Shown here in pieces: positions 1 through 64,000 of a stretch of DNA of 64,000 bases. Numbering within the stretch: the stretch's first letter is position 1; each line of letters starts with the position of its first letter. The position numbers and the translations under genes are program-made. The DNA lies in IMG/VR virus record IMGVR_UViG_3300017917_003339, positions 1 to 64,000 of that record; one strand, 5' to 3'. The notes below the pieces were generated by a model, which was not told the origin of the DNA, ran no database searches, and was given only the letters and a program-made list of their open reading frames with translations. Origin of the DNA: a virus.

Positions 1-800
1 ACCATTTCTCTGGTCAACCCGATTTCATCACCAACTTCTTGAAGTGTCATTGGTTGGTAACCATTAAGACCAAAAAGCATTTCCATGATTTTCTTGTTTC
101 TTGGTTTAAGTGTTGACAAGGCAATATTGATTTCTGACTTGATGTCAGTATCACCCAACAAATGGTCGGTTCTATCTGCGTCCTCATCAAACATTAAATC
201 AGAAACACATGTGGCGTTACCCTCATCTGAATGGATTTCTCTATCCAAAGAATCGATAGTCATTCCGTTAAGGCTATCCAACAAACGGAAATCATCTGAT
301 GACATTTCTCTAGAAAATTCAGAGATAACTTCCTCGATGTCAACTCTGTGACAGTTCTTTTGTTCAACAGCTGAAATGTATTTGTTCAACTTTGACAATT
401 CGTTGATACGATTTGCTGGGATACGTACAGTCTTACCGTAGTTAGATACATATTCCATGATTAATTTTCTCACCCACCAAACAGCGAACGAAATGAATTT
501 ATACCCTTTGGTTGGGTCATATTTCTCCACGGCTTTGATAAGACCGATGTTGCCCTCGTTTACCAAGTCTTCCAATGAAATCTTATCAGTGGCGTATTGC
601 TTAGCCACAGAAATTACGAAACGCAAGTTTTTAACCACCAATTCTTCTGAGGCTTCTTTGTCACCATTTACGGCTCTTTCAGCCAACTCAGCTTCTTGTG
701 CTGGTGTTAACATTTCGATTTCACTAACTTCTCTCATGTATTGAACGAAAGAAGAATTTTCTCTACTGGTAATCTTTTGATTGATTTTTAACGCTTTCAT
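1..800 (-). CDS. Sigma-70 family RNA polymerase sigma factor (Bacteroidota RpoD-like), 3' end outside window
   Basis: Missing from ORF track; manual translation MKALKINQKITSRENSSFVQYMREV...NLRFVISVAKQY...DLVNEGNIGLIKAVEKYD...FISFAVWWVR (region 2)...MTLQEVGDEIGLTREMV (region 4.2). Confidence 0.93.
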   Translation of the reverse strand, partial: MKALKINQKITSRENSSFVQYMREVSEIEMLTPAQEAELAERAVNGDKEASEELVVKNLRFVISVAKQYATDKISLEDLVNEGNIGLIKAVEKYDPTKGYKFISFAVWWVRKLIMEYVSNYGKTVRIPANRINELSKLNKYISAVEQKNCHRVDIEEVISEFSREMSSDDFRLLDSLNGMTIDSLDREIHSDEGNATCVSDLMFDEDADRTDHLLGDTDIKSEINIALSTLKPRNKKIMEMLFGLNGYQPMTLQEVGDEIGLTREM

Positions 801-845
801 ATACTGTAATTTTAATTATTATGGGGCAAAGATAATACTTTATTT

Positions 846-1304
846 TTATTCTCCAAAACTTTTTTTCAAAGTTTTTTTCATGTCTCGGTCTAAGTCTTTT
901 TCTTTTATAGCTAATGACTTGTCTCTCACGTTTTTACCCTTAGCAAGACCGACAATAATTTTTATAAGACCCTTGTCGTTTAACACAATTTGTAAGGGAA
1001 CTATTGTTAAACCTTTCTCACCAACTTTCTGACCGAGGCGTTCAATTTCAATTTTTTTGGCCAACAGCTTTCTATCTCTGTTAGTGTCGTGGACGTAATT
1101 CTTAACACCACCGTTGTGTGGTGCCACATACATGCCCTTAACAAACAATTCACCCTCAGATATGTAGCAATAAGCCTCACTGATAGATGTTCTAGAATCT
1201 TTTATTGGTCTTATTTCAGAACCCTTTAATTGAATCCCGCATGAGAGTGTGTCAAGTATTTGGTATTCATAATACGCTTTACGATTCGATATTAGTGTTT
1301 TCAT
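846..1304 (-). CDS. smpB: SsrA-binding protein SmpB
   Basis: NRKAYYEY...GIQLKGSEI...RDRKLL...GLTIVPL...GLAKGK motifs. Confidence 0.93.
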   Translation of the reverse strand: MKTLISNRKAYYEYQILDTLSCGIQLKGSEIRPIKDSRTSISEAYCYISEGELFVKGMYVAPHNGGVKNYVHDTNRDRKLLAKKIEIERLGQKVGEKGLTIVPLQIVLNDKGLIKIIVGLAKGKNVRDKSLAIKEKDLDRDMKKTLKKSFGE

Positions 1305-1758
1305 GTTTCTTTATAATTTTGGTTGATATATAGATTAAATCTATCGTTTTTACTTTTACTATAACATCCTTACGCCCATCCCTCTGATACAACTCGTATG
1401 GGTCTTTTACTTTCCCCACTTTTTTACCAGTCATTTTGGTTCTCATAAAGTCTTGTAATTTTAGTTTGTCAACTAAAATCCAATAATCTTCTGTTTCAAA
1501 AGCAAAGTAATCAGCTTCACCATATAACCAAGACAATTTTCCATGAACGTTTTTAATTTCGACCCAATGGAAATTCTCGTTATAAACAGTATCGTAGCGA
1601 TTTTCTTTTTTGATTGCTTTTACATCAATCTTTGTTGTTAGTTTCAAATCCCAATGTTCATACATGTCTTGTTCTTTGGTGGATGGTGTGACATTGGTGA
1701 AAAGGTTTGCAAACTCAGCTTCGCTTAATTTGCCAATAATAAATTCTTTATTGTTCAT
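1279..1758 (-). CDS. Phage protein, possible PD-(D/E)XK nuclease fold
   Basis: D...IDVK...E motif pattern; overlaps neighbours in tight operon. Confidence 0.45.
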   Translation of the reverse strand: MNNKEFIIGKLSEAEFANLFTNVTPSTKEQDMYEHWDLKLTTKIDVKAIKKENRYDTVYNENFHWVEIKNVHGKLSWLYGEADYFAFETEDYWILVDKLKLQDFMRTKMTGKKVGKVKDPYELYQRDGRKDVIVKVKTIDLIYISTKIIKKHENTNIES

Positions 1759-2461
1759 TGTTTAAAATAATCTTTCTGGCTAACGGTTCACCATTTTGAA
1801 TCACCAAATATTCATTACTGGTCCCAAGACAATCAATAGCTATGACATTTCCAGCCATATGCATTTGTCGAACAGTAGTGTGACCAACAACGTATGTAAA
1901 CCCCTTGACCATATTTCTGAGCAAAGATGGAATTCTAACCCAGATTGGTGATTGGGTTACATCATCACCGCTTCGGTCAAGATTTTCACCATATTCAAAT
2001 CTGAACGCTTCCATGTTTTTCATAAACTTAACGTTTACAGATTCTTCAATGTTATACAAGTCAATTTCGTTGTTCTCAACCCAAGTTTGTGTTAGTCCAG
2101 CATGTGAAAAAATGTATTCATCAAACACGTGACACACTTGCAAGTGACCAGAAGTCAAAGCTGGTTGCAATACTTCGTTAATATCCATTGCAGCATACTG
2201 TTGATAACCTGAATAGGTTTCACCACATCCTTTAAGATAATGAAAGTCATGGTTGCCGATAAGCAAGAATACTTTGTCTGGGTTGGCTTTTTTAAATTCT
2301 AGAATTTCTTTGAAGTTTTGAATTTGAGTAGATGCGTCGATACCGTCTCTGGTGTCAAAGTAATCACCAATAAAAATAAATTTGTCAAAGTCTTCTTCAA
2401 CCTTGACAATTTGTTTCCATATATCACGACCATGTGTATCGCCTAAAGCAACAATTTTCAT
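1748..2461 (-). CDS. Calcineurin-like metallophosphoesterase
   Basis: GDTHG, GDYFD, GNHD, HAG, GHT motifs; start moved to MKIVALGD. Confidence 0.88.
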   Translation of the reverse strand: MKIVALGDTHGRDIWKQIVKVEEDFDKFIFIGDYFDTRDGIDASTQIQNFKEILEFKKANPDKVFLLIGNHDFHYLKGCGETYSGYQQYAAMDINEVLQPALTSGHLQVCHVFDEYIFSHAGLTQTWVENNEIDLYNIEESVNVKFMKNMEAFRFEYGENLDRSGDDVTQSPIWVRIPSLLRNMVKGFTYVVGHTTVRQMHMAGNVIAIDCLGTSNEYLVIQNGEPLARKIILNNEQ

Positions 2462-2554
2462 ATTCAGTACTATTTTTTGCAAATATACTAAATAAAATGA
2501 AAAAAATCAATTTTTTTTTAATATTTTTTAAAACAATTAAACTATTGGGGTAAA

Positions 2555-2710
2555 TTAATTGTATGTCCAGTTTGATGAATCATTGTGGTTATCTAATTCG
2601 ATATTATGATGATGACCATGGTGTTTGTCCTTTTTGTTATTTCTAACAATACTCATGATTCTATTTTTGATTTTGTATGTCTTTTGAATTATGTTTACAA
2701 TTTTTTTCAT
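2555..2710 (-). CDS. Small His-rich hypothetical protein (51 aa)
   Basis: Manual translation MKKIVNIIQK...KHHGHHHNIELD...; follows glycosyltransferase. Confidence 0.4.
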   Translation of the reverse strand: MKKIVNIIQKTYKIKNRIMSIVRNNKKDKHHGHHHNIELDNHNDSSNWTYN

Positions 2711-2714
2711 GTTT

Positions 2715-3743
2715 TTAATTTTTTAATTTTAATAACCATTGTAATTTGGCTTTAATGTTATATAAATTCAAACTAAAACTTTGTAACCATGTGATAAACT
2801 TTCTATATTTGTAAGCGAATTTTAGTTTTTTAACAATACCTTCATGTGAGGTAGGTGACACTTTCATTATCCATGGCATCCAACTTATATCATCAGAAGC
2901 CACTATTGGAACCTTAGCTGTAACAAAATCAGCTGTTACAATATTGAAAGATTCCGAGAAAGATACTTGCATTCCGATATCCATTTTAGAAGCAACTTCT
3001 AAAAATTCAGCGTGTTTGTACCATCTATGTTCAATCAATTCATGTTTAGAATGTTCAAACAACGCTCGAATATTTTTTAACACATTATCCCCAGATTGTT
3101 CAGTTCTAGTTCCATTGATATGGAATCTTAATTTTTTACCAATAAGCTCAGCAAATTCAATAGCCGCCATTGCTTGTTGGTATGTATTTTTCATTGGTCT
3201 AATAGCACCGAAAGAACCAATATCAACGTGGTCATTACTTTTCACATGCTCTTTTGGTGTGAATGGTTTTGCTTTATAAATATTAGGTAAAAAGATAAAC
3301 TTACCTTCTGGGAAACAGTAACTTAACTGTTCCGTTAGTTCAGTTGTGTTAGGAGCTATTTCAATTTTCAAATCATCGATAGAAGCATATTGTTTAATCC
3401 ATCTAGTTGCGATACCTTCATTGGCCAAAAATGGCGCTTTTGAATGTAACCTTACTATCCATCTTCTGTTCTTGTGTCTTTGGATTTGAAATAATTCTTT
3501 GAATTTTGCTGGTGGAACCCATATGGCCTCAATTATAACTACATCTGGATTGAATTTAGTAACAACCTTGTCGATAGCATTTGAGTCAACAACTGGGGTG
3601 ATTTTGGCATCAAAATCATTTTCATTTAGATAATTAACAACAAAACTAGCAGAATTAAATAACCCAGAAGTGACACCATAAGTGTCTTTTACTCTGTCAC
3701 ATGTTATAAATTGTATACGTTTTTTTGGTCTTTTTTCTTCCAT
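2715..3743 (-). CDS. Glycosyltransferase (GT-B/GT4-like)
   Basis: FGAIRPMKN and SFSESFNIVTAD...VPIVAS GT-B motifs; ATATTTAT motif upstream. Confidence 0.7.
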   Translation of the reverse strand: MEEKRPKKRIQFITCDRVKDTYGVTSGLFNSASFVVNYLNENDFDAKITPVVDSNAIDKVVTKFNPDVVIIEAIWVPPAKFKELFQIQRHKNRRWIVRLHSKAPFLANEGIATRWIKQYASIDDLKIEIAPNTTELTEQLSYCFPEGKFIFLPNIYKAKPFTPKEHVKSNDHVDIGSFGAIRPMKNTYQQAMAAIEFAELIGKKLRFHINGTRTEQSGDNVLKNIRALFEHSKHELIEHRWYKHAEFLEVASKMDIGMQVSFSESFNIVTADFVTAKVPIVASDDISWMPWIMKVSPTSHEGIVKKLKFAYKYRKFITWLQSFSLNLYNIKAKLQWLLKLKN

Positions 3744-3820
3744 GATTGTTGTTTAATAATAAATATATAAACAACGTCTAAACTAGTATTTTTTTTATGT
3801 TAATTTTGTAGAATTTTTTG

Positions 3821-3915
3821 TGGCTAGGGCAGGGCTCGAACCTGCGACCTCTCTTTGCTTTTAACAATGTTATTACGTCTAATAACGAGCGCTCTACCAA
3901 CTGAGCTACCTAGCC
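3821..3915 (-). ncRNA. tRNA-like RNA with a branched, anticodon-less arm
   Basis: GGCTAGG/CCTAGCC acceptor, canonical D and T arms; anticodon arm replaced by two hairpins (GTTATTA-GACG-TAATAAC and TTG..CAA). Confidence 0.75.
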
Positions 3916-4153
3916 GTTTTCTAGTCTATTCCCAGTGTCAACCATGGCAGTAAAGTGTTCTAGACCACTTTTGTCAATTACCTATTGCTAGGGACTTAAC
4001 CGTTGGATTTCTTGCGGCCAATATTAGGGTCTTCACCTAAAAGAGACTCTTGTTCTCGGAAACCACTTGTGCTTCCATCGCCTTTTGCGACTCTTGACCT
4101 AATTGTGATGCAAATATACTAACTTTTTAATCTAAAGTCAAATTTTCACCAAA

Positions 4154-4807
4154 TTATTTTTTAATTTCAACCACAATTGGTTTATTTTGAACGTTGTAGT
4201 TGAAGTTTAGCGTTGATGCGTTGACAAACACACCACCATCTGGGAACTCAAATTTACCATAAGCCTCATGTATGTGACCACACACAAACAATTTTAAGTT
4301 TGTCATTTCAGCTGACTTCTCCAACAGATAAGGACAACCAGTAGATACACCTCTTAGAGTCAAATCCAAGATACCTTTCATTGGTCCGTGTGTAATAAGA
4401 ACATCAGTGTCAAGCGGTATCATATCCCAATGTCTGCAAATGTCAGTACCCATTCTGTTGAAAGCCCAATCGTAGAACCATGGTTGAACTGGTGAACCCC
4501 AGAACTTTACGCCATCGATTTCAACACCACTATCATTTAGATAAGTAATGTTTGGGTACTTTTCTTGAAGCATTTCATTAACAACAAAACCAGTTGTCTT
4601 TTCAAACCAGAAATCATGATTCCCAGCGATAAAAATTTTATGTGTGTATGGTAATTCATTGAACCATTCTAAGAAGGCTTCAATTTCTTTAAAGCTACCT
4701 CTTCCTGACACATCACCAGCGTGTACCAACACATCCCCACCTTCTAACCAATCAGGTGGGATGTGCAAGTGTTGATTATGTGTATCGCTTATGCAAGTTA
4801 TTTTCAT
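4154..4807 (-). CDS. Metallophosphoesterase (MPPED/239FB-like)
   Basis: SDTH, HAGD, AGNHD, THGP, GHIHE. Confidence 0.9.
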   Translation of the reverse strand: MKITCISDTHNQHLHIPPDWLEGGDVLVHAGDVSGRGSFKEIEAFLEWFNELPYTHKIFIAGNHDFWFEKTTGFVVNEMLQEKYPNITYLNDSGVEIDGVKFWGSPVQPWFYDWAFNRMGTDICRHWDMIPLDTDVLITHGPMKGILDLTLRGVSTGCPYLLEKSAEMTNLKLFVCGHIHEAYGKFEFPDGGVFVNASTLNFNYNVQNKPIVVEIKK

Positions 4808-6024
4808 TACGAAAAGTTTTCATTTATGTCGAATGAACCACCAGAACCTGAACCTGAGAAGTCACCACCCCCAAATCCTTCTTTAAATGATTCATCGTTA
4901 TTATTTAACGCATCACCAACAATGGCGCCTAGTGGGTTTCCACCTACCATAGTCCCAATCATTGCTGAATCTGTAATGTAACCAATCATTGCTGATTCAA
5001 CAAAAGAATCATCGTTGTTTACTCTTACATTTGTTGTTTGAGTTTGACCAGTGTTTTCTCTATGTTTGAAATAACTTTTAACATAGGTATCGTCTTCGGC
5101 CACATACAAACCATTCTCATCTTTCTTGTTAATGGTCTTAGCAATCGGTGTGAACTCAGTAATGCGTTTTAAGTATTGTCTATTTTCAAGAGCACCATGC
5201 CAAATGTGGTACAAGTCACCTTCAACGTATCCCAATTTACCCTTGGTCTTTTTAAAGAATTTTTTAGACCATTTGTTTACAGCGTCAATGTCTTCGGTAA
5301 ACGATTTTGTAATACACTTATGACACAAGTGACCAGCAGCAGCGTGTGCTATGATGTGGTCAGCCCCACCAACAAGCGCTTTGTCATACAAAGGCATTTC
5401 GTCTAATAGACTTCTTTTAGCTCCCCATGCAAAACCAACGTGACCGTGTTTGTCATAGTTATGGTCATCAGAATAGTTTGTGTTTACGTAGTTAGCAGCA
5501 AAGCTTGTCCACATTCTTGGGTGGCGATGGCTTGTTGCTGTTAAATATCTGTAAGAGTCCAAATTAAAATCTGGTTCGAATTGGTCCTTTTCCAAGTGAA
5601 CGCAGTATTCAAACAGTTGAACGATACGATTTTTCTGTAATTGTTCAACGGCATCAACTAACCATCTTTTGTTTGTGAACAACACATCAGCATCAACCCA
5701 CATTACGTATTTAAACGAAGCTGGCAATTTTTTAATCAAACCATTTAACAATGTTTCTTTGTGCCAAAGAGTTGTCTGTGTATGTACAAGACTAAAGTTA
5801 GGGTTTGTATGGTCCAACTCTGGTTCATCATCACCAATAACACATTCAACAATTCTGTGATTCAAATGCTTGATTGATTCATAAAACTTGTTAAAAGCAA
5901 TCAAACGATAAGGATTTTTTTCTGGGTTGAAGTAACAAGCTACAATAACAGCCTCTGGATGGTTTACATATCCGTTATTGGTTACGCTAAGGAAAAGATT
6001 TTTGATTAATTGGAATATTCTCAT
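4807..6024 (-). CDS. Glycosyltransferase-like protein (GT-A, DAD motif) with Gly-rich C-terminal tail
   Basis: WHKETLLN...WVDADV...HIWHG; tail GFGGGDFSGSGSGGSF. Confidence 0.55.
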   Translation of the reverse strand: MRIFQLIKNLFLSVTNNGYVNHPEAVIVACYFNPEKNPYRLIAFNKFYESIKHLNHRIVECVIGDDEPELDHTNPNFSLVHTQTTLWHKETLLNGLIKKLPASFKYVMWVDADVLFTNKRWLVDAVEQLQKNRIVQLFEYCVHLEKDQFEPDFNLDSYRYLTATSHRHPRMWTSFAANYVNTNYSDDHNYDKHGHVGFAWGAKRSLLDEMPLYDKALVGGADHIIAHAAAGHLCHKCITKSFTEDIDAVNKWSKKFFKKTKGKLGYVEGDLYHIWHGALENRQYLKRITEFTPIAKTINKKDENGLYVAEDDTYVKSYFKHRENTGQTQTTNVRVNNDDSFVESAMIGYITDSAMIGTMVGGNPLGAIVGDALNNNDESFKEGFGGGDFSGSGSGGSFDINENFS

Positions 6025-6185
6025 TTTGTTTTTATTTTAAATTCTTCGCAAAGATACCAAAAGAATTTTAATCTTCCAAACAAATTTATGAATTATTTTT
6101 CTTTTCTTTTTCTTCTTTTAGTTGCATGTATATCGTTTTACTACCCTTAAATCGAGTTGAAGCTCCGAACTCTCTTATGTGAGTC

Positions 6186-6998
6186 TTAGTTGTCCCACTG
6201 GCGTCTAAGTGTTTGTATTCCATATTCAAAAGTTGATGGGTTGTTACTCATTAAGCGTTCTGACGCTCTTTCCACAGCGCCATCATACCATACGTCGTAA
6301 CGTTTCATTATGTATTCATAGATACTTGGTGATTGACTACCAAAAATAGATTCAATCTTAGGTCTAGTTAACTCACCATGACCAATCCATGTGACTTTCC
6401 AGTTTCTTGGACCCAATGTTACAACTAGCTGACTGAACAAATCATTTATCTTTTCATCAATCACAGTATCTTTATACCATGTTAACAAATACTCGTTGGC
6501 ATATTCTCGTTGTTGGAACCCTTCAAACTTCAATTCGTTTTCAAAATCTGAAATAGCCTTGTCAAAAGATAATCTATCTGAATCAACCTTTTTTAGGTAT
6601 TGAATATGCTTTTCCAACTTAGGTAACAAAACGGCTTGATTGTAATAGTCTGACAAGTATTCTAAAATAAAAGACTTTTTGTATTTTTCAGAATCACCAA
6701 ATTTTTTCAATAACTCCTCTGAAATCTTAACAAACCCCTTATTCAAATTTTGTTTTTTAACAAAATCATCCAAGTCTTTTACAAGTTTTCCTTTTTGGTC
6801 GGTTATCCACTCACTTACAATGTTGTATGTGCTGTGTTCACCACCACCAAAGTCTCCTAGAATCAGTCTTAATTCAGAATGAAACGCATCAATAGATAAT
6901 GTTTTGTTTTCTACTTTATCATAAATTTTAAATTGGTCCGACAATTGAACAACATAATTTCTATTTACAAAATTCGTAATAATCTTTTTATCAGTCAT
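6186..6998 (-). CDS. Hypothetical protein
   Basis: 270-aa ORF on coding strand. Confidence 0.6.
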   Translation of the reverse strand: MTDKKIITNFVNRNYVVQLSDQFKIYDKVENKTLSIDAFHSELRLILGDFGGGEHSTYNIVSEWITDQKGKLVKDLDDFVKKQNLNKGFVKISEELLKKFGDSEKYKKSFILEYLSDYYNQAVLLPKLEKHIQYLKKVDSDRLSFDKAISDFENELKFEGFQQREYANEYLLTWYKDTVIDEKINDLFSQLVVTLGPRNWKVTWIGHGELTRPKIESIFGSQSPSIYEYIMKRYDVWYDGAVERASERLMSNNPSTFEYGIQTLRRQWDN

Positions 6999-7046
6999 AT
7001 ATCTAATTTTTACCCAATATAGTAATTTTATGTGTAAAAATAAATA

Positions 7047-9026
7047 TTAAAGATTGATTAAAGATAAATTTATGTTCTTTTTTTCAATGTCTACACTAGA
7101 TACAATTACATGAACCATATCACCAAGTCTAATTTTGTGACCTGTGTTGTAACCCTTGATACAATGGTTATTCACATCAGCTTGATACGTATCCCCTTGT
7201 ACCTCAGACAACTTGATAAGTCCCTCACACTTGTTTTCAAGTATCTCAACAAAGATACCGTACTCAGTAACCGAACTCACGATTCCCTTGAATACTTTGC
7301 CAATGTTATCATTCATGTAAACACATTGCATGAATTTGATTGAATCTCTTTCAGCCTTTTGAGCCTTTTGTTCTCTGGCCGACAAGTGTTGACACTTGGT
7401 TTCAAGCTTCTCAATCTTTGGCAGCGTTGGTTTGTTTTCCAAATACAAACTAAGCAATCTGTGAACGATTACGTCTGGATAACGTCTGATTGGACTGGTA
7501 AAGTGGCTGTAGTCTTTGAATCCAAGACCGTAGTGACCAATGTTCTTTGTAGAATAGTTGGCTTTCTGCATGGTTCTTACAACCAAGTTGTTAATCATGT
7601 CTTCCTCAGCAGTTCCTCTTACATCAATCAATAACTGATTAAGAGACCTTGTGGTTTCCTCTGGTGTGTCTATGCGTATGTCATATCCAAACTGTGAAAT
7701 AAACTCTTTTAAAGAGGCTAATTTTACTTCGTTTGGTTTGTCATGGGCTCTGTTTACGTTAGGCAACCCTCGGCTGTTTATGTATTGGGCAACGTGTCTG
7801 TTTGCCAACAACATAAATTCCTCAATCAACTTGTTTGAGTCTTTGGCAACCTTGAAGTGAATACCAATTGGCTTGTTGTTTTCATCCAACTTGAACTTAA
7901 CCTCTTGCTTGTCAAAGGAAATTGAACCTCTCTTTGAACGAGTCTTACGCATTCTCTGAGCTATCTTATTTAACAGTCTAACAGCATCAAACATTTTCTT
8001 TACTTCCGTAGCATATCTCATACTACTATCAATATTCATGTTTTTTATAAATTCAAAATCAGATATGTCAGTTTCCCATTTACCTTCCGATTCAATAATT
8101 GTTTGCGCTTCTTCGTATGTAAGTCTACAATCAGAGTTTATTACAGTTCTACCGAACCATTCTTCCAACACATGACCGTTTTGGTCAATCTTAAACACCG
8201 CTGAGAAACACAACTTGTCCTCGTTAGGTCTAAGACTACACAATCCATTAGACAAGTTCTCAGGAAGCATTGGAACACATCTGTCAACTAGATACACACT
8301 GGTACCTCTGGCAAACGCTTCTTTATCCAACTGTGTATCTGGTCGCAAGTAATGTGATACGTCAGCAATGTGAACACCAACATACAATTCACCGTCAACC
8401 CATTCAACACTCAACGCGTCATCAAAGTCTTTAGCATCCGCTGGGTCAATGGTAAACGTCAATACGTTACGCATATCTCTGCGCTTGTCAATCTCAGCTT
8501 GTGTGATTTCTGTTGGGATTGCTCTAGCCTCAGCCAATACTTCTTCATCAAAGTCGTATGGCAACCCATATTCTTCAAGAATACTGTGGATTTCAGTTTC
8601 GTGTTCACCAGCTTCACCCAACACCTTAACAACTTCACCGTTAGGGTTCTTGGCATCATCTTTCCATTCAGTAAGTCTAACCACAACCTTTTGCCCATCC
8701 TCAGCGTTATTAATCGCGTTTAATGGAATATAAAAGTCAACTGGTAGTTTGTTACTATCAGGGATAAAAAATGCGAATTTGGGACTTATTTGAAGCGTAC
8801 CCACAAACTCTGTTCTGAATCGTTCAACGATTTCAATTACTTCACCTTCCATTGCACGACCAACACCTTCTTTCACACGGATTTTAACTTTATCCAAGTG
8901 CAATGCTTTGTTGGTGTTAGACTTGTGAATGTAGATGTCTTTTGGTAGGTTTGGGTCAGTCAAGTATGCTGAACCACTGGCGTTTACACTAATTCTTCCT
9001 TCTAAAATATCTCCTATGTTAATCAT
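7047..9026 (-). CDS. rnr: Ribonuclease R (RNB family)
   Basis: TIDPADAKDFDDALS, HIADVSHY, IEEFMLLAN, HFTSPIRRYPD, C-terminal S1 domain. Confidence 0.95.
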   Translation of the reverse strand: MINIGDILEGRISVNASGSAYLTDPNLPKDIYIHKSNTNKALHLDKVKIRVKEGVGRAMEGEVIEIVERFRTEFVGTLQISPKFAFFIPDSNKLPVDFYIPLNAINNAEDGQKVVVRLTEWKDDAKNPNGEVVKVLGEAGEHETEIHSILEEYGLPYDFDEEVLAEARAIPTEITQAEIDKRRDMRNVLTFTIDPADAKDFDDALSVEWVDGELYVGVHIADVSHYLRPDTQLDKEAFARGTSVYLVDRCVPMLPENLSNGLCSLRPNEDKLCFSAVFKIDQNGHVLEEWFGRTVINSDCRLTYEEAQTIIESEGKWETDISDFEFIKNMNIDSSMRYATEVKKMFDAVRLLNKIAQRMRKTRSKRGSISFDKQEVKFKLDENNKPIGIHFKVAKDSNKLIEEFMLLANRHVAQYINSRGLPNVNRAHDKPNEVKLASLKEFISQFGYDIRIDTPEETTRSLNQLLIDVRGTAEEDMINNLVVRTMQKANYSTKNIGHYGLGFKDYSHFTSPIRRYPDVIVHRLLSLYLENKPTLPKIEKLETKCQHLSAREQKAQKAERDSIKFMQCVYMNDNIGKVFKGIVSSVTEYGIFVEILENKCEGLIKLSEVQGDTYQADVNNHCIKGYNTGHKIRLGDMVHVIVSSVDIEKKNINLSLINL

Positions 9027-9309
9027 AAATTTCTACTACTTTTCCATAGACTTGTTTGGTCCAACCATTAACAAATCCTTGATTATTACTAATTTGGCAA
9101 CCTCTTTTGTCATTCTTAGCAGTTACTAGGTGAGTATAAAACTTACCCTTTACCTTGCAGTAAACGATGTCATCAACTTCTACAGACTCCCACGTTGCTG
9201 GTTCCAGCTTGTGTTTCTGTCCAGATTTGATTAGAGGCAGCATTGAGTTTCCTTTTTCACTGGTAGTCACCGTTCCACCACTCAATAATATTTCTAATTT
9301 CTTATTCAT
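9019..9309 (-). CDS. S24/S26 peptidase-like small protein
   Basis: GNSMLPLIKSG...DIVYCK...HLV. Confidence 0.55.
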   Translation of the reverse strand: MNKKLEILLSGGTVTTSEKGNSMLPLIKSGQKHKLEPATWESVEVDDIVYCKVKGKFYTHLVTAKNDKRGCQISNNQGFVNGWTKQVYGKVVEIYD

Positions 9310-9346
9310 ATTGCAAAAATACTTAATTTTTTTGTTATTACCAATA

Positions 9347-9372
9347 AAAAAACCCACTAATTTTTAGTGGGC
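9347..9372 (-). terminator. Rho-independent terminator
   Basis: GCCCACTAA..TTAGTGGGT hairpin followed by T-run on minus strand. Confidence 0.65.
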
Positions 9373-9378
9373 TGTTTA

Positions 9379-9900
9379 TCAGTGCCTTGTTGAAGGTACA
9401 ACGTTTATGTTAAAATCGTTAAGTCTGCCTGACTCAACCTTATCATCACCCCACGCTTGGAAGATTGGAATGTGTTCTTCCCTATCATCCCATAATTCAA
9501 CCTCTTTGATTGATGGGTGTTGTTGAAGAATCTGGTCAAAGGTTTTCTTCTTTGCAGATTCTGTGCTACCACCTCTGTTAAAGTGATATTCGTGGAACTT
9601 AAGTCCATGTCTATCAAGGATGTCTTTAACCAAATCAGTTAATTTAACCATTCTACCAGTAACCATAACAACCATGGTGTTAGGGTCTTGAATTTCTTTT
9701 TTGTAATCTCTGATTACGCTTGGTATTGTTGGCATGTCAAACACTTGCATGTCAAGGCTCATGGGTTGTCCCCACCATCCAGCATGTGGCCAATCCTTGC
9801 CAGTTTTTTGTTTGTATGTTTTTTTACCGTCTTCTGGTAGCGGTGTGTCTACAAGCGTTCCGTCAAAGTCAAATACCGCTAATTTTGTAAATTTTTTCAT
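9379..9900 (-). CDS. HAD-family phosphatase (Swiss-Army-Knife RNA repair-like)
   Basis: FDFDGTL, TGR, WDDR motifs. Confidence 0.75.
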   Translation of the reverse strand: MKKFTKLAVFDFDGTLVDTPLPEDGKKTYKQKTGKDWPHAGWWGQPMSLDMQVFDMPTIPSVIRDYKKEIQDPNTMVVMVTGRMVKLTDLVKDILDRHGLKFHEYHFNRGGSTESAKKKTFDQILQQHPSIKEVELWDDREEHIPIFQAWGDDKVESGRLNDFNINVVPSTRH

Positions 9901-9904
9901 AATT

Positions 9905-10747
9905 TTAATTTTCTGTTTCTAAACGTTTAATAACGTCTTTAATGTTGATAAACGATATAATGATTTGTGGTAAGATTGAAACAGCTGCCACGAAATCAAA
10001 CAAATATCGATATGTTGAAAATACACTACCCACACTCACTGTATTAAATACTACGTAATATGTCAATAGCGCTGTCACTGTACCGTAGGCAATGAATTGA
10101 ATCAAGAAGAAAAACTTAGCATCCAAGTTAGATAACTTTATAGATAGCATTTGTCTACGTCTTAATAAATTGTTAACCAACGAAATTTTTCTATGGTTGA
10201 TTATCTCCGTTTGTTCTTCAGATATGTCGTTTGAAGCCTTGGTAATCTCAGCAATTTTTGGTGAGAAGTAATAACTTACAAACAAAGTCAAAGCACCGCT
10301 AATAATCAAAAAAGGAATCAATGTTGCATCCACTAACGATATGAAATAAATTGAACCCAACAAACCGAAAGCGGCATAAAGTATGCTAAGCATGTCTTTT
10401 TCAAAGAAACTAACAACGCTGGCCATAAGACTAAGTCTGGCGTTTATCTTGGTCGTTTCAACATTGTTGTCAAATTGATTGCTGGTTTCAATGGAAGCAA
10501 ATCGTCTGTATATCTTTGAGAAAACGATTGTATCGTAAATCCTACTCATGTAGTTGAACACCATGAGACCTAGGAAAGTAAGAAGCAAATAAATTACAAA
10601 CGAATAATCCTTAGCAATTAAGTGGTCGATTGACTCACCTAACACCTTAGGGTATATTAACATGAAAATTGATTGCATTGAAAATAAGAAATACGATAGT
10701 AAAATCTGTTTCCAGTTTTCTGTGAATATTGCTTTTAATTTGTCCAT
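9905..10747 (-). CDS. ABC transporter six-TM membrane domain protein
   Basis: Multiple TM helices; YDTIVFSKIY, SVGSVFSTYRY. Confidence 0.6.
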   Translation of the reverse strand: MDKLKAIFTENWKQILLSYFLFSMQSIFMLIYPKVLGESIDHLIAKDYSFVIYLLLTFLGLMVFNYMSRIYDTIVFSKIYRRFASIETSNQFDNNVETTKINARLSLMASVVSFFEKDMLSILYAAFGLLGSIYFISLVDATLIPFLIISGALTLFVSYYFSPKIAEITKASNDISEEQTEIINHRKISLVNNLLRRRQMLSIKLSNLDAKFFFLIQFIAYGTVTALLTYYVVFNTVSVGSVFSTYRYLFDFVAAVSILPQIIISFINIKDVIKRLETEN

Positions 10748-10769
10748 TTAAAACACTGTTATTGGTTAT

Positions 10770-11162
10770 CTAAAATATAAAAGAGAATAAAGCAAAACAA
10801 AAAACAAACATTAACATAAACAATAACAACAAATTTCCCTTGTGTATCTTAAGATAACCAGAATATGCGTTTTTATCAGCCAACAACGAACCGTATATTC
10901 TCTTGGTTGCTGAACCAATCAGCTCTTTGGTAATTGGACCATGAGCATTTATGGCTTGTTTCAAGGCACCGCTGATTCTTTTGGTTTCAAGCGTTTTGTC
11001 TTTTTTTAATTTATCAATGGTTGCTAGATTGGCCTTCTCGTAATCTTCAACTATCGACATCAACTGGTCTATGTCTTTCTCAGTTAGTTTGTTTTTTGGA
11101 AAATTATTTGATAATTTGTTTCTTAATTTTCCGTTTCTTGTTTTTAAAATATTAAACTTCAT
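10770..11162 (-). CDS. Hypothetical protein with C-terminal TM helix
   Basis: ORF on coding strand with hydrophobic C-terminus. Confidence 0.55.
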   Translation of the reverse strand: MKFNILKTRNGKLRNKLSNNFPKNKLTEKDIDQLMSIVEDYEKANLATIDKLKKDKTLETKRISGALKQAINAHGPITKELIGSATKRIYGSLLADKNAYSGYLKIHKGNLLLLFMLMFVFCFALFSFIF

Positions 11163-11227
11163 TCATTAAACAGTGCAAAAATACATCTTATATTTGAGTT
11201 ATGCAACTCTTTTAATAAATATTTTTA

Positions 11228-11815
11228 TTATTCCAAAAGTTGTCTACTTTGTGCTTCATAAAGTGCAGCAAGACTTTGTTTGGCATCGTCACCCACGTTG
11301 TCTAATAAACCACTATCTATCCATTTTCTTAGAATTTCTTGTCTATCTGGGTTTCTAGGTTTTGCTATGGTTATGTTTGGATTTTCATCCACTGGGTCAG
11401 CCGCTAATATGTAGTTTGGTGTTGGGTGGTCTAGTTCCCCATATTGATGGTCCAAGTGGAACAAATGACCAGTTGGTCCTTTTAGTGGTTGTACCGCCAC
11501 TAAATCTTGCCCTACAGTAGCTGCCATAACTCTTCTAACAATAGGCATAGCGAAATTGTAATCAATGCTATTGCTTTTCCAATAGAACTTTAAACAGTAA
11601 TCTGGTTTTTGTGATTTAGCCCAATCGTGTATAAGCCATTTGGTTCTAGTAAAAGAATAACCAAATAGTGTGACAAGTTCTTCAATTAGCTTTTTAGCGT
11701 CGGTAGGTACCTTCCATTGTCTTTCATCATCAAACGCATATATACCAGCGTTTCCAATTTCGCTTTTGTCTAAATAATAATTTTCCGTTAGATAACTGAC
11801 TATGTATTTTTTCAT
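11228..11815 (-). CDS. Protein containing T4 gp23-like major-capsid N-terminal segments
   Basis: AMPIVRRVMAATVGQDLVAVQPLKGPTGHLFHLD and KWIDSGLLD...LAALYEAQSRQLL. Confidence 0.6.
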   Translation of the reverse strand: MKKYIVSYLTENYYLDKSEIGNAGIYAFDDERQWKVPTDAKKLIEELVTLFGYSFTRTKWLIHDWAKSQKPDYCLKFYWKSNSIDYNFAMPIVRRVMAATVGQDLVAVQPLKGPTGHLFHLDHQYGELDHPTPNYILAADPVDENPNITIAKPRNPDRQEILRKWIDSGLLDNVGDDAKQSLAALYEAQSRQLLE

Positions 11816-11852
11816 AGTCCAATTATACTAACGGAAAACTAAAATGTAAACC

Positions 11853-12359
11853 TTATTTTTTTGTTTTAGGTTTAAGAGTACATTGCAATTTTTTGCCTTC
11901 AAGTTTTGGAATAGATTCAGCCGAACCATGTTCTTCAACACTAACAATAAGCTTTAACATAAGTTCTTGACCCTTATCTACAAAAGCCATCTCACGACCT
12001 CTAAACTGCATGGTTAATTTAACCTTGTGTCCTTTGTCTAAGAACTCACAGATGTGTTTTGTTCTGTATGACAAATCGTTTTCAGAAGTGTTTGGTCCCA
12101 ATTTGATTTCTTTTACGTCAAGAGATTTTTGTTTAGGTTTTTTGCTTAGTTCGTAAACAAATTTCTCATAGTTCATAATTTTACAAACTGGTGGTTGAGC
12201 GTTTTCATTGATAAGAACCAAATCCAACTCTTGTTCATCAGCCATTTTCTGGGCTTCTCTAATGGATATGATTCCATGTTCACCAACACGCACTATTGGG
12301 TGTGTAATTTCAGAATTTAACTTGTGTTGTTTTTCTTTTTGCTTGTTTTTTTTGTTCAT
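11853..12359 (-). CDS. infC: Translation initiation factor IF-3
   Basis: LDLVLINENAQPPVCKIMNYEK, VKEIKLGP, FLDKGHKVK, FRGRE. Confidence 0.95.
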   Translation of the reverse strand: MNKKNKQKEKQHKLNSEITHPIVRVGEHGIISIREAQKMADEQELDLVLINENAQPPVCKIMNYEKFVYELSKKPKQKSLDVKEIKLGPNTSENDLSYRTKHICEFLDKGHKVKLTMQFRGREMAFVDKGQELMLKLIVSVEEHGSAESIPKLEGKKLQCTLKPKTKK

Positions 12360-12827
12360 CTAAATGTGTTTTCTCATAAATTCGATTAACTCTTCCATGG
12401 TATCAAATTGGTTGACACCGTAAAACTCACAGGTTACATCTATGTTACCTTTTTTCCAGAAACCATCTGGACATACCACCATAAGTTTTTTCTCTTTAGC
12501 ATGCAAGCCTAATTCAAGCATACTAATTGGTGATAGAGTGTTTGGGTCATATACCATTACAATAATGTGAGACATTTCCATTGAGTTTAACTCCCAATTT
12601 ACTTGTTCAACAAAATTGGAATCTTCAATTGTTTGACCCCATGATGAATCCCAATCATCTCGTCTTGGGTTAAGAAATCTGATAGGTTTATCAGACAACG
12701 CGGCAATAAATTCTTTTTGCCATTCTTTTGCTTTGCCCATCTCGATGCTACCAGCCAAGAATACGTTGATGTATTCTTGGTCAATGGTAACAGGGTTTGG
12801 GGCTTGTACTTCAATTGCTTTTGGCAT
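12360..12827 (-). CDS. Nucleoside 2-deoxyribosyltransferase-like protein
   Basis: VFLAGSIEMG..WQ, NPRRDDWDSSW, EQVNWE, SPISMLELG. Confidence 0.85.
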   Translation of the reverse strand: MPKAIEVQAPNPVTIDQEYINVFLAGSIEMGKAKEWQKEFIAALSDKPIRFLNPRRDDWDSSWGQTIEDSNFVEQVNWELNSMEMSHIIVMVYDPNTLSPISMLELGLHAKEKKLMVVCPDGFWKKGNIDVTCEFYGVNQFDTMEELIEFMRKHI

Positions 12828-12831
12828 AAAT

Positions 12832-13035
12832 TTAGTTTAAACTGATATCTATGTCTATGGCTGCATCATTATCTTCGTCGTCATCGTTTCCAGAATCTTC
12901 GACGTTGGTAATATTCATCGATTCGATAATTTCATGTAATTCATCTAAAACATCTACGGATATTGAACCCGTTTCATTGTCATAGGTGATATTCACAATG
13001 TATTCACCTAAATCGATTGTTTTTTTAGTAACCAT
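12832..13035 (-). CDS. Small acidic hypothetical protein
   Basis: ORF in operon. Confidence 0.5.
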   Translation of the reverse strand: MVTKKTIDLGEYIVNITYDNETGSISVDVLDELHEIIESMNITNVEDSGNDDDEDNDAAIDIDISLN

Positions 13036-13064
13036 TTCTTTTTCATAGTTATCAAAATGTTATT

Positions 13065-14309
13065 TTATCCACCAGAAGACTCGCTTATGTCAAAGGATTC
13101 GTGAATCATTGGTTCTTCGCTAGAAAGCTTAAACGAAATGCTCTCACCGACAGATTTTTTGTTTTGGTTTCTACGACCATTTTCGTAATCATCCCAAGCC
13201 TTAGTTATGTTTTTAAGGAACTCAGAAGATTTCTTCTTAGGTCTAGTAACTTGTGTGCTTCCGAAACCATCATAAGCGTAAGCGTAGTTAACAAGGTCAG
13301 CATCTTCAATTTTAACCATGATGTTTTCTTTGAAACCAACTGGTTGACCGTCTTCCAATTCGTATGGCTCAACTTCAATTGTGTTGTAGTTAATAACTCT
13401 TACGATTTCACCAACACTCACATTGTCAACTTCTAATGAATAACCCACTGTGCCTTCGTTAAACATAGGTCTTGGGTGAACAGCAATGTTTGAAGCGATT
13501 TCAGTAAGCGTACCATCTTCCTCACGGATAGATACGTTATATTTACCTTTAAGCTTTTTAACGTTGAAGATTCCCTCGAACGCTGTTGGTGATTCTTCGT
13601 GAATGTTAACCTCATTCAACACCGCTTTAACAATATCCACTGTGATTGTTTCAAGACTAGAAATGAATTGAACACAATCGTTTGTGAATTGTTTGTGAAT
13701 CAAGATATCATCAATGATTTCTTTGATAATAGCTGGTTTCAAGTGGTCGAATGTTTTAAGATAACGAACACGACCTGGTCTTTGAATCATGTTAGATTCA
13801 ACTCTCAACTCATTGGTTGTCAACAAAAACACACGTCTGTACTCAGAGTTTGATGCACCATCCATGATTGTAAGCATGTTTGAAGCGTTTCCAAATGTCT
13901 TCTCGTACTCATCAATAAATATCGTGATATTTTGAGGAATACTATTTAAGAACGGAGGAAATTGTGGTTTATTTTCACCAACAATGATAATCGGCTGATT
14001 TAGCTGATTAGCGATTTGTTTTGATGTAACCGTTTTTCCAGTTCCTTTGAGACCATTTAACAAGATACCCAAGTTACCATGGTCAGTTGCGTTGTATGTT
14101 TTGAGAACACGTTTAATTAAATCGGATTCCAAACCATATAATTTGTAATCAAACGTAAAGTTGTCAGCAACCTTAGCCAAATATGGTCTTTCGAACATAT
14201 CCAAAGCTACTTTATAAATTACGTTTTCGAGTTTTTCAAACTCCTCTGATGGATAACCCAAATACAAGGCGTTACCATCGGCATTCCAGACTTTTTTTAC
14301 TTCAGCCAT
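13065..14309 (-). CDS. AAA+ ATPase
   Basis: GLKGTGKT Walker A, IFIDEYEK Walker B, RPGR finger. Confidence 0.88.
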   Translation of the reverse strand: MAEVKKVWNADGNALYLGYPSEEFEKLENVIYKVALDMFERPYLAKVADNFTFDYKLYGLESDLIKRVLKTYNATDHGNLGILLNGLKGTGKTVTSKQIANQLNQPIIIVGENKPQFPPFLNSIPQNITIFIDEYEKTFGNASNMLTIMDGASNSEYRRVFLLTTNELRVESNMIQRPGRVRYLKTFDHLKPAIIKEIIDDILIHKQFTNDCVQFISSLETITVDIVKAVLNEVNIHEESPTAFEGIFNVKKLKGKYNVSIREEDGTLTEIASNIAVHPRPMFNEGTVGYSLEVDNVSVGEIVRVINYNTIEVEPYELEDGQPVGFKENIMVKIEDADLVNYAYAYDGFGSTQVTRPKKKSSEFLKNITKAWDDYENGRRNQNKKSVGESISFKLSSEEPMIHESFDISESSGG

Positions 14310-14318
14310 ATATTAATT

Positions 14319-14543
14319 TTAAATTGTTACAAAATCAACGGTAAGACTACCGCCCATGTTAAAGAATTTACAAGGCTCAAGCCCATAATCCATTAACACA
14401 TTTTTTACTATTGTTTTCATTTCTGTCGAGTTGCCAGTGATAATTTCTGCTTGGTCGACTCCAAGTTTTATGCAATCCCAAACAAATGAATCTAACACGT
14501 CTGGAACTTCGCTATGTCTTAACCCGTGTAAATCTAGTTTCAT
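14319..14543 (-). CDS. Smr-domain protein
   Basis: LDLHG...IITGNS. Confidence 0.75.
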   Translation of the reverse strand: MKLDLHGLRHSEVPDVLDSFVWDCIKLGVDQAEIITGNSTEMKTIVKNVLMDYGLEPCKFFNMGGSLTVDFVTI

Positions 14544-14995
14544 TGTTCTATGATTTCTTTAATTTTGTCTAAACACTTAACTTGCGTATCGTGCAATATG
14601 TCTTTGGCTTCGTCAAGTGTTACCCACTTGTAACCATCCATTTCAGGAAAACCACCTCTGTCCTCTGGTACGTTTGAGTTGCATTTCAACTCAACAGCAT
14701 CCCAATCAAACTTTGAATTCTTGTTCTCATAAACCAAAAAAGGATAAAGCATCTTTTTCTTGTGTTTGTAGTTAACAGAGTTCAACGGATATATTGTGAA
14801 ATCGGTAGAACCGTTCAAGTCCAAGTTGGTTTCTTCGTAAGTTTCCCTAAACGCTGCTTCTAGGAAGATTTCATCATCTTCCACTTTACCCTTGGGAATA
14901 CTGTAAAAATTTTTTGGGTGGTTTGTTGGATGACAAACCAATAATGTCTTGTCTTTTTTGACAATAAACAACCCAGATGCAATCGTTTTACCCAT
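14540..14995 (-). CDS. Nudix hydrolase
   Basis: PKGKVEDDEIFLEAAFRETYEETNL Nudix box. Confidence 0.88.
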   Translation of the reverse strand: MGKTIASGLFIVKKDKTLLVCHPTNHPKNFYSIPKGKVEDDEIFLEAAFRETYEETNLDLNGSTDFTIYPLNSVNYKHKKKMLYPFLVYENKNSKFDWDAVELKCNSNVPEDRGGFPEMDGYKWVTLDEAKDILHDTQVKCLDKIKEIIEQ

Positions 14996-14997
14996 GA

Positions 14998-15363
14998 TTA
15001 AATAAGTTTAGAACCAACACTAAAGTAATCCAAACCAACTCGTGGTTTTTCAGCGTCATCATTTGTACCAACAACAATCATCGCTTCACTTACAATACCC
15101 ATCATAGTAACAGGTTCCAAGTTAACAATAAAAGGCATTGTCAAATCAAACAAAAATTCTGGTTCATGTGTTGAACCAATGTTTGTGACAACAGTTTTTT
15201 GGTCTTCTTCGTTAACCCCAAAAATAACTGTCAATTTAAGCAATTTACTGCTTTTTGGGACACGTTCAGCATGAATAATTTTACCAATGCGTATATCCAA
15301 CTTCTTCTCGATTTCCAAGAACTCTGAGAAGGGTATTTTATCCTTTGTTTTCATTAAAACCAA
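14998..15363 (-). CDS. tRNA-binding OB-fold protein (Trbp111/CsaA/MetG C-terminal-like)
   Basis: LDIRIGKII..ERVPKSSKLLKL, VNLEP..MMGIVSEAM. Confidence 0.85.
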   Translation of the reverse strand: MVLMKTKDKIPFSEFLEIEKKLDIRIGKIIHAERVPKSSKLLKLTVIFGVNEEDQKTVVTNIGSTHEPEFLFDLTMPFIVNLEPVTMMGIVSEAMIVVGTNDDAEKPRVGLDYFSVGSKLI

Positions 15364-15520
15364 AATTATTTTTTATTAACTCAATTTGTTTATTGTTTTC
15401 AGCAATCGCGTCATAAACTTCTGATGTACGAGTATGACCAACCATACGTCGTAAAATTAGATTTGATTGTTCTAAAGAAGCAATTACCCCCTCTAAAACG
15501 TGAATAGGTACTTTGTACAT
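15338..15520 (-). CDS. Hypothetical protein
   Basis: Short ORF coupled to neighbours. Confidence 0.45.
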   Translation of the reverse strand: MYKVPIHVLEGVIASLEQSNLILRRMVGHTRTSEVYDAIAENNKQIELIKNNFGFNENKG

Positions 15521-15939
15521 TATATAATAGAATTAGCTTTTAATATCATTTCTAAATGAAACCAATCAACATAAGGTCTTGACGATAACTCTTTGTTAAA
15601 AGCCAATGGAACACCAATAGCTATATCATCTATCAAGTATTGACCGTAGGCCTTTGGACTATCAGTCCACTCATGTTGGGTTGGGTTTGTGTTAATACCG
15701 TACAATGGAATGTCGTTCTTTGCAAACCAATCTACAGCTTCTTGTAAACAATCTCTTACCTCACCATCAGGGTGAATGTAAGGTCTGTGACTTCGCATTG
15801 TAAACAAAATCAGTTTGTGACCTTTAGCCACTAATTGTTTAAGGACTGGTACCGCACCTATGTCTTTACCAACGTATGGGAAGTCATGTGTTGTACACGT
15901 ACCGTCAAAATCAACTAATATTTCAAATGTTTTATTCAT
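15520..15939 (-). CDS. HAD-family hydrolase (BT0820-like)
   Basis: VDFDGT, LFTMR, YLIDD. Confidence 0.8.
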   Translation of the reverse strand: MNKTFEILVDFDGTCTTHDFPYVGKDIGAVPVLKQLVAKGHKLILFTMRSHRPYIHPDGEVRDCLQEAVDWFAKNDIPLYGINTNPTQHEWTDSPKAYGQYLIDDIAIGVPLAFNKELSSRPYVDWFHLEMILKANSII

Positions 15940-16001
15940 AATACAAAGATACTAAATTACTTTTAATGTTGCAATAAAAAAGTGGGATTTTTTATCCCAC
16001 T

Positions 16002-17588
16002 TTATATTTTAAATGTTGTAAACTCACCATCGACAAAGTTTATGTGTTGAGCCCTACCATCGTTGTGAATGATTACGTGTGATTGTAACCATGAACTTGG
16101 TCCTTGATTGTAGCCAACTCGAAGTTTGGTGGTGGTTCCTACAGCCATAGCACCGTCCTTACGACCTGGTGAATGATAGTGACCAACCACAATCTTAGTG
16201 TTCAATTTTCTGAACTGTAACAAAGAACCTCTACTACCGTTTGAACCCACATCACCATGCTGTCCTAACTCCCAACCCTTAACTCGATATGATGATGCTC
16301 TACCAAGTGTTTTGAACCTTGGGAACTTCTCGTTAATCAATGCTGGGATAACTCCTTTCACACTGTAAGGGTCTTTACCATATTGTTCAAGCAATATGTC
16401 AGAATACTTCATGTAAAGCCTTGAGTTTTTGAAAGTTGGTTGTTTTTTCCAATCCTCATTCTTAAGCCATCTGTCCAAGAAATCATCGTGGTTACTTCTT
16501 ACAATTACCACATTCTTAAATTTGTCAAATGGTTCAAGACCCATAAGCATTGCGTTAACTTCTTTCTCCAAGTCGTTGGTACCAGCAATTTCTTTACCAT
16601 ACTGAATGAAAGGGTCTTTCATTTGATGGTGGCTGATTGAATCACCATCGAATACGTCATGCAACACAACGTGTTCTGGTGTGACCTTGTCTAAGAATTC
16701 AAGTGTTTTATCTAACACTTCTTGGTCGTGGTGTCCGTAGTGTAAATCACCCAACACCGCAGCGGCCACTGAATTTATCTGGTGTATGCTACCATCTTCA
16801 ACTCGATAAATTAAATCAGTGAAGTTACCAGACTTGTCGTCAGCAGTTACTTGTCTTACAAAGAACGTTTCATCATCCTTGATTTCAACAACAGCAAAAC
16901 CAAATGTGTGGTGGAATTCACCAACTTTACCTGCCTTGGCATCTGTATAGTTCTTAACCGTTACAGCACCAGTTGTAAGCATGATTTTTGGCTTATTTCC
17001 GTCTAATACAGGAATCATTTCTAGCTGTACCTTCGGACTACCAAAGATACACGAGTTAACCCCGCTAATGGCTTGCATTCCAGTCATTGGATTTACAGCA
17101 GTTGGTTGTACTTTGATGTCAGACATAATTGACACGTACTTGTGAATGTCATGTCGGTTAGCATCTAAATAGGGTTCAACTTCTTTTTTCCAATGTTCTT
17201 CGTTTTTGTTATTGTTAGTCCAAATACTAGTTGGGTTTTTATAACGGCCAGCAATTATAAGAATCTCAGCATCAATAAATTCAGCATAAGCTTCCATATT
17301 GCGCAACAATTTCTTATGAACTGGAGTGTTATTTTGAGCCCAGCTTATAATGAACCTTTTCTTTTCAGAGTCGTGTTCTTTAGACTTGGCTTTAATGTAC
17401 TGTTCGGGTTCTACTTCTTGTTTTTCTTTAAACCCCAACTTTTCAGAACACCATTTACGGACTGTTCTTTCAGATTTACCGAAAAGCTTCATAAGAAGAA
17501 TCATTCGGTCATCCCATGGCAAATCTTTATTTAAATAAATGCTTCGGGCTTGTTCAATTTGTTCATTTGTAAGTTCTTTAAACTTCAT
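16002..17588 (-). CDS. Phage protein with N-terminal HTH and metallophosphoesterase domain
   Basis: SERTVRKW helix; GDLH, HDVFD, SNHD, HGD, GHYH. Confidence 0.75.
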   Translation of the reverse strand: MKFKELTNEQIEQARSIYLNKDLPWDDRMILLMKLFGKSERTVRKWCSEKLGFKEKQEVEPEQYIKAKSKEHDSEKKRFIISWAQNNTPVHKKLLRNMEAYAEFIDAEILIIAGRYKNPTSIWTNNNKNEEHWKKEVEPYLDANRHDIHKYVSIMSDIKVQPTAVNPMTGMQAISGVNSCIFGSPKVQLEMIPVLDGNKPKIMLTTGAVTVKNYTDAKAGKVGEFHHTFGFAVVEIKDDETFFVRQVTADDKSGNFTDLIYRVEDGSIHQINSVAAAVLGDLHYGHHDQEVLDKTLEFLDKVTPEHVVLHDVFDGDSISHHQMKDPFIQYGKEIAGTNDLEKEVNAMLMGLEPFDKFKNVVIVRSNHDDFLDRWLKNEDWKKQPTFKNSRLYMKYSDILLEQYGKDPYSVKGVIPALINEKFPRFKTLGRASSYRVKGWELGQHGDVGSNGSRGSLLQFRKLNTKIVVGHYHSPGRKDGAMAVGTTTKLRVGYNQGPSSWLQSHVIIHNDGRAQHINFVDGEFTTFKI

Positions 17589-17653
17589 TAAAAATTTTGT
17601 GTTATCAAAATGTTATTTTTACAAATATACTAACATATTTGCATATAAGCAAG

Positions 17654-18469
17654 TTAATCAGTGACTATCTCACTTTTTGGTATCAAAGACATGAGGTATT
17701 CTCGGTCTTGAGTGAAAACTGGTGTGTTATAATCTGGTAACCATTTACTACGTTGTACTGGTTCACCGTTTTGTCCTTCAATTGTTATCACATGTCTTTT
17801 AATGACAGTGCCTCGTTTATACTTTGGCGCATAGTCATTCCAATTAACACCCTTCTCTTGGAAAAGCATTTCTTGTTTTTCGTCACTAGACTTGTTCATT
17901 GTAGCTGAGTGACCCAACAACGCGTGTGCCGCCATACTAACGCTGTTACGAGTACAGTCTTGCTGGCGCCAGATAAAATAGTTGGCAACCTCTCTGATGT
18001 CTGGAATAACAAACACCCTTGAGTCGAATACCGCATCAATTTCTGGAAAATCACCAGTTACAAGCTTTTCGATTACTTCTTCTTTGGTGTATTTAAAACT
18101 CAATAAAAGTCTAAGCATCATTTTGTTAAACGAAGCTGTTATCTTTGAAGCTGAAATACTACATAGCTTCTGTACTTTACCATCAAATGGTAACTCAGAA
18201 TCAATGTTGTCAATTGTTGAAAACACAAGGCTGATTTCATCTGATTGAGTATAAGCAAAGGCTGGTACCATGTACTTACATAACTCGATTGTAGCAGCAT
18301 CCATTACGTTTGACAACAAGTCATCAAACGGCTTATTGAATTTTTTGGTATATTTGCTAAAACCCTTACCATCAAGTCGTATGATAACATACGACCTGTT
18401 TGGTATCTTAAGGTTATAACATGACTCGTATTCTTTCATACGGTCTGATAATGATTGAGTTTTTCCCAT
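17654..18469 (-). CDS. tRNA-His guanylyltransferase Thg1-like protein
   Basis: RLDGKGFSKYT, YTQSDEISL, FDSRV, WRQQDCTRNS, GVNWND. Confidence 0.93.
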   Translation of the reverse strand: MGKTQSLSDRMKEYESCYNLKIPNRSYVIIRLDGKGFSKYTKKFNKPFDDLLSNVMDAATIELCKYMVPAFAYTQSDEISLVFSTIDNIDSELPFDGKVQKLCSISASKITASFNKMMLRLLLSFKYTKEEVIEKLVTGDFPEIDAVFDSRVFVIPDIREVANYFIWRQQDCTRNSVSMAAHALLGHSATMNKSSDEKQEMLFQEKGVNWNDYAPKYKRGTVIKRHVITIEGQNGEPVQRSKWLPDYNTPVFTQDREYLMSLIPKSEIVTD

Positions 18470-18474
18470 TGTGT

Positions 18475-18750
18475 TTAAAAATTTTTTAAAATATCTTTAA
18501 TGATTTCCTCTCTTGTTATCACTCCATCTGAAATAAGTTTATTGTTAGCATTAACCTGAGCTTTAAGTAAAGTATCCATGTCTTCCATTTTGACAATAAA
18601 TTTACTTCCATTTCTTTGGTAAAAAATTTCTTTGGTTTTTAACTCTTCCTCAACAAGATTATATACTTTATTCATGTACTCGTCTGGAAGTGAAGTGTTA
18701 AAATCTTCACCTTTACTGTTTTTAAATCTAATTTTTTCTATTTTTCCCAT
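18475..18750 (-). CDS. Hypothetical protein
   Basis: ORF in operon. Confidence 0.5.
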   Translation of the reverse strand: MGKIEKIRFKNSKGEDFNTSLPDEYMNKVYNLVEEELKTKEIFYQRNGSKFIVKMEDMDTLLKAQVNANNKLISDGVITREEIIKDILKNF

Positions 18751-18762
18751 AATTATAATTTT

Positions 18763-19707
18763 TTAACCTCCACAACCACCGCAGCCACCGCATCCTGATG
18801 AACCACACCCTGATGAACCACACCCTGATGAACCACATCCTGATGAACTACTACTGCTGTCGCTACCGCACCCGAAAAAAGATGAGATTATCGTACAACC
18901 GCTGTCAGCCGAGCTAGATGAAGAATTAGATGAGGACCTAGATGATGAACTAGATGAGGACCTAGACGATGAACTAGATGAGGACCTAGACGATGAACTA
19001 TTGTATCTACTAGAAGTGTTATTGTATCTGTTGCTTCTAGAACTTCTAGTTAAATATCGATATATACCTCTGAATAAGAAGTAGAAACCAATAGAAATTA
19101 AAATAGCCCAGATAACGACTGATATCTCACCTTCTGAATCCGATGGTTTTGCTGATAAAAACAAAACCGCACCAAACAATGTAAACAAGATTGTCGCAAG
19201 GCTTAATGTGTGTTTTTGAACCTTTTCTTTGTTTAACACATAGTTATCGTGCATGCTCACACGTCTAAAGTTAATCTTACCAAATCTGATTTCGTGACTT
19301 GGCCAAATGTCTCTTGGTGCGTCATGGCCGAATTCGTTTCGATAAAATTCAAGCGTTTGTGAGTATTGGTCGTCGTATCTTTTTTTCTCTACAACACCAC
19401 CCTTGGTTGGACCGTGATGTAATCTAAACCCACCGAGAGTATTTTCACACATTTCTACCCAATATGAGTAGGAATAAACCAAGTGCAAATGCCATGCTTG
19501 GTCTACTTCATCTGATGGCGTCAAGGACTTTCCAGATACGACTGACATGTAGATGAATTTCTTGTATTCATCAACCACTCGTTTTGAAAACTCAATCGAC
19601 CATCCATTCTCTCTGGCAAGTCTGTCAGTAAAAGAGAATGACGCTTCTGGGTTATCTAAACTAAAGTTAGATAGTTTTTCCCACAATTCTAAATTTGTCT
19701 TTACCAT
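18763..19707 (-). CDS. Glycine-rich-domain membrane protein with Ser-rich linker and (SSGCG)n/GCGG tail
   Basis: RLARENGWS, PSDEVDQAWHLHL, LHHGP; two TM helices; Cys/Gly tail. Confidence 0.8.
   Translation of the reverse strand: MVKTNLELWEKLSNFSLDNPEASFSFTDRLARENGWSIEFSKRVVDEYKKFIYMSVVSGKSLTPSDEVDQAWHLHLVYSYSYWVEMCENTLGGFRLHHGPTKGGVVEKKRYDDQYSQTLEFYRNEFGHDAPRDIWPSHEIRFGKINFRRVSMHDNYVLNKEKVQKHTLSLATILFTLFGAVLFLSAKPSDSEGEISVVIWAILISIGFYFLFRGIYRYLTRSSRSNRYNNTSSRYNSSSSRSSSSSSSRSSSSSSSRSSSNSSSSSADSGCTIISSFFGCGSDSSSSSSGCGSSGCGSSGCGSSGCGGCGGCGG
18764..18998. repeat. Coding tandem repeats (15-bp GATGAACCACAYCCT-type and 21-bp GATGAACTAGATGAGGACCTA-type)
   Basis: About three copies of each, encoding SSGCG and RSSSSSS. 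Confidence 0.8.
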
Positions 19708-19732
19708 ATTTTAATTTTTACAAATATACTGA

Positions 19733-20668
19733 TTATTTTTCTAACCACAAAAAATCATGGCTAATTTTTGTGTCATACAAGCAAAATTCTACGATAACCT
19801 TTTCGTATTCCATACCATTTCTGGTCAAATGCAATTTGGTTCGTTGTACATCATGCTTAACTTTCTCATAGTTAACATCATACCATCTGAGTGTCATCAT
19901 GTTAACAAACATTCCGTTGTCCAACTTCTTAAAGTAGTTTCTGGACAAGTGAGCATTGTTAATCTCTGCCAATTCTTGAAGTCTTGGTTTCTGGTCTTCC
20001 GTTATAATACAACCAATATGTGCTTCAAAGTAACAATCCTTTGGCATCGGGGCATCACCAACTGGAGCAGCTGGGTGCCATGGCACTGTTTCAATCTTCT
20101 TGCGGACAACCTTAAAACCTTGGCTTTCTAACACACTTTCAATCTTTAAACATTCATTGTAAGCCCCAGTGTTGGTACCGAAAAAGTGTGATGATGTCAT
20201 TACGTCACGCATAACGCTTTGACCTTTGTTCTCTAAATCTAAGATGATTGGTTTAACTGGGGTTGCTGAATTTATCAACCCACAGATACCTCTGAATCTA
20301 TCTTCTTGACCTTCTTTCAATTGTACCGTAACATGTATCTCAAATGGAATCATGTCGTCAACTTGGGATTCTTTGTATTGAATACCTTGCCATTTTTCCG
20401 CTTTTAAGCGCATTGTTTCTTCGATTTCCTCGTGGGAATACCCTAACTCATATGCGATGGAGATAGCGGTTAAAATCACGTCTACTGACTCTTCTAGGAT
20501 TCTACCTTTCTCTATGAATCTGTGGATTGTACCAGCAGCATTGTCAAAAGGCAATACCACCTTGGCCAACTCACCAGATTCCTCAGCAACCTTAAGTGCT
20601 TTTTGAGATAGCGTTTTCTTGTCAGCTAGTGAAAGTCTTTGTATATAGTCTAATAACTTGAATTCCAT
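19733..20668 (-). CDS. MazG-like nucleotide pyrophosphohydrolase domain fused to unknown domain
   Basis: KVAEESGELAK...EESVDV. Confidence 0.7.
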   Translation of the reverse strand: MEFKLLDYIQRLSLADKKTLSQKALKVAEESGELAKVVLPFDNAAGTIHRFIEKGRILEESVDVILTAISIAYELGYSHEEIEETMRLKAEKWQGIQYKESQVDDMIPFEIHVTVQLKEGQEDRFRGICGLINSATPVKPIILDLENKGQSVMRDVMTSSHFFGTNTGAYNECLKIESVLESQGFKVVRKKIETVPWHPAAPVGDAPMPKDCYFEAHIGCIITEDQKPRLQELAEINNAHLSRNYFKKLDNGMFVNMMTLRWYDVNYEKVKHDVQRTKLHLTRNGMEYEKVIVEFCLYDTKISHDFLWLEK

Positions 20669-21651
20669 TAGAATCTTTCCCCTTTTAAACCTTCATAACT
20701 TGAATGACTGTTAATGGCTAGGATGGCTAAACCAATTTGTTTTGCCATAGATACCACTTTTATCTTAGGGATACCGTAACCTATAGGTTCGTTACCCTTA
20801 TCCAACGAATCACTGATAACCAATTCGGTAAGAACTGATTTTTCAATACGACCCAAAGCAGGACCAGACAACACGCCATGGCTGATAATTGCTCTAACGC
20901 TGTTGGCACCAGCTTCCATGATAACTTCAGCGGCTTTACATAGTGTACCAGCGGTATCAACCATATCATCCAATATGATTACGTCTTTGCCAGTTACATC
21001 ACCGATGATAACCATTTCATCAATTACGTTAGCTTGTTTACGTGTTTTATCAAGCATTACATAGTTAATAGCAATATCATGATATTTACCCAATTGGTCT
21101 TTCATGCGCTTAACGCGTTTACCAGAACCAGCATCAGGACCACACAAGATTGTATTCTCGTTGTAGATGCTAGCGATGTAGCTATCGAAAATGTTTTTAC
21201 CTTCCAAGTGTGTTATTGGAATGTTGAAGAACCCTTGGATTTGGTCAGCATGTAAGTCAAATGTAACCACACCTGTGGCACCACGATGCTCAATCATTTC
21301 AGCCATAACCTTTGCACCGATTGGACCACGAGATTGGTCTTTCTTGTCTTGGCGAGCATAAGGAAAGTAAGGTAAGATAGGGATAATCTCTTTGGCGGCA
21401 GCACGCTTAGCAGCATCTATCGCCAAATTGAGTTTGATAATCTCATCTGAGTTGTTAGGGCTTGTCAGCAAGTAAACACGTTTACCTCTGATTGAATTGC
21501 AGAAATCAACACATAATTCACCATCGGAAAATTTTTGTGAATTGGCATAATCAACAAAAATTGGGTCTGTAGACTTTTCTCGAATTGATTTGATAATCGC
21601 TTCGGCCAATTTTTGTCTGTCATCAATTGATATAAGGACTGATTCTAACAT
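20668..21651 (-). CDS. prs: Ribose-phosphate pyrophosphokinase
   Basis: FSDGE, PYFPYARQDKK, DLHADQIQGFF, PDAG, DDMVDTAGTL. Confidence 0.93.
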   Translation of the reverse strand: MLESVLISIDDRQKLAEAIIKSIREKSTDPIFVDYANSQKFSDGELCVDFCNSIRGKRVYLLTSPNNSDEIIKLNLAIDAAKRAAAKEIIPILPYFPYARQDKKDQSRGPIGAKVMAEMIEHRGATGVVTFDLHADQIQGFFNIPITHLEGKNIFDSYIASIYNENTILCGPDAGSGKRVKRMKDQLGKYHDIAINYVMLDKTRKQANVIDEMVIIGDVTGKDVIILDDMVDTAGTLCKAAEVIMEAGANSVRAIISHGVLSGPALGRIEKSVLTELVISDSLDKGNEPIGYGIPKIKVVSMAKQIGLAILAINSHSSYEGLKGERF

Positions 21652-21887
21652 AAGTTGTAATTTTTAGCAAAGATACAAAATAAAAAATGAATAACCAAGC
21701 GGTTATTCATCTTTTTTTAATTTTTTGCTAATCCAGTAGGCTCCATATGCGATAGCGGCTGCTATTGCTATGTATTTTACAAGATGAACAAAGATTACCA
21801 CACCAACAAATATCATCTTAAAGACGATAATAAGCAGCAATGCTGCCAAAAAGAATAAAATTAGTTTAAGTTTCATATTTTTTGTTT

Positions 21888-22244
21888 TTAATCAATTTTT
21901 TTCCACACTCTATCGTGCCATTTTGTCTTGTATGTCCCTAACTCATAGCTACCATTGTACAACACAATGTCAAGCGCTGTTGGTAGTTCGGAATACAATT
22001 TATCCCATTCAGCTTTCTGTTCTTCTGAAAAACCCTCCGTTTGTATTTTGAAAGTTTTTTCTTCATCCCTGAAACCATTTAGAATTATGTCTATGGCTTC
22101 ATAAATGGTGTCTTCACCGAACGGTGGTATATAATCTTCACCATCGTTATGCATGTTAACTATAAAACCGTCTTTTAGGCTCCAACGTAAATTTTTTAAG
22201 AGTTTTACGTGTTCCTCTTTTAATTCAAATTTAATTACGCTCAT
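21888..22244 (-). CDS. Hypothetical protein
   Basis: ORF in operon. Confidence 0.55.
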   Translation of the reverse strand: MSVIKFELKEEHVKLLKNLRWSLKDGFIVNMHNDGEDYIPPFGEDTIYEAIDIILNGFRDEEKTFKIQTEGFSEEQKAEWDKLYSELPTALDIVLYNGSYELGTYKTKWHDRVWKKID

Positions 22245-22999
22245 TACTCGTCGTTTTTATCACTTCCAATGGCTTGAACCATTAGATTATTAACCAATTC
22301 TGTTACCCCTTCAACAGCACCCTTTTCAATGTAAGTGATGTTAAGTTCTGGGTACTCCAACCCTAACGATTTTGTTGGCGCTGGGTCGACAAAATAGATA
22401 GGCACATCTCGTTTACACTTTTCAAAAAAGTTATAAGTGTAACCAATATTCATACTGGTACCAATCACAATGATTATGTCAGCTTCAATAAACGCTTCTA
22501 ACGCATTGTAAAAGAAAAACGGAAACTCACCAAACCAAACAATGTGTGGTCTTAACTGTGAACCGTATTCTTCATCCTTATCACCAATGTTTATATCATC
22601 GTAACCAATATCATAAACCTTTTGTGTTGCAACTAATAGTGGGTTGTCCATACCAAAACATGTTCTAGCCTTAGTCAACTCACCGTGTAAGTGTAAGATT
22701 TTAGTTGAACCCGCTCTTTCGTGTAGGTCGTCTACGTTTTGTGTGACAATCGTTACATCATACTCTGATTCAAGTGTAACCAACGCTTTGTGGGCATCGT
22801 TAGGATGAACAGTTGGTAACTGTCTACGTCTTGCGTTGTAGAAATCCAATACCTTAGAACGGTCTTTTCTCCAACCTTCTGGTGTGGCAACTTCATCAAT
22901 CTTAAAGTTTTCCCACAACCCATCCTTGGTATCCCTAAACGTATCGATACCAGACTCTTTGCTGACTCCAGCACCTGTAAATATAACTACCTTTTTCAT
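22244..22999 (-). CDS. Sir2/CobB-family NAD-dependent deacylase
   Basis: TGAGVSKESGIDTFR, TQNVDDLHERAG, HLHG, RPHIVWFGE, GTS. Confidence 0.93.
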   Translation of the reverse strand: MKKVVIFTGAGVSKESGIDTFRDTKDGLWENFKIDEVATPEGWRKDRSKVLDFYNARRRQLPTVHPNDAHKALVTLESEYDVTIVTQNVDDLHERAGSTKILHLHGELTKARTCFGMDNPLLVATQKVYDIGYDDINIGDKDEEYGSQLRPHIVWFGEFPFFFYNALEAFIEADIIIVIGTSMNIGYTYNFFEKCKRDVPIYFVDPAPTKSLGLEYPELNITYIEKGAVEGVTELVNNLMVQAIGSDKNDE

Positions 23000-23301
23000 T
23001 ATCTAAGGGTTCTAATGAACGCCAAGGTTCTTAGAAATAATCTAAGTGTTATGAAAAAACCACCAACAAAACCAAAGTCATACCATGCTCCGTTGTTACG
23101 TACTGCATATATCGCCACATCGTCCCATATAAGACTACCAATAAAAGATGGGAACATAATCAAACCATGCCATGTTCCACCCCAGAACCCGTATACATGC
23201 TCGTCAGGGTTCGTGAAAGTCACATGTGCTGCATCAGCACATCCAGTGAATAACATTGCTGCCAGCAACGCTATAATTACTACTAAAATTCTTTTTTTCA
23301 T
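22999..23301 (-). CDS. Small membrane lipoprotein
   Basis: Lipobox-like FTGC; GFWGGTWHG, NNGAWYDFGF. Confidence 0.65.
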   Translation of the reverse strand: MKKRILVVIIALLAAMLFTGCADAAHVTFTNPDEHVYGFWGGTWHGLIMFPSFIGSLIWDDVAIYAVRNNGAWYDFGFVGGFFITLRLFLRTLAFIRTLR

Positions 23302-23684
23302 TCGTCTAATAATTTTTTAAGTCTTTTTTTAACTTCTTGTTTTACCCTTTCTTCAAAGGTTCTACTCATTACATTTTCAATGACTTCTTGAGTAATTTTG
23401 TTTATTTTGTTATCAACGTGTTGTCTTAAAGATAACTCAAATTCATTTAGTTTTTTATCAAGTTCACGCTTAAGGTATTCTTTCTTACATTCAATCTCAT
23501 CACTTGTCATTGAACTAAAATGTAAGTCAATAAATTTATTCAACTCTTCTTTGAGTTCTATTGGTGTGATAACCATTGTATCACCCTTTTGGTTTTCAAA
23601 ACTTATTGTTTTCTTTTCAAATGGTAACCATGTGTCATCGATTCTTAACTTATTAAATTCTTTTAATTTAGATATTCTCGCCAT
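23298..23684 (-). CDS. Hypothetical coiled-coil protein
   Basis: ORF in operon. Confidence 0.5.
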   Translation of the reverse strand: MARISKLKEFNKLRIDDTWLPFEKKTISFENQKGDTMVITPIELKEELNKFIDLHFSSMTSDEIECKKEYLKRELDKKLNEFELSLRQHVDNKINKITQEVIENVMSRTFEERVKQEVKKRLKKLLDE

Positions 23685-24111
23685 AATGGTTAAACATTAA
23701 CTCATAAACCTCAGCCCATTCTGTTTCGGCATCAAAACCAGCCTTGTCTTCAAACAAAACATTCATGTAAGGTTTTTTATCGTAATTGCCATAACCCTTA
23801 AGGTCTGTGACAACTTCTGGATTTTCATTCACATACTTAAAATGAATGTTATTCTCTTCAAACAATTGAAGATATTCTTCAACTTCATTTGGGTGAGAAC
23901 ATGTGTATATCACCATTTCAACATCTGGCAATTTGCTTAAATATTGCAAGGTCTCTTTGGCCATTGGGTAAAATTCCTTTGGAACATTACCTGCCTTGTA
24001 ATTTGGTCTTAGTATTGTACTATGAATGTCAAAAAACCAAAATGTTTTGTCCCACCCTCTTTGACTCTTAAGGTCAAAATGATTGATTTGAATTGCTCTT
24101 GTTATGCTCAT
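23668..24111 (-). CDS. HAD-like protein
   Basis: FDIHST, YTCS, FEDKAGF. Confidence 0.65.
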   Translation of the reverse strand: MSITRAIQINHFDLKSQRGWDKTFWFFDIHSTILRPNYKAGNVPKEFYPMAKETLQYLSKLPDVEMVIYTCSHPNEVEEYLQLFEENNIHFKYVNENPEVVTDLKGYGNYDKKPYMNVLFEDKAGFDAETEWAEVYELMFNHYGENI

Positions 24112-24290
24112 AATTTGTATAATTGTCTAAAATCAACTACTTTCATTGAATAATACGTATCTCCTTGTTTGAAGAATACGGTGTCGCCAATTTGTGTTGT
24201 GTTTTTAGGTTCCCATTTTTCCAACACACTTATTGGTAACACGGTTTCGCCTTCATTGGCTACACCAACTTTAATCGACTGTTCCGCCAT
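24108..24290 (-). CDS. Hypothetical protein
   Basis: Short coupled ORF. Confidence 0.45.
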   Translation of the reverse strand: MAEQSIKVGVANEGETVLPISVLEKWEPKNTTQIGDTVFFKQGDTYYSMKVVDFRQLYKL

Positions 24291-24858
24291 TAGTATCGTT
24301 TAAAAATTTTATTATTTTCTCTTTGACCCCAGATTGTTTAATACCCTCATAGAGTCTTGGTGTGTGAACAAAGTTCTTAAGTCCATAAACCAAATTACCG
24401 TCAGGTGTTATGTATTCACCAAGTTGCATATCATCTACCGCCACCCAAGATTCAACTTGGTTGTTTTTAAGCCAATGGTCAATCTCAAGAATTCTAGCAC
24501 GTTCATACCAACCCTTGTACATAAACATAGCACCAGCCAATTCATCAAAATCGCTAAGTTTAGGTGTTAGTGCTATGGGTTTTTTTATAATGCCTTGTGA
24601 TTCATAAAAAATACCTAATTCTTCTAAATTAGCCCATCTTTTCCAATCAGAAGAAACAACTATTTCAGCACCAGTTTTTTCAAGGATTTCATTAAGAACC
24701 TTTATGGCTTTTTTGTTGAAATTATCAAATCGTTCTATAACTGGAATAGACCCGTCGGCTATTGTTTGCCCAACACTTCTATTTTGTTTCTTGAATCGGC
24801 TACCAAATTCACTACCTAAACATATAACCCCATCGTGGTCTAAAAATATAACTTTCAT
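24271..24858 (-). CDS. HAD-domain protein (Swiss-Army-Knife RNA repair type)
   Basis: IFLDHDGV, VSSDW, VAVDD. Confidence 0.8.
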   Translation of the reverse strand: MKVIFLDHDGVICLGSEFGSRFKKQNRSVGQTIADGSIPVIERFDNFNKKAIKVLNEILEKTGAEIVVSSDWKRWANLEELGIFYESQGIIKKPIALTPKLSDFDELAGAMFMYKGWYERARILEIDHWLKNNQVESWVAVDDMQLGEYITPDGNLVYGLKNFVHTPRLYEGIKQSGVKEKIIKFLNDTNGGTVD

Positions 24859-24904
24859 AAAAAAATAAATTCGTACCGCAAAGATACGAATTTATTTTGA
24901 AAAA

Positions 24905-25159
24905 TCAAAGCTTTATTACGATTATTTCCATTGTCCCTCTTTGTTCAAAAGTTTCCACGAATTCAACCCATTTGTCGTCATCTATTTCAAACAAATCTGA
25001 TTCTAATTCTAAACCTATTTCATTTAGAGAATCTTCATAGGTATTCTCCCAATAATCACCATCGTGAATTACCTTTAAAAGCTCTAATACTTCTTTTCTA
25101 TTCTCTAACTTAGCAACATTGAAATGGCCATTGCCATCCATACATACACAGGCTACCAT
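24905..25159 (-). CDS. Hypothetical protein
   Basis: ORF in operon. Confidence 0.5.
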   Translation of the reverse strand: MVACVCMDGNGHFNVAKLENRKEVLELLKVIHDGDYWENTYEDSLNEIGLELESDLFEIDDDKWVEFVETFEQRGTMEIIVIKL

Positions 25160-25824
25160 TATGGAACATATTTTACAACCGTAACATCTTCACCGTTCAG
25201 TTCCTCTTGGATTATCCTTTCAATGATATTCCAATCACCACCAGCCAATCCAGCGCCAATCATCGGCAACCCGAATTTCTTGCCACTAAACTTAGCTTTC
25301 ATGGCAGCTAAGGACTTGCGTAAAGCTGTGTAATCTAAGTCCATTCTACCTTGCAAACGTCCCTTGTAGTCAAATTGACCATACAAGTTTACAACGATGG
25401 GTGTTGTGTTCTCAGTGTAGGTAATGGTTCCTAGCTTGTCTTGGTCACCAGAATTGGTGGTGCAATCAACAGCGTAAGCCTCAGGGAACTTATGTTTAAT
25501 TTGTGGGGCTATACCAGCACCCATTGTACAAAAGCAGTTGCAACAGTGTGCGATAACTTCGTACTGGTCAGCGTCGCGAACTAAATCGCCTTCTACATAC
25601 TTTATCATACTCAATACAGGTTTTGTTAAGTCTCGGTATAAGAACACAGTCTCAACACTGTATCGTCTTAAACCGTTAATTATTGTTGGATTCAATACTG
25701 AATCAATTGTTTTCAATCGGTGTTTTCCGATTTTAAGGATTTTTTTTACTTGGCCGCTTCTTAGCGTTTTGTATCTCCCAGTCTTTTTGATTAGGAAATC
25801 GTCTTTTTTCAACTCGTTAACCAT
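25159..25824 (-). CDS. Macrodomain protein (ADP-ribose binding/hydrolase); domain begins near MIKYVEGDL
   Basis: AHCCNCFCTMGAGIA, NLYGQ, PMIGAGLAGGDW. Confidence 0.88.
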   Translation of the reverse strand: MVNELKKDDFLIKKTGRYKTLRSGQVKKILKIGKHRLKTIDSVLNPTIINGLRRYSVETVFLYRDLTKPVLSMIKYVEGDLVRDADQYEVIAHCCNCFCTMGAGIAPQIKHKFPEAYAVDCTTNSGDQDKLGTITYTENTTPIVVNLYGQFDYKGRLQGRMDLDYTALRKSLAAMKAKFSGKKFGLPMIGAGLAGGDWNIIERIIQEELNGEDVTVVKYVP

Positions 25825-26302
25825 TTTGTTCTTTTTTTATAGTTTCACGTACTTTCATGATGGCTTCACCAAGCCAGTTGGTTCCTTTCCATTTTGACTT
25901 GTCAAGGATGTGTGGGTCTGTTTCATGTAACCCTATACCCCAAATGGTATCGTAAGGACTAGCTTCAACTAATTCTCTATCGCCAGTTTTTAACAACTCC
26001 GATTTCATTTTAGGGTTTTGTGTGAACTTAGCGTAGTTTGCTTCGTAAACGATTTCACGACATACAGCTTCCCATTGGTCTTTGTCAAACCCCTTAACTT
26101 TTCTACCCAAGGCTTTTTGTTCTTTTGGACCTTTGGTTTCCATGATTTCTTTGTAAGAATCAACATCACCAAACAACAAGGCTTTTTTGGCCATCATGTA
26201 TTGCTCACAGCAATTGTATTTAACTCCGTCGATTGTAAACTCTGAGGGACACCATTGGCTAAACGTGCCACCCCAGAAGAATACGTATTTGTCTGTTTTC
26301 AT
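25817..26302 (-). CDS. NADAR-family protein (YbiA-like)
   Basis: FSQW, EQYMMAKKA, KFTQN, EASPYDTIWGIG, GTNWLG. Confidence 0.92.
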   Translation of the reverse strand: MKTDKYVFFWGGTFSQWCPSEFTIDGVKYNCCEQYMMAKKALLFGDVDSYKEIMETKGPKEQKALGRKVKGFDKDQWEAVCREIVYEANYAKFTQNPKMKSELLKTGDRELVEASPYDTIWGIGLHETDPHILDKSKWKGTNWLGEAIMKVRETIKKEQNG

Positions 26303-26916
26303 TATTCAGATAAAGATTTAAAGTGTCTTTTACCGATTTCGTCATAAGCGTTAGCCACAAGGCTGTACGTATACTCGAATAATCGTCTAAAAGGGTTGTT
26401 CAACAAAGTTGCTAACAATGACAACGGCCAATAAGAAATCCAAGCTACAATAGCTGATTTGTTTTCACTACCTATTGGCACGACTTTTATTTTTAACTCA
26501 GCCATTGATTTAACATTGTAACTCCAGATACTTAACCCATTATCTTTAAGCCTATCGCATAACATGGATATATGATTATCATTTTTTTCATCAAAGTCAG
26601 GTCGGTCTATAATTAACTTGGCTTTTGTTCTTTTGAAAATGTTAATTTTACGTTTAACAAATTCATTCCACTTCAAGAATGACCAAATTACACCTGCGAC
26701 TAAATACCCTAACACAAATAGTGTTGTGGATGCATAATCGTTCTTCACGAATTCCCAGACATCACGTCCGTAATTCCATAACAACAAAGCTAATGCAATA
26801 CTTACTGCGGTTGTTGCTACCCCTTCTTTTTCTACCTCTAGTGAAATCATTGTCACTATGGCCGCTACTATACCTACTATAAGTATTACATAGCTATTTG
26901 CTAAAATTTCTAACAT
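26302..26916 (-). CDS. Membrane protein
   Basis: Several TM helices. Confidence 0.6.
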   Translation of the reverse strand: MLEILANSYVILIVGIVAAIVTMISLEVEKEGVATTAVSIALALLLWNYGRDVWEFVKNDYASTTLFVLGYLVAGVIWSFLKWNEFVKRKINIFKRTKAKLIIDRPDFDEKNDNHISMLCDRLKDNGLSIWSYNVKSMAELKIKVVPIGSENKSAIVAWISYWPLSLLATLLNNPFRRLFEYTYSLVANAYDEIGKRHFKSLSE

Positions 26917-27145
26917 CTCTAATGTGTGTTAATATTGGTTTATAAATAATTTTTAACCCTAAGAGTTTTAATAAGTCGGTAATAGTTGATAATTCGTGTT
27001 TAAGAATTGGGGTGTTTTCTATAAATTCAATTATGGGTTCAAAATCATTTGAATATTTATCAAACTTTATAAAAACACCCCTATCTTCCAATCTGATTGT
27101 AACGTTATTACCGAGTAACGTTTCAGCAGATACATCTTTAATCAT
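26894..27145 (-). CDS. Hypothetical protein
   Basis: ORF in operon. Confidence 0.45.
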   Translation of the reverse strand: MIKDVSAETLLGNNVTIRLEDRGVFIKFDKYSNDFEPIIEFIENTPILKHELSTITDLLKLLGLKIIYKPILTHIRDVRNFSK

Positions 27146-27150
27146 ACGTA

Positions 27151-28713
27151 TTAAACTAATTTGGCACGTTCTCTAACCTCTTCAAAGGTCCATTCTTGGG
27201 TTAGTTTACCCATGTTAAACACTTCTACTAATTCGTCTTTTACAGTCTCAAAATCAGGTTCAGCTGATGTTACAGTTCTGTATGTACCATCATCGTTTTT
27301 AACCAATTTCAATCGACCTTTTTTAGACTTCTTGAATGAGCGAGTAATATTACCGTCAGCATCCATTTCAGTTGGTGATTTAACCACGTCGACCTCTTTA
27401 CCATCCAACACAGCAAAGCATGCTTTGGTTGCGAAGTTTTGAGTATCACGGTCAATACCAGCTTGTAGCAATTTACCACCCATACCCAACGCTAAGTTCT
27501 CTGGAGAAATCTTTTCTTCTTCAAGCAACGCGTAGATTTCTTTGATAGATTCCAAGTTGATACCATCACCTTGAATCACACGTACTTGTGGTGGCAATAC
27601 TTTGTAACCTTTATCGTTTACAGTGTAACCGAATTTGTCAAAAAGAATACGGAAAATCTCTCTAAGTGAGTTGATTACGTGTCCAGAATCAGGACGGATA
27701 ACGAGTTGGTTGCCAGGCTCGGCAGGTCTAGAAAGGATAAGGTCTTTCAATTCACCACCCCAATAATCAGAACATGCTCTAAAGATGTTAAATGAGTCAG
27801 AAACACAAGCCACAAGCCCAGTTGGGAACAATGTCAATACGCGTTTCATCATTTCAATTTCACCATCTTCACCTCTAAGTGTCATGATTGAGTGTTCAGT
27901 TGCAGGGATTGACAAACCATAAACGGTGTCAGTGTTGTAGTTTTCTACAATGTACTTAGAGCCCATTAGCGTGTCTGAACCTCTAAAGTTTACAAGGTGA
28001 GCAGAACCACCAATACCCGCTGATTCAACAGAAGATACACCTCTGAAACCGAAGTCATTCAATACGAAATCTACAAGGAAACTTCTAAGAGCATCATCGT
28101 AAGATGTGCAGTTTTTGAACGCTTCGTCAACAATTTTACGAACTTCTCTTGAAAGAGTAGCTACAGTGATAGGATACCACACTTGTAAAAGGATTGTTTC
28201 TAAGAAGTTAGTTAACCAAGCACACTCTGGGTCAAGGCTTTCGATAATCATAAGTACGTTGTGTGTACCTACTACAGTCCCCTCAGGAACAGCTTTGATG
28301 CTTACTGGCAAACGACCATCGTATTTGTCAACGATGTAGTCAAATTTACGTCTGTCAAATACATCGTCACGACCAAACACACCATGTTTGGTTCCAAGAT
28401 AATCATACGCTTCATCAATTTCCTCACGTGTGATAGCTAAACCCTCTAGGTATCGTTTCATGATGATTTGAAGACCGTAGAATACAGTTTCTGAGAATTT
28501 ACCACCTCTTGATTCCAAATAGGAAACCATTTTGGTCATTTCAGTACCGTAAAACTCATGATGCGAATACTTGTAAGCATCAGAACAAAGAATTAAATTC
28601 TCTGGTTTTTCTAGGATTTTAGCAATTGGTTTTGCTAAGGATTCAACCAACGCCATGTCGTTGATTTCAATCGCTTCCCTAAGTCGCTCAATAAGATATT
28701 TTTTTAGTCTCAT
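27151..28713 (-). CDS. nadV: Nicotinamide phosphoribosyltransferase (Nampt/NadV)
   Basis: DAYKYSH, DFGFRG, GSDT, SIPATEHS, VIRPDSG, IQGDG. Confidence 0.92.
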   Translation of the reverse strand: MRLKKYLIERLREAIEINDMALVESLAKPIAKILEKPENLILCSDAYKYSHHEFYGTEMTKMVSYLESRGGKFSETVFYGLQIIMKRYLEGLAITREEIDEAYDYLGTKHGVFGRDDVFDRRKFDYIVDKYDGRLPVSIKAVPEGTVVGTHNVLMIIESLDPECAWLTNFLETILLQVWYPITVATLSREVRKIVDEAFKNCTSYDDALRSFLVDFVLNDFGFRGVSSVESAGIGGSAHLVNFRGSDTLMGSKYIVENYNTDTVYGLSIPATEHSIMTLRGEDGEIEMMKRVLTLFPTGLVACVSDSFNIFRACSDYWGGELKDLILSRPAEPGNQLVIRPDSGHVINSLREIFRILFDKFGYTVNDKGYKVLPPQVRVIQGDGINLESIKEIYALLEEEKISPENLALGMGGKLLQAGIDRDTQNFATKACFAVLDGKEVDVVKSPTEMDADGNITRSFKKSKKGRLKLVKNDDGTYRTVTSAEPDFETVKDELVEVFNMGKLTQEWTFEEVRERAKLV

Positions 28714-28755
28714 ATTAATTAAAATTTATGCAAATATACAATTTTATTTTTGTTC

Positions 28756-29100
28756 CTACAAATTATTTGTGTTAATTATCAACACTTTTTTTCCTAGTTT
28801 TTCCGCTTTGGATATGGAATCCTTGGTACCCTTAGATTCCATATCCCAGAAAGCAACTACAAATTCAGCTTCTTCAATTATTTGAGTATTGCGTTTAAAA
28901 CCAGCTGATTTACCATACTTTTCCCAATCAGGTAAAAAGATTTTTGTCGGTATGTTGTTTTCGTTGGCAAAGCGCTCACCTAATTTGTCAGCACCAACAG
29001 CGCCACCGCTAACTATTTCGGTTATTTTTAACCCTGATAGCGTTTCAACAACTTTATCATAGTTGTTAAACCCTCTTGAACCAACCACAGCTACTTTCAT
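28756..29100 (-). CDS. SLOG-superfamily protein (DUF2493-like)
   Basis: VVGSR, VSGGAVGAD, GKSAGFKRN, AFWD..SKGT. Confidence 0.85.
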   Translation of the reverse strand: MKVAVVGSRGFNNYDKVVETLSGLKITEIVSGGAVGADKLGERFANENNIPTKIFLPDWEKYGKSAGFKRNTQIIEEAEFVVAFWDMESKGTKDSISKAEKLGKKVLIINTNNL

Positions 29101-30597
29101 TCTAACACACCATTTTCGTTTCTAACCGCAAAGTACTCTGTGGTTAACTTTGATGGTTCTTTAACCCCAGCAGCAGCCAATAACTCTTTCATTTCGTGCA
29201 TAACAGCCTTGTGGTAGTTGTACACCCTAACTTTTTTGTCTTCTGGGTTAAGACCCTTGATAAGAATTTTGTTTTGGGTTGCTATACCTACTGGGCATGT
29301 GTTTTTATTGCACTCTCTAGCTTGAATACATCCAAGGCTAAGCATGAACGCTCTAGCAGCGTTTACAATGTCAGCACCGTTGGCTCTTAGCTTAAGTATG
29401 TCATAAGCTGACGTGGCTTTACCAGAAGCTATAACTCTGATATCCTCTCTAAGTCCAAACAAAGACAATGTTTCATCAACATAACGCAACGCATCCATAA
29501 GTGGCATACCAACATGGTTGGTGAATACTATTGGAGCAGCACCAGTACCGCCTTCACCACCGTCAACTGTTATGAAATCTGGCCACATTTTATGAACAGC
29601 CATTTCATTACAAAGTCTTTTAAATTCATATTCATCACCCAAACACAATTTAATTCCGATTGGAAGACCATTGCTAAGGCTACGCAAACGTGCAATAAAG
29701 ATTAATAATTCTTTTGGATTTGAAAAAGCAGAGTGAAATGGTGGGCTTAACACATCAGTGTTTGGTTCTACACCACGAATATCCGCAATTTCTTGTGTAT
29801 TCTTGGCAGCTGGCAATATACCGCCGTGACCAGGTTTGGCCCCTTGTGACAGTTTAATTTCCACCAACTTAACGTTGGCTTTTTTGATAGAAGCTAAGAA
29901 TGCTTTCTCATCAAAAACTCTTTTACCATCAATGGTTTTACCAGCTCCAAAATACCCTGTACCTATTTGGAAACACAAATCACCACCGTTTTTGATATGG
30001 TATGGGGAAATCCCACCCTCACCAGTATTGTGATAAAATTGTCCCAACTTGGCACCACCATTCAAAGCCAACACAGCAGCGTTGGACAATGCGCCATAAC
30101 TCATGGCGCTGATATTGAAGATAGAAGCTGAATAAGGCTTCTTACAAAATTTTGAACCTATTTGTATTCTAGGGATTGTTACATCGTCAACAGATACTGG
30201 GTACATAGAATGTCTAAGGAATTCGTACCCTTTTTTGGTATACGTCTAGCTGAGTTCCAAATGGTGTGCTATTGACATCACCCTTGGCTTTTTGGTAAAC
30301 GTCAGAGCGTTTCTCTCTGTTGTAAGGCGTTCCGTTAGTATCGTGTTCAATAAAGTATTGCTGTATCTTTGAACGCTCGTGTTCAAAAACCCATCTAAGC
30401 CTACCCAATAGTGGATAGTTTCGTAACAACGCGTGTTTTGTTTGCATAATGTCGTGAATAACAACAACCAAACAAACAGCTGAAATAGTTGCCAAAGCCC
30501 ATAACACAGGACTTTGTAGGAAGTATGATGCAAATCCGAAGATAAACATCCAAGCGATAAAAAATGTCAGTATTTTATCTCTAGTAAGATTGCTCAT
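29097..30597 (-). pseudogene. FMN-binding glutamate synthase family protein split by a 1-nt frameshift (ORFs 30214-30597 and 29097-30206)
   Basis: N-part RNYPLLGRLR...VYQKAKG..PFGT; C-part SAMSYGALS, NTGEGG, EIKLSQGAKPGHGG, CPVGIATQ; removing one A from CAAAAAAGGG restores VYQKGYEFLRHSMYP. Confidence 0.8.
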
Positions 30598-30599
30598 GA

Positions 30600-31205
30600 T
30601 TATTTAATTTTTACGTTCTCAAAATCAACGTGTAAGTCTGTGGTAAATTCTTTACCGAATCTGTTTTTAACAACTTTTAAAGTTGTGTTAGGTCTTTTCT
30701 TCCAAAACAAAAGAAAATCATACCATTTTTTTCCGTGGTTAACTCTTTTAATAGCGACAAACATGTCAGCAAGATGTAATTGAGAACGATTGGTTTGAAA
30801 ACTATCGTTCTTTGGTGCAAAACGTTTTAACTGAGTTGAGACGAATATTGGTGTATTGTAGTCTTGAGACAGACGAGCCAAATCTTCATAATTTATAATC
30901 GGAAAATCAATTATCACCAAATCAAATCCCTTTTGGAAAAAAGGTTTTAAGTTAGTTTCAGGTAAGACCACAGAGTCAATAGTGATAGCACCATTAACAT
31001 CTACTTTTTTACCCAAATATTTCTCAATTCTTTTTAAGATTGGTTTAGATTTTGTTTCGGTAAGATATAATACTTTCTTCCCATCTAAATAAACCTCAGC
31101 GGCCAATATAGAAAGCAATGTGGTTTTACCACTACCAGCGTATGAACCAAAAAACACTTTTGGTTTGTCTTCTAGGTTTAGCCCTAGTAATTTTAATAAT
31201 TTCAT
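30600..31205 (-). CDS. P-loop NTPase, RecA/DnaB-like short domain
   Basis: AGSGKTT, LVIID, STQLKR, VVKNRFG. Confidence 0.65.
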   Translation of the reverse strand: MKLLKLLGLNLEDKPKVFFGSYAGSGKTTLLSILAAEVYLDGKKVLYLTETKSKPILKRIEKYLGKKVDVNGAITIDSVVLPETNLKPFFQKGFDLVIIDFPIINYEDLARLSQDYNTPIFVSTQLKRFAPKNDSFQTNRSQLHLADMFVAIKRVNHGKKWYDFLLFWKKRPNTTLKVVKNRFGKEFTTDLHVDFENVKIK

Positions 31206-32188
31206 TTTAAAGCAATCAATTTGTCGGTTACTACTTTTTTCAAGAATGTTTTCATAAGTTCAATATGCTCTGGAACGATTTTATCCTCCAATTTCCATGT
31301 GTATTTGATTGGTGGTACGTGACCGTCGCCAAGACTTGGTTCTTGTTCATGTTCAAACAAATCAGTCAAATCAAAATATTTAACCTCAGCAATATCGTCA
31401 GAAGCCTCAGGTTTTCCCATTTGGTCCCATTCATAGAACAAGAACAATGTTGTCATGATACCAGAATCTTCTCTCTCATAACGCCAATCCTTGATTTGTT
31501 GACTGGCAACATACGTTGGTTTAAGGCCAGATAATTTGGTTTCTTCAAACAACTCTCTACGAGCAGCGGTTTCATAACAATCATCCGTTCTGTCGACAAA
31601 CCCACCAACAAATCTAAATTTGTCTTCTGCTGGTTTTCTCGCTAAAAGGATTTGTCCGTTATAGTTGGCTACAACAATGTCAACAGTTGGATAAGTTACT
31701 GGTCTTTGTTTTGAAATACCGTAGATGACCCCAGCTCTGAAATCCTCAGAGTCTAACACTTCACTAGAAGCATTTGCTCTAATATCTGTAGCGTTGTGTG
31801 AAGACACTTGGTCTAGCATTTCTGTTTTGTGTTCCCCTGAATAGAAAGGAATAAATGAATCTCTGCTACCATACAAGATAGCTTGTTTTTCAGGGAATAT
31901 CGTTGCAAGAGTGTTGTCAACATTTTCAGACCATTTTTCATCGCTTCTATGGTCTGGCAACGCCATAACAATAACCTCTGGGTATCTTTCTTGGATTAAT
32001 TTTCTACGAGTTGCAAAATCCAATGGATTTCTTTTTGTGTTTTGAATTCTAGGGATTCCCAAGAAAACAACAACGTTTGAGTGCATTTCACATACTTTGT
32101 CTAAAACGCTAGTATGTCCTTCGTGTAAATATGGTGTTTGGAATCTTCCAATCATTACACCAACTTCTGGTTTTTTAATATCTTCCAT
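31202..32188 (-). CDS. Bifunctional NMN adenylyltransferase/Nudix hydrolase (NadM-Nudix)
   Basis: GRFQTPYLHEGH, NPL, NATDIR; GGFVD..AARRELFEET, ASDD. Confidence 0.9.
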   Translation of the reverse strand: MEDIKKPEVGVMIGRFQTPYLHEGHTSVLDKVCEMHSNVVVFLGIPRIQNTKRNPLDFATRRKLIQERYPEVIVMALPDHRSDEKWSENVDNTLATIFPEKQAILYGSRDSFIPFYSGEHKTEMLDQVSSHNATDIRANASSEVLDSEDFRAGVIYGISKQRPVTYPTVDIVVANYNGQILLARKPAEDKFRFVGGFVDRTDDCYETAARRELFEETKLSGLKPTYVASQQIKDWRYEREDSGIMTTLFLFYEWDQMGKPEASDDIAEVKYFDLTDLFEHEQEPSLGDGHVPPIKYTWKLEDKIVPEHIELMKTFLKKVVTDKLIALK

Positions 32189-32256
32189 TTTTTATTCTTT
32201 TACGATGCAAATATACACAAAAAATCCCAATAAAAAAATTTATTGGGACTTTTTTT

Positions 32257-33573
32257 TTAGTTAATAAAACCCATTTTGGATTTTTCTTTGTCTACTTGGC
32301 TCATATAGAAGCCTTTGTACGACTCTTTGATAAGACTCACAGTGTCTTCAAGGGTCCAATTTTCATCTTCTTCTGACATTTCAATGATGTTGTCAGCCAA
32401 GTTAGCAATAAACGCACCAGTAATATTTGGTTTTTTACCACCAATGTTTTCGGTTAACGCATCATATACTTCTTTGATTCTCCATTTCTCTGGTAAGTGG
32501 ATATCACAAACTTTGATGATTTGTTCTTCGTTCAAGAATGTGTAATCCAAAGTGAAGTTGAAACGACCTGGTCTCTCTGCCGCTTTGTCAACAAGTCCTT
32601 TGTCGTTGGTTGAAGCCAAAAGGCTGATTTTACGTTTCTTAACACCATCAAAGAATGATAAGAATTGACCAAGCATTCTTGTGTAGGACCCGTTATCACG
32701 AGAACCCAAGTACAAGTCGATGTCGTCCATGATGATTACAGCGCTTTCAAAAATCTCACATGCTTCCATGATTGAATTCAAGTCACCAGTAGTGGTAAAG
32801 TCTGGAATCACAAAGGTAACATCTGGGATAAGACGACGACAGATTTCACGGATACTTTCGGTTTTTCCCGTACCAGGCTCGCCATTCAATAAGTATCTAG
32901 CACTACCACCTCTGGCCACACGAGTAATAAAGTGTTCAATGTATCTACGTTGAACAGGAGTCATAATTAACTCGTTAGACGCCTCTTTGATGTCGATTAC
33001 AGAGATACCCTTAAAACGACCCTCGATAAGAGAAATTTTAATACACTTGCCTTTGTACTCAGAGTTGTTGAACGCAAGAGATTTGATTTTCTTGAACGCT
33101 TCTTCGAACTCTTTGTATTTGAGACCTTTCTTGCTTGTGATGTGGATTTGGTTAATTAAATCACCTCTACCATCTGTAAACATTTTGGTTTGGATAAACC
33201 ACTCATTTTCATCCTCGGCAAACGTACAGTTAAACCAGAAAGAATCAATGTTGTTGAAAGAACCACCAATAGTAATTCTACCGATGTTATCAGTGTCACC
33301 GTACATTCTAACACTGATGTCTTTGTTGTTTTTTTTGACGTATGCGTCATGAAGAAAAGAATTTACGATAGCAAATTCAACAAACGATACTTCTTCTGTG
33401 TGTTCGTTGCTAGTATAGTCATCAAATTCATCTTCATCTAGGTCGATTGGCTTAGATTCTGGGTCCGTATAAGTAATTTCTGGTTCTTGCATGTTTTTAC
33501 TTTTTTTATTTGATTTTAAAGAGTTAACAATGTCTTCAAATGGTAACTCTATTGTTTTAATCTTATTTGACAT
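32257..33573 (-). CDS. AAA+ ATPase
   Basis: GEPGTGKT, IMDDID, RPGRF. Confidence 0.85.
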   Translation of the reverse strand: MSNKIKTIELPFEDIVNSLKSNKKSKNMQEPEITYTDPESKPIDLDEDEFDDYTSNEHTEEVSFVEFAIVNSFLHDAYVKKNNKDISVRMYGDTDNIGRITIGGSFNNIDSFWFNCTFAEDENEWFIQTKMFTDGRGDLINQIHITSKKGLKYKEFEEAFKKIKSLAFNNSEYKGKCIKISLIEGRFKGISVIDIKEASNELIMTPVQRRYIEHFITRVARGGSARYLLNGEPGTGKTESIREICRRLIPDVTFVIPDFTTTGDLNSIMEACEIFESAVIIMDDIDLYLGSRDNGSYTRMLGQFLSFFDGVKKRKISLLASTNDKGLVDKAAERPGRFNFTLDYTFLNEEQIIKVCDIHLPEKWRIKEVYDALTENIGGKKPNITGAFIANLADNIIEMSEEDENWTLEDTVSLIKESYKGFYMSQVDKEKSKMGFIN

Positions 33574-33595
33574 AAAATTTGTTTTAATGGTTATT

Positions 33596-34186
33596 TTAAT
33601 GGTGGTCAACTGATTCAATTTCTCTACTTTTCATAATCTCTTTGATTTGAGAATAGCTGACTGGCTTATAATCCCATCCGTTGCAACCCATATCCAAAAC
33701 TTTACGTTTGTAATACTCTGGGTTGTTTGGTACCAGACTCTGGTGACAGTGACCGTGCAAATGCCAATCACCGTGGTGTGCTTTGTCCCATGATAATATA
33801 GGATAGTGCATTATCATTATCCCTTGATATTTTCTTGGGTTATCAGTGTCTAACACCGATAAGTTAATGTAATCGCTTACTGTTTCAAATCTGCCTAGTT
33901 TGCGTATGTCTTTTTCATTGTCATGATTACCCAATACGAAGTGTATCTTACCGTTTAGCTGGTCTACAATCGCCTTTGCAGCACCGCCAGAGCGGTCGAA
34001 GCATAAGTCACCCATGTAGATTACTGTATCGTTTACACCAACCAATTCGTTCCAATTCTCTATGAGCGTATGGTCCATCTCTTGCGAGTTGGCGAATGGT
34101 CGGTTATCGTATTTAATAACGTTAGTATGACAAAAATGATAATCAGACGCAAACCAAACGTTTTGGTTATCTATTTTTAATCTCAT
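33596..34186 (-). CDS. Calcineurin-like phosphoesterase
   Basis: SDYHF, MGD, GNHD, HYP, HGHCH. Confidence 0.88.
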   Translation of the reverse strand: MRLKIDNQNVWFASDYHFCHTNVIKYDNRPFANSQEMDHTLIENWNELVGVNDTVIYMGDLCFDRSGGAAKAIVDQLNGKIHFVLGNHDNEKDIRKLGRFETVSDYINLSVLDTDNPRKYQGIMIMHYPILSWDKAHHGDWHLHGHCHQSLVPNNPEYYKRKVLDMGCNGWDYKPVSYSQIKEIMKSREIESVDHH

Positions 34187-34769
34187 TTTTTTCTAACTGT
34201 TCTTTTAATTTTAACAGCGCTTCACTGGCGTCACCCAATGAATATGTTGCACCATGTTTTTTTGTTTCTAATTTTTTTACTTTGTTTTGGATGTTCTCGT
34301 CTCCAATTTGTTTTGCTCTTTCTAAGAAAGACTCACGTCTGATGTCACCCAACAACCAATTGATGTGTTTATCACCTCTAAGTGATTTGGTGATAACCCA
34401 ATCAAAAAATTCTTGATAGGCATCGATAGACATGAACGTTGTGGTTTTTTCGCCAGTCACCCCAAGTTTTCTATCACCAACTAATTTTTTCATTGGTGTA
34501 ATGCTAGGTGCCTTGTCATCCAACGCTAGTTTAAGACTTTCCAAAAAGTCTTTTTTGAACTGCTCAGTTTGTGTTCCTTCAAGGATGTCTTGGATTGAGA
34601 ATAGTTTATCCCCAGTTAAAACACAAACGAATGGTCCTTTTGGTCTGTCGAAAACTTTTTCAGCTTTGTTTATTGGTACATATGAACGTACCAAATGGTT
34701 TAAAAAGTTTCTCTTTTTGTTGTCGGTTAGCATAGCATCTAGCTTTGCGAAAATTTCTTGTTTGTCCAT
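34167..34769 (-). CDS. Hypothetical protein
   Basis: ORF in operon. Confidence 0.55.
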   Translation of the reverse strand: MDKQEIFAKLDAMLTDNKKRNFLNHLVRSYVPINKAEKVFDRPKGPFVCVLTGDKLFSIQDILEGTQTEQFKKDFLESLKLALDDKAPSITPMKKLVGDRKLGVTGEKTTTFMSIDAYQEFFDWVITKSLRGDKHINWLLGDIRRESFLERAKQIGDENIQNKVKKLETKKHGATYSLGDASEALLKLKEQLEKNEIKNR

Positions 34770-34771
34770 TT

Positions 34772-35167
34772 TTATGATAAAATTATGTAATTAAATACTG
34801 CAAAAATTTGAAGATAATGTAACCATTGGTCAAAGCCTATGGTGGTGAAAAACTGCCTATATTTTTTGTTTTTGTAATATCTTCCAGTGATACGACTGGT
34901 GATGTAATCCGTAATAAAATGCATCACAAATATCGACAAAGCTGCTATTACGTATTGTAATAAGGTTGCATGTAAGCCAACTATCGAAAATAGTATAAAC
35001 CATGATAGAATAGTCGTTAAAGTATAAACACCTACATGCATCCCTAACCAATAATTGCTGGTACTTTTATTGTTAGCCATTTGTTCGGTTTGCAAAACGA
35101 AATCCGCAACCCAATGAACAAATAGGAAAAATAATACGTAAGCAAAAAATATAGTAACTAAATCCAT
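34772..35167 (-). CDS. DUF3307-like membrane protein
   Basis: HWVADFVLQ, HFITD, GFDQWLH. Confidence 0.8.
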   Translation of the reverse strand: MDLVTIFFAYVLFFLFVHWVADFVLQTEQMANNKSTSNYWLGMHVGVYTLTTILSWFILFSIVGLHATLLQYVIAALSIFVMHFITDYITSRITGRYYKNKKYRQFFTTIGFDQWLHYLQIFAVFNYIILS

Positions 35168-35559
35168 TACACTTCTGCAATTATAGTAGAAACTAGCTTC
35201 ATATCAGCTAACCCTTTATATTCTTTGCTAAACAAGCCCATGATTTGACCTGCGTTTGTAAAACCGCTATTTTTGTAACCACTGATGATTTCTCTGATTT
35301 GAGCTTCATCCATCAATTGTGGTAAATACGGTTTTAAGTATTCCAACTCAGTCAAAGATTGTTCGTTGTCAGTTTGTTTAAGCGATTTTTCCAATCTACG
35401 TAGAATAGTCAATGTGTTACCGTCATTGCTAACCACATTTGGTCGCATTTCTTCATTTTGGATTTCACTCTTTAAGAGACCCAAAAAATTCTTTCTATCC
35501 ATGTCCTTGGCTTTAAACGCTTCGATAAAATCTGCGTTAATTCTTTCTTTAATTGTCAT
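35167..35559 (-). CDS. GatB/YqeY-domain protein
   Basis: AFKAKD..LKSEI, YLPQLM, GQIMG..ADMKLVS. Confidence 0.85.
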   Translation of the reverse strand: MTIKERINADFIEAFKAKDMDRKNFLGLLKSEIQNEEMRPNVVSNDGNTLTILRRLEKSLKQTDNEQSLTELEYLKPYLPQLMDEAQIREIISGYKNSGFTNAGQIMGLFSKEYKGLADMKLVSTIIAEV

Positions 35560-35564
35560 GATAA

Positions 35565-35903
35565 TTAATGTTTGTTTATGAAATAATAATGATAAGCGTT
35601 GTCTCCGTCAACAGCATAATACGCTAAAGTTAACTCACCTTTTTGTACTCTATCGGCTATGTGTTTTCTTTCTTCGATATCAGCATTGGATGCGACTCTT
35701 ATCGTTTTAAAATCTGTTTTTTTTCTTTTTTCTTCTTTTGGTTTTGGTTCCTCTATAGAAACCTCAACGGGTTTAACTTCCTCAACTTTAGGTTTTGTAA
35801 CTCTAGTCTTAACGGGTTTTGGTTCCTCAACTTTCTCCCTTTTTTTAGGAACTATGGGTTTAACCACTGGTTTAAGTTCTGCTTTTTTTCTTTCCTTAGC
35901 CAT
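35565..35903 (-). CDS. Lys/Pro/Glu-rich hypothetical protein
   Basis: ORF on coding strand. Confidence 0.5.
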   Translation of the reverse strand: MAKERKKAELKPVVKPIVPKKREKVEEPKPVKTRVTKPKVEEVKPVEVSIEEPKPKEEKRKKTDFKTIRVASNADIEERKHIADRVQKGELTLAYYAVDGDNAYHYYFINKH

Positions 35904-35930
35904 ATGTTACAAAGTTACTAAATTAAAATG

Positions 35931-36437
35931 TTAAAAACAATCTTTTAGTTGTTTTTTTTCGTATAATTCAAATCTGAATTTAAGACCATTTTCTTCGTGC
36001 ATCTCACTACCTTCAACAAGACACCAATCTTCTGAGTTTAACCCTTCCAAAAAGACATCACCTTCAATCTCGTGGTGTATTTGAGTCAAATACAATCTGT
36101 GAGCGTATTTAAACGCTTCTCTGTACAATTCAGCACCACCAATTATGAAAACTTGGTCATGGCTATTTTCGTTTGATGTTAGGATTTGTTCTAAGTCATT
36201 TGACACAATAGCACCGTTGGCCACATAATTTTCATCTCTAGTCATCACAATGTTCTTACGATTAGGCAAAGGTCTGAATTTTTCTGGTATACTCTCCCAA
36301 CACTTACGACCCATAACCACAGTGTGTCCCTTGGTTGTGTCTTTAAAGTATTTCATGTCTGTTGGCAAATGCCATGGCAAATCGTTATCTTTACCGATAA
36401 CTAAATTAGTTGACGCTGCTACGATTATGTTTATCAT
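35931..36437 (-). CDS. folA: Dihydrofolate reductase
   Basis: IGKDNDLPWHLPTDMKYFK, VMGRK, RPLPNRKN, IIGGAELY. Confidence 0.95.
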   Translation of the reverse strand: MINIIVAASTNLVIGKDNDLPWHLPTDMKYFKDTTKGHTVVMGRKCWESIPEKFRPLPNRKNIVMTRDENYVANGAIVSNDLEQILTSNENSHDQVFIIGGAELYREAFKYAHRLYLTQIHHEIEGDVFLEGLNSEDWCLVEGSEMHEENGLKFRFELYEKKQLKDCF

Positions 36438-36615
36438 CTTCTTGTTGTTTTAAGGTTTCGTCTGTTATTGATACTAGAGTGTTTTTATCGTAAGTCATTA
36501 CATCAAAAACAACTGAGCGGCCTTGGTTTAGCCAGCGTTTGAAAATGAGTTCTCCTTTTCCATTGAATAAGTACAACTCGTTTCCGTGAATTTCTTTTCT
36601 AAATGTCCCTTCCAT
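36406..36615 (-). CDS. Hypothetical protein
   Basis: ORF in operon. Confidence 0.5.
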   Translation of the reverse strand: MEGTFRKEIHGNELYLFNGKGELIFKRWLNQGRSVVFDVMTYDKNTLVSITDETLKQQEDDKHNRSSVN

Positions 36616-36617
36616 AA

Positions 36618-37529
36618 TTATGATTTTAAGGTTTCAAGCATTGTTTTAAACAATTTATGTGTTGGTAAATCGTTAGGGTCTCCAGCAAACGGATTTTCAA
36701 TCTCACTACTGATAATCTCAACCCCAGCAATTATATAATATATCAACATTACTAGTGGAACTGACCAGATACCTAAGTCATGGAACATACCGAATGGCAA
36801 TGTTAACAAATAAATCATCACACTAACTTTGATATGAAACACGTAAGACAAAGGGATTGGTGTGTTTTTGATTCTTTCCAATTGGTTAGAATATTCCATC
36901 AATTTTAAGAAAGAATTATTTAACATACCCTTTACGTTATCGTCTTGTTTAAGATATGAAACGTTTCTAAACAAACTTTCCAAGTAATTTTTTTGTTTTA
37001 CATGAAAAGCAAGTGAATGTTGATTGTCTTGACCAATGGTAAGGTAATTTCTAAGTGATAATAGAAAATCATTCAATTGTTTCTTTATTTCACGTACATG
37101 GTCCGATTCATATATATCTAAATGTGATATTCTTAAACTATTAAGTCTAGCTGTTACGATTGATACTTCGCTGGCTACACTAGCGATAATCTTTCTACCA
37201 TCCCACCAACGGTCATACGCTGTATTGGTTCTAAATACTAACAATAAACCAATCACGATACCAATAAGGCTGTGCATAGCTGATGGGATTGTAAAAGATG
37301 TTAATTCAAAATATTTTATTGAATACCAAACAACAAATGTAAACAACCCCATCCCTAGTGTTCTGTATAACAAAACCTTCAAGTAAATGTTCGGTTTAGC
37401 AAACAATAAATAAAAAATGTTACCCTTGATTTTACTCTGAATCTCGTTGGATTTAATATCTGAAATCACAACTAAGTTCTTGCCTTTTTTCGTTAAGCTT
37501 TTCAACCAATTTGGTATAAAATTCTTCAT
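36618..37529 (-). CDS. Bestrophin-family ion channel
   Basis: LLVFRTNTAYDRWWDGR, ERIKNTPIP, EIENPFAGDPNDLP. Confidence 0.9.
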   Translation of the reverse strand: MKNFIPNWLKSLTKKGKNLVVISDIKSNEIQSKIKGNIFYLLFAKPNIYLKVLLYRTLGMGLFTFVVWYSIKYFELTSFTIPSAMHSLIGIVIGLLLVFRTNTAYDRWWDGRKIIASVASEVSIVTARLNSLRISHLDIYESDHVREIKKQLNDFLLSLRNYLTIGQDNQHSLAFHVKQKNYLESLFRNVSYLKQDDNVKGMLNNSFLKLMEYSNQLERIKNTPIPLSYVFHIKVSVMIYLLTLPFGMFHDLGIWSVPLVMLIYYIIAGVEIISSEIENPFAGDPNDLPTHKLFKTMLETLKS

Positions 37530-37653
37530 TGTTTGTTTGTTGTTTAAAATTTTCTAAATAGTTTGCAGCATTCTTTACATGCACACATGTTGTACATGAA
37601 GCTATAATGTTACTAGCCTTGTTAACCGCTTTTGTTAAATCAAGTTTATTCAT
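37453..37653 (-). CDS. Hypothetical protein
   Basis: ORF in operon. Confidence 0.45.
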   Translation of the reverse strand: MNKLDLTKAVNKASNIIASCTTCVHVKNAANYLENFKQQTNNEEFYTKLVEKLNEKRQELSCDFRY

Positions 37654-37654
37654 A

Positions 37655-38074
37655 TTATTCCTCTTTAAGAGAAAGCTTTTCAAAACTCAAATTGTGGTGG
37701 TGAGATTTTTTGTTTTTCATACTAACAAACGTAAAGTTAGCAGCACATATTTCTTCAACTTCACCAGTTTGGCTTTCTCGCGTTACTGTAATTTTGATTT
37801 GGATAGAAGAACGACCTAGTCCCTTAATCTCAGCTTTCATTGTAATTAAATCACCTAAGAAGGCTGGTTTCTTGAAGTCGATTTTGTCGACACTAGCGGT
37901 AACCGCCCCATCACATTCTGTGTCATATAATGCTCTACGAACAACCTTAACACCAGCAACGTCCATCTCGGCCATTACTTTACCACCAAATAGTGTATCA
38001 GCATAATTTAAGTCTTGCGGGAACACTGTGAATGAATGAGTGGCAGTTAATCTATCACCTTTAAATTTTTCCAT
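37655..38074 (-). CDS. Acyl-CoA thioesterase (hotdog fold)
   Basis: VFPQDLN..TLFGG..MD, VTASVDKIDF. Confidence 0.88.
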   Translation of the reverse strand: MEKFKGDRLTATHSFTVFPQDLNYADTLFGGKVMAEMDVAGVKVVRRALYDTECDGAVTASVDKIDFKKPAFLGDLITMKAEIKGLGRSSIQIKITVTRESQTGEVEEICAANFTFVSMKNKKSHHHNLSFEKLSLKEE

Positions 38075-38316
38075 TACTTTAATTCTTTATTTAGTCTAAC
38101 AATAATTTTTGTAATCATGTCATTCCCATTGACGTATCCGTTGTCTTCGGCCACACCAACCATAAAACATAACGCTTCTGTTAAACAGTTTATGTCTGTG
38201 GTAATCACCTCTTTAGCTTCTTCAGCTGTTGTTGGTGGTGCCACATCCTCAGGTTTGTTTATTGAAATCGGAGTTTTGCTTTCTGTGTCGATGGTAATGT
38301 TTATTACGGTTTTCAT
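38074..38316 (-). CDS. Hypothetical protein
   Basis: ORF downstream of host-type promoter. Confidence 0.5.
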   Translation of the reverse strand: MKTVINITIDTESKTPISINKPEDVAPPTTAEEAKEVITTDINCLTEALCFMVGVAEDNGYVNGNDMITKIIVRLNKELK

Positions 38317-38384
38317 ACTAATATTTTTTGCAAATATACTAATTATTTCAACAAATACCAATATTTATAGTAAAAATTAATGTT

Positions 38385-38537
38385 ATGGCTAAAACACAAT
38401 CAAAATCAACAAGCGTTTCTGTTAGAATTGCAAAACCTAAGAAAAAAAGACCAGGCGTACACGCAAAGTCAAAGTCGTCAAAATTAAAGAAATCTAAAAA
38501 TTACTTGAAAAAGTACAAAGGACAGGGTCAAAATTAA
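38385..38537 (+). CDS. Small highly basic protein (50 aa)
   Basis: MAKTQSKSTSVSVRIAKPKKKRPGVHAKSKSSKLKKSKNYLKKYKGQGQN; ATATTTATA motif upstream and terminator downstream. Confidence 0.7.
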   Translation: MAKTQSKSTSVSVRIAKPKKKRPGVHAKSKSSKLKKSKNYLKKYKGQGQN

Positions 38538-38563
38538 AAAGAGGGGTCAAACCCCTCTTTTTT
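38536..38563. terminator. Bidirectional terminator
   Basis: AAAAAGAGGGGT-CAA-ACCCCTCTTTTT between convergent genes. Confidence 0.8.
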
Positions 38564-40017
38564 TAATATGTGTATTTAAACCACGTTTCATAATTTTTAC
38601 CTAACGCATCCAGCGCTAACTCAACTTCTTTTAAACATTCGTTGATACCGCCACCGACGAGAACTATATTGTTAAGTCTATCTATAAAATCCATAAGGTC
38701 TGGAATGTTAATACAATCATCAGAATCTTCCATAAGTTCTCTTATGTTCTCTGAACCATATTCATCAACAAACGCCCCCCAAAAATCCTCATCTAGCTCC
38801 CTAGAATCGTTTATGTTGTTATCACGCATGAATTTAACTAAGTTTACTAGTTCTTCATCATCACCACCACGGTCCATACAATTCCTAAAGAAGGCATAAC
38901 CCTTGTCGTATAAAGTAGCTTCATAAGCTATATCTTCATCAAGCCCATTTTCAAAAAGCCAATTTCTATACTCACCTTCTGATACCATACCTAAAGTGTC
39001 ATAACCATTGTATAAGAATGTAAGACCAGCTAACTCATCTATGTGTTGGTTGATATATTGAAACAATTTATATTGCATACCACCCATATATGGTGCGTAC
39101 TCTGGTTGAACATCTACCACGACTAAGTGTCTACCAACAGCGCTTTCTTTAATAAGGTCAGATTCTTTAAGTGTTTTTTGTTGTAATTTGTCTACCCCTC
39201 TATTTAATAACTTTTCCCTTACAGAGATATAATAGGTGTATAGTCGTTTAATTAAACGAGTAGCCATTTTAGGTTTAATAACTTTAAACCCTTCAAATTT
39301 TTGTTCAAATTCGTTTTTTACCCTATCAAAAGGCACCATATCAAAAGAACCATCGCTTTTTTTAAAGATTAATCTTAGATTTTTAATTGTTTCTGTGAAT
39401 CTAGCGTTTATTTCGTGTGGTAACCTTAAATAATCTTTGTATTGTTGTGGTGTGATTGGAGCGTTTTCATCTGGATAATCAGCTCTATATTTTGCAACAG
39501 TCTTATTAGCCACATATTTTCTTTTGCTTCTCCAAGCATCATAAGCATGTTGTAATTCATGTGCAACCGTATCACGCATATCATTGGTTATAATATCTTT
39601 ATAAACATTATCAACCATTTGTTCAATTGATTCTTGGGTGATAGGTCCTGATAACTTTGTTAACACATGTCTTTCTAACGATTCTTTAATTTGTTGTGGA
39701 GACAACCTTAATATTAACAAACCATCATCATCTGAATATGGTTTGAATTTCCCTGCGGTGCTATCATCACCTAATGACCTACTAAATTTAACAACTAATT
39801 TAAAATTACTTAAAAAATCATTTATTTTAGTGTATATAGCTTTGGTTTTATCAAATATATTAAAAATAGATGTAAAAACGTTTAAAGCACTTCTTTGTCG
39901 TATTGCAAGATTAACAATATTCCTAATAGCCGCTTTTAAGACATCAGCGCTCAACACACTGATATCCGTAATTGTTTCAAAATCTTCTTTTAATAGTTTT
40001 TTGATTAAATCTCTCAT
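38563..40017 (-). CDS. Two-domain late protein: HExxH metallopeptidase-like plus cysteine-hydrolase (isochorismatase-like) domain
   Basis: AHELQHAYD...HEINA; LVVVDVQPEY...VGGGINECL. Confidence 0.55.
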   Translation of the reverse strand: MRDLIKKLLKEDFETITDISVLSADVLKAAIRNIVNLAIRQRSALNVFTSIFNIFDKTKAIYTKINDFLSNFKLVVKFSRSLGDDSTAGKFKPYSDDDGLLILRLSPQQIKESLERHVLTKLSGPITQESIEQMVDNVYKDIITNDMRDTVAHELQHAYDAWRSKRKYVANKTVAKYRADYPDENAPITPQQYKDYLRLPHEINARFTETIKNLRLIFKKSDGSFDMVPFDRVKNEFEQKFEGFKVIKPKMATRLIKRLYTYYISVREKLLNRGVDKLQQKTLKESDLIKESAVGRHLVVVDVQPEYAPYMGGMQYKLFQYINQHIDELAGLTFLYNGYDTLGMVSEGEYRNWLFENGLDEDIAYEATLYDKGYAFFRNCMDRGGDDEELVNLVKFMRDNNINDSRELDEDFWGAFVDEYGSENIRELMEDSDDCINIPDLMDFIDRLNNIVLVGGGINECLKEVELALDALGKNYETWFKYTY

Positions 40018-40021
40018 TTGA

Positions 40022-40129
40022 TTATTTTAATTTACTTAGAATTTCTTCGTTTTGTCTGATTAATTTAATTCTTTTTACAATGTTACCTCTGTTAGGTTTT
40101 GCTTTGGGTTTTTCTTTTCTTCTTGCCAT
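40022..40129 (-). CDS. Small basic protein (35 aa)
   Basis: MARRKENPKAKPNRGNIVKRIKLIRQNEEILSKLK after GATATTTATA motif. Confidence 0.45.
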   Translation of the reverse strand: MARRKEKPKAKPNRGNIVKRIKLIRQNEEILSKLK

Positions 40130-40163
40130 AATATTGTTTTTACTATAAATATCTGGCCTAAAT

Positions 40164-40189
40164 AAAAAAACCCATCATATGATGGGTTT
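40164..40189 (-). terminator. Rho-independent terminator ending tRNA-like cluster
   Basis: AAACCCATC-ATAT-GATGGGTTT plus T-run. Confidence 0.75.
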
Positions 40190-40191
40190 AG

Positions 40192-40316
40192 TGGAGGGGG
40201 CGGGAATCGAACCACGCGTTTTTCAAATTTACAGTTTGCTTGATAATAAATTTATTTGCTGCAAACATTCTTTAACAGAAGCAGAATGTGTGTTTAACCA
40301 ACATTTCAACCCCTCC
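40192..40316 (-). ncRNA. tRNA-Tyr(GTA)-like RNA with helix+CAGCAA insertion
   Basis: GGAGGGG/CCCCTCC acceptor, T arm, CAAA-CTGTAAA-TTTG; insert ACATTCT..AGAATGT-TTGCAGCAA. Confidence 0.7.
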
Positions 40317-40325
40317 TTGTTTTAG

Positions 40326-40438
40326 AGCCTAGCAGAGGACTCGAACCTCTCCTTATTCACCTAACGCAGCTTGTACAATGCCACTTGGTTCTCTTTCTGC
40401 TGGGATTTGCAGCGTGCTCCCTGATACACTAACTAGGC
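40326..40438 (-). ncRNA. tRNA-like RNA (Thr-type body) with expanded central region containing CCCAGCAG
   Basis: GCCTAGT/GCTAGGC acceptor, D arm GTGT/GCAC, T arm AGAGG-TTCGAGT-CCTCT. Confidence 0.6.
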
Positions 40439-40456
40439 AAATTCATGAAGCTTTTT

Positions 40457-40544
40457 CACACCTGACAGGATTCGAACCTGCAATCTGGGGCTATCTAAAA
40501 CGCAAGTGCTGGGTCCCCATGTGATACCCTTTCACTACAAGCAT
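40457..40544 (-). ncRNA. tRNA-like RNA with 24-nt anticodon loop starting ACCCAGCAC
   Basis: D arm GTGA/TCAC, stem TGGGG/CCCCA, T arm GCAGG-TTCGAAT-CCTGT; weak acceptor. Confidence 0.6.
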
Positions 40545-40765
40545 AATACTCACTTCAAGACTACTCAGTACACGTACTAACCATACCTACGCATCTTTTT
40601 ACTCATTTACCATTCTTTACCGCTTTTTCCCAAAATACCTTATCATGCCCTTCCCATGATTTGGTTTTTAAAGCCTTTGCGTTTGATATATTCTGGAATA
40701 CTCACAGCACGCCTTGATAAACTTTCAATCAACTCTCAATATGCTTTTCAACATACCTTTCATAG

Positions 40766-40797
40766 AGCGGATGACGGGATTCGAACCCGCGACCTCT
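40766..40797 (-). pseudogene. 3' half of a disrupted tRNA (Gly-type acceptor)
   Basis: AGGTCGCGGGTTCGAATCCCGTCATCCGCT; complements 5' half at 41334-41361. Confidence 0.75.
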
Positions 40798-40798
40798 G

Positions 40799-40870
40799 AG
40801 CGACTAACCAGAATCGAACTGGCATCCTCGACTTGGCAAGCCGATGCACTAACCGTTGTGCTATAGTCGC
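40799..40870 (-). tRNA. tRNA-Gly(GCC)
   Basis: Cloverleaf; TCGGC-TTGCCAA-GTCGA; U73. Confidence 0.9.
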
Positions 40871-40871
40871 G

Positions 40872-41276
40872 TTATTTTTTTTCTTGTCTCTTTACCCTAC
40901 GTAATTCTCTACCATTACCTTTATTCAGCGCACCAAATGTTGGTGTTAGAGAATGACAATTAGGGCAAAGTAACTTTAAATTATCCAAAGAATTATTATC
41001 AGAATTCCCATCAATATGTTCTAATTGTATTGGAACGTTATTGGTGATTGGGTTTCTTTCATTCCAACCACATTCCATACATTTTTCACCATATTTGAAA
41101 ATTAAATAATTTCGATAATTATTGATATAAAGAGTGGTATCACCTTTTTCAATATTTTCAAATATTAATTTTCTTTTATGTTCACCTTGGCAGTTATTAT
41201 TACAGTATACATTCCTATTAGGGATTTTACCACCGCAATTTAAACATTCTTTTTCTAATTTTTCTCTTTCTCTCAC
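40872..41276 (-). CDS. HNH homing endonuclease (probable GTG start)
   Basis: CMECGW...LEHIDGNSDNNSLDNLKLLCPNCH. Confidence 0.88.
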   Translation of the reverse strand: MREREKLEKECLNCGGKIPNRNVYCNNNCQGEHKRKLIFENIEKGDTTLYINNYRNYLIFKYGEKCMECGWNERNPITNNVPIQLEHIDGNSDNNSLDNLKLLCPNCHSLTPTFGALNKGNGRELRRVKRQEKK

Positions 41277-41333
41277 GGACAACCTTATTTTATTATAAAT
41301 ATCGGTCGTCCGTGAAAAAGTTAAAAAAAATTT

Positions 41334-41361
41334 GGCGCTCAACCAGCCGAGCTCCATCCGC
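41334..41361 (-). pseudogene. 5' half of disrupted tRNA (GCGGATG acceptor plus D arm)
   Basis: GCGGATG-GA-GCTC-GGCTGGTT-GAGC; pairs with CATCCGC at 40767-40773. Confidence 0.75.
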
Positions 41362-41441
41362 AGTTTGTGGCACTCTCGCCACCCGTCACCTTATCCTGTG
41401 TTGTTTAATTTCGGACGTTTAAGGTCACACCGACGTACTTC

Positions 41442-42248
41442 TTACCAATACCACCATTTAGCTTCGTTTCTTGGTCTGTATTTGAACTCGTAGAAGTCTT
41501 GACTCCAAGCACTTGCACAAGCCCAATTGGTCCAATCACTATCGGTGATAAATTCTTTTTCAGACATCTCAACACCTTGTTCTTTATACCACTCATAAGA
41601 GTCGTTAATGAAATCAGTGTTAAGGTTCTTTTGAAGAGCCATTTTATCATTTCTTCTGTTGGCTTTTTTGTATCTTTTCAAAAATCTAGAATAACCGCTG
41701 TCGTTCCATGGTTTCATTCTAACTTCAATAGCCCAGATTTGGTCTTTGATAAAAGCTCTTTCACTTTCCAACTCACCATCTACCACTTTGCGGTGAGTGA
41801 TGTAGCTGTTTTTGATTTTAGTAACCAAGTAGTGTTGTGGGATGTAAGGAACATAGTAACTATATTCTTGTCCCCAAACAAACTCGGTTCTTTTGTGAAG
41901 ATACTCTTGAACCCATGGTAAAAAACCATCGTATTCTTTTTGAGTGACTCTTCTAAAGTATGGTCTTTTGTCCCACACTTTACCTTTTTTGTTTTTGATA
42001 TAGAACTCTTTGGTTCTAGACCAAGTTTCAACTGCAAAGTTGTCAATAAAGTATTGGTATAACCAAGCTACTCTATCTTCTCGTTTTGCAACATCTTCTC
42101 TTAGAGTTAAGAAAGCGTTGTAACCGTGATGTACTGGTTTTTCAAGCTCAACATAACCTAAATTTCTGATGGCTTGGATAAGCTCATCTTCTCTTTCGCG
42201 TAACGCTAATAAGCGTTTGTAATCTTTGTGTTTTGTGTTTTTACTCAT
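41442..42248 (-). CDS. Hypothetical basic/aromatic protein
   Basis: 268-aa ORF on coding strand. Confidence 0.6.
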   Translation of the reverse strand: MSKNTKHKDYKRLLALREREDELIQAIRNLGYVELEKPVHHGYNAFLTLREDVAKREDRVAWLYQYFIDNFAVETWSRTKEFYIKNKKGKVWDKRPYFRRVTQKEYDGFLPWVQEYLHKRTEFVWGQEYSYYVPYIPQHYLVTKIKNSYITHRKVVDGELESERAFIKDQIWAIEVRMKPWNDSGYSRFLKRYKKANRRNDKMALQKNLNTDFINDSYEWYKEQGVEMSEKEFITDSDWTNWACASAWSQDFYEFKYRPRNEAKWWYW

Positions 42249-42312
42249 TGTTCTCGGTGTTGGTAATTAGTACCTTACCACCTCGAACCTTTAAAAATTG
42301 CCATCATAGTTT

Positions 42313-42579
42313 TTATTTTAAATCAATTTTACCAACTATTGTAAAACCCTTAGGTTTCCATCTTTCTTTTTCTTTGTCACTTATTGTGTTGCCGTTTTTA
42401 CCGACATGAAATTTATGACAAGACTTGCATTTATACGCCACCACTTTGAATTTTCTTTCAGGTAGTGCGTTCACACTCTTAGCGTGCTTGATAGCTTGCT
42501 CAAGTGTGTCGAAGGCTTTTTTAGGTTTATCAACCAATTGACCGTTTATTCTACTTACTACTTGAGTTGTGCAATCCAT
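42313..42579 (-). CDS. Small Zn-finger-like protein
   Basis: YKCKSCHKFHVG. Confidence 0.55.
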   Translation of the reverse strand: MDCTTQVVSRINGQLVDKPKKAFDTLEQAIKHAKSVNALPERKFKVVAYKCKSCHKFHVGKNGNTISDKEKERWKPKGFTIVGKIDLK

Positions 42580-42806
42580 TATGAATTTTCTTTGATGTAT
42601 CTTCTGATTACCGCTTCGCAATCACGCTCAACATCTGGTTGTTTTCTTTTTTTCTTTTGACTTTCCCATTTGTCTTTCTCAACTTCTTTGAAAAACAAAT
42701 CATCAAAAATTTCTACATAACCAATAATTTTATCTTGATAAAGAATATATGTTAAATTGTTGGTTGAATAGAATTTTGGTACGATTCTGAAATCTTCTCT
42801 ATTCAT
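42579..42806 (-). CDS. Hypothetical protein
   Basis: ORF after host-type promoter. Confidence 0.5.
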   Translation of the reverse strand: MNREDFRIVPKFYSTNNLTYILYQDKIIGYVEIFDDLFFKEVEKDKWESQKKKRKQPDVERDCEAVIRRYIKENS

Positions 42807-42845
42807 AATATTTACGTTTTATGATGCAAATATACGAATTATTTT

Positions 42846-43115
42846 TTAAATACCAAAATTTTCTTCACCCATTTTTTTTATTAACACAGCTTCAGAAATA
42901 GCATGTTTAGCATCTTCTAAATCCTTGGCAAATGTAACAACCTCACCATCCCATAGGGTTATTTTAATATAACCATCTTCACCCTTTTCAATGACAGTGT
43001 TTTTCATATCTTCAACCATCTTAGCCAATCGTCTATTTCTACTTTCCCAGTCTCTGAGAAATCTTTTCTTTCCTTCTTCGGTCATAAAACGACCAGTAAA
43101 ACTTAACCCTTTCAT
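42846..43115 (-). CDS. Hypothetical protein
   Basis: ORF after tRNA array. Confidence 0.5.
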   Translation of the reverse strand: MKGLSFTGRFMTEEGKKRFLRDWESRNRRLAKMVEDMKNTVIEKGEDGYIKITLWDGEVVTFAKDLEDAKHAISEAVLIKKMGEENFGI

Positions 43116-43134
43116 AATACTTAAATTTAATTTG

Positions 43135-43207
43135 AGCACTAGACGGGCCTCGAACCCATGACCTCTCCCATACCAAGGGAGTGTTCTGCCTACTGAACTA
43201 CAAGTGC
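43135..43207 (-). tRNA. tRNA-Thr(GGT)
   Basis: CTCCC-TTGGTAT-GGGAG. Confidence 0.88.
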
Positions 43208-43213
43208 ATTTAG

Positions 43214-43287
43214 AGCCTCCGACAGGAATCGAACCTGCGACCTTCTCCTTACAAGGGAGTTGCTCTGGCCTGCTGAGCTACGGAGGC
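43214..43287 (-). tRNA. tRNA-Thr(TGT)
   Basis: CTCC-CTTGTAA-GGAG. Confidence 0.9.
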
Positions 43288-43351
43288 ATAACGGCCTATA
43301 ACGTTTGCCATTCGGTGCATTTTGTTTCTCGCAGAACACTTACTGCTTGTG

Positions 43352-43434
43352 TGAGAGTAGTAGGATTCGAACCTACTCAGGCATAGCCAACGGTTTTACA
43401 GACCGCCCCAGCTCTCCAACTCTGGCGTACTCCC
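43352..43434 (-). tRNA. tRNA-Tyr(GTA)
   Basis: GCGGT-CTGTAAA-ACCGT with long variable arm. Confidence 0.9.
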
Positions 43435-43443
43435 AATATTTAG

Positions 43444-43522
43444 TGGGCCTAGTAGGAATCGAACCTACAAGAATTAACACGATTTTACAGACCGCTGAGC
43501 TCACCACCTGCTCAATAGACCC
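43444..43522 (-). tRNA. tRNA-Tyr(GTA)
   Basis: GCGGT-CTGTAAA-ATCGT. Confidence 0.85.
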
Positions 43523-43527
43523 AAGTT

Positions 43528-43589
43528 CAGGGTGGTGTATCGGTTTCAAATTAAAAGTTTGATGATAATGATTGCTGAAACCACCCTTT
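43528..43589 (-). ncRNA. Helix+CAGCAA RNA presenting an isolated Lys(TTT) anticodon stem-loop
   Basis: AGGGTGGT-TTCAGCAA...TCAAA-CTTTTAA-TTTGA...ACCACCCT-G. Confidence 0.7.
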
Positions 43590-43591
43590 AG

Positions 43592-43663
43592 TTGGAGGAT
43601 AGGGACTCGAACCCTAAAAACGACAGTCAAAGTGTCGTATGTTGCCAATTACATCATCCTCCA
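43592..43663 (-). tRNA. tRNA-Gln(TTG)
   Basis: CGACA-CTTTGAC-TGTCG. Confidence 0.88.
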
Positions 43664-43672
43664 ATATGTTAG

Positions 43673-43754
43673 TTGGGAAAGAGGGACTCGAACCCCCATG
43701 TACTTCGCGTCTTCTGGCTCAAAACCAGAGGTGTTACCATTACACCATTTCCCA
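43673..43754 (-). tRNA. tRNA-Gln(TTG) with long variable region
   Basis: TCTGG-TTTTGAG-CCAGA; 15-nt variable region. Confidence 0.8.
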
Positions 43755-43812
43755 AAATTTCTAATTCTATGCTTGTCCTCACGCAACTCTATGAATTAGT
43801 AACAGTCTCATC
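43755..43812 (-). repeat. Conserved inter-tRNA element, copy 1
   Basis: GATGAGACTGTTA-CTAATTC-ATAG..GCATA-GAATTAG-AAATTT. Confidence 0.8.
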
Positions 43813-43817
43813 AACTG

Positions 43818-43890
43818 AGCGGAAGACGGGACTCGAACCCGCAACCCCCGACTTGGAAGGACGGTGCTCTACCAATTGAGCTACTTCCGC
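43818..43890 (-). tRNA. tRNA-Gly(TCC)
   Basis: GCGGAAG acceptor; loop CTTCCAA. Confidence 0.9.
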
Positions 43891-43952
43891 AAATTTTTAA
43901 TTCTATGCAGACACTTACAAATGGGCCCCTATGAATTAATAACAGTCTCTTC
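43891..43952 (-). repeat. Conserved inter-tRNA element, copy 2
   Basis: GAAGAGACTGTTA-TTAATTC-ATAG..GCATA-GAATTAA-AAATTT. Confidence 0.8.
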
Positions 43953-43955
43953 TCG

Positions 43956-44031
43956 TCGGGATGACTGGACTCGAACCAGCATGATGTCCTGCTCCCAAAG
44001 CAGGCGACTTAACCAATTAGTCCACATCCCG
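43956..44031 (-). tRNA. tRNA-Pro(TGG)
   Basis: CCTGC-TTTGGGA-GCAGG; C1-G72, A73. Confidence 0.9.
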
Positions 44032-44568
44032 TTTAAATTTTTCTACATATTCTAAAACCGTTTCTTCTATTAAATTTCTATACCTACTATGCCAATAAGC
44101 ATGATGTGTTGCACATAGAGGTATTAAATTCTCAGGTTTATTATTGTTTCTATCCCCATCTAAATGGTGAACATCTAACAATAATTTTTCATCACAAACA
44201 ACACATTTATGTTCGTGGTGTAAGAAACATGTTGACCTGTATGCATGTTCTTTCCAGTTTGGGTTTTTATCACCACTTCTAAAGAAAGAGTTTGCACAAG
44301 CATGAGAACATGTAATTTTTTCTCTTTTTGAACCTGATTGAGTTTCAAATTCATTCTCACAAACAGGACAAATTTTAATTATTCGTTCATATTTGAGAAA
44401 ATGTTTTTTCTTTCTATTAGGTTCAAATTTTAAACCATTTATTTCAAATAACGCATCTAACTTTTTATACCCAGCACCATTATTGCTGATATTTAACCTT
44501 TTACAAGCTTCATTTTTAGAACTACATTCTAGTATAATTTTTTCTAATTCTTCTTTTTCGATATTCAT
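44017..44568 (-). CDS. HNH homing endonuclease
   Basis: CPVC, CSHAC, CVVC..DVHHLDGDRNNNKPENLIPLCATHH; stop lies inside tRNA-Pro. Confidence 0.88.
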   Translation of the reverse strand: MNIEKEELEKIILECSSKNEACKRLNISNNGAGYKKLDALFEINGLKFEPNRKKKHFLKYERIIKICPVCENEFETQSGSKREKITCSHACANSFFRSGDKNPNWKEHAYRSTCFLHHEHKCVVCDEKLLLDVHHLDGDRNNNKPENLIPLCATHHAYWHSRYRNLIEETVLEYVEKFKRDVD

Positions 44569-44631
44569 AACTTATTTTTATTATAAATATCATCAAATGT
44601 CGAAAAAATCACTTTTGGGAAATTTTATTTT

Positions 44632-44675
44632 CTGCATCCCAAATGCAGCGGATTAGCCAACTTTCCCACTACCCG
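44632..44675 (-). pseudogene. Truncated tRNA-Pro(TGG), 5' two-thirds only
   Basis: CGGGTAG, D arm, CTGCA-TTTGGGA-TGCAG, then no T arm. Confidence 0.8.
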
Positions 44676-44684
44676 TAATATTTG

Positions 44685-44758
44685 TACCCCCGAAGGGACT
44701 CGAACCCATGACCCCCCGCTTAAAAGGCGGGTGCTCTAACCAACTGAGCTACGAAGGC
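44685..44758 (-). tRNA. tRNA-Lys(TTT)
   Basis: CCCGC-CTTTTAA-GCGGG. Confidence 0.9.
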
Positions 44759-44763
44759 ATTTG

Positions 44764-44836
44764 TTCCCCCGACGGGCCTCGAACCCGCTACCCACTGGTT
44801 AAAAGCCAGTTGCCCGTCCACATGAGCTTCGAAGGA
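44764..44836 (-). tRNA. tRNA-Lys(TTT)
   Basis: ACTGG-CTTTTAA-CCAGT. Confidence 0.88.
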
Positions 44837-44853
44837 ATTTATATTTCTATTTG

Positions 44854-44925
44854 TTCCCCCGCCCAGAGTCGAACTGGATTCCGTAGATTAAAAGTCTACT
44901 GCATCACCACCAATGCTTCGAGGGA
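44854..44925 (-). tRNA. tRNA-Lys(TTT)
   Basis: GTAGA-CTTTTAA-TCTAC. Confidence 0.85.
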
Positions 44926-45009
44926 ATATGTATCTTGCCCCTCAAAACATTGAGGGAATTACTGTTTACTCTTTATCTTCTTTATTGTTTTCATTGTTTT
45001 TATTTTATT

Positions 45010-45087
45010 TGGCCTCCCAGAAGGATTCGAACCTTCCATCCATAAGCCCCCAATGGGCTGCGCTTTTCCTACTAAGCTATGGGACGC
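45010..45087 (-). ncRNA. Atypical tRNA-like gene (loop CATTGGG; Gln/Pro-like)
   Basis: D and T arms intact, CCA encoded; non-canonical anticodon loop and acceptor top. Confidence 0.55.
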
Positions 45088-45101
45088 ATATTTTATTTTT
45101 G

Positions 45102-45196
45102 TCTGGTAAACAGGATTCGAACCTGTGGTAGACACTACCTTTGTGCCCACATCGGATTCCAAGTCCGACCGCTTAAACCATCTCGCGCATTACCAG
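45102..45196 (-). tRNA. tRNA-Pro(TGG) with long (class II-like) variable arm
   Basis: CTGGTAA/TTACCAG, A73; TCGGA-CTTGGAA-TCCGA; 25-nt variable arm. Confidence 0.75.
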
Positions 45197-45210
45197 TTAT
45201 TTTGTTGCAT

Positions 45211-45246
45211 AAAAAAACCCAGTTTAGATTTTACTCTGAACTGGGT
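45211..45246 (-). terminator. Attenuator terminator A
   Basis: ACCCAGTTCAGA-GTAAAA-TCTAAACTGGGT-TTTTTT just 5' of first tRNA. Confidence 0.88.
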
Positions 45247-45271
45247 CTATAATTTGTACTTGCGTACTTTA

Positions 45272-45373
45272 TTATATTGTTGTCAAGTCTGAAAACATGA
45301 CATACCCAGTCGACCTGAACGGTTTCCCGCCCTTAGGTTGATATTGCGTTTGATATGTTTTAGTTGTTTTCAT
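45272..45373 (-). CDS. Leader peptide A (33 aa) MKTTKTYQTQYQPKGGKPFRSTGYVMFSDLTTI
   Basis: Manual translation; codons 2-18 encode only K,T,Y,Q,P,G; contains antiterminator GACTGGGT. Confidence 0.85.
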   Translation of the reverse strand: MKTTKTYQTQYQPKGGKPFRSTGYVMFSDLTTI

Positions 45374-45390
45374 AACTTTGTTTTTTGTTT

Positions 45391-45481
45391 TGTTTATAAA
45401 TATGTTGTTTTTTAAAAAAATTCTGTTTTTGTTTATTAATTTTTACAATGCAAAGATACTAACTATTATAATACAAGTCAA
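45391..45481 (-). promoter_or_regulatory. Dual promoter of leader A: host-type TTGAC..TATCTTTG and phage ACATATTTATAAAC motif
   Basis: TATCTTTG at 45451-45458, TATTTATA at 45395-45402; homologous to 61925-62015. Confidence 0.7.
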
Positions 45482-45515
45482 GTTTTTTTGTAAAAAAATT
45501 TAAAATATTTTATAA

Positions 45516-45995
45516 CTACTTGAATTTCAGTTTAATATCCATTGAAATTTTTTCTGGCGCTGGGGTTGAACCACCGAAATATGGGTTTAATTGGTATCTT
45601 ACAAAATCCCATGATGAGGTTCTTTTTGCCGCCACAACTGATTTATTGATTCTTATCTTGTAATAATCGTCAAGAATATCAATTGCAAAATAGTGTTGTT
45701 TGTTAGGTTCCACGTGTGTTATTGCAAACACACTTCTAACGGTATTGTTGTAAATTATCCCAACTATCTCAACCATGTCTGGATATCTTGGGTTGTATCT
45801 CCAACCGATTCTAACGCTATCAATATGGTGTGACCAGCTATCTGATAACCCAATTAGTTTGTTTGAATCCTTTTGTTTTGGTATTGAATACTTGTAACCA
45901 TCTATAAAGGTAAAGACCCCACTTATGGAGTCTTTGATAGTGAACGTTGGAATCAACGTACTTCTATGTTTACCTTTATTGATAGTGTATATCAT
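45516..45995 (-). CDS. Hypothetical protein (possible beta-sandwich)
   Basis: ORF on coding strand; PYFGG motif. Confidence 0.5.
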   Translation of the reverse strand: MIYTINKGKHRSTLIPTFTIKDSISGVFTFIDGYKYSIPKQKDSNKLIGLSDSWSHHIDSVRIGWRYNPRYPDMVEIVGIIYNNTVRSVFAITHVEPNKQHYFAIDILDDYYKIRINKSVVAAKRTSSWDFVRYQLNPYFGGSTPAPEKISMDIKLKFK

Positions 45996-46168
45996 TTTCT
46001 TCTGTAAGAGTTTATCGCAAAATATGTTAGTGCTATAAAGCTGTAACCGATGTATAGACCACAAGGGATTGTTATAAATTTAGACCAAGCTTCATCTTGG
46101 AAAAGAAGACCTACAAAACCTAGTATGGCCGATGTTACTAATAAATATAAATTTACTTTCATTTATTT

Positions 46169-46609
46169 TTATTTTTTTGCTTTATTAGCGTTTCGCTTTG
46201 CGATTCTATCTCTTAGCTTTGCCGCCAACTCGTAATTTTCTTCTTTAACCGCAGTTTCCAATTGTTGTTCCAATGGGATTCTAGGTTTCTTGGTGTTTGT
46301 TTTGTTTTTTGATTCAGAAAACGGAACATCTGATATAACCGTCTTAATAATTTTACCGTGTTGTGTTTCCCAAATTCTTTTTTGGTAATACATACCACCT
46401 TCCTCATAGCTTTCCACCTTGTCTGGCTCACCCAAAGAAGAATCAAAATTCTTAAGAGCCTTAATGTGGTCAAAAATGTCTCTGTCGCTGATATCACCAT
46501 TATCGTTTAACTTATTAAAAAGTTTATCCATAAAGTTTTCAGCCTCGTTTTTTTTATTGTTTGACTTATCATTCATAAAGTCATTGAACAATGAATCGAA
46601 ATCACTCAT
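46169..46609 (-). CDS. UvrB/UvrC-motif protein
   Basis: LEQQLETAVKEENYELAAKLRDRI. Confidence 0.75.
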   Translation of the reverse strand: MSDFDSLFNDFMNDKSNNKKNEAENFMDKLFNKLNDNGDISDRDIFDHIKALKNFDSSLGEPDKVESYEEGGMYYQKRIWETQHGKIIKTVISDVPFSESKNKTNTKKPRIPLEQQLETAVKEENYELAAKLRDRIAKRNANKAKK

Positions 46610-47034
46610 TTTTTAGCAGATTTATTTGTTAGTTTCTTTTTTGTTTTAATAGTACTGTATTTTAGAATTCTATAAACATTTATCTTTGACAAATAAATGA
46701 ATAAACCGAAAAATACTGTAGCCAAAAAATACATTATTGACATTGTGTACCAATAGTTTTGTGTTAGTTGGTTTATACCGTAAACAACCCAATCGTAACC
46801 TAACGGATTTAAAAATAACCCTACCGTTACCAACATGTTGCCTACAGCTCTTTTGTTTGTTTTAAAGAAGTAGTAAGACAAGGATAACGCTAACAGCGCC
46901 AACCCATATAGAACGTACATTGTACTCCAATAATCGTTGGTCAATTGAGTCAGTTTGTATACCAAAATATCGAACCCAAAAGGGTTTAGAAAGGTCGCCA
47001 TCATCAAGCTGGCTGTCGCCATTTTCTTTCTCAT
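46606..47034 (-). CDS. Membrane protein with internal duplication
   Basis: FLNPFGFD..LTNDYWSTM and FLNPLGYD..LTQNYWYTM. Confidence 0.65.
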   Translation of the reverse strand: MRKKMATASLMMATFLNPFGFDILVYKLTQLTNDYWSTMYVLYGLALLALSLSYYFFKTNKRAVGNMLVTVGLFLNPLGYDWVVYGINQLTQNYWYTMSIMYFLATVFFGLFIYLSKINVYRILKYSTIKTKKKLTNKSAKK

Positions 47035-47151
47035 TCCTGTAACTATCACCTTCCATACATTTGTGTTTAATGACATGTCGGGTAACACATCATATTGTTA
47101 CCCAACATCTTATTTTATTATAAATATACTGAAATATTTATTTTTGTCAAC

Positions 47152-47973
47152 TTATGAGTTTAACAAAATTTCTTTCATTTCAGTCACTAACTTTCTATGA
47201 CCCTCACCGTACTGTGTCCAAGCCAACCCCATTTGTTTTAGGTCATAGTGTTTCAATACTGTACTGTAGTCTTCAACACCCTCTGGTCTACCGATGATAT
47301 AGATACTGTCAGCTAATTCAGCCGCAAGTCTAATATCGTGTGTTGAGAACATAATGGTGTTAGACTCATGTGCAGCACCAATTCTTTCAAAGGATTGTTT
47401 AACCTTTTCAATGTTACCAACATCCAAACCAGAGAATGGTTCATCAAGAATCATAAAGTGTTTGTTGGTAAGCATTTGCTCAATAATCGCTGTGCGCTGT
47501 CTTTGACCACCCGACAATTCACAAGGGTATTTGTCTTTGTGTTCTAACAACCCCCATTCAGTTAAGTAATCCGTGATGATTGTGTCCTTTTCAGCTTTTG
47601 ATAAGTTTGATTTACGCATAGCGTATTGACAAATCTGAGTCACGGTCTTGTGTCTGAAAAGCGTGTATTTTTGGTCCACAAAACCTACATCACCCTCATC
47701 AAGTTGTTTGGCATCATTCACATCGTCTGTGTTCATGTTGGCCAAAAGGATTTGGCCAGATATTGGTTTTAACAACCCAGTTAACACTTTAAACAATGTT
47801 GATTTACCACGTCCAGAACGACCTAATACTGCAATCACTTGACCAGTTGAGTCGATGTCTTTTCTGATAACATTCTTTTCAATAATGCTAATGTCTTTGA
47901 TGATAACCTTACCATCGTAGCCAGCGCTTACGTTATCAACGTATAATAGCGTTTCATTTGTTGTATATGGCAT
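47152..47973 (-). CDS. ABC transporter ATP-binding protein (TauB/SsuB-like)
   Basis: GRSGRGKST, LSGGQRQR, LDEPFSGLD, THD. Confidence 0.92.
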   Translation of the reverse strand: MPYTTNETLLYVDNVSAGYDGKVIIKDISIIEKNVIRKDIDSTGQVIAVLGRSGRGKSTLFKVLTGLLKPISGQILLANMNTDDVNDAKQLDEGDVGFVDQKYTLFRHKTVTQICQYAMRKSNLSKAEKDTIITDYLTEWGLLEHKDKYPCELSGGQRQRTAIIEQMLTNKHFMILDEPFSGLDVGNIEKVKQSFERIGAAHESNTIMFSTHDIRLAAELADSIYIIGRPEGVEDYSTVLKHYDLKQMGLAWTQYGEGHRKLVTEMKEILLNS

Positions 47974-47984
47974 AATTCTTAGTT

Positions 47985-48764
47985 TTAGAAGTTAGAATAT
48001 CTGAAAATTAACTTTCTTAATTTAGTCATTAAGAAGTCCAATAAAATCCCTACAAGGATAATAACAATCTGTACCGCAATAACTCTACCGTTATCACCCA
48101 CTTTGTCACCATTTTTGATAAGTACACCCAAACCACCAGCAGCGATAAGGATACTTTCAATACTTACAAGCATCATCCATACAATCGCAAGGTTTTGTCT
48201 TACCAATTCAAATACGTAGTCAAAACGACCTTTGATTACCACTTCCCAAAGCATTTCCCATCTGTTACAACCCAACGTTCTAGCATGGTCAAATTCTTCT
48301 TGTGGAATGTCTTTAATCATCTGTACAAGGCTTGTAATCAAATAAGTCGACATGAACATTACAAGCACCCATACTTGGATAGTTCTTGCGCTAGAAAGGA
48401 TAATAGTAATGTAGAACGTAATACCAGCCAGAGGTAAGAATCTAAGTTTTGAAATGAAATCAGCCCAACCCTTAAAGAATGGCAACGTACTCAAATAGGT
48501 GAAAAACAAAGAGATAATCACCGATAGTACAACAGCTTGAGCACACAATGACAAAGAACTGAACAAATGTACAATAAGACCATCGTTCCAGATTGTACTA
48601 AAACCCTTCAACACCTGTGCTGGTGTTGGAAACAAATTTGTCGTCCCAGTAGACGATAAACCCCAAAAAGCAAACAATAGACCTAACCAAATGGTCAGCA
48701 TCAATGTTTTACTAGAACCCTTTACTGACTGAAAGGGGATAAACATTTTCAATACGTTTTTCAT
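47985..48764 (-). CDS. ABC transporter permease (TauC/SsuC-like)
   Basis: FPTPAQV, ARTLG EAA-like loop, GGLG. Confidence 0.88.
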   Translation of the reverse strand: MKNVLKMFIPFQSVKGSSKTLMLTIWLGLLFAFWGLSSTGTTNLFPTPAQVLKGFSTIWNDGLIVHLFSSLSLCAQAVVLSVIISLFFTYLSTLPFFKGWADFISKLRFLPLAGITFYITIILSSARTIQVWVLVMFMSTYLITSLVQMIKDIPQEEFDHARTLGCNRWEMLWEVVIKGRFDYVFELVRQNLAIVWMMLVSIESILIAAGGLGVLIKNGDKVGDNGRVIAVQIVIILVGILLDFLMTKLRKLIFRYSNF

Positions 48765-48878
48765 TATTGTTATTTTTAAATTCTTTACAAAAATACGATT
48801 TAATTTCCATTCTACCAAATAATTAGGTAAAAAAAAAAATCCCTGATTTCTCAGGGACTTTTTAATTAAGCATAAGCA

Positions 48879-50693
48879 TTATTTCAAGAGAGTAATTTCT
48901 ACACGTCTGTTTTTAGCTTTACCTGACACGGTGTTGTTGTCACCGATAGGTTGAGTATCACCTCTACCGTCTACCAATTGGAAACGTTCTTTTGAGATAC
49001 CACGGCTAGTTAAGTATTCAACTACTGAGTTAGCACGACCTCTAGACAATACTAAGTTTGAATCTGGGTTACCTACGTTGTCAGTGTGACCAACAATTTT
49101 AAGTTTAGTTTCCTCAGCTTGAACTAACAAGTTGTAAATGGTTTCTAAGTCTTTTTCGGAACCTTGGATAGCAGTACTACCAGTTGCGAAGTTGATATTC
49201 CATTGACCGTTAGCCAATACTTTAGTTTTTGTTTCAGCATATGAAATCTTTTCAACTTTACCAGCATCACCGATGTTGATTGATTTCAAGAAGTACAAGT
49301 TAACTGCATCATCGTAAGGTACTACACCGTCAGGACACATACCGTTGAAATCCATAGGGTTCAAGTCGGTTAAGTAAGCAGAAACTTGGTCGTACACAGC
49401 TTTATATCTGTTGTTACCGTCAGAGATACCGTTGTATTGCATCGCATCAGCGTAGTTGAATACTCTTGTACCACCGATATCGTAACCTAAACCAGCTTTG
49501 GTACCTTTTTGCCCTTTGAACATGTTGTACCAATATTCAGGTGTTTCAGCATTGTATGTTTTAGCGACACATTCAGCAGCTTTACGAGCCCACTCGTCAT
49601 ATTGTTTGATTTGGTTACAAGCCACGTAAGTTTGTTTCAATAAGTTGATAACTTCTTTATCGTGTTGTACAGCCCACTCTTTGATGATTACAAGTGTAGT
49701 AGCCATTTGATTTACGAACTCTTTAGTTGATACCACATCGGTGAAACCTGTTAGAGCATCGAAAGCCATTTTGTCACCTGGAGTCCACGTAGTGGCACCA
49801 TCAATTTTACGGTTAACTGTTTTACCAGTCAATTTACCATCTTTAACCTCTTTCAAAGGCACAGTGTAACCTGCGGTTTGAGATTTAATTAAGTCTTTTA
49901 CAGACTCAATGAAATCATCGTTTGGTGATGGAACGAAGTTAATCGCATTAGGGTCGTAAGTTTTAGGGTCTGGGTTTACTGGAATTTTGTTAGCGAACGC
50001 ATAGTTACAAGCTACAACCCAGTCACCGTCACCGATTACAGAAGAGATAACACAACCTTTCATCGATTGAGGATTATCTTTCCAAATTTGTGGACCAATC
50101 AACTTGTCCTCACCGTATGATAAACCATATTGTGCGATAGCTTGAACGTGGTATTTACCCTTACCGAATTTTTCGTCTAATGATTTCTGAGTAGTTGTGA
50201 TATAGAACGGTACACCATCACCCATGATAGATACAGCTACAGCTGATTTATCAGATTTAGGATAAGCGGCACCACCGTCAAATTCCTCAACAAACTTGAT
50301 TTGCATATCACGTAAACCACCAACCATGTCTTGACGAACGATTTCTAAGTTTACACCTGCGGCTTCCATAAGTGACCCCTCAGTTGTACGAGGACCACCG
50401 TTGGCTACAATCATACCAGAGTTACCATTCCATGCATACTCTGCAATTCTAATAAGACCTTTTGAAGCAACTTCACTTGATGGAGCGCTAGATGGCAAAG
50501 GCAATTTAGCACCAGCCGTTACGTTGTTCAAGTTTTCGGAATTAAGTTCCAAACCACCAAGGGTTTTTGAAACTTCCACTCGTAGACCTGGTGAAACGAA
50601 ATACACCACAGCCATTACCAATACTGCTCCAAGAGCAACTAAAGCACCTTCTGCGAAGGTTGTCAATTTCTGAATTTTAAGGATTCTTCCCAT
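48879..50693 (-). CDS. Substrate-binding-like protein fused to OmpA C-terminal domain
   Basis: N-terminal TM; INFATGS, VGHTDNVG..NLVLSRGRA, NRRVEI. Confidence 0.85.
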   Translation of the reverse strand: MGRILKIQKLTTFAEGALVALGAVLVMAVVYFVSPGLRVEVSKTLGGLELNSENLNNVTAGAKLPLPSSAPSSEVASKGLIRIAEYAWNGNSGMIVANGGPRTTEGSLMEAAGVNLEIVRQDMVGGLRDMQIKFVEEFDGGAAYPKSDKSAVAVSIMGDGVPFYITTTQKSLDEKFGKGKYHVQAIAQYGLSYGEDKLIGPQIWKDNPQSMKGCVISSVIGDGDWVVACNYAFANKIPVNPDPKTYDPNAINFVPSPNDDFIESVKDLIKSQTAGYTVPLKEVKDGKLTGKTVNRKIDGATTWTPGDKMAFDALTGFTDVVSTKEFVNQMATTLVIIKEWAVQHDKEVINLLKQTYVACNQIKQYDEWARKAAECVAKTYNAETPEYWYNMFKGQKGTKAGLGYDIGGTRVFNYADAMQYNGISDGNNRYKAVYDQVSAYLTDLNPMDFNGMCPDGVVPYDDAVNLYFLKSINIGDAGKVEKISYAETKTKVLANGQWNINFATGSTAIQGSEKDLETIYNLLVQAEETKLKIVGHTDNVGNPDSNLVLSRGRANSVVEYLTSRGISKERFQLVDGRGDTQPIGDNNTVSGKAKNRRVEITLLK

Positions 50694-50946
50694 TTTGTTA
50701 TAAATTTTAATGTTATTGTTTTACGGTACAAATATACGAACTAATTTTTAATGTACCAAATTTTCTTTTGTTTGTTAACTTTTTTTTAATGTTCGCCAGT
50801 TAGAGGAACTACCCATGCGGTATAAAACTCTTCTGACTTCCTACTTACGTATATTGGCTCGGCAATCCTCATTATTATGTCCACCACTTTGCTTGGGGAT
50901 ACATGGTCAACCCACAGCTACTCGAACAGTTCTTTATTGTTTTTGA

Positions 50947-52077
50947 TTAGAACAACTCACCAAAACCACCAGATTTTTGTCTGTCAGTTGATGACAACAC
51001 ATACTCTGGGTTGTTGTATTGTTTTGCGCTAGGGATGATATCTTCTCCCACTTTGATTTTGTCAGCAACAGCATTCAAGTTAGCGAACAACTCATCAGAG
51101 TCTAACGTGTAGTTAGTGGTAAGTGTTTCGATATCCTTCAAATTACCAGCGGTAATTGCGATATCAGCGGCAATTGTTGATGTTACTACGTCAAGGGCAT
51201 AGTCGAACTCCCATCCTTTGGTGAAGCCCATTGCGTTTTTAGCGGCAGTTGTAGCAGCGTTTGATTTACGACCAAACTCGTAGTCTTTCTTAAGCATTTC
51301 AACGGTAGCGTCAAAATCAGAGATTTTAATCTCCATGGCAGTTTCAACCATTGTCAACTTGTGACCCATTTTCTTCATGATGTTGGCACGGGTACCATAT
51401 TTTTGCACGAAGTCTTTGGCTTGAGTCAATTTGTTTGACACACGCAACGCTTCAGCGTTTACTTTTTGGAATTCAGCGGCCAAGTTTACATATTCATCTT
51501 CACCTCTAGCTTCAACACCACCCTTTTGAACCATTTCGTCCATTCTGGTTTTGATTTTTTGTGCTTTAGCTTGAAGTCTTAGAATAGACTTTTGCCCTTC
51601 CTCAGCTTCTGTTTGTGCTCTACTAGCTTCCAATTCCATGTCGTTTTTCAACTGAGCGATGTTACCCTTAGCAACTCTAAATGTTTGTTGGTTGGCAATC
51701 ATCTTTTGACGCTCAATGTCCAACTGAGCAAAAGGGTCGTGACGGATAATCATCTTGTGAAGACCTCTTGTAAGCGCTCTAAGACCCTTAAGGATTACTG
51801 GTGCAGCGATTATAAGACCTACAATCATTACCCCAGTTGCGGCAACAGCAAGCATGTGACCGATGGCTTGGAATACGGTTGGTAATACATATTTCCATAA
51901 CCCGTATCCAATAGCACCAAATGCGGCTAATTTAATGAACCAGAAAAGGTTTTTTTCACCTTTACGGAAAGTGTCTACCTTAGTAGCAATTTGATTTTGG
52001 TCAAAGTGCTTAAGGATTGGTAACTCCATCAAATTGGCATTCAATGTAGTTTGTTTGAATTGTGTTTGTGTACTCAT
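50947..52077 (-). CDS. Membrane-anchored coiled-coil protein (PspA/IM30-like)
   Basis: Two TM helices then DP-led long coiled coil. Confidence 0.5.
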   Translation of the reverse strand: MSTQTQFKQTTLNANLMELPILKHFDQNQIATKVDTFRKGEKNLFWFIKLAAFGAIGYGLWKYVLPTVFQAIGHMLAVAATGVMIVGLIIAAPVILKGLRALTRGLHKMIIRHDPFAQLDIERQKMIANQQTFRVAKGNIAQLKNDMELEASRAQTEAEEGQKSILRLQAKAQKIKTRMDEMVQKGGVEARGEDEYVNLAAEFQKVNAEALRVSNKLTQAKDFVQKYGTRANIMKKMGHKLTMVETAMEIKISDFDATVEMLKKDYEFGRKSNAATTAAKNAMGFTKGWEFDYALDVVTSTIAADIAITAGNLKDIETLTTNYTLDSDELFANLNAVADKIKVGEDIIPSAKQYNNPEYVLSSTDRQKSGGFGELF

Positions 52078-52078
52078 C

Positions 52079-52801
52079 TTATTTAATGTTTATGTTAATT
52101 CCAGATTTTACTGTTTCGATAGCTTCAACAATTTTGTTTTTAGCAATAGTGTTAGCATTTAACTTGCTATCAACTTCATCCAACTGTGGTTGGTATTTAC
52201 CATCAATGTCTTGAAGCTTGGATTGTCTGTCAGCAATTTGAATTTGCAACGCTTCCAATTGTTGTTGGAACATTGTCAATTCGTTAGCTAGAGTTTGATT
52301 CTCAGATTCTTTTTGTTTCAAAAGATTGTCTTTTTTACCCTTACCCTTAGCAACGTTTTCATCGTATACTTTGGTAATCTCACCAATATAGAAATCAGCT
52401 TGAGAGATAAGTTTCTCTTTGCTAATCGTTTTATCCATTGCCGTACCCATAGCGTATGCCATTGCATATACTTGTGGATTGGTCATACCACCATGTGATA
52501 CTGATTGGAAAAACTCATAGAAATCAAAACCATCTTGGTTAAGGGAGTTAAAACCATTCTCATACAATTCAACAGCTTTTTCTAAGTGTTCTTGAGACAC
52601 GTTAGCTTGCGATGCAAATGTTGGTTGTGGAGTTGGTGCTGAAGTTGGAAACGAGAAAACAGGTGTTGCAACCTCAGATGTTTGCGCATTTTCAGGAAAC
52701 TTTGTAGCAGTTTGCTGTTTAGCAGGTGCTGGCGCTTGTTGACTAGTACCCTCACTAGAATTTTCATCTTGAGTGAAGATTAGATTTCTTAAAAAACTCA
52801 T
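52079..52801 (-). CDS. Coiled-coil hypothetical protein, first gene of ABC/OmpA operon
   Basis: Pro/Ala linker, GFDFYEF motif, coiled coil. Confidence 0.55.
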   Translation of the reverse strand: MSFLRNLIFTQDENSSEGTSQQAPAPAKQQTATKFPENAQTSEVATPVFSFPTSAPTPQPTFASQANVSQEHLEKAVELYENGFNSLNQDGFDFYEFFQSVSHGGMTNPQVYAMAYAMGTAMDKTISKEKLISQADFYIGEITKVYDENVAKGKGKKDNLLKQKESENQTLANELTMFQQQLEALQIQIADRQSKLQDIDGKYQPQLDEVDSKLNANTIAKNKIVEAIETVKSGININIK

Positions 52802-53034
52802 TTTGTAATTGTTTATGTTTTACGATGCAAATATACGAAGTGTTTTTGTGTGTACCAAATTTTTAATGTTAACTGATTGTTAACAAAGACAGCGGCACGT
52901 GGGAATGACAAAACCTAAGTTCTAGAAACCGTTCACTCGTAAACGAGCTACACGCGCTTGTCTTTTTTATTAAGTTTAGAGGTAGCTTTACCGATAAAGT
53001 CAATGGACGATATCAATACATTTTACTAAACTAG

Positions 53035-53119
53035 TACAAGGAGCAGGACTCGAACCTGCGACCCTTCGGTCTGGGATTTCTCCCTCGCCAACCGCTCTAA
53101 CCAACTGAGCTACCCCCGT
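53035..53119 (-). ncRNA. tRNA-like RNA with anticodon replaced by GGGA-GAAA-TCCC tetraloop stem
   Basis: Canonical D and T arms; extended arm TTGG-CGA-GGGA-GAAA-TCCC-AGA-CCGA. Confidence 0.75.
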
Positions 53120-53120
53120 A

Positions 53121-53276
53121 TATAGGCAACAAGATTAACTTTTTAATACGCGCTCTAAACCAACTGAGCTACCACCCGAAATCTTTAATCTAGTTGGGTG
53201 GGAAGGACTCGAACCTCCGACCTCGTGCTTAAGAGGCTATTGATTTAAATTGCTGAAATAATCTTTTATACCTATT
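53121..53276 (-). ncRNA. Circularly permuted tRNA-Lys(CTT) enclosed by helix+CAGCAA module
   Basis: 3' half (53194-53237) is transcribed before 5' half (53148-53178); joining CGT|GC gives CGTGC-CTCTTAA-GCACG. Confidence 0.8.
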
Positions 53277-53278
53277 TT

Positions 53279-53458
53279 TTAAGCCTTAACTTTGGCTTTT
53301 AAAATGTCAATCTGTTTGTTGATGCGTTGTCTATCCGCATCGGTCAAAGCAACCTTTACGTCACTTGTACCCTTTTGGGTTTTTACACCACTTTTAAGTT
53401 GCGCCTCAAATTGCGCTAATGCTCTAGCTTGTCTAGATTTTTGTGCTAATGTAGCCAT
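53279..53458 (-). CDS. Small basic hypothetical protein (59 aa)
   Basis: MATLAQKSRQARALAQFEAQLKSGVKT... Confidence 0.6.
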   Translation of the reverse strand: MATLAQKSRQARALAQFEAQLKSGVKTQKGTSDVKVALTDADRQRINKQIDILKAKVKA

Positions 53459-53479
53459 ATTTAAAAATTAATAATTTAG

Positions 53480-53556
53480 TCGAGGAGAAGGGACTCGAAC
53501 CCTTCAGCAACTAGTATACACCCCGCAATGAGGCTGCCGCACCAATACCATCCCCG
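53480..53556 (-). ncRNA. tRNA-like RNA lacking D stem, with G3.U70 and A73
   Basis: CGGGGA/TCCTCG-A acceptor, AAGGG-TTCGAGT-CCCTT T arm, GGCAGC/GTTGCT helix. Confidence 0.55.
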
Positions 53557-53729
53557 TGTTTTGGTGCTAACTTTCCCACGATAGCACCGTTGCAGTCTTT
53601 TCTTTGGGAGAGGGTCCGAACTGCAAACCCAGAAGTTGTAGCACTTCCTCAGCTGTTACGCTCATTTCCTTTTAACACCTTCCATGGTATGTTAAAATTC
53701 TTTACGTAAGTGTAACCGTCTTACTGTAG

Positions 53730-53802
53730 TGGTACCGACTGGAATCGAACCAGTGACACATGGATTTTCAGTCCATTGCTCTACCAACTGAGCTACGGTA
53801 CC
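53730..53802 (-). tRNA. tRNA-Phe(GAA)
   Basis: ATGGA-CTGAAAA-TCCAT. Confidence 0.92.
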
Positions 53803-54030
53803 TTGAATGGATAAACATTTCCAAGTGTTTACCCTAGCAGTTTTTACGCACTAGCACGGCTAAAAAACTACAAAAAACCTACTCGATGTTTTATGCTTGG
53901 ACAAGGGGCTGCACGAGCAACAACCCAGTTGTTCTGGTACAACTTTAAACCCCAAACTTGAGTCGTTGGCACTGAGTCAATAGTTCCGACACAAAGATTC
54001 CTAGGTTTTTGTGTGTTTCCTATTTAGTCG

Positions 54031-54107
54031 TGGGGGAAGCTGGACTCGAACCAGCGACCTTTCGCTCTCCTAAGACAGCGAACATCTGCCAACTGAAATA
54101 TTCCCCC
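54031..54107 (-). ncRNA. tRNA-like RNA with enlarged anticodon arm
   Basis: GGGGGAA/TTCCCCC; TTCGCT-GTCTTAGGAG-AGCGAA. Confidence 0.65.
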
Positions 54108-54336
54108 GATTGCCTCGGTTAAAAACCGAGGGCTTGTTCCGTGACGCTACCGCCCCAGAGATTTACGTCTTTGTGTTTGATACCACCGCCAGTACAAAGT
54201 TTCATTATCACAAAGATAAGAGGAGGAACTTTCCTATTGGCTACTACTCTCAAACACCCTACGATGTCTAATTAAAATTACAATGCAAATATACTAAGTG
54301 TTTTTCAATCTTGCAAGTTTTTTAAAAGTTTTTTTT

Positions 54337-54963
54337 TTAAGAGTTAGGGTAATTTATCAACTTTTCACTAAAATAGTAAAAACTTGTTTTACCCATTCTT
54401 TTAAACCCTAAATTTTCCCAAAACTTTTTAACTCTTTTATGGCTTGCTTTGTTTTCTCTGTCGTCAATCGCAAAAGGTATAACAACAAACAAACTATCAG
54501 GTTTACCTATAGTGTCTATTATTTCATGTATTACAGCAGAACCAATACCCATACCTCTATTTTTTTCATTTATTCTAAATAAATCAATATAGATATATTC
54601 ACTAAACTCTTCCAAACTAAATTTAGTTTTGCTTCTGCTATCAGAATCTTTGAAACACGCATCGAAACCATCCACAAAGTTTTGTGATATAATATCACAA
54701 AAATCATAAGCTTCTTCAAACCCCATCCAAGAAATGTGACGCATAAAATTTATTTTAACTTCACCAATTTCTTCAACGACATCTTTATTTGTCTCTTCGT
54801 CATATGAATAATTATCAACTATTTTAACGTTAATATCTTTTATATGACCCTCACATTCATAATGGATAGATGTTGAATAGTTTATTTCTATCAAGTTTTC
54901 TCTCAAAAGTTCAATAGAATCTGCCACATCTTCACCTAGCATTAACTCAAAGTATTGTTCCAT
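54337..54963 (-). CDS. GNAT-family acetyltransferase-like protein
   Basis: NRGMGIGS, KFWENLGFK. Confidence 0.7.
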   Translation of the reverse strand: MEQYFELMLGEDVADSIELLRENLIEINYSTSIHYECEGHIKDINVKIVDNYSYDEETNKDVVEEIGEVKINFMRHISWMGFEEAYDFCDIISQNFVDGFDACFKDSDSRSKTKFSLEEFSEYIYIDLFRINEKNRGMGIGSAVIHEIIDTIGKPDSLFVVIPFAIDDRENKASHKRVKKFWENLGFKRMGKTSFYYFSEKLINYPNS

Positions 54964-55031
54964 TTTTTTTATTATTATTATTATTAATACAATGCAAATA
55001 TACTAAGTGTTTTTTAATGTTACAAGTATTT

Positions 55032-55547
55032 TTAAAATTTTTTTCCAATCAACAGATAATAGTTTGAATTTGTTTTTCTTACAGATGTTGATTCTGATGC
55101 GTATATAGGTTCATCAGAATCAATATAGTAATCACGTACTATATCATCTAAAACCTCTTTCAAACTACAACCATCTTCTGAAAAATAAAGTTCAGCATAG
55201 TTTACGTAATCATCCTCATCGATTCCAACAGTGTCTTCAATCATCGATGTATCACAATCATCACTAGTGATGACAATAATGTTATCCGAATTATGTAAAC
55301 TTTTTCTTGAAAAAGCTTCAATTTGTTCATAAAGACCCTTACCGATAATCGCGAAATCTTCACACGCATCAACTTCTGCTGGTACGATAACCATTTGGTC
55401 ACATTCCAATAATTGTTTATGTGAATAGGTACCACCTTTGAATTCAACTATTTCCAAGTTGTAATTGGAAAGAGTTTGGCGAACTCTAGCCACCACATCT
55501 GGGTTAGCTTTGTTAGACTTCGCCAAGTACACTTTCATCTTTTTCAT
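55032..55547 (-). CDS. Hypothetical protein (TIR/NDT-like Rossmann fold possible)
   Basis: KVYLAKSN...IIGKGLYEQI. Confidence 0.45.
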   Translation of the reverse strand: MKKMKVYLAKSNKANPDVVARVRQTLSNYNLEIVEFKGGTYSHKQLLECDQMVIVPAEVDACEDFAIIGKGLYEQIEAFSRKSLHNSDNIIVITSDDCDTSMIEDTVGIDEDDYVNYAELYFSEDGCSLKEVLDDIVRDYYIDSDEPIYASESTSVRKTNSNYYLLIGKKF

Positions 55548-55553
55548 AGCAGA

Positions 55554-55889
55554 TTACTTTTCAGTTTCTTCTTCACCGAAGTATTCGTTGTAGATAGCTT
55601 CGGCTTCAGCCAATTCAACCTCTTTCAAAGCTAAATCCATACGACATTGGTGTAATTCGGAAACCCATTTAGCTGGTTCGAAATCTGGATGACCAGGTCT
55701 CAACGATGTTGTGTTTTCTGGTGCCAAGTCGGTTAACTTGTTGATAGTGCTTTTTAATTTAGATTTCTCTTTTTTCAAGTTGTTGATGAAAGAGTTTAAC
55801 TCCAATACAACATCTTCTGCCAAGTCGCTTGCTCTATTAGCCAATGTAGCTGAATTGCTAGACGAAATCATTTTTTCAAATTTACTCAT
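55554..55889 (-). CDS. Hypothetical coiled-coil protein
   Basis: ORF after host-type promoter. Confidence 0.55.
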   Translation of the reverse strand: MSKFEKMISSSNSATLANRASDLAEDVVLELNSFINNLKKEKSKLKSTINKLTDLAPENTTSLRPGHPDFEPAKWVSELHQCRMDLALKEVELAEAEAIYNEYFGEEETEK

Positions 55890-55957
55890 AAAGTTTATTT
55901 TTAATGTTATAATTAATACATTGCAAATATACGAGTAATTTTCCAATCTAGCAAATC

Positions 55958-58285
55958 TTACTTAAGAAATTTTTTGATTTTTTTGATTTCTTCAAATAAT
56001 TTGTAGTTTTTGAAGTAAGAAGGGATATCTTTGATAAACATGAATCCATTATAGGTGCTGTTATCATCCTTATGGACCACAGTGGTATATATTGAACCGT
56101 TGGTTTTGATTTTGCTTCTGTCGAAGACAATTCTAACCAATTCGTTTTCTATCTCATTGGTGTTTTCATCTTGACCTAAATTTTTAAGTGTTTTTTCAAA
56201 AGCGGTAAGAATATCGTACTTGGTTTTCTTCAGAGCTTCAATTTCATCTTCTGAACGTTCATCTTCCTCATCGTTATCATATATTTTGTCATCTATGATT
56301 TCGTAGATTTCATCTTTTATACGTTGCTCTATCGCAGCACTATCAATATTCATGTTATTATGTTCTCTTATGGTTTCCCATAATTCATCATAACTGCTCG
56401 GTAACTCAGCTTGTTCAAGCATGTCCTCCAACAAAGATTCAAAAGCACTTTCAAAGTCTGTTTTGTCTTTGGTTAAAATATCAGCATCTGAAATCAACGC
56501 ACCAATAAAATTAGGTATTGCTATTGTTATCTCTTTATAGTCTCTACTACGATAACTATATCTATTTGATTCATATGTTATTATTTTTTGAAACTTATTA
56601 CTAAGGTCTGTAAAGGTTTCTTCTTCAGCTTCATCTTGAGCATTTGAATATACTTCGTCTATGTATTCTTTGATTGAATCTTCTACCCCAAATTTTTCTA
56701 ACATAGAAGCTACAATTTCTTGTGTTGGGTTGATTCCATTTTTTCTTAACCTCGTAACCAATTCTGAATCTGTTAAGACTCTTTCAATAAAATGCTGATA
56801 TTCTTCGTCAAGACCATCTCTCCATCCTTCAAAATAACTATCATTCCATGACTGCCAATTGCTATCTGACAATTCAGACATTAAGTCTTCCAAATTATGA
56901 CCAAACTTAACATCAGAACCAAATTCAAATGTAAGTTTATCTGAATAATCGCCATATGTAACAGATACTGTATCTGGTAGCATTTCATTTAAAGTTTCAA
57001 TGGTCGCATCATCTTCTTTATACCTATGTTCAGCACTATGTTTTAACCCATCGATAATTGGTTTAATTTCAGAATAGTTTTTTACCAATTTACCAGAAGC
57101 ATGTTTTTCAAGCATTTCTAATTTATCAGCACCGTTAATAGCAATGAAATTACCAATTTGTTTTTTGTTTAGGCTACTTAAATACGCTGAAATTCTATCG
57201 TCTGGTAAAACAACCAACTCAGTATACATCATACGTAGCCTTTTTCTATTCCAATTGTCAGCGTTCAAATAAGTGTCCAATTTTCTATCACTAATTTGTG
57301 CATAACGCTTAACAAGTTTAGAATTGTTTTTGATACTAGCAAATTGCTCATCATCCAATCCAATACCAAATGAAACATACAAATTCTTTAAGTCATCTGG
57401 CAGCATCAAGAATTGGTTAGTTGAAATTGGCCTTGCAATTGTTGGGTATATATCCAAATAAGCCTTTTTATCTTCGTAGCTAAGACTTTTAAATTCGTTG
57501 TCGCTTATCCCTTTTTTGAATCTCTCATGTTGAGCTCTTTCTTCTGGTGTGAACGGTTTTGGTTTTAATACTTCTTTGATACCAGCTAACTTAGGGTTTA
57601 TTTCAAGTATTTGGTTCCAACTCATTTGATTATCACCATCATTGTTTGCTGATGTAACTATGTATTGTGGTGTTTCGTTATCCTCAGGGTTAAGGTTCTT
57701 AGGTACTTGAATAACAAAGAAGTGGTATCTATTTTCAAAACCACCACTAACACCGCCTTTTTTTGCAATAGCAGCCAATTCTGTTTCAGTTGCTTTAACA
57801 TCCTTAACAAAATAAAATGCTGGTTCGTATGGTTTAAATCTGTAAGTATAGAACATGTTTGAAGAGTCTGACCTTGCGACACACCAGCTATATGGCATAC
57901 TACCCTTGTATTTGATACAAGCTCTTGGGCTATCAGCATAAAACACTTCTATACCATTTTTGTTGTACACAGCTTCACCAGTAACTTCAATGTCATTTTG
58001 TTTCGACATAGTTGTTTTTACTGGTCTTTGACCTGACACATAATCTACAAGAGTTTCAAGGGAATTAAATGTTGGATAAGCGTCAATATCAAAACGCTTT
58101 TCAACTGGAACGTTGATATTTAAGTCTGGATTAAGAGCTTCACGGTATTTACCATCTCTAATGTGTTTGAATTTTTCAATATAACTTCTAACAATCTCTG
58201 GGTCATAATTTTGAGATATGAATTTCTGAGTTTGACTCTTGAAATCTTCGTTTAATAAATCCTTGAATATATGTGATAATTTCAT
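55958..58285 (-). CDS. Large late protein, probable virion/internal protein
   Basis: 775 aa; GATATTTATA upstream; N-terminal FKDLLNE. Confidence 0.55.
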   Translation of the reverse strand: MKLSHIFKDLLNEDFKSQTQKFISQNYDPEIVRSYIEKFKHIRDGKYREALNPDLNINVPVEKRFDIDAYPTFNSLETLVDYVSGQRPVKTTMSKQNDIEVTGEAVYNKNGIEVFYADSPRACIKYKGSMPYSWCVARSDSSNMFYTYRFKPYEPAFYFVKDVKATETELAAIAKKGGVSGGFENRYHFFVIQVPKNLNPEDNETPQYIVTSANNDGDNQMSWNQILEINPKLAGIKEVLKPKPFTPEERAQHERFKKGISDNEFKSLSYEDKKAYLDIYPTIARPISTNQFLMLPDDLKNLYVSFGIGLDDEQFASIKNNSKLVKRYAQISDRKLDTYLNADNWNRKRLRMMYTELVVLPDDRISAYLSSLNKKQIGNFIAINGADKLEMLEKHASGKLVKNYSEIKPIIDGLKHSAEHRYKEDDATIETLNEMLPDTVSVTYGDYSDKLTFEFGSDVKFGHNLEDLMSELSDSNWQSWNDSYFEGWRDGLDEEYQHFIERVLTDSELVTRLRKNGINPTQEIVASMLEKFGVEDSIKEYIDEVYSNAQDEAEEETFTDLSNKFQKIITYESNRYSYRSRDYKEITIAIPNFIGALISDADILTKDKTDFESAFESLLEDMLEQAELPSSYDELWETIREHNNMNIDSAAIEQRIKDEIYEIIDDKIYDNDEEDERSEDEIEALKKTKYDILTAFEKTLKNLGQDENTNEIENELVRIVFDRSKIKTNGSIYTTVVHKDDNSTYNGFMFIKDIPSYFKNYKLFEEIKKIKKFLK

Positions 58286-58317
58286 GCTAATTTTTTAATA
58301 TAAATATCACAAAAAAA

Positions 58318-58842
58318 CTAAACAGACATCCTTTTAACCATCTTTCTGTATATTCTATCTTCAAAATCTTTCATCAAAGAATCTGGGATTCTAATTCCTT
58401 TAGATTCGAATTCACCTATAATCTCACGTTTAAGAAATGTACCCTCAACAATTCCATCACCCCATTGGTCACACCAAAGTCCCCAGCTTTTCTTACCAAC
58501 AATCACAGCCTTGACTATGTTTGGGTGTCTGGTTACTATGGGTTTTCCACCAGAGTATTGTCCGTTATCGAATTTTCTAAATGTGTTTTTACCTTCGGAT
58601 TCATTGACATCAAATTCAACATTGACGATAGAACCGCAAAAGGTAAGAATACCTTTCCTATAAGAAGATAGAAAGAAATTGAAGATTTCATTGAAGTTGT
58701 CGGAATACTTTGATAACTTTCTATCAAGTCTGTTACCAGTTTCCTTTTTGCGTAATTCAATACGCTCTTGTTTTGTTAGGCTCCCAAGCGGTCGCCTCCT
58801 GATTGTGTTGTTTTCATATTCTTGTGTTTTTTGTTTAACCAA
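58318..58842 (-). CDS. Hypothetical protein
   Basis: ORF on coding strand. Confidence 0.5.
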   Translation of the reverse strand: MVKQKTQEYENNTIRRRPLGSLTKQERIELRKKETGNRLDRKLSKYSDNFNEIFNFFLSSYRKGILTFCGSIVNVEFDVNESEGKNTFRKFDNGQYSGGKPIVTRHPNIVKAVIVGKKSWGLWCDQWGDGIVEGTFLKREIIGEFESKGIRIPDSLMKDFEDRIYRKMVKRMSV

Positions 58843-59579
58843 TTTAATTTATTCAAGTCAATACTTGAATTAGATTTTACAATATGACCATCTGGAAAAT
58901 GTTTTATCATATCAGACATACTCAATACTGGAAAATCTTTGTCAAAGTTTGCGTTTGGATGTGACCAACCAAATTTAAACAACCAATTCAACAACGCATC
59001 AACATCATAGTCATTATAATCATCCGTAGTACAGTTACCAGTTCTTTTAGATAACTTACTACCCTTATAAAACAATAAACCAGCATGTTGAACATTTGGA
59101 AATTGTTTTTGACCATATACGTTGCAAATCATATCCCACAACTTTTGTTGTTTTGGTAAATTTGTAATGTGGTCCACACCTCTGATTATGTCTGTAATGT
59201 CATAATCATAGTCATCTAATATCGAAGCAAAATTATAGGTTGGATAACCGTTATCTCTAAGGATAACCATATCGTAATCTCCCATGTTTACGTTTAACGT
59301 ACCATCGTCTTTTTTAAACCCTATAGCTGTTGCCACTTGTTTGTATCGGTCAAGTCTGCTACTTTGCTTAAATGTTACATCATAATTTAACCCAAAGTAA
59401 TTCATTTGTTGATATATGAAATCTACATCTGAATCATTGTTCCTAGACAAATCTGTGTCATCGATTCTAAGGATAAAATTACCATCATTTGATTTACTCA
59501 ATAAATAATTGAATAAAGCAGTACGTAATGTCCCTAAATGAAATTTGCCCGTTGGTGAAGGGGCAATTCTTGTTTTCAT
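58776..59579 (-). CDS. Truncated glutamyl-tRNA synthetase-like protein (GluQ/YadB-like catalytic domain)
   Basis: TRIAPSPTG.FHLGTLRTA, LRIDDTD, PTYNFA, IRGVDH, KLSKR; no anticodon-binding domain. Confidence 0.85.
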   Translation of the reverse strand: MKTRIAPSPTGKFHLGTLRTALFNYLLSKSNDGNFILRIDDTDLSRNNDSDVDFIYQQMNYFGLNYDVTFKQSSRLDRYKQVATAIGFKKDDGTLNVNMGDYDMVILRDNGYPTYNFASILDDYDYDITDIIRGVDHITNLPKQQKLWDMICNVYGQKQFPNVQHAGLLFYKGSKLSKRTGNCTTDDYNDYDVDALLNWLFKFGWSHPNANFDKDFPVLSMSDMIKHFPDGHIVKSNSSIDLNKLNWLNKKHKNMKTTQSGGDRLGA

Positions 59580-59600
59580 AATACTATTTTTTATATTTTG

Positions 59601-59673
59601 TGGAGCTGACGGGAGTTGAACCCGCATCCTCTACCTTGCAAAGGTAGCGCTCAGCCAGTTGAGCTACAGCCCC
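59601..59673 (-). tRNA. tRNA-Ala(TGC)
   Basis: G3.U70; CTACC-TTTGCAA-GGTAG. Confidence 0.9.
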
Positions 59674-59674
59674 A

Positions 59675-59731
59675 AAATTTCTAATTCTACGCTTACAATA
59701 TGTAGTTCTATGAATTAGTAACAGTCTCATC
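59675..59731 (-). repeat. Conserved inter-tRNA element, copy 3
   Basis: GATGAGACTGTTA-CTAATTC-ATAG..GCGTA-GAATTAG-AAATTT. Confidence 0.8.
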
Positions 59732-59735
59732 TGTG

Positions 59736-59856
59736 CGGACGCAGTGGGACTCGAACCCACAGCTTTTTCGTGACAGGAAAATTAACTAATGCTGCTGGAG
59801 ATAACCTTGTCAGGTTATGACTTGTTTTTAACATGTTACCCTTACACCATACGTCC
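59736..59856 (-). ncRNA. tRNA-Asp(GTC) with ~50-nt helix+CAGCAG insertion before the anticodon stem
   Basis: GGACGTA/TGCGTCC-G73; TTTTC-CTGTCAC-GAAAA; insert ATAACCT-GACA-AGGTTAT-CTCCAGCAG. Confidence 0.8.
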
Positions 59857-59994
59857 AAAAATACCTTTACATTTCAAAGGTTAAGCAGGTTTAGTTGCGG
59901 ACTTTCCTTCCAGTCAGTGCTTCTTTTTCCAGAGATTGCCTCTATACGCACGTTATCTGACAATTTTAACACGAAGCGACCGTGTTAGCAATCG

Positions 59995-60068
59995 TGGAGA
60001 CTGCGGGAGTCGAACCCGCGACCTTCTGCGTGCAAGGCAGACGCTCTAGCCAGCTGAGCTAAGTCCCC
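59995..60068 (-). tRNA. tRNA-Ala(TGC)
   Basis: TCTGC-CTTGCAC-GCAGA; G3.U70. Confidence 0.92.
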
Positions 60069-60078
60069 AAATATTTTA

Positions 60079-60149
60079 GAAGCGCAATTGGTTTCGAACC
60101 AATGTTTCCAGCTACGCGCCAGCGTCCTAAGCCCCTAGACGATACACTT
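60079..60149 (-). ncRNA. tRNA-like RNA (Glu-type D arm) with 5-nt loop
   Basis: GTCTAG..AGGAC; CTGGC-GCGTA-GCTGG; ATTGG-TTCGAAA-CCAAT. Confidence 0.55.
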
Positions 60150-60251
60150 TAACTACTCTCAATACAACTGCCATCATATATTGAGTAGAATGGCCTTGTT
60201 ACTTCACCTTTCAGTTGGCAGACCTACTTGGTTTTTCACTCACCTTTTTTG

Positions 60252-60325
60252 CCGAGATACTGGGATTCGAACCCAGTTCGCACGCCGTGACAGGGCGGCA
60301 TCCTTCGCCAGTGGACCTTACCTCG
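60252..60325 (-). tRNA. tRNA-Asp(GTC)
   Basis: CGCC-CTGTCAC-GGCG; G73. Confidence 0.82.
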
Positions 60326-60331
60326 AATCTA

Positions 60332-60408
60332 TGGCGGTCTGTACGGGACTCGAACCCGTGACCTTCGCCGTGACAGGGCGACATTGTAACCAACTCTACT
60401 AACAGACC
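60332..60408 (-). tRNA. tRNA-Asp(GTC)
   Basis: TCGCC-CTGTCAC-GGCGA; GCCA end. Confidence 0.92.
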
Positions 60409-60414
60409 AAATAT

Positions 60415-60490
60415 TGGTAGTCTGTACGGGATTCGAACCCGTGTTTTACCCGTGAAAGGGGCACGTCCTGACCAACTAGACGAACAGACC
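60415..60490 (-). tRNA. tRNA-Glu(TTC)
   Basis: TGCCC-CTTTCAC-GGGTA; CCA encoded. Confidence 0.9.
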
Positions 60491-60524
60491 ATTTAGATTT
60501 TTGATTACTGGAATCTTAACCAGA

Positions 60525-61163
60525 TTATTTTCTCCCTTTTAACCAACCTTCGTTTAAATAAGTTTCAAGGTCTTCTTTTTTAATTTTTTTGTTAGTACCA
60601 TCCTTGGTTATCCAACATGTACCATATTGACTGTTTGTTTCACCAGTCCCAGTACCTTTTCTTTTTTCTGATATTAATTGTTTAGTTTCTTCCGAATGAC
60701 ATTTACCTTCAAAAGTATTATAATTAATTTTACCTAATTTATGTGCTTTTTTTAATGTTTCAGATGATATTTCTGTATGTTTTTTAAAAAACTCTTCATC
60801 AATTTTTAATTTGTCAGAAAACGCTTTTCCACCAGCCTTAATACATTTCTCCATATGTTCTTTATTAGCAAAACCACCTTGACCACCTTCTTTTAAATTC
60901 ATACATAAACCATCAGATATCAACTCTTTTGTTATAATTTCAATCTCTCTAAGAACTAATTTTTCTCTTGTTGGTAAAAATTCTAATATTTCTTTTGTAT
61001 GGTTTTCAACACCATATTTCCTAATACTATATCTTAATATCTTACCACTTCCCATGTAACCGTCATCTAATTTCGTAGTTGAATGCATTCCAATATACCA
61101 TCTTCCTGTTACATTACATGTTGTTTTATATATGTAATGTATATTTGCTTTTTTTCTTGCCAT
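60525..61163 (-). CDS. GIY-YIG (Seg-like) homing endonuclease with NUMOD3-like region
   Basis: YIYKTT..TGRWYIG.H..YMGSG...NLKEGG; HSEETKQLISEK. Confidence 0.88.
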   Translation of the reverse strand: MARKKANIHYIYKTTCNVTGRWYIGMHSTTKLDDGYMGSGKILRYSIRKYGVENHTKEILEFLPTREKLVLREIEIITKELISDGLCMNLKEGGQGGFANKEHMEKCIKAGGKAFSDKLKIDEEFFKKHTEISSETLKKAHKLGKINYNTFEGKCHSEETKQLISEKRKGTGTGETNSQYGTCWITKDGTNKKIKKEDLETYLNEGWLKGRK

Positions 61164-61220
61164 TTCAGTTTATCTTTAATAATAAATATCAAGATAAACT
61201 GAAAAGTACAAAAAAGTTTA

Positions 61221-61299
61221 TGGTAGCCTCGACGGGGCTCGAACCCGCATTGCACACCTTGAAAGGATGGCTTCCTAGTCCGATTTAGAAGACAAGGCC
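61221..61299 (-). tRNA. tRNA-Glu(TTC)
   Basis: loop CTTTCAA; imperfect anticodon stem; CCA encoded. Confidence 0.78.
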
Positions 61300-61356
61300 A
61301 TGTTTATCGTTTCGGTTACCCCCACGCAGTGCACTTACGCAGGGACCTACTCCTTG

Positions 61357-61520
61357 TAGGAATGAGTGGATTCGAACCACTGACCTTCTCCCTTATGATG
61401 GGAGTCGTTCTGAATGTGTTTTTTCAACCAACTTAATGGTAATTCATTAAGCACACACCCCGATTGTTGTTATTTACCATCTCCTTAAGGAGCCAATCAG
61501 ACCGCTGAACGTACATTCCT
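61357..61520 (-). ncRNA. tRNA(CAT), Ile2/Met, with ~90-nt structured insertion in the D loop
   Basis: AGGAATG/CATTCCT; GTTC..GAAC D stem split by insert; CTCCC-ATCATAA-GGGAG. Confidence 0.75.
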
Positions 61521-61522
61521 AG

Positions 61523-61595
61523 TGGTACCTCCCAGATTCGAACTGGGGACACCTGCATCTTCAGTGCAGTGCTCTACCAACTGAGCTAAGGTACC
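61523..61595 (-). tRNA. tRNA-Phe(GAA)
   Basis: CTGCA-CTGAAGA-TGCAG. Confidence 0.92.
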
Positions 61596-61605
61596 TTTTA
61601 ATTTC

Positions 61606-61640
61606 GTTGCAAAGATACAACTTATTTTTTAATCTCCAAA
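61606..61640 (-). promoter_or_regulatory. Internal host-type promoter (TTTG..TATCTTTG)
   Basis: TTTGGAGATTAAAAAATAAGTTGTATCTTTGCAAC. Confidence 0.55.
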
Positions 61641-61674
61641 TTTTCAATGAACTTTTTTTATTTTTTTTTTCTTG

Positions 61675-61745
61675 TGGAATCAACGGGAGTCGACCCCGTG
61701 TCTCTGGCTCTTCAGGCCAGCGCTAAACCCCTCAGCTATGACTCC
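61675..61745 (-). tRNA. tRNA-Phe(GAA), variant T loop
   Basis: CTGGC-CTGAAGA-GCCAG; T loop GTCGACT. Confidence 0.8.
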
Positions 61746-61758
61746 AATTTTTGTACAT

Positions 61759-61789
61759 AAAAAAAGCCTGACTTATTAGGGTCAGGCTT
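61759..61789 (-). terminator. Attenuator terminator B
   Basis: AAGCCTGAC-CCTAATAA-GTCAGGCTT-TTTTT just 5' of first tRNA-Phe. Confidence 0.88.
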
Positions 61790-61817
61790 GTTACTATGGT
61801 TGAGTTATTTCTAACTG

Positions 61818-61907
61818 TTAACTATTGGCAACACACGACCCTCCAGAAGAGCAATCCTCCTCGGCAGCAAAAAATGCAAAATCAAATATGTTAGCAAAAG
61901 TTCTCAT
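61818..61907 (-). CDS. Leader peptide B (29 aa) MRTFANIFDFAFFAAEEDCSSGGSCVANS
   Basis: Manual translation; codons 4-18 almost only F,A,D,E,I; contains antiterminator AGGGTCG. Confidence 0.85.
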   Translation of the reverse strand: MRTFANIFDFAFFAAEEDCSSGGSCVANS

Positions 61908-61924
61908 AGTAATATTTTTATGTT

Positions 61925-62015
61925 TGTTTATAAATATGTTCTTTTTTTAAAAAGTTTATTTTTTGTTTGTTTTTAAATTCTTTGCAAATATACGAACTAT
62001 TTTAATACTAGTCAA
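61925..62015 (-). promoter_or_regulatory. Dual promoter of leader B
   Basis: TTGAC at 62011-62015, TATATTTG at 61985-61992, ACATATTTATAAAC near 61926-61939. Confidence 0.7.
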
Positions 62016-62042
62016 GTTTTTTTGCAACTTTTTTAAATTATT

Positions 62043-62630
62043 TTATAATTCGTTGTTTCTCAATTGATTAAGATAAGCTTCCATTTCATCTTTTTCATCG
62101 TATTTGAATGTTTTTAACACTCTCACGCTTTTGGTTGAAATTGATTTACCACCAGCTGCTCCTTTCCTAACATATATTCTATCAGAATCTAACTGATGTG
62201 CTGGTACAGCTTGATAGTAATATTTAGGGTCTAAATATGCCATTGGTATTATGATTTCAATAACTGCATAATCTGGACCTTCAAATTCTTCTGTCATGTT
62301 GAATAAATCATCGTGGTGTTTATGTTTGAATTTAACACCTAAGTCAGTCATCATAGAAGGAACGTATTTTGCATCTGGATGTTGTTGTTTAATATACTGC
62401 ATCATCTTAGAACCAATTCCTAACCTTCTATATTTTGGTAAGACTATAATATTACCAACAGTCAATTCACCATCGTATATTGTGTATTGTACCATTCCAA
62501 GAATGTCATCATTCAAATACACACCCAACTCATAATCATCTTGACCATGGTGATAACCCATGTGTTCTGTTCTATAATCTAACTCGCCAGTGAGCCCTTC
62601 TCTTAACAATTTTTTTATTAGTGCTTTCAT
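62043..62630 (-). CDS. GNAT-domain late protein
   Basis: MKALIKKLLREG; PKYRRLGIGSKMM. Confidence 0.7.
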   Translation of the reverse strand: MKALIKKLLREGLTGELDYRTEHMGYHHGQDDYELGVYLNDDILGMVQYTIYDGELTVGNIIVLPKYRRLGIGSKMMQYIKQQHPDAKYVPSMMTDLGVKFKHKHHDDLFNMTEEFEGPDYAVIEIIIPMAYLDPKYYYQAVPAHQLDSDRIYVRKGAAGGKSISTKSVRVLKTFKYDEKDEMEAYLNQLRNNEL

Positions 62631-62659
62631 ACTAATAAATATGTCAAAGAATTGATTTG

Positions 62660-62742
62660 TACCGCTGACTGGACTCGAACCAGCACACCCTTTCGGGCAC
62701 CAGATTCTTAGTCTGGCGTGTCTACCATTCCACCACAGCGGC
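62660..62742 (-). tRNA. tRNA-Leu(AAG)
   Basis: CCAGA-CTAAGAA-TCTGG; long variable arm. Confidence 0.88.
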
Positions 62743-62747
62743 AGGTA

Positions 62748-62836
62748 CAAGATAGTTAATTTTGTGGATTTGAACCACTTCGTTCGCATTTTAAGTGTGA
62801 ATTTTTAACCAATTTTGTTTGCTGAAACTATCTTTT
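62748..62836 (-). ncRNA. Helix+CAGCAA RNA with Leu(TAA) anticodon hairpin and T arm but no acceptor stem
   Basis: AAGATAGTT-TCAGCAA..TTCACA-CTTAAAA-TGCGAA..GTGG-TTCAAAT-CCAC..AACTATCTT-G. Confidence 0.72.
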
Positions 62837-62837
62837 G

Positions 62838-62912
62838 TAGGTCTGGAGGGATTCGAACCCCCGACTTTTTCCTTGTAAGAGAAACACTCTGAACCAACTG
62901 AGTTACAGACCC
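62838..62912 (-). tRNA. tRNA-Val(TAC)
   Basis: TTTCT-CTTACAA-GGAAA. Confidence 0.9.
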
Positions 62913-62921
62913 ATTATATTG

Positions 62922-63004
62922 TACCGCTGGCGAGACTCGAACTCGCACGCTTATTTCAGCACTGGTTTCTAAGACCAGCGGGTCTACCATTCCCCCACAG
63001 CGGC
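62922..63004 (-). tRNA. tRNA-Leu(TAG)
   Basis: CTGGT-CTTAGAA-ACCAG. Confidence 0.92.
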
Positions 63005-63014
63005 ATATATGATG

Positions 63015-63155
63015 TTAAGCTTCTTCTAGCTCAACATCTTCAATTTCTTTATCTTGTTCTAATTTTTTAGCACATGTAATGTGCATAAATTTTTTGTCTA
63101 CTACTAAAGCAGCACCGTGGATAACACCACCACATTCACAACAATTAAACTTCAT
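63015..63155 (-). CDS. Small Zn-binding protein (46 aa)
   Basis: MKFNCCECGG...MHITC. Confidence 0.55.
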   Translation of the reverse strand: MKFNCCECGGVIHGAALVVDKKFMHITCAKKLEQDKEIEDVELEEA

Positions 63156-63188
63156 ACTTCCATAATTTTAATTAACACGTTATTTTTG

Positions 63189-63272
63189 TAGCCAGAGTGG
63201 GAATCGAACCCACACGTCCTTGCGGACACCAGATTTTGAGTCTGGCGCGTCTACCAATTCCGCCATCTGGCC
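63189..63272 (-). tRNA. tRNA-Leu(CAA)
   Basis: CCAGA-CTCAAAA-TCTGG. Confidence 0.92.
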
Positions 63273-63277
63273 AGTTG

Positions 63278-63363
63278 TAGCCGAGGAGGGACTCGAACCC
63301 TCACGCCCATTACTGAGCACGGGATTTTAAGTCCCGCGTGTCTACCAATTCCACCACTCGGCC
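63278..63363 (-). tRNA. tRNA-Leu(TAA)
   Basis: CGGGA-CTTAAAA-TCCCG. Confidence 0.92.
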
Positions 63364-63464
63364 ATTTATGTGTTGTGAGAACTGTACCGTAGGCTATTCT
63401 CCGCATACCACATGGGTATTGTTCTATCGCCATAGCAGCCTCCATAAAGGACAACACATATTTT

Positions 63465-63542
63465 TGGTACACCCAACTGGATTCGAACCAGTGGCCTCTT
63501 GCGTGTAAAACAAGCGCTCTCAACCAACTGAGCTATGGGTGC
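63465..63542 (-). tRNA. tRNA-Val(TAC)
   Basis: CTTGT-TTTACAC-GCAAG; CCA encoded. Confidence 0.9.
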
Positions 63543-63554
63543 ATATGGTAGGGT

Positions 63555-63872
63555 TTAACCTACCTTGATAAAATCTTCATTATCGATGGCTCTTTCAATC
63601 CATCTGATTAATTCTGAACCCTTGATTTCTGCATCGAATGTGGTTGTACCCAAATCCTCAGCCAATACTAGTGTTGCAATTTTTTCTCTTTCAAAAGAAT
63701 CCATTACAAATGATTTTTGTACAGTTTTGATTGGAAACTGATAGGTTCCATCCAACACATCAACTTTATAATATAGGTTCCCACCTACATAGTGACTAAA
63801 TTTAGCCAGATTCTTTGACTTATACAAGTCTTTTTTAATTTCATTCTTTTCCATTGTTTCACTCTTTATCAT
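63555..63872 (-). CDS. Hypothetical phage protein
   Basis: ORF on coding strand within tRNA array. Confidence 0.6.
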   Translation of the reverse strand: MIKSETMEKNEIKKDLYKSKNLAKFSHYVGGNLYYKVDVLDGTYQFPIKTVQKSFVMDSFEREKIATLVLAEDLGTTTFDAEIKGSELIRWIERAIDNEDFIKVG

Positions 63873-63874
63873 TG

Positions 63875-63945
63875 AGGCGCCGACTGGATTCGAACCAGTG
63901 TACGGGGTTTTGCAGACCCCTGCCTAGCCACTCGGCCACGGCGCC
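63875..63945 (-). tRNA. tRNA-Cys(GCA)
   Basis: GGGGT-CTGCAAA-ACCCC; U73. Confidence 0.92.
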
Positions 63946-63958
63946 ATTGTTATAAAAT

Positions 63959-63989
63959 AAAAAACCCATCTGGTTAGGATGGGCTTTTT
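63959..63989 (-). terminator. Terminator immediately 5' of Cys/Val/Leu tRNA array (candidate attenuator C)
   Basis: GCCCATC-CTAACCA-GATGGGT-TTTTT about 13 nt before tRNA-Cys. Confidence 0.75.
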
Positions 63990-64000
63990 GAGAGATACTT

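Follow-up and report, generated by a model that had tools for sequence, protein, structure and literature searches.

The tRNA gene cluster of phage T4 carries SegB, a free-standing GIY-YIG homing endonuclease that cuts the tRNA genes of phages lacking SegB and spreads along with neighbouring tRNA genes (PMC2330249). In phage T6, SegB brings about the amplification of a unit made up of tRNA and segB, and its homologues show strong enrichment beside tRNAs (PMC13096335). HNH-type enzymes, F-TflI, II and IV, are encoded by ORFs between the tRNA genes of the large virulent phage T5 (as cited in PMC2330249). These T5 ORFs are intergenic, and the portions of text covered by our search mention no nested tRNA-in-tRNA layout for them. 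A different arrangement is that of MobE, whose free-standing HNH gene reportedly splits nrdA of Aeromonas phage Aeh1 into 'genes in pieces' with neither an intron nor an intein. Group I introns with endonuclease genes are known in the anticodon loops of bacterial tRNAs, and the cleave-and-rescue and home-and-rescue drives ClvR and HomeR are synthetic, engineered Cas9 systems in insects. To our knowledge, the prior view has been that homing endonucleases enter useful genes only within introns or inteins, or else sit between genes.

We analysed the first 64 kb (hereafter, the window) of a 92.5-kb IMG/VR virus contig with a G+C content of 35.8%. CheckV puts the completeness of the contig at about a quarter, and the phage is therefore large. 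ARAGORN gave 47 tRNA calls, every one of them on the minus strand. At one site in the window, a resident tRNA-Gly(GCC) gene is interrupted by an HNH endonuclease gene and an intact tRNA-Gly(GCC). We consider it probable, at roughly 70%, that this cassette is a free-standing homing endonuclease together with a same-anticodon replacement tRNA, making up a natural 'home-and-rescue' element.

Like SegB, the HNH gene of the window is a free-standing nuclease gene in a phage tRNA array, and in both cases a hairpin covering the start and tRNA processing at the 3' end are thought to restrain expression. SegB differs in belonging to another nuclease fold, in recognising the conserved T-loop and cutting the 3' ends of many tRNA genes, and in sitting between genes, with no reported split target that holds a nested replacement of the same anticodon. 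As in Aeh1, an HNH gene lies inside a useful gene in an intron-free and intein-free manner, but the nrdA pieces reportedly still yield a working split protein, whereas here the presumed target is destroyed and its function would be supplied by a second gene of the cassette. The position of the site in the anticodon region, and the carriage of a nuclease gene without the cost of a tRNA, are shared with the group I introns of tRNA genes; unlike these, the cassette has no ribozyme, the anticodon loop is deleted and function would be kept by replacement. As in ClvR and HomeR, a nuclease thought to destroy a useful gene is linked to a recoded copy, here presumed to resist cleavage, but the element described here occurs naturally in a phage, its nuclease consists of protein only, and its presumed target is an RNA gene. 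We found no account of a nuclease plus a replacement tRNA nested in a tRNA gene in the full-text literature outside the subscription journals. What appears to be new is the nested architecture, in which an element sits inside its presumed target, destroys it, and brings along a same-anticodon replacement for all or part of it.

An HNH gene and an intact tRNA-Gly(GCC) between the halves of a tRNA gene

The resident tRNA-Gly(GCC), here called allele A, is present as two dead fragments on the minus strand. The 27-nt 5' half (41361..41335; tRNA positions 1-27) comprises the acceptor strand GCGGATG, the D arm and base 1 of the anticodon stem. The 33-nt 3' half (40798..40766; tRNA positions 41-73), which shows up as an orphan T arm in a scan, runs from the final 3 nt of the anticodon stem through the variable loop and T arm to the acceptor strand CATCCGC and the discriminator T. 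The acceptor strands of these outer halves pair perfectly over 7 bp. Missing from both halves are positions 28-40, which make up most of the anticodon stem and the whole of its loop. Alignments with five related loci (L004, L005, L034, L035 and L037) place an insert of 536 nt (41334..40799, minus strand) where these 13 nt of allele A would be. The insert runs, in order, through a T-rich stretch, a hairpin containing GATATTTATAATA, the HNH ORF, one spacer base and the intact tRNA-Gly(GCC); the ORF and this cargo tRNA occupy all of it except 58 nt, which are taken up by the promoter and hairpin.

A search of window positions 39500-46000 gave no match to an Rfam intron or ribozyme family at E values up to 1, and in 15 related loci no group I intron or other ribozyme reached the Rfam gathering score. 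Since there is no ribozyme and 13 nt of the anticodon stem-loop are missing, the arrangement is intron-free and the resident gene is dead; a hypothetical joining of the outer halves would produce an RNA without an anticodon arm.

The HNH (His-Me finger) endonuclease gene (41276..40872, minus strand) starts with GTG and encodes 134 aa. It matches PHROG HNH families at E 3e-16 and scores 21.2 bits against the Pfam HNH model, slightly below the cut-off of 21.4, and it has a treble-clef zinc ribbon. Its translation contains an EHIDGNSDNN...CPNCH motif and a CMECG pair, with both the catalytic motif (His, Asn/Asn and His) and the zinc motif (paired CxxC ligands) intact, as expected of a member of the HNH (beta-beta-alpha metal finger) group. 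The gene is free-standing, being a separate gene with its own promoter-like motif and no intron around it.

The cargo tRNA-Gly(GCC), or allele B (72 nt; 40870..40799, minus strand), is called by ARAGORN and matches the full Rfam tRNA model at 66.3 bits; its predicted fold is the canonical cloverleaf of a bacterial-type tRNA-Gly(GCC). The bacterial glycine identity set comprises G1:C72, C2:G71, G3:C70, U73, C35 and C36, all of which can be read in allele B. Alleles A and B are 60% identical, and allele B is the sole Gly(GCC) tRNA of the 92.5-kb contig. An exact search of viral contigs with the first 26 nt of the cargo tRNA, aimed at the cassette donor, found nothing. Tandem segmental amplification of the SegB type (PMC13096335) was considered for this pair of alleles and rejected, given their 60% identity and their nested rather than tandem arrangement.

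These features agree closely with the earlier note on this DNA, which had described two halves of one Gly-type tRNA, a perfect acceptor stem between them, and a promoter-like motif, an HNH gene and an intact, divergent tRNA-Gly(GCC) enclosed by them: in a script check its coordinates for the halves proved correct to within 1 nt, the stem pairs over all 7 bp, and each of the three enclosed elements was located. Its view of the locus as an intron-free insertion that breaks a resident tRNA and supplies a replacement copy is also supported, given the lack of a ribozyme, the loss of 13 nt of the anticodon stem-loop, and the canonical form of the cassette tRNA, besides which the contig has no Gly(GCC) tRNA.

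The promoter-like motif GATATTTATAATA (41303..41291, minus strand) lies in the loop of a hairpin (41320..41266, minus strand) whose arms, at 41320..41304 and 41284..41266, form a 17-bp stem. The predicted folding energy is -27.5 kcal/mol (z -7.4), and 0/200 shuffled sequences fold as well. The motif is found at 6 sites in the window against 0.5 expected, upstream of coding-strand genes that include a second HNH gene and the ORF at 40129; this recurrence indicates that the promoter of the cassette is of a type used in this phage group. The 3' arm of the hairpin contains both the ribosome-binding site and the GTG start of the HNH gene. Hairpins of different sequence that likewise bury the start are found with related HNH genes in L006, L008, L009, L010 and L011 (z -3.4 to -7.5).

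In T4, intron endonucleases are under hairpin control, such that read-through transcripts are silent and those starting inside the hairpin are active, and the same type of control has been proposed for SegB and MobE (PMC2330249). By this rule, read-through transcripts of the tRNA operon would fold the hairpin and bury the start codon, and transcripts begun at the promoter in the hairpin loop would have no 5' arm and could be translated. At the other end of the gene, the cargo tRNA starts 1 nt past the HNH stop codon, and the ORF of a second, proline cassette described below runs into its tRNA, so that tRNA processing would cut the mRNA at or before the stop, as has been described for the 3' end of the segB ORF (PMC2330249). 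Expression of the cassette appears to obey the T4 homing-endonuclease rule.

Relatives of the site and of the enzyme

Related phages were found by searching with the neighbouring 268-aa protein, which yielded two viral and six metagenome contigs. The check proposed in the earlier note, a comparison with such relatives for the uninterrupted allele, came out as it had anticipated: in relatives lacking the HNH, exactly this site is occupied by a single intact tRNA-Gly(GCC) of the GCGGATG type. A single uninterrupted tRNA-Gly(GCC) of 73 nt is present in L005, L035, L036, L037 and L039. Its leader is common to the window and all five, and its trailer to four of them, the downstream sequence of L005 being different. 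Compared with the two halves in the window, the intact allele is identical at 27/27 and 33/33 positions in L005, L035, L036 and L039, and at 26/27 and 33/33 positions in L037. Because this allele A of the relatives matches both halves and also includes the 13 nt (positions 28-40) absent from the window, the allele of the window is an insertion-plus-deletion derivative of allele A. The unbroken gene at the same spot in five related phages thus argues for an insertion, and not for an intron or an assembly error. Contigs L027 to L033, which share the T arm and acceptor of allele A, were left out of this comparison.

The closest relative, L034, has flanks that are identical to those of the window at 298/300 positions on each side (99.3%). 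At the site itself it has no HNH gene and carries a different intact tRNA-Gly(GCC), allele A2, and L004 has yet another tRNA-Gly allele; several tRNA-Gly(GCC) alleles circulate in this phage group. The HNH gene is polymorphic in its presence, being absent from the site in L034, L005, L035, L036, L037 and L039. The flanks of the window are of the L034 type up to the tRNA edges, and the tRNA halves are of the L035 type, which implies that exchange of the tRNA gene is confined to a very tight tract and proceeds on a much shorter time scale than that of its surroundings. Over their 60 nt the dead halves are unchanged (0 differences) relative to alleles whose flanks differ by 8-12%, which points to a recent insertion event. 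Cultured phages include no close DNA relatives, the matches among them being confined to short HNH or tRNA stretches. Just after the tRNA-Gly at the homologous site, L004 has an ORF that resembles class I aminoacyl-tRNA synthetases and contains HVGH and KMSSR motifs (L004:7050-8216), and L005 has a gene for a 238-aa DUF3223 protein with an HxDH motif (L005:3392-4108).

Relatives of the HNH enzyme at 35-68% identity are encoded on 20 viral contigs, nearly all of them in or beside tRNA arrays and most adjoining a tRNA gene. All those with at least 57% identity (L006 to L013) adjoin tRNA-Gly(GCC), and the tRNAs next to the more distant ones are those for Thr, Val, Glu or Met. In L006, L007 and L009 to L013 the linked tRNA-Gly(GCC) comes just before the promoter; in L008 and in the window it comes just after the HNH stop codon. 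The upstream position in the majority of close relatives is a point against the home-and-rescue reading, since it makes the unit that moved here a permuted form. The insert starts with the usual CAAA trailer, which in L006 and L008 comes after a tRNA 3' end, and stops exactly where the cargo tRNA does; as read from its sequence it is a single permuted unit of trailer, HNH and tRNA.

Among cultured phages, Enterococcus phage iF6 gives the best match, an ORF without annotation (MT909815.1; L042:1393-1905) that is 47% identical. It lies between tRNA-Phe and tRNA-Thr, and its 3' end overlaps the 5' end of tRNA-Thr; the feature table of this record has the tRNAs on the strand opposite to that called by ARAGORN. 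Weak relatives of the window's HNH are present in T5-like phages. Solved structures yielded no informative match. A third HNH gene of the contig, encoding 151 aa on the minus strand at about 91903-92358 (L002:1484-1939), has a core related to the glycine-cassette enzyme and no adjacent tRNA.

The 134-aa enzyme is a short form, a feature that the earlier note does not mention, and consists of one zinc ribbon and the HNH core. Its closest relatives have 215-237 aa and include an N-terminal Myb-like domain and an extra zinc ribbon, and it is this N-terminal part, with the Myb-like domain of about 85 aa and the first zinc ribbon, that the window enzyme does not have. The homologous promoter region is kept in the window, and the start of the ORF then corresponds to an internal Met of L006. 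Some of the apparatus for recognising DNA may thus have been lost, and the element may be decaying. By this account an active long-form HNH made the insertion, and the present gene, deprived of its N-terminal DNA-binding part, no longer homes and leaves the locus as a scar that is heading for deletion. We take this to be unlikely, though it carries real weight among the alternatives. The ORF is intact, as are the catalytic and zinc ligands, and a 17-bp hairpin has been built round the new GTG start. Elsewhere, L016 and L020 encode natural forms that share this architecture at about 130 aa, and the lack of change in the dead halves marks the event as recent.

The nested layout at other tRNA genes and its possible origin

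An unrelated, more G+C-rich phage, assembled from two samples (L018 and L019), has the same nested layout. Its order is a 5' tRNA half, a ribosome-binding site, an HNH gene (44% identical), an intact tRNA-Val(TAC), 5 nt, and a 3' half; the tRNA-Val(TAC) overlaps the end of the HNH ORF, and the acceptor strands of the outer halves pair. Intact tRNAs with the T arm and acceptor of L018 are present on 30 other viral contigs, and all of them are Val(TAC) (30/30), with a 5' part that matches the L018 half. The loss, of about 12 nt of the anticodon stem-loop, is similar to that in the window. A search for the intact allele with the 5' half of L018 matched only L018 and L019 themselves. In L008, from a more distant member of the window's phage group, the HNH gene is followed by tRNA-Gly(GCC) and then directly by the 3' remnant of another tRNA; this junction is of the same kind as that in the window, and the 5' half is gone.

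The window contains a second cassette (44675..43956, minus strand), in which an HNH gene lies between pieces of tRNA-Pro. It begins with a dead 44-nt 5' piece of tRNA-Pro(TGG) (44675..44632, minus strand), which matches the intact gene of L037 at 42/44 positions. A promoter-like motif precedes the 183-aa ORF of a different, unrelated HNH (44568..44017, minus strand), for which no relatives were found in viral contigs, and the end of this ORF overlaps a complete tRNA-Pro(TGG) (44031..43956, minus strand). The complete tRNA is a chimera, with a new D arm, anticodon arm and variable loop and with the resident T arm, 3' acceptor strand and trailer. Set against ClvR and HomeR, where a recoded copy is also linked to the nuclease, the proline cassette supplies the 5' two-thirds in recoded form, joined to the 3' third that remains of the resident gene. 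In the three resolved cases (Gly, Val and Pro), the anticodon of the replacement tRNA is that of the destroyed gene (3/3).

As a home-and-rescue element, the glycine cassette would act on a putative HNH target in the anticodon-arm DNA of sensitive tRNA-Gly(GCC) alleles. In a mixed infection, the HNH would cut the intact allele, and the break would be repaired from the cassette-bearing genome with the tRNA halves and conserved flanks as homology arms. The recipient would end up with a broken resident gene, the nuclease, and a divergent, presumably uncuttable tRNA, so that glycine decoding would be kept. The first insertion would have to have been illegitimate, by repair of a microhomology type. 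We infer both the cutting of the intact allele in the anticodon arm and the resistance of the cargo tRNA. Phage tRNAs are often dispensable, and the 'rescue' may therefore not be under selection. Both junctions are known from one metagenome assembly.

If this reading is true, the element offsets the damage it does by bringing a replacement gene, a design that was later engineered as cleave-and-rescue drives. It would also explain features of the tRNA arrays of large phages, namely divergent duplicates, tRNA fragments, and alleles that change between flanks that are 99% identical. For practical use, pairs of enzyme and target are on offer, and a nuclease that tells tRNA genes apart by their anticodon arm could be a specificity module.

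Alternatively, the HNH gene and tRNA might have landed together by illegitimate recombination that did not involve the HNH, as passengers that were tolerated only through their Gly(GCC) tRNA. We hold this to be quite improbable, although several observations fit it: tRNA arrays are recombination hot spots, microhomology at the junctions is 2-4 nt at most, the insert edges coincide with a tRNA 3' end and the usual CAAA trailer, and tandem same-anticodon tRNA duplicates are common in these arrays. Such passive landing does not account for a break that falls independently in the anticodon arm for Gly and Val, and next to that arm, within the variable loop, for Pro, nor for the identity of the nested anticodon in all three cases, nor for an HNH clade that tracks tRNA-Gly(GCC).

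An assembly chimera of two phage strains with different tRNA-Gly alleles is very hard to sustain. The contig does come from a metagenome assembly, and several tRNA-Gly(GCC) alleles exist in this phage group, but the joins of a chimera would each have to lie in a shared repeat, and there is no repeat at either junction. The flanks are moreover collinear with those of six relatives, and the same nested layout was assembled independently in the two samples of L018 and L019.

That the halves are rejoined in RNA to give a functional outer tRNA, whether as the exons of a self- or enzyme-spliced intron or by trans-assembly, is scarcely credible in spite of the retained 7-bp acceptor stem and the precedent of group I introns in bacterial tRNA anticodon loops, as both halves lack the whole anticodon loop, Rfam intron models find no match at E up to 1, and the ORF and tRNA leave 58 nt of the insert for anything else. 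Two described classes were rejected for the locus on similar grounds: a tRNA interrupted by a group I intron, given the lack of a ribozyme core and of positions 28-40 in the exons, and a split or permuted tRNA of the Nanoarchaeum type, given the 13 missing nt that include the anticodon and the lack of a complementary leader at the break.

To return to home-and-rescue, a broader version of this reading is that such cassettes are a widespread, undescribed class of mobile elements of large phages, in which each HNH clade recognises one tRNA species by the DNA of its anticodon arm, destroys that gene and puts a recoded tRNA of the same anticodon in its place. We offer this tentatively, and with more doubt than belief. 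If it were true, the cassettes would be a main engine of the rapid turnover, duplication and scarring in phage tRNA arrays, and the altered anticodon arms of incoming tRNAs might evade host defences that cut tRNAs.

Other tRNA-like genes in the arrays

Another tRNA array of the window contains a GIY-YIG/NUMOD3 homing-endonuclease gene (60525-61163, minus strand; 212 aa; PHROG homing endonuclease, E 9e-38), with an odd tRNA call on one side and tRNA-Glu on the other. ARAGORN misses two tRNA-like genes that have large insertions within them, at 61357-61520 and 59736-59856 (minus strand). In one, the acceptor strands pair, the anticodon arm carries CAT and the D loop is enlarged by about 90 nt; the other resembles Asp(GTC) and has about 50 additional nt separating its D arm from its anticodon arm. 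These genes may be scars of earlier cassettes or may contain unusual introns.

Several tRNA-like elements are found close to the glycine site. A conserved element of about 130 nt (40186-40316, minus strand), also present in L004, L005, L034, L035, L037 and L008, has a 7-bp tRNA-like acceptor stem, in which 3 pairs show compensatory changes, and a T arm; where the D and anticodon arms would be, it has two internal hairpins. Its appearance is that of a tmRNA-like or tRNA-like element, and it is called by neither Rfam nor ARAGORN. At 40325-40437 (minus strand) is a tRNA-like sequence with paired acceptor strands and with D and T arms, whose anticodon loop is odd and which has gained about 46 nt as an insert; L035 and L037 have an ordinary second tRNA-Gly(GCC) at this position, and that of L035 is identical to allele A2 of L034. 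The glycine tRNA site is followed by a conserved spacer of about 310 nt (40457-40765, minus strand) that ends in a tRNA-like T arm and acceptor. The segment at 40457-40544 scores 38 bits against the Rfam tRNA model and has no ARAGORN call.

Two further tRNA calls are unusual in their variable region. The first, of 96 nt (45101-45196, minus strand), has a TGG anticodon and a long type II-like variable arm, and the second is a tRNA-Gln of 83 nt (43672-43754, minus strand) with an enlarged variable region. The tRNAs of the window often occur as divergent tandem pairs or triplets, as seen for Lys (three copies), Gln, Tyr, Asp and Phe.

Follow-up and report, generated by a model that had tools for sequence, protein, structure and literature searches.

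Why would a phage place a short open reading frame and a transcription terminator directly ahead of its own tRNA genes? The question is raised by a fragment of a giant phage of Bacteroidota, a 92.5-kb contig of which a stretch of 64,000 nucleotides (the window) was analysed. A search for a cultured relative of this phage found none.

Four tRNA cassettes with a common layout

The contig carries four homologous tRNA cassettes, A, B, C, and D, all on the minus strand. All four share the order promoter, short ORF, intrinsic terminator, and tRNA array. The window contains A and B whole and, of C, the terminator and the array; D lies beyond it, near 85 kb of the genome. The original prediction had described two homologous cassettes, each with a dual promoter, a short ORF, an intrinsic terminator, and a tRNA array. 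Both are real, and their parts were located on the minus strand, but the count of two was too low. The span first given for the pair (43135 to 62015) also includes about 14 kb of unrelated genes between cassette A and array B.

One 36-base promoter pattern stands at the head of all four cassettes. Promoter 1 of A (45449 to 45484) is of the Bacteroidota sigma-A type, with a TTGACT upstream element and a TAtcTTTGCA -7 box. Promoter 1 of B (61983 to 62018) is also of the sigma-A type, and the promoter of C is near genome position 64160, just past the window end. The 36-base pattern is present in 22 IMG/VR loci, and a shortened 34-base pattern has matches in 16 species genomes, 15 of them from Bacteroidota. 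Cassettes A and B have a second promoter-like element with approximate limits, at 45392 to 45428 (around 45403) in A and at 61926 to 61960 (around 61937) in B. The element in A reads (A/C)TTTTT, a spacer, and ATATTTATAA, and that of B is of the same ATATTTATAA class. This motif class occurs nine times in the contig, mostly shortly 5' of ORFs, leader B among them.

Array A (43134 to 45196) encodes tRNAs for Pro, Gln, Lys (three), Pro, Gly(UCC), Gln (two), Tyr (two), Thr(UGU), and Thr(GGU), and has an HNH endonuclease ORF within it (44017 to 44568). Array B (59600 to 61745) consists of Phe (two), tRNA(UCA), Glu, Asp (two), Ala, a 121-nt tRNA-like element, and Ala, with a GIY-YIG/NUMOD3 ORF inside (60525 to 61163). 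Array C (62659 to 63945) contains Cys, Val, Leu(UAA), Leu(CAA), Leu(UAG), Val, and Leu(AAG), and array D runs from 84909 to 81872 of the genome. The isotype sets are mutually exclusive and together make up all 20 amino acids; the lack of overlap proposed for A and B thus extends to four sets. A tRNA-Gly(GCC) gene on the minus strand downstream of array A (40798 to 40870) probably belongs to operon A as a distal gene. The codon GGC occurs in leader A, and relatives likewise have Gly(GCC), 0.8 to 2 kb past the Thr gene. Control of this gene by attenuator A is uncertain because promoters and ORFs intervene between it and the array.

An intrinsic terminator lies between the leader and the first tRNA, with no promoter in between. 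Terminator A (45211 to 45246; -14.4 kcal/mol) comprises what we call regions 3 and 4, a hairpin at 45246 to 45217 followed by seven T. Terminator B (61759 to 61788; -12.9 kcal/mol) has its hairpin at 61788 to 61765, again followed by a T-run, and terminator C is at 63959 to 63989. The T-run ends 14 bases before the first tRNA in A (tRNA start at 45196) and 13 before it in B (61745), and the gap is 13 to 15 bases across A, B, and C. This leaves no space for a promoter. Therefore, the first tRNAs of A to C are obtainable by read-through only. In cassette D, about 190 bases and a small ORF separate the terminator from the first tRNA. The distance from the leader stop codon to the hairpin is 24 to 36 nt in 15 of 16 cassettes.

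Distal tRNAs may escape the attenuator, because there are promoters inside arrays A, B, and D. A canonical sigma-A module precedes the second tRNA-Phe of array B (61608 to 61645, at 61617), and a near-identical copy is found at genome position 83576, inside array D. Array A has a ATATTTATAA-class element at 44590. The internal module of array B is absent from the fetched relatives.

Leader codons and array isotypes

Leader ORF A (45272 to 45373) has 33 codons and leader ORF B (61818 to 61907) has 29, each followed by TAA. Leader ORF C (genome 64013 to 64096) lies just beyond the window, and leader ORF D is at genome position 85249. We counted how many of codons 2 to 18 belong to the isotype set of the leader's own array. 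The counts were 17/17 for A, 13/17 for B, 9/17 for C, and 16/17 for D, with binomial P values of 1.9e-9, 6e-6, 5e-4, and 4e-8. Simple multiplication of the four gives a product of about 3e-25. Scored against the other three arrays, the leaders reached only 0 to 0.24 each, and the composition of the leader tails looks random.

In leader A, codons 2 to 18 all encode K, T, Y, Q, P, or G, exactly the composition originally proposed, and none of 24,138 proteome windows scores equally well. Leader B opens with a 7-codon header, after which codons 8 to 18 are exclusively F, D, A, or E. The set first assigned to it was F, A, D, E, and I. The first four of these account for the 13/17 matches, but Ile does not belong: ARAGORN and Rfam detected no tRNA for Ile in array B, and the Ile(GAU) genes sit in array D. 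At the start of leader B, the residues R, T, N, and I are part of a header common to B, C, and D. The low count for leader C, 9/17 over codons 2 to 18, comes from a header of six codons that it has in common with B and D and that is outside its set.

The agreement extends to isoacceptors. Every isotype of each array is represented in its own leader (A to D). Each of the four Leu isoacceptors has one cognate codon in leader C, which uses TTA, TTG, CTA, and CTT. Synonymous codons in leader D sample the UCU and ACG isoacceptors of Arg and the UGA and GCU isoacceptors of Ser, and those in leader A sample Thr UGU and GGU and Gly UCC and GCC.

We then collected 33 unique cassettes of relatives from IMG/VR and metagenomes. 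They retain the four types A to D, and their leader ORFs are open and in frame throughout. Leader length changes only by whole codons, and synonymous changes occur. In three A-type leaders (L121, L041, and L036), the composition was kept and the residue order was shuffled. Distinct nonsynonymous variants stayed in the set in 22/38 cases in the sensor versus 22/83 in the tail (Fisher P 0.0012). Two lineages, LR756500 and the metagenome locus L071, have their tRNAs sorted differently, and leader composition tracks array isotypes there also, as had been predicted for relatives. The L071 array has C, V, L, D, F, and A but lacks Glu; its leader sensor is made up of those six plus one T, with no E. 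The arrays of LR756500 are H/E/V/W/L, N/D/R/M, and A/L/P/Y/Q/G/T, and their leaders have 10/17, 10/17, and 15/17 codons in set. A fourth candidate cassette in LR756500, LR_4, is ambiguous.

Alternative helices and the proposed switch

The AACATAT element reported as common to both leaders was found in A (45353 to 45359, minus strand), where it is the core of region 1, the 5' arm of helix 1:2, and in B (61892 to 61886). The motif is kept in all four cassettes and in LR756500. Region 2 of A (45287 to 45316) contains the antiterminator core ACTGGGT (45310 to 45304), complementary to ACCCAGT of the terminator, and continues into the 3' arm of helix 1:2. The core of B, AGGGTCG (61836 to 61842), pairs with TGACCCT at 61778 to 61784. 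Two further predicted elements are also present in A and B: a hairpin near codons 13 to 22, seen in RNA folds, and a segment complementary to the terminator, located at codons 22 to 24.

The pairing between regions 2 and 3 is specific. Codons 20 to 25 are complementary to the 5' arm of their own terminator in nearly all cassettes, and a permutation test of own-terminator specificity gave P of about 8e-5 (11 non-redundant cassettes). Compensatory changes were found in L006, with regions 2, 3, and 4 all altered, in L041, in L040, and in L007 and L014, where both partners of the B-type antiterminator pairing had changed. When regions 1 and 4 were left out, the minimum-energy fold paired region 2 with region 3 in 4/4 cassettes, with z-scores of -3.6 (A), -1.5 (B), -2.4 (C), and -4.0 (D). 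The antiterminator of B is thus the weaker one, and its pairing is partly with the terminator loop. Complementarity between regions 2 and 3 is also weak in LR_2, from LR756500 (it ranks 9 or 12, according to the comparison set). Helix 1:2, which joins the AACATA region (codons 4 to 10) to codons 20 to 28, was found in most of the cassettes examined, which were picked by hand. Its z-score was near zero in LR_1, LR_2, and L036_A, and its register was shifted in L007 and L014.

An in-frame short ORF, regulatory codons, a 2:3 antiterminator, and a sequestering 1:2 helix are thus all present, and every sequence-level prediction of trp/his-type 1:2 / 2:3 / 3:4 logic that was tested held. We therefore consider it about 80% probable, judging from the sequence, that the cassettes are ribosome-dependent leader-peptide transcription attenuators that control the phage's own tRNA arrays. 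Transcription would begin at the host sigma-A-type promoter and, in A and B, also from the second promoter class, and a ribosome would translate the leader of 25 to 35 codons. By default, region 1 (around AACATA, codons 4 to 10) would pair with region 2 (codons 20 to 28), the 3:4 terminator would form, and transcription would end 13 to 15 bases short of the first tRNA. If an aminoacyl-tRNA of the array's set is scarce, the ribosome would stall in the sensor codons and cover region 1. Region 2, now released, would pair with the 5' arm of the terminator, and RNA polymerase would enter the array. A stall at codons 16 to 18 would itself cover part of region 2, so the last sensor codons fit this geometry less well.

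Leader translation and stall-dependent read-through, as we infer them from the sequence, would subject each array to negative feedback, set by how fast its own codons are decoded. A tRNA block is probably made only when ribosomes read the matching codons slowly. The trigger could be any of three to seven amino acids per cassette, and the four channels would span all 20. The tRNAs might be depleted by decay or shut-off of the host, by high late demand, by a codon usage that does not match the host's, or by host anticodon nucleases; the nucleases would be one among several possible physiological triggers. Such a sensor could not distinguish the lack of a tRNA from the lack of an amino acid, and in the latter case extra tRNA would not help.

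Three other explanations were weighed against this attenuator mechanism. In the first, leader translation acts otherwise or with the opposite sign: efficient translation leads to read-through, or ribosome occupancy acts on the tRNA precursor, through its 5' processing, its stability, or its accessibility to Rho, and not on intrinsic termination. The tests run here are silent on the direction of the effect, and the constant distance from leader stop to hairpin suggests that the position of the stopped ribosome matters. However, the stop codon is too distant from the hairpin for a ribosome there to melt it, and the terminators are canonical hairpins with T-runs. Region 2 complements the 5' arm of the terminator and is sequestered by region 1 within the sensor codons, which is the arrangement for read-through upon stalling. 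We regard this explanation as improbable.

A switch that works without the ribosome is more improbable still. Here the decision between terminator and antiterminator would fall to a protein, or to tRNAs that bind the RNA itself in the manner of a T-box, and the open frame would be there by chance. The three helices do exist with or without leader translation, and base pairing of codon triplets with anticodons is conceivable. This idea leaves aside a run of 17 consecutive in-frame codons from a single isotype set, the whole-codon indels and synonymous changes, and an ATG situated in an A-rich leader; and no T-box or other cis-regulatory family of Rfam matched at E up to 1. Least probable is that the short ORFs encode ordinary small proteins and that the terminators belong to these genes, the arrays being served by other promoters or constitutive leakage and the composition match having no regulatory meaning. 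The promoters inside arrays B and D, and the one near 44590 in array A, would suit it, and small hydrophobic peptides, leader C for example, could sit in a membrane. But composition is conserved where residue order is not, leaders follow the different tRNA partitions of L071 and LR756500, what is conserved in the 3' half of the ORFs is RNA pairing and not protein, the first tRNA has no promoter space ahead of it, and all 20 amino acids are divided among the four sets without overlap.

A further proposal builds on the attenuator mechanism. The four cassettes might form a complete, isoacceptor-resolved meter of decoding speed for the 20 amino acids, with inducible counter-defence as its main purpose. 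We find this possible but doubtful. If it is true, the removal of a tRNA species by a host anticodon nuclease or by the phage's own host shut-off would fire the corresponding channel and replace that species while the others stay off. The phage would then run its own tRNA supply through four decoding-speed channels.

Comparison with known systems

Our literature search found no published account of leader-peptide attenuation of tRNA genes. The nearest counterparts are the multivalent attenuators of enterobacteria, in which the thr leader senses Thr and Ile and the ilvGMEDA leader senses Ile, Leu, and Val; trp, his, leu, and phe leaders are also known. They share with the phage cassettes a short leader that is translated (in the phage, by inference) and rich in regulatory codons for more than one amino acid, the three helices 1:2, 2:3, and 3:4, and the placement of an intrinsic terminator ahead of the first structural gene. 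The cassettes described here differ in that a phage encodes them and that they would control tRNA genes rather than biosynthetic enzymes. Each leader would also sense up to seven amino acids, and four paralogous leaders share all 20. The Rfam amino-acid leader families (His, Trp, Thr, Leu, and Phe) gave no match at E up to 1 over positions 40000 to 64000, and the phage sequences are not related to the enterobacterial leaders either.

In the pheST attenuator of E. coli, the pheM leader controls a synthetase and senses one amino acid. There too, a gene of the translation apparatus answers to charged-tRNA supply, but the phage cassettes would control tRNAs and not a synthetase, and they would sense several amino acids, not a single one. 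T-box riboswitches likewise tie tRNA status to terminator read-through ahead of translation-related genes. In a T-box, a single uncharged tRNA is bound by the RNA itself with no ribosome involved, and the T-box motif is conserved, whereas the signal in the phage cassettes is an in-frame codon run; no T-box match was found in Rfam at E up to 1 (40000 to 64000). The proposed role of the tRNA sets of T4- and T5-type phages is to substitute for host tRNAs that have been depleted or cleaved, and like the arrays described here they supplement or replace the host pool. We know of no description of demand-sensing control of these genes, and our literature search found none.

The trn operon of Anabaena sp. 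PCC 7120 is a long tRNA array, silent under normal conditions and induced by translational stress (PMC8421152). It resembles the proposed phage system in that an accessory tRNA array is switched on when translation is impaired. However, it is bacterial and is controlled at the promoter, through direct repeats and the repressor TrcR, and neither report mentions a leader peptide or attenuation (PMC8421152, PMC10272220). The phage cassettes would instead apply the attenuation logic of the trp and his operons to tRNA genes.

Four tRNA cassettes of one build

The original prediction described two cassettes, A and B, each made of a promoter, a leader open reading frame (ORF), an intrinsic terminator, and a tRNA array. 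Both are real, lie where it placed them, and are on the minus strand. The promoter of cassette A (45484-45449) is followed by the leader ORF (45373-45272), a terminator hairpin (45246-45217) with seven T residues, and the first tRNA at 45196. Cassette B has its promoter at 62018-61983, its leader ORF at 61907-61818, its terminator at 61788-61765, and its first tRNA at 61745. The count of two was too low, because the contig carries two more minus-strand cassettes of identical build. The leader of cassette C lies just past the window (genome coordinates 64096-64013); the terminator (63989-63959) and array (63945-62659) of this cassette fall inside it. In cassette D, the leader is at genome position 85249 and the array at 84909-81872. 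When the contig was scanned generically for an ATG combined with an ACATA motif and a terminator, exactly these four cassettes came up. All four leaders terminate in TAA. Only 13 to 15 bases separate the T-run from the first tRNA in A, B, and C; therefore, these first tRNAs have no promoter other than the one before the leader.

The window covers the first 64 kb of one 92,494-base contig. There are 47 tRNA genes in the contig, and the 32 within the window are all on the minus strand. The promoters have the Bacteroidota sigma-A form with a TAnnTTTG -7 box, and 27 of the 29 occurrences of TAnnTTTGCA are on the coding strand. Matches to a 34-base version of the cassette promoter pattern occurred in 16 species genomes, of which 15 are Bacteroidota. 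Neither a leader nor tRNAs followed the match in any of the 16, so these matches are a hint about the host and do not point to a host copy of the system. Relatives with the same cassettes are IMG/VR contigs of 200 to 362 kb. Given the promoter form, the Bacteroidota matches, and the size of the relatives, the contig is most likely a fragment of a jumbo phage infecting a Bacteroidota host.

A second promoter-like class consists of (A/C)TTTTT, a 13- to 15-base spacer, and then ATATTTATAA(T). Its nine copies in the contig are mostly directly upstream of ORFs (minus strand, window 41302, 44590, and 47127, among other sites), and the class may represent middle or late promoters specific to the phage. 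It also precedes leaders A and B, which supports the dual-promoter layout proposed for them. In addition, a 38-base canonical sigma-A module lies inside array B directly before tRNA-Phe (window 61608-61645 [61617], minus strand), and a near-identical module lies inside array D directly before tRNA-Ile (genome 83567-83604 [83576], minus strand). In this phage, then, the distal tRNAs of arrays B and D may have a constitutive source as well. The module was not found in the fetched relatives.

Arrays A and B are interrupted by homing-endonuclease ORFs. Homing-endonuclease-like minus-strand ORFs inside or beside the arrays are of the HNH type (44017-44568 and 40872-41357) and of the GIY-YIG type with NUMOD3 (60525-61163). 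At the end of array B, which includes Glu and Asp tRNAs, a gene (58776-59627, minus strand) encodes a 283-amino-acid protein with only the catalytic domain of Glu/Gln-tRNA synthetases (Pfam tRNA-synt_1c, 1.7e-46). It falls below the cutoffs for bacterial GluRS and GluQRS and resembles in architecture GluQRS, which modifies tRNA-Asp. Array B also holds a UCA-anticodon tRNA (61221-61299, minus strand), called SeC by ARAGORN, which may be an opal suppressor; relatives keep this tRNA behind tRNA-Phe in their B arrays. Between its two tRNA-Ala genes is a 121-base Rfam tRNA match with an insertion (59736-59856, minus strand), read by the ARAGORN intron mode as a doubtful Cys(ACA). A GNAT acetyltransferase gene (62043-62621, minus strand) separates array C from the cassette B promoter.

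Two other minus-strand regions of the window carry unusual RNAs. A cluster at 53000-54300, downstream of a sigma-A promoter at 54293, contains a tRNA-like gene with a two-base anticodon by ARAGORN (54030-54107), a tRNA detected by Rfam alone (53035-53119), a weak, sub-threshold YrlA-like match (53120-53246), and long structured spacers. In the second region, at 3820-4141, about 190 bases without a cassette-type leader ORF separate a cassette-like promoter (4141-4109) from a tRNA-like gene of 96 bases that has a long extra arm and is called Ser(AGA).

Leader composition and array isotypes

We compared codons 2 to 18 of each leader, here called the sensor, with the set of amino acids served by the tRNA array that follows, and computed binomial P values against the phage's own proteome. 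In leader A, 17 of 17 codons were in the set K, T, Y, Q, P, G (P = 1.9e-9), and in leader D, 16 of 17 were in the set S, H, W, I, M, N, R (P = 4e-8). Leader B had 13 of 17 in the set F, A, D, E (P = 6e-6), and leader C had 9 of 17 in the set L, V, C (P = 5e-4). Most of the misses in B and C fall in a short header, common to B, C, and D, that carries the AACATA motif; after the header, 11 of 11 codons in B and 9 of 10 in C are in set. Scored against the three foreign arrays, the leaders reached just 0 to 0.24, and the match vanishes past codon 18. Leaders A, B, and D are also the most extreme outliers for their respective sets among 679 small ORFs in the contig.

No amino acid belongs to more than one of the four sets, which jointly cover all 20, and every isotype of an array is represented in its own leader. 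The prediction that leader codons match the following tRNAs, in non-overlapping sets, thus holds for A and B, except that it had also placed isoleucine in set B, where no Ile tRNA was detected. Synonymous codons are distributed across isoacceptors. Leader C uses TTA, TTG, CTA, and CTT, and its array has Leu anticodons UAA, CAA, UAG, and AAG. For Arg UCU and ACG, leader D has AGA and CGC, and for Ser UGA and GCU it has TCG and AGT. In leader A, ACA/ACG and ACT correspond to Thr UGU and GGU, and GGG and GGC to Gly UCC and GCC.

To find relatives, we used a 36-base promoter pattern, which gave 22 IMG/VR loci, and a looser form, which gave 90 metagenome stretches. These loci yielded 33 unique real cassettes, all belonging to the four types and all with a matching array downstream. 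Leader lengths among them vary by whole codons only. Three A-type leaders (L121, L041, and L036) have the same six amino acids in altered order, which fits selection on composition and not on peptide sequence. Distinct nonsynonymous variants stayed in set in 22 of 38 cases in codons 2 to 18, versus 22 of 83 in the tails beyond (Fisher P = 0.0012).

The strongest test of the idea comes from lineages that partition their tRNAs differently, because there the link with shared ancestry is broken. The metagenome locus L071 has a single array for Cys, Val, Leu (four genes), Asp (three genes), Phe, and Ala, with no Glu. Its leader has the shared header and then 17 codons; 16 of these specify L, A, D, C, V, or F, with no codon for E. 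The distant 462-kb phage LR756500.1 has three cassettes of the same architecture with arrays sorted differently. Ahead of His-Glu-Val-Trp(-Leu) is a leader rich in H, E, V, W, and L (10/17 in set); ahead of Asn, Asp, Arg, a CAU tRNA, and Arg is one rich in N, D, and R (10/17); and ahead of Ala-Leu-Pro-Tyr-Gln-Gly-Thr-Gly is one composed of T, L, Y, P, G, Q, and A (15/17). The predicted tracking of array isotypes by leader composition therefore extends from the 33 cassettes to these repartitioned lineages.

A fourth LR756500 candidate, LR_4, was left out as ambiguous, since it matches its array weakly in composition and has a stop codon that overlaps the hairpin. It precedes a tmRNA-like gene and Lys/Met/Phe tRNAs. 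On the minus strand of this phage (loci L024 and L025 joined and reverse-complemented, about 29896-30490 and 24450-24715), we noted this tmRNA-like gene and an ORF of about 95 codons whose Ser-rich C terminus ends directly 5' of two tRNA-Ser genes. An IMG/VR scan with the LR756500-type promoter pattern gave no new lineage; the matches are apparently the same phage under another name, and the cassettes at L028, L029, and L031 read the same as those of LR756500. A blastn search of cassettes A and B against GenBank phages gave no match, and for a neighboring 2.6-kb stretch the sole GenBank phage match was LR756500.1, at 69% identity.

A candidate RNA switch

The leader stop codon lies 24 to 36 nucleotides upstream of a canonical hairpin and T-run in 15 of the 16 cassettes that we picked by hand. 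A segment at codons 20 to 25 (region 2) is complementary to the 5' arm of the cassette's own terminator (region 3). The pairs are ACTGGGT/ACCCAGT in A, AGGGTCG/TGACCCT in B, TGGGCT/AGCCCA in C, GTCGGGT/ACCCGAC in D, CGGACT/AGTCCG in L071, and ACCGGAT/ATCCGGT in LR_3 of the distant phage. The shared AACATA motif and the terminator-complementary leader segment foreseen for A and B are thus both present. Across 11 non-redundant cassettes, pairing with the own terminator exceeded permuted pairings (P about 8e-5). Complementarity between regions 2 and 3 is poor in one LR756500 cassette.

The pairing shows compensatory evolution. In L006, the same position is altered in regions 2, 3, and 4, the last being the terminator 3' arm; in L041, the entire core is replaced in both partners; in L040, regions 2 and 3 are altered and region 4 is unchanged; and in L007 and L014, one base is lost from both partners. 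RNAalifold, run on alignments cut before region 4, gave the 2:3 pairing as the outer consensus helix in the D and A types, with a few double changes. Without regions 1 and 4, the minimum-energy fold is the 2:3 antiterminator in all four cassettes, at -22.3, -18.9, -15.9, and -26.7 kcal/mol for A, B, C, and D (z-scores -3.6, -1.5, -2.4, and -4.0); of these, the antiterminator of B is the weakest. When the leader is complete, its shared AACATA region (region 1, codons 4 to 10) pairs with codons 20 to 28 and sequesters region 2.

These features suggest, with a probability that we put at about four in five, that the cassettes are leader-peptide attenuators in which stalling at sensor codons leads to read-through into the tRNA array. 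By default, with smooth translation or none, helix 1:2 and terminator 3:4 would form and keep the array off. A ribosome stalled on sensor codons would cover region 1, and region 2 could then capture the terminator 5' arm before region 4 exists, so that the array would be transcribed. The signal would be slow decoding of any in-set codon, that is, scarcity of the matching aminoacyl-tRNA, and the response would be more of exactly those tRNAs. We infer leader translation, the direction of the effect, and its natural trigger. The trigger may be the tRNA depletion by anticodon nucleases that was originally proposed, or it may be ordinary balancing of supply and demand during infection. The cassettes as observed are confirmed, and the attenuator interpretation is supported at the sequence level, where every defining feature of a leader-peptide attenuator that sequence can show is present.

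Significance and comparison with known systems

The cassettes bear on the purpose of the many tRNA genes in large phages and on the timing of their expression. Our analysis suggests that these tRNAs are made on demand, channel by channel, by a sensor that would read the quantity that matters, the decoding speed of cognate codons. It ties phage tRNA arrays to host tRNA depletion by defense nucleases, host shut-off, or codon mismatch in a way that can be tested. The cassettes could also act as compact natural reporters of individual tRNA availability in Bacteroidota. Because the leader text predicts the tRNAs of one transcription unit, it aids annotation of uncultured phage genomes. Interest is high because the regulation and purpose of phage tRNA arrays become directly testable.

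Full-text literature searching found no description of leader-peptide control of tRNA genes. The nearest published case found is the Anabaena trn tRNA array, which is induced under translational stress and whose repressor acts on promoter repeats; neither paper mentions a leader or attenuation (PMC8421152, PMC10272220). An Rfam scan of 40000-64000 at E values up to 1 returned just tRNAs and sub-threshold noise, with no T-box and no leader family, and the cassettes are unrelated to either. Leader-peptide control itself is established for the multivalent enterobacterial thr and ilvGMEDA attenuators and for the pheST attenuator, whose logic the phage cassettes match. However, the cassettes differ from the known attenuators in their phage setting, in the number of amino acids per leader, and in the division of the code among four leaders. 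They would extend a textbook mechanism to a new class of controlled genes, the tRNAs, and to a new scale, on which a single leader handles up to seven amino acids and the four together handle all twenty.

Follow-up and report, generated by a model that had tools for sequence, protein, structure and literature searches.

Introduction

Enterobacterial multivalent attenuators read several amino acids through one leader peptide, as in the thr leader (Thr and Ile) and the ilvGMEDA leader (Ile, Leu and Val), and attenuators of this kind also control trp, his, leu and pheA. Their anatomy comprises a promoter-proximal short ORF with a run of regulatory codons, a 1:2 protector, a 2:3 antiterminator and a 3:4 intrinsic terminator, and a ribosome that stalls on the regulatory codons frees region 2. 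In Escherichia coli, a leader-peptide attenuator also acts on a component of the decoding apparatus, namely phenylalanyl-tRNA synthetase (pheST). T-box riboswitches, by comparison, bind uncharged tRNA directly by means of a specifier loop and a T-box motif, respond to one isoacceptor and do not need translation. Control of bacterial tRNA genes is, to our knowledge, described mainly at promoters, in relation to growth rate and the stringent response, and leader-peptide attenuation in the literature, as far as we found, concerns protein-coding operons only. The nearest cellular case is the trn operon of Anabaena sp. PCC 7120, a silent array of 26 tRNAs that is induced by translational stress (PMC8421152; PMC10272220) and is controlled at its promoter by the RHH protein repressor TrcR, whose site overlaps the -10 box (PMC10272220). 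The terms leader peptide, attenuation and terminator have no occurrence in these two papers (PMC8421152; PMC10272220), and attenuation of tRNA genes is mentioned neither there nor in the huge-phage paper.

Here we describe cassette A, a locus within the first 64,000 nucleotides of IMG/VR virus record IMGVR_UViG_3300017917_003339 (hereafter the window, part of a 92.5-kb contig), in which a short leader ORF and an intrinsic terminator precede an array of tRNA genes (array A). Cassette A has the anatomy of the enterobacterial attenuators, including a region 2 that stalling on the regulatory codons would free and one leader for several amino acids. It differs from them in that the genes controlled are tRNAs and not biosynthetic enzymes, the sensed molecule being the product itself; in that the phage leaders would sense six or seven isotypes each, with nearly every anticodon species sampled; and in that it is phage-borne, has no sequence or Rfam relationship to them, and lies in a Bacteroidota-type context in which the 5' untranslated region is devoid of a Shine-Dalgarno sequence. 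In trp the terminating ribosome covers region 2, whereas the cassette A stop codon lies 10 codons beyond region 2, so that the terminating ribosome itself does not cover it. The pyrBI system likewise combines a short leader ORF with an intrinsic terminator; its ribosome, however, translates into and melts the terminator, whereas the ORFs of the phage cassettes end 20-34 nt before the stem. With pheST the cassette shares control of a decoding component instead of a biosynthetic pathway, although pheST is a cellular, protein-coding synthetase gene for which one amino acid is sensed; with T-boxes it shares the sensing of tRNA status and a choice between terminator and antiterminator upstream of translation-related genes, although T-boxes bind tRNA directly and no T-box match was found at cassette A. 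The Anabaena operon resembles array A in that it groups accessory tRNAs close to an HNH endonuclease and is turned on under impaired translation, as array A would be (PMC8421152; PMC10272220); unlike cassette A, it relies on a promoter repressor and is not isotype-specific. The mechanism proposed below is the known one of leader-peptide attenuation, and what is new is its target, tRNA genes, for which we found no published description: a full-text literature search returned no account in which tRNA genes, or the tRNA arrays of phages, are controlled by a leader peptide or by attenuation, and this is not proof of absence.

Results

Anatomy of cassette A and its tRNA array

The features of cassette A and of its neighbors in the window are collected in Table 1; the coordinates quoted in the original prediction, which had been made from the sequence alone, were exact. 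Five near-identical copies of the cassette A promoter, this one included, occur in the contig, four of them at the head of leader cassettes, and no second Bacteroidota-type promoter motif was found on the minus strand between 45500 and 43100, leaving array A devoid of an internal promoter motif. The 5' untranslated region contains a copy of an AACATAT motif that is common to cassette B.

Table 1. Coordinates of cassette A and of other cassette features in the window
Feature	Coordinates	Strand	Description	Source
Promoter	45451..45481	minus	Bacteroidota-type; TTGACT, spacer, TAtcTTTG	Whole-contig regex scan, promoter scan
Sigma-70-like match	45494-45465	minus	Overlaps the cassette A promoter	Promoter scan
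5' untranslated region	45374..45444	minus	A-rich, mostly unstructured	Sequence; unpaired in minimum-energy fold
Leader ORF	45272..45373	minus	33 codons + TAA; ATG start	Sequence, ORF listing
Sensor codons 2-18	45320..45370	minus	Exclusively K/T/Y/Q/P/G	Sequence
Region 1	45352..45358	minus	Core of protector helix 5' strand, within sensor codons; helix reaches 45376	Minimum-energy folds
Region 2	45300..45311	minus	Codons 21-25; alternative partners region 1 (protector) or terminator 5' arm (antiterminator)	Folding
Small hairpin	45248..45276	minus	Spacer, across stop codon	Minimum-energy folds
Intrinsic terminator	45211..45247	minus	5' arm 45247-45239, 3' arm 45224-45216, then T7	Terminator scan, folding
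Array A	43134..45196	minus	Pro, weak Gln/Pro-like, Lys x3, Pro, Gly, Gln x2, Tyr x2, Thr x2	ARAGORN, Rfam RF00005
HNH homing-endonuclease-like ORF	44017..44568	minus	Inside array A	ORF listing
Cassette B	61757..62015	minus	Promoter 62015-61985, leader 61907-61818 (F/A/D/E-rich), terminator 61789-61757	
Array B	59600..61745	minus	Phe x2, 'SeC(tca)', Glu, Asp x2, Ala x2, insertion-bearing tRNA-like genes	ARAGORN
Cassette C terminator and array	62659..63989	minus	Terminator 63989-63959; Cys, Val, Leu x2, Leu, Val, Leu	

ARAGORN and Rfam assigned the anticodons of array A as Pro(tgg), Lys(ttt) x3, Pro(tgg), Gly(tcc), Gln(ttg) x2, Tyr(gta) x2, Thr(tgt) and Thr(ggt). This matched the tRNA list of the original prediction, with one weak extra gene from the same isotype set (45011-45086, 33 bits), which follows the first Pro(tgg) and is read as Gln ttg or as Pro. 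The HNH-like ORF, which sits between the third Lys gene and the second Pro(tgg), is a passenger and lies outside the switch; in the cultured Tenacibaculum phage Gundel_1, an HNH endonuclease is annotated at the equivalent site, before tRNA-Pro. At the gathering threshold tRNA was the sole Rfam family in the window, and no other family appeared when the leader and positions 3700-4200 were searched at permissive thresholds; in particular, leader families and T-boxes had no Rfam match in 45190-45500 even at E <= 10.

Sensor codons match the downstream isotypes

Codons 2-18 of the leader had been claimed to encode nothing other than K, T, Y, Q, P or G, and both the sequence and the ORF listing bear this out for 17 of 17 codons; that these residues are exactly the isotypes downstream is likewise what the same-strand tRNAs called by ARAGORN and Rfam show. 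The six residues together make up 0.313 of the protein composition of the genome, which gives a binomial P of 2.6e-9 for 17/17, and the earlier rough chance estimate of (1/3)^17 falls near the computed ~2.6e-9. When both strands of the 92.5-kb contig were scanned for ATG-initiated ORFs of 20-45 codons, the leader ORF (45373-45272) ranked first of the 418 for enrichment in this set (P = 2.7e-9).

As had been predicted, synonymous codons are varied within the sensor (ACA/ACT/ACG, AAA/AAG, GGC/GGG, CCT/CCG), and four of them are among the rarest of the genome when expressed as a fraction of their own amino acid (ACG 0.08, GGC 0.06, GGG 0.11, CCG 0.06). A cognate sensor codon was present for all eight anticodon species scored, that is, the seven of array A and a Gly(gcc) at 40798-40870. 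The latter lies 2.3 kb beyond array A behind another promoter, and the GGC sensor codon has no cognate tRNA in array A itself under standard wobble. The leader ORF is kept in IMG/VR relatives, and substitutions in close relatives fell inside versus outside the amino-acid set of the array in a ratio of 7:4 in the sensor columns, as opposed to 7:28 past codon 18 (Fisher P = 0.010). We infer that this ORF is translated.

Sister cassettes in the same contig

The contig holds four paralogous cassettes in which a common promoter is followed by an ORF of 27-33 codons, a terminator and a tRNA array, and the four arrays partition all 20 amino acids into {P,Q,K,G,Y,T}, {F,E,D,A}, {C,V,L} and {S,H,W,I,M,N,R}. 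Matches of codons 2-18 to the cassette's own array numbered 17, 13, 9 and 16 of 17, compared with 0-4 for foreign arrays, such that the true leader-array pairing scored 55 and the next best among the 24 permutations 35. For 27 of the 28 anticodon species of the four arrays, the own leader holds a cognate codon. The promoter and leader of cassette C lie just past the end of the window (contig coordinates 64158-64013), and L/V/C-rich short ORFs such as leader C are not rare in the contig. Array B has an internal promoter of a second class at 61639; internal promoters in cassettes B and D bypass the attenuators.

The same design in other phages

The design of leader, terminator and tRNA array recurs, with the arrays split differently, in two uncultured phages of 635-642 kb (LR745206.1 and LR756502.1), a 182-kb IMG/VR contig (G003) and the cultured Tenacibaculum phage Gundel_1, and the leaders follow the arrays in each. 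LR745206.1, for example, has arrays for {H,F,W,K,R,S}, {E,Y,I,G,M}, {N,R,L,V,I,T,M} and {P,D,Q}. The true leader-array pairing was the best permutation in all four genomes with at least two cassettes. In total, 15 elements were examined, four from the 92.5-kb contig and 11 from the four other genomes, and the pattern was also present at 19 further loci of close relatives. The leader A start lies 78 nt past the -7 box, and this promoter-proximal short-ORF layout is common to the 15 elements; reading frame, leader length and stop spacing are conserved in every one of them. Other probes for relatives gave less: the HNH ORF found nothing among viral contigs, a GluRS-like ORF found nine loci, from most of which adjacent arrays were missing and which were of use only as a route to their parent records, and blastn of the array against GenBank phages returned chiefly generic tRNA matches, with Gundel_1 alone informative. 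The Gundel_1 leader has 20 codons, at about 72937-72999 of its record, and the host of this phage is Tenacibaculum sp. AHE14PA.

Terminator, protector and antiterminator pairing

The terminator stem of cassette A (45247-45216) has a folding energy of -15.6 kcal/mol and begins 24 nt past the leader stop codon. Pairing of 45304-45311 with the terminator arm at 45239-45246, as originally proposed, was recovered with eight pairs, one of them G-U, the duplex of region 2 with the terminator 5' arm amounting to -13.3 kcal/mol; the alternative 1:2 fold over the sensor codons, which had also been proposed, is contained in the computed minimum-energy structure. In each of the genome's four cassettes the minimum-energy fold contains this protector pairing, overlapping the regulatory codons, and the protector helix was the first to form in a growing-transcript folding series. 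The leader A RNA was structured beyond expectation (z = -5.25).

In all 15 elements a strong hairpin with a T-run occurs 47-60 nt past the stop codon (-10 to -20 kcal/mol, T6-8), the gap between the end of the stop codon and the terminator stem is 20-34 nt, and just past the sensor codons lies a stretch complementary to the 5' arm of the terminator. Complementarity to the 5' arm exceeded the shuffle mean in 15/15 elements (Fisher-combined P = 2.6e-11), and the terminator sequences vary among the elements, with region 2 varying along with them. Pairing of leaders with foreign terminator arms was not discriminating as a specificity test because a CCC/GGG core is common to many terminators; shuffles were relied on instead.

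Folding with a masked ribosome

A stalled ribosome was masked codon by codon, and the folding of the complete transcript was compared with that of a transcript ending before the terminator 3' arm. In the complete cassette A transcript at equilibrium, the terminator formed with P >= 0.9 at every ribosome position, and a purely thermodynamic switch was therefore rejected. The antiterminator was competitive only while the 3' arm was still untranscribed. On the competitiveness in folding that the original prediction had staked itself on, there is a caveat: the antiterminator does compete before the 3' arm is made and loses to the complete terminator. Since the full terminator always wins at equilibrium, any switch would be kinetic, as in classical attenuators.

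The masking of the sensor codons that had been suggested as a check gave the expected result in the truncated transcript: with the A-site at codons 2-17 the 5' arm was paired to region 2, the probability of its being paired upstream was ~0.8, and this was lost from codons 18-19. Across elements, the end of the sensor run tracked the last stall position allowing the antiterminator (Spearman 0.91, P = 4e-5, n = 12 elements), the two being apart by -1 to +3 codons in 11/12, and the agreement was robust to ribosome footprint size. There was no clear step in 4/15 elements (W01_2, W02_1, W02_2 and G003_2). In the ribosome-free truncated cassette A transcript at equilibrium the antiterminator was preferred (0.84), so that default termination would need the pre-formed protector helix to persist.

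Discussion

What was observed is the anatomy of cassette A, a match of codons to array that shifts in step with the arrays from genome to genome, a region 2 complementary to an arm of the terminator, and stall positions that fit the antiterminator in their geometry. On these grounds positions 45481-45211 probably constitute a ribosome-mediated (leader-peptide) transcription attenuator before a tRNA operon, which would sense the decoding of six isotypes; the computational tests that were run all agree with such a device tied to the isotypes downstream. A large phage of Bacteroidota-type hosts thus probably makes the array A tRNAs only when the sensor codons are read slowly. In the proposed mechanism, host RNA polymerase would initiate at the cassette A promoter and a ribosome would translate the 33-codon leader. 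A shortage of aminoacyl-tRNA for Lys, Thr, Tyr, Gln, Pro or Gly would make the ribosome stall in codons 2-18 and cover region 1; region 2, thereby freed, would pair with the emerging terminator 5' arm, and the polymerase would read through into the 14-gene tRNA array. With fast decoding, the ribosome would cross region 2 to the stop codon, regions 1 and 2 would re-pair behind it, the terminator would form and transcription would stop at the T-run. Termination at this site would then be regulated, and the net effect would be negative feedback on the supply of exactly the array A tRNAs.

As to the physiological trigger, one unlikely reading keeps the device as described and takes its natural signal to be amino-acid starvation or the charging state of the host (for instance, a stringent-like one) instead of tRNA abundance, the tRNA link being a general response to slow translation. 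Scarce and uncharged tRNA would be indistinguishable to the leader ribosome, because by established knowledge of attenuation it reads aminoacyl-tRNA availability only, and it is general translational stress that induces the trn operon of Anabaena (PMC8421152; PMC10272220). Amino-acid starvation, however, is not relieved by making tRNA, and a general cue needs neither sensors that match the isotypes and change, in each genome, with what the array contains, nor a sampling of nearly every anticodon species.

The sign of regulation is not fixed by codon matching alone, nor is the ribosome-free antiterminator strongly disfavoured at equilibrium, and both points would suit an opposite or otherwise different coupling of the same parts, in which leader translation promotes readthrough, for example by pyrBI-like pushing or shielding of the polymerase, or by blocking Rho, such that transcription of the array rises when tRNA is plentiful, as positive feed-forward or a functional check. 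We regard this as improbable: the stop codon falls 20-34 nt short of the stem in every element, where a terminating ribosome cannot reach it; the antiterminator strand lies just past the sensor and the stall positions that permit it are those of the sensor run, which is the geometry of stall-induced readthrough; and no use is evident for a positive feedback on tRNA supply.

Very improbable is an element acting as RNA only, whether by binding tRNA as a T-box-like riboswitch or by terminating transcription constitutively, with the ORF incidental. Its appeal lies in the highly structured leader RNA (z = -5.25), but Rfam gave no T-box or leader-family match even at E <= 10, the match is confined to one reading frame and to the level of the amino-acid set with synonymous codons varied, which RNA constraint alone does not explain, and all 15 elements keep the frame, the length and the stop spacing. 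Chance placement of an unrelated small ORF with its own terminator upstream of the array might be entertained in an AT-rich genome full of short ORFs, in which L/V/C-rich ones like leader C are not rare, but it is effectively refuted by the rank of 1/418 at P ~2.7e-9 and by replication in three paralogs, 11 elements of four other genomes and 19 further close-relative loci.

Returning to the leader-peptide attenuator, its three sister cassettes would place tRNA genes for all 20 amino acids under matched sensors. It is conceivable, though we hold it tentatively and consider it somewhat less than an even prospect, that the four cassettes form a complete decoding surveillance of the 20 amino acids, in which a short host tRNA turns on only the matching block, making them a virus-encoded, inducible, isotype-resolved tRNA homeostat and counter-defence. 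Host tRNA might run short through a mismatch in codon usage, through host shut-off by the phage or through anticodon-nuclease defences of the host. What is sensed would be how fast particular codons are decoded, which depends on the very tRNAs that the regulated genes encode; no more direct feedback on tRNA supply can be imagined. The device would also amount to a compact, programmable sensor, of natural origin, for the speed of translation at specific codons. Because the cultured phage Gundel_1 carries it and has a known host, the idea is directly testable. Such a device would explain the sorting of tRNA genes into isotype blocks in large phages, and it suggests how these phages may skip the cost of constitutive tRNA synthesis and yet be able to replace depleted host tRNAs.

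Leader codons match the isotypes of their own arrays

Cassette A comprises a promoter, a short leader ORF, a terminator and a tRNA array. Every one of codons 2-18 of its leader stands for K, T, Y, Q, P or G, the set of isotypes in the downstream array, as the original prediction had it, and the very low probability that it gave to a chance match was borne out (P = 2.6e-9, these residues making up 0.313 of the contig's own amino-acid usage). Of the 418 ORFs on the two strands that start with ATG and span 20-45 codons, leader A ranked first in array-set enrichment, and a motif scan of the same strand found no other recognisable promoter for array A. This array opens with a tRNA-Pro(tgg) gene of 96 nt that has a long extra arm; its second member is weakly tRNA-like (33 bits), and there the anticodon loop is abnormal and can be read as Gln(ttg) or Pro.

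A regular-expression search recovered five near-identical copies of the leader-type promoter on the contig, four of which lead into an ORF of 27-33 codons, a hairpin followed by a T-run, and then a tRNA array. The arrays of these four cassettes (A, {P,Q,K,G,Y,T}; B, {F,E,D,A}; C, {C,V,L}; D, {S,H,W,I,M,N,R}) together cover all 20 amino acids, each confined to exactly one array. Codons 2-18 matched the leader's own array at 17/17, 13/17, 9/17 and 16/17 positions in cassettes A, B, C and D, respectively, and foreign arrays at 0-4 in each case, and the true leader-array assignment scored 55, the next best of the 24 permutations scoring 35. Under standard wobble rules, 27 of the 28 anticodon species in the four arrays were matched by a cognate codon in the leader of their own cassette; the sole exception was an odd 'SeC(tca)' call. 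Four Leu anticodons correspond to five different Leu codons in the matching leader, Arg(tct) x2 and Arg(acg) are matched by AGA x2 and CGC, and some of the genome's rarest codons are used in the leaders, which fits isoacceptor sampling. The fifth promoter copy is followed by ~200 nt, in which neither a leader ORF nor an Rfam match was found, and then by tRNA-Ser(aga); this interval may represent a degenerate cassette, or else a structured RNA not yet recognised.

Coordinates of features (window positions unless otherwise stated)
Feature	Location	Strand	Remarks
Promoter, cassette A	45481-45451	-
A-rich untranslated region, cassette A	between promoter and ORF	-
Leader ORF A	45373-45272	-	ATG start, 33 codons, TAA stop
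Small hairpin	spanning leader A stop codon	-
Intrinsic terminator A	stem 45247-45216	-	then seven T; -15.6 kcal/mol
Array A	45196-43134	-	fourteen tRNA genes: Pro, weak Gln/Pro-like, Lys x3, Pro, Gly, Gln x2, Tyr x2, Thr x2
First gene, array A	45101-45196	-
Second gene, array A	45011-45086	-
Fifth leader-type promoter copy and sequence after it	4141-3820	-
Second-class promoter, array B	61639-61610	-
Second-class promoter, array D	contig 83598	-
Second-class promoter, variant	42856-42827	-	just after array A
Candidate interrupted tRNA genes	~61360-61530, ~60100-60290, ~59740-59860	-
'SeC(tca)' tRNA	61221-61299	-
Weak Rfam and atypical ARAGORN tRNA matches	53035-53119, 54030-54107	-
Synthetase-domain ORF	58776-59627	-	283 aa
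RNase R/II	7047-9026	-	RNB, CSD and S1 domains
Nicotinamide phosphoribosyltransferase (NAMPT)	27151-28713	-
Gundel_1 element	L001 4650-4780 = MT732474.1 about 72937-73060
Untranslated-region motif, huge-phage clade	L034 ~1040-1070; L037 ~400-420 (reverse); L043, L044, L046, L049

Leader-array co-variation in other phages

The cultured Tenacibaculum phage Gundel_1 (78.8 kb) has the same arrangement: its leader, of 20 codons, is enriched in Y, S, C, F and W and precedes a terminator and genes for Tyr-like, Trp, Phe and Ser tRNAs, one without an assigned isotype (TTGC in the loop) and a further Ser; two tRNA-like genes past the terminator are without annotation in its record. Its -7 promoter box ends just 4 nt before the ATG, and the leader mRNA may therefore be leaderless. 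In LR745206.1, LR756502.1 and a 182-kb IMG/VR contig, the cassettes have differently divided arrays ({H,F,W,K,R,S}, {E,Y,I,G,(A,M)}, {N,R,L,V,I,T,(M,C)} and {P,D,Q,(H)}) and the leaders track these sets, one of them matching its own array at 19/19 codons. Every genome holding at least two cassettes, four in all, had the true leader-array pairing as its best permutation. Some elements were noisier, with Val interspersed in P/D/Q leaders; the conserved N-terminal N-I codons are part of the RNA helix, not of the sensor, the run of leader codons matching array isotypes.

A pattern scan of IMG/VR for the leader-type promoter yielded 19 loci in close relatives, with all four leader types represented. 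Substitutions in these relatives fell inside versus outside the array's set 7:4 in sensor columns and 7:28 beyond codon 18 (Fisher P = 0.010). In the huge-phage clade, the untranslated region that separates promoter and ATG contains a motif (AAAAGGGAC.., then ..TTTAATATATA) conserved across the cassettes; the genome under study does not have it.

Folding and proposed switch geometry of the leader RNA

The leader RNA was much more structured than shuffled sequences (z = -5.25), and in all four cassettes the minimum-energy fold consisted of a long protector helix and the terminator; for cassette A this fold includes the predicted alternative pairing. In the protector, early codons near a shared AACAUA/ACAUAU motif (region 1) pair with a segment at about codons 21-25 (region 2), which is also complementary to the 5' arm of the terminator; for cassette A the predicted coordinates of the pairing segments were exact, and the complementary stretch is a 7-mer (45310-45304 versus 45246-45240). 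Across 15 elements, namely the four cassettes and 11 from the other phages, terminator sequences vary and region 2 varies along with them. In 15/15, the best duplex that the terminator arm forms with the ORF sequence following the sensor exceeded the shuffle mean, with individual fractions of 0.000 to 0.29 and a Fisher-combined P of 2.6e-11.

The expectation that the antiterminator would be competitive when a ribosome masks the leader was upheld on transcripts truncated immediately upstream of the 3' arm but not with the whole terminator present, when the terminator was kept at equilibrium for every ribosome position. In the truncated cassette A transcript, a ribosome with its A-site at codons 2-17 left the arm paired to region 2 (P ~0.8), and this pairing was gone from codon 18-19 onward. 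A clear step was seen in 11 of the 15 elements. The sensor was delimited by an objective rule, the maximal-scoring segment of residues from the leader's own array. Sensor end and step position were correlated in the 12 elements whose plateau reached 0.5 or more (Spearman 0.91, P = 4e-5); the two lay within -1 to +3 codons of each other in 11/12, with sensor ends spanning codons 13 to 26, and other footprint sizes shifted the step by at most one codon. In a growing transcript without a ribosome, the protector formed first and the antiterminator overtook it only once the 5' arm had emerged, so that default termination depends on kinetic persistence of the protector. In every element the leader stop codon ends 20-34 nt short of the terminator stem, a distance that excludes a ribosome melting the terminator directly, in the manner of pyrBI.

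Genomic context, internal promoters and unusual tRNA genes

The contig (92,494 bp, 35.8% G+C, the window being its first 64 kb) has promoters of the Bacteroidota form (TTG, spacer, TAnnTTTG) and 47 ARAGORN tRNA genes, almost all of them on the minus strand. It carries HNH-like and GIY-YIG-like ORFs as phage-style passengers, and RNase R/II, NAMPT and a GluRS-like catalytic domain as auxiliary genes. By protein similarity, its nearest GenBank relatives are uncultured phages, two genomes (634,780 and 642,428 bp) with ORFs ~50% identical to its RNase R/II, and close IMG/VR relatives are contigs of 205-362 kb; because these are much larger, the contig is probably a piece of a far larger phage genome.

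A second conserved promoter class (TTGGAnATTAAAAAATAAGTTGTATCTTTG), which may represent a different temporal class, occurs within arrays B and D, where it provides leaderless entry points so that part of each can escape the proposed attenuator, and, as a variant, also right after array A. The 283-aa ORF immediately after the last array B tRNA has only a class I Glu/Gln tRNA-synthetase catalytic domain, is of GluQRS-like size and probably shares the array B transcription unit. Three stretches look like tRNA genes split by long insertions and are missed by ARAGORN and Rfam; anticodons CAT and GTC were read by eye, and the CAT gene could read the ATA codon conserved in leaders B-D. The 'SeC(tca)' tRNA called by ARAGORN (Rfam, 37 bits), also present in close relatives, may read TGA or be otherwise unusual; window ORFs are open under table 11. 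Two further loci gave a weak Rfam tRNA match and an ARAGORN tRNA whose 'anticodon' has two bases.

Proposed mechanism and relation to known systems

The proposed reading of cassette A as a leader-peptide attenuator is supported by the anatomy, the codon-array matching, the co-variation and the geometric fit, all shown here, and we consider it likely that the cassette is a functional attenuator tied to its array. We infer that the ORF is translated and termination regulated, with the following sign of response and natural trigger. A stall at any sensor codon would expose region 2, which would pair with the terminator arm and let polymerase proceed into the array; on smooth translation, regions 1 and 2 would re-pair, or region 2 would stay covered, and the terminator would form. 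The output would be more of precisely those tRNAs whose scarcity produced the stall.

In its logic the device follows classical leader-peptide attenuation and comes closest to the multivalent thr and ilvGMEDA leaders. It departs from these in having tRNA genes as its targets, in the six or seven isotypes covered by each sensor, and in being carried by a phage. It would be a known mechanism in a new form. The cassette A element showed no sequence membership in Rfam leader families or T-box, and full-text literature searches found no published leader-peptide or attenuation control of tRNA genes or phage tRNA arrays. The nearest published inducible accessory tRNA array, the Anabaena trn operon, is controlled by a protein repressor, TrcR, and leader peptides and attenuation are not mentioned in papers on it (PMC8421152, PMC10272220), nor are leaders, attenuation or terminators in the huge-phage paper (PMC7162821). 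The cassettes would place tRNA supply under direct feedback control, a mechanism open to testing, and a cultured phage-host pair exists for it.
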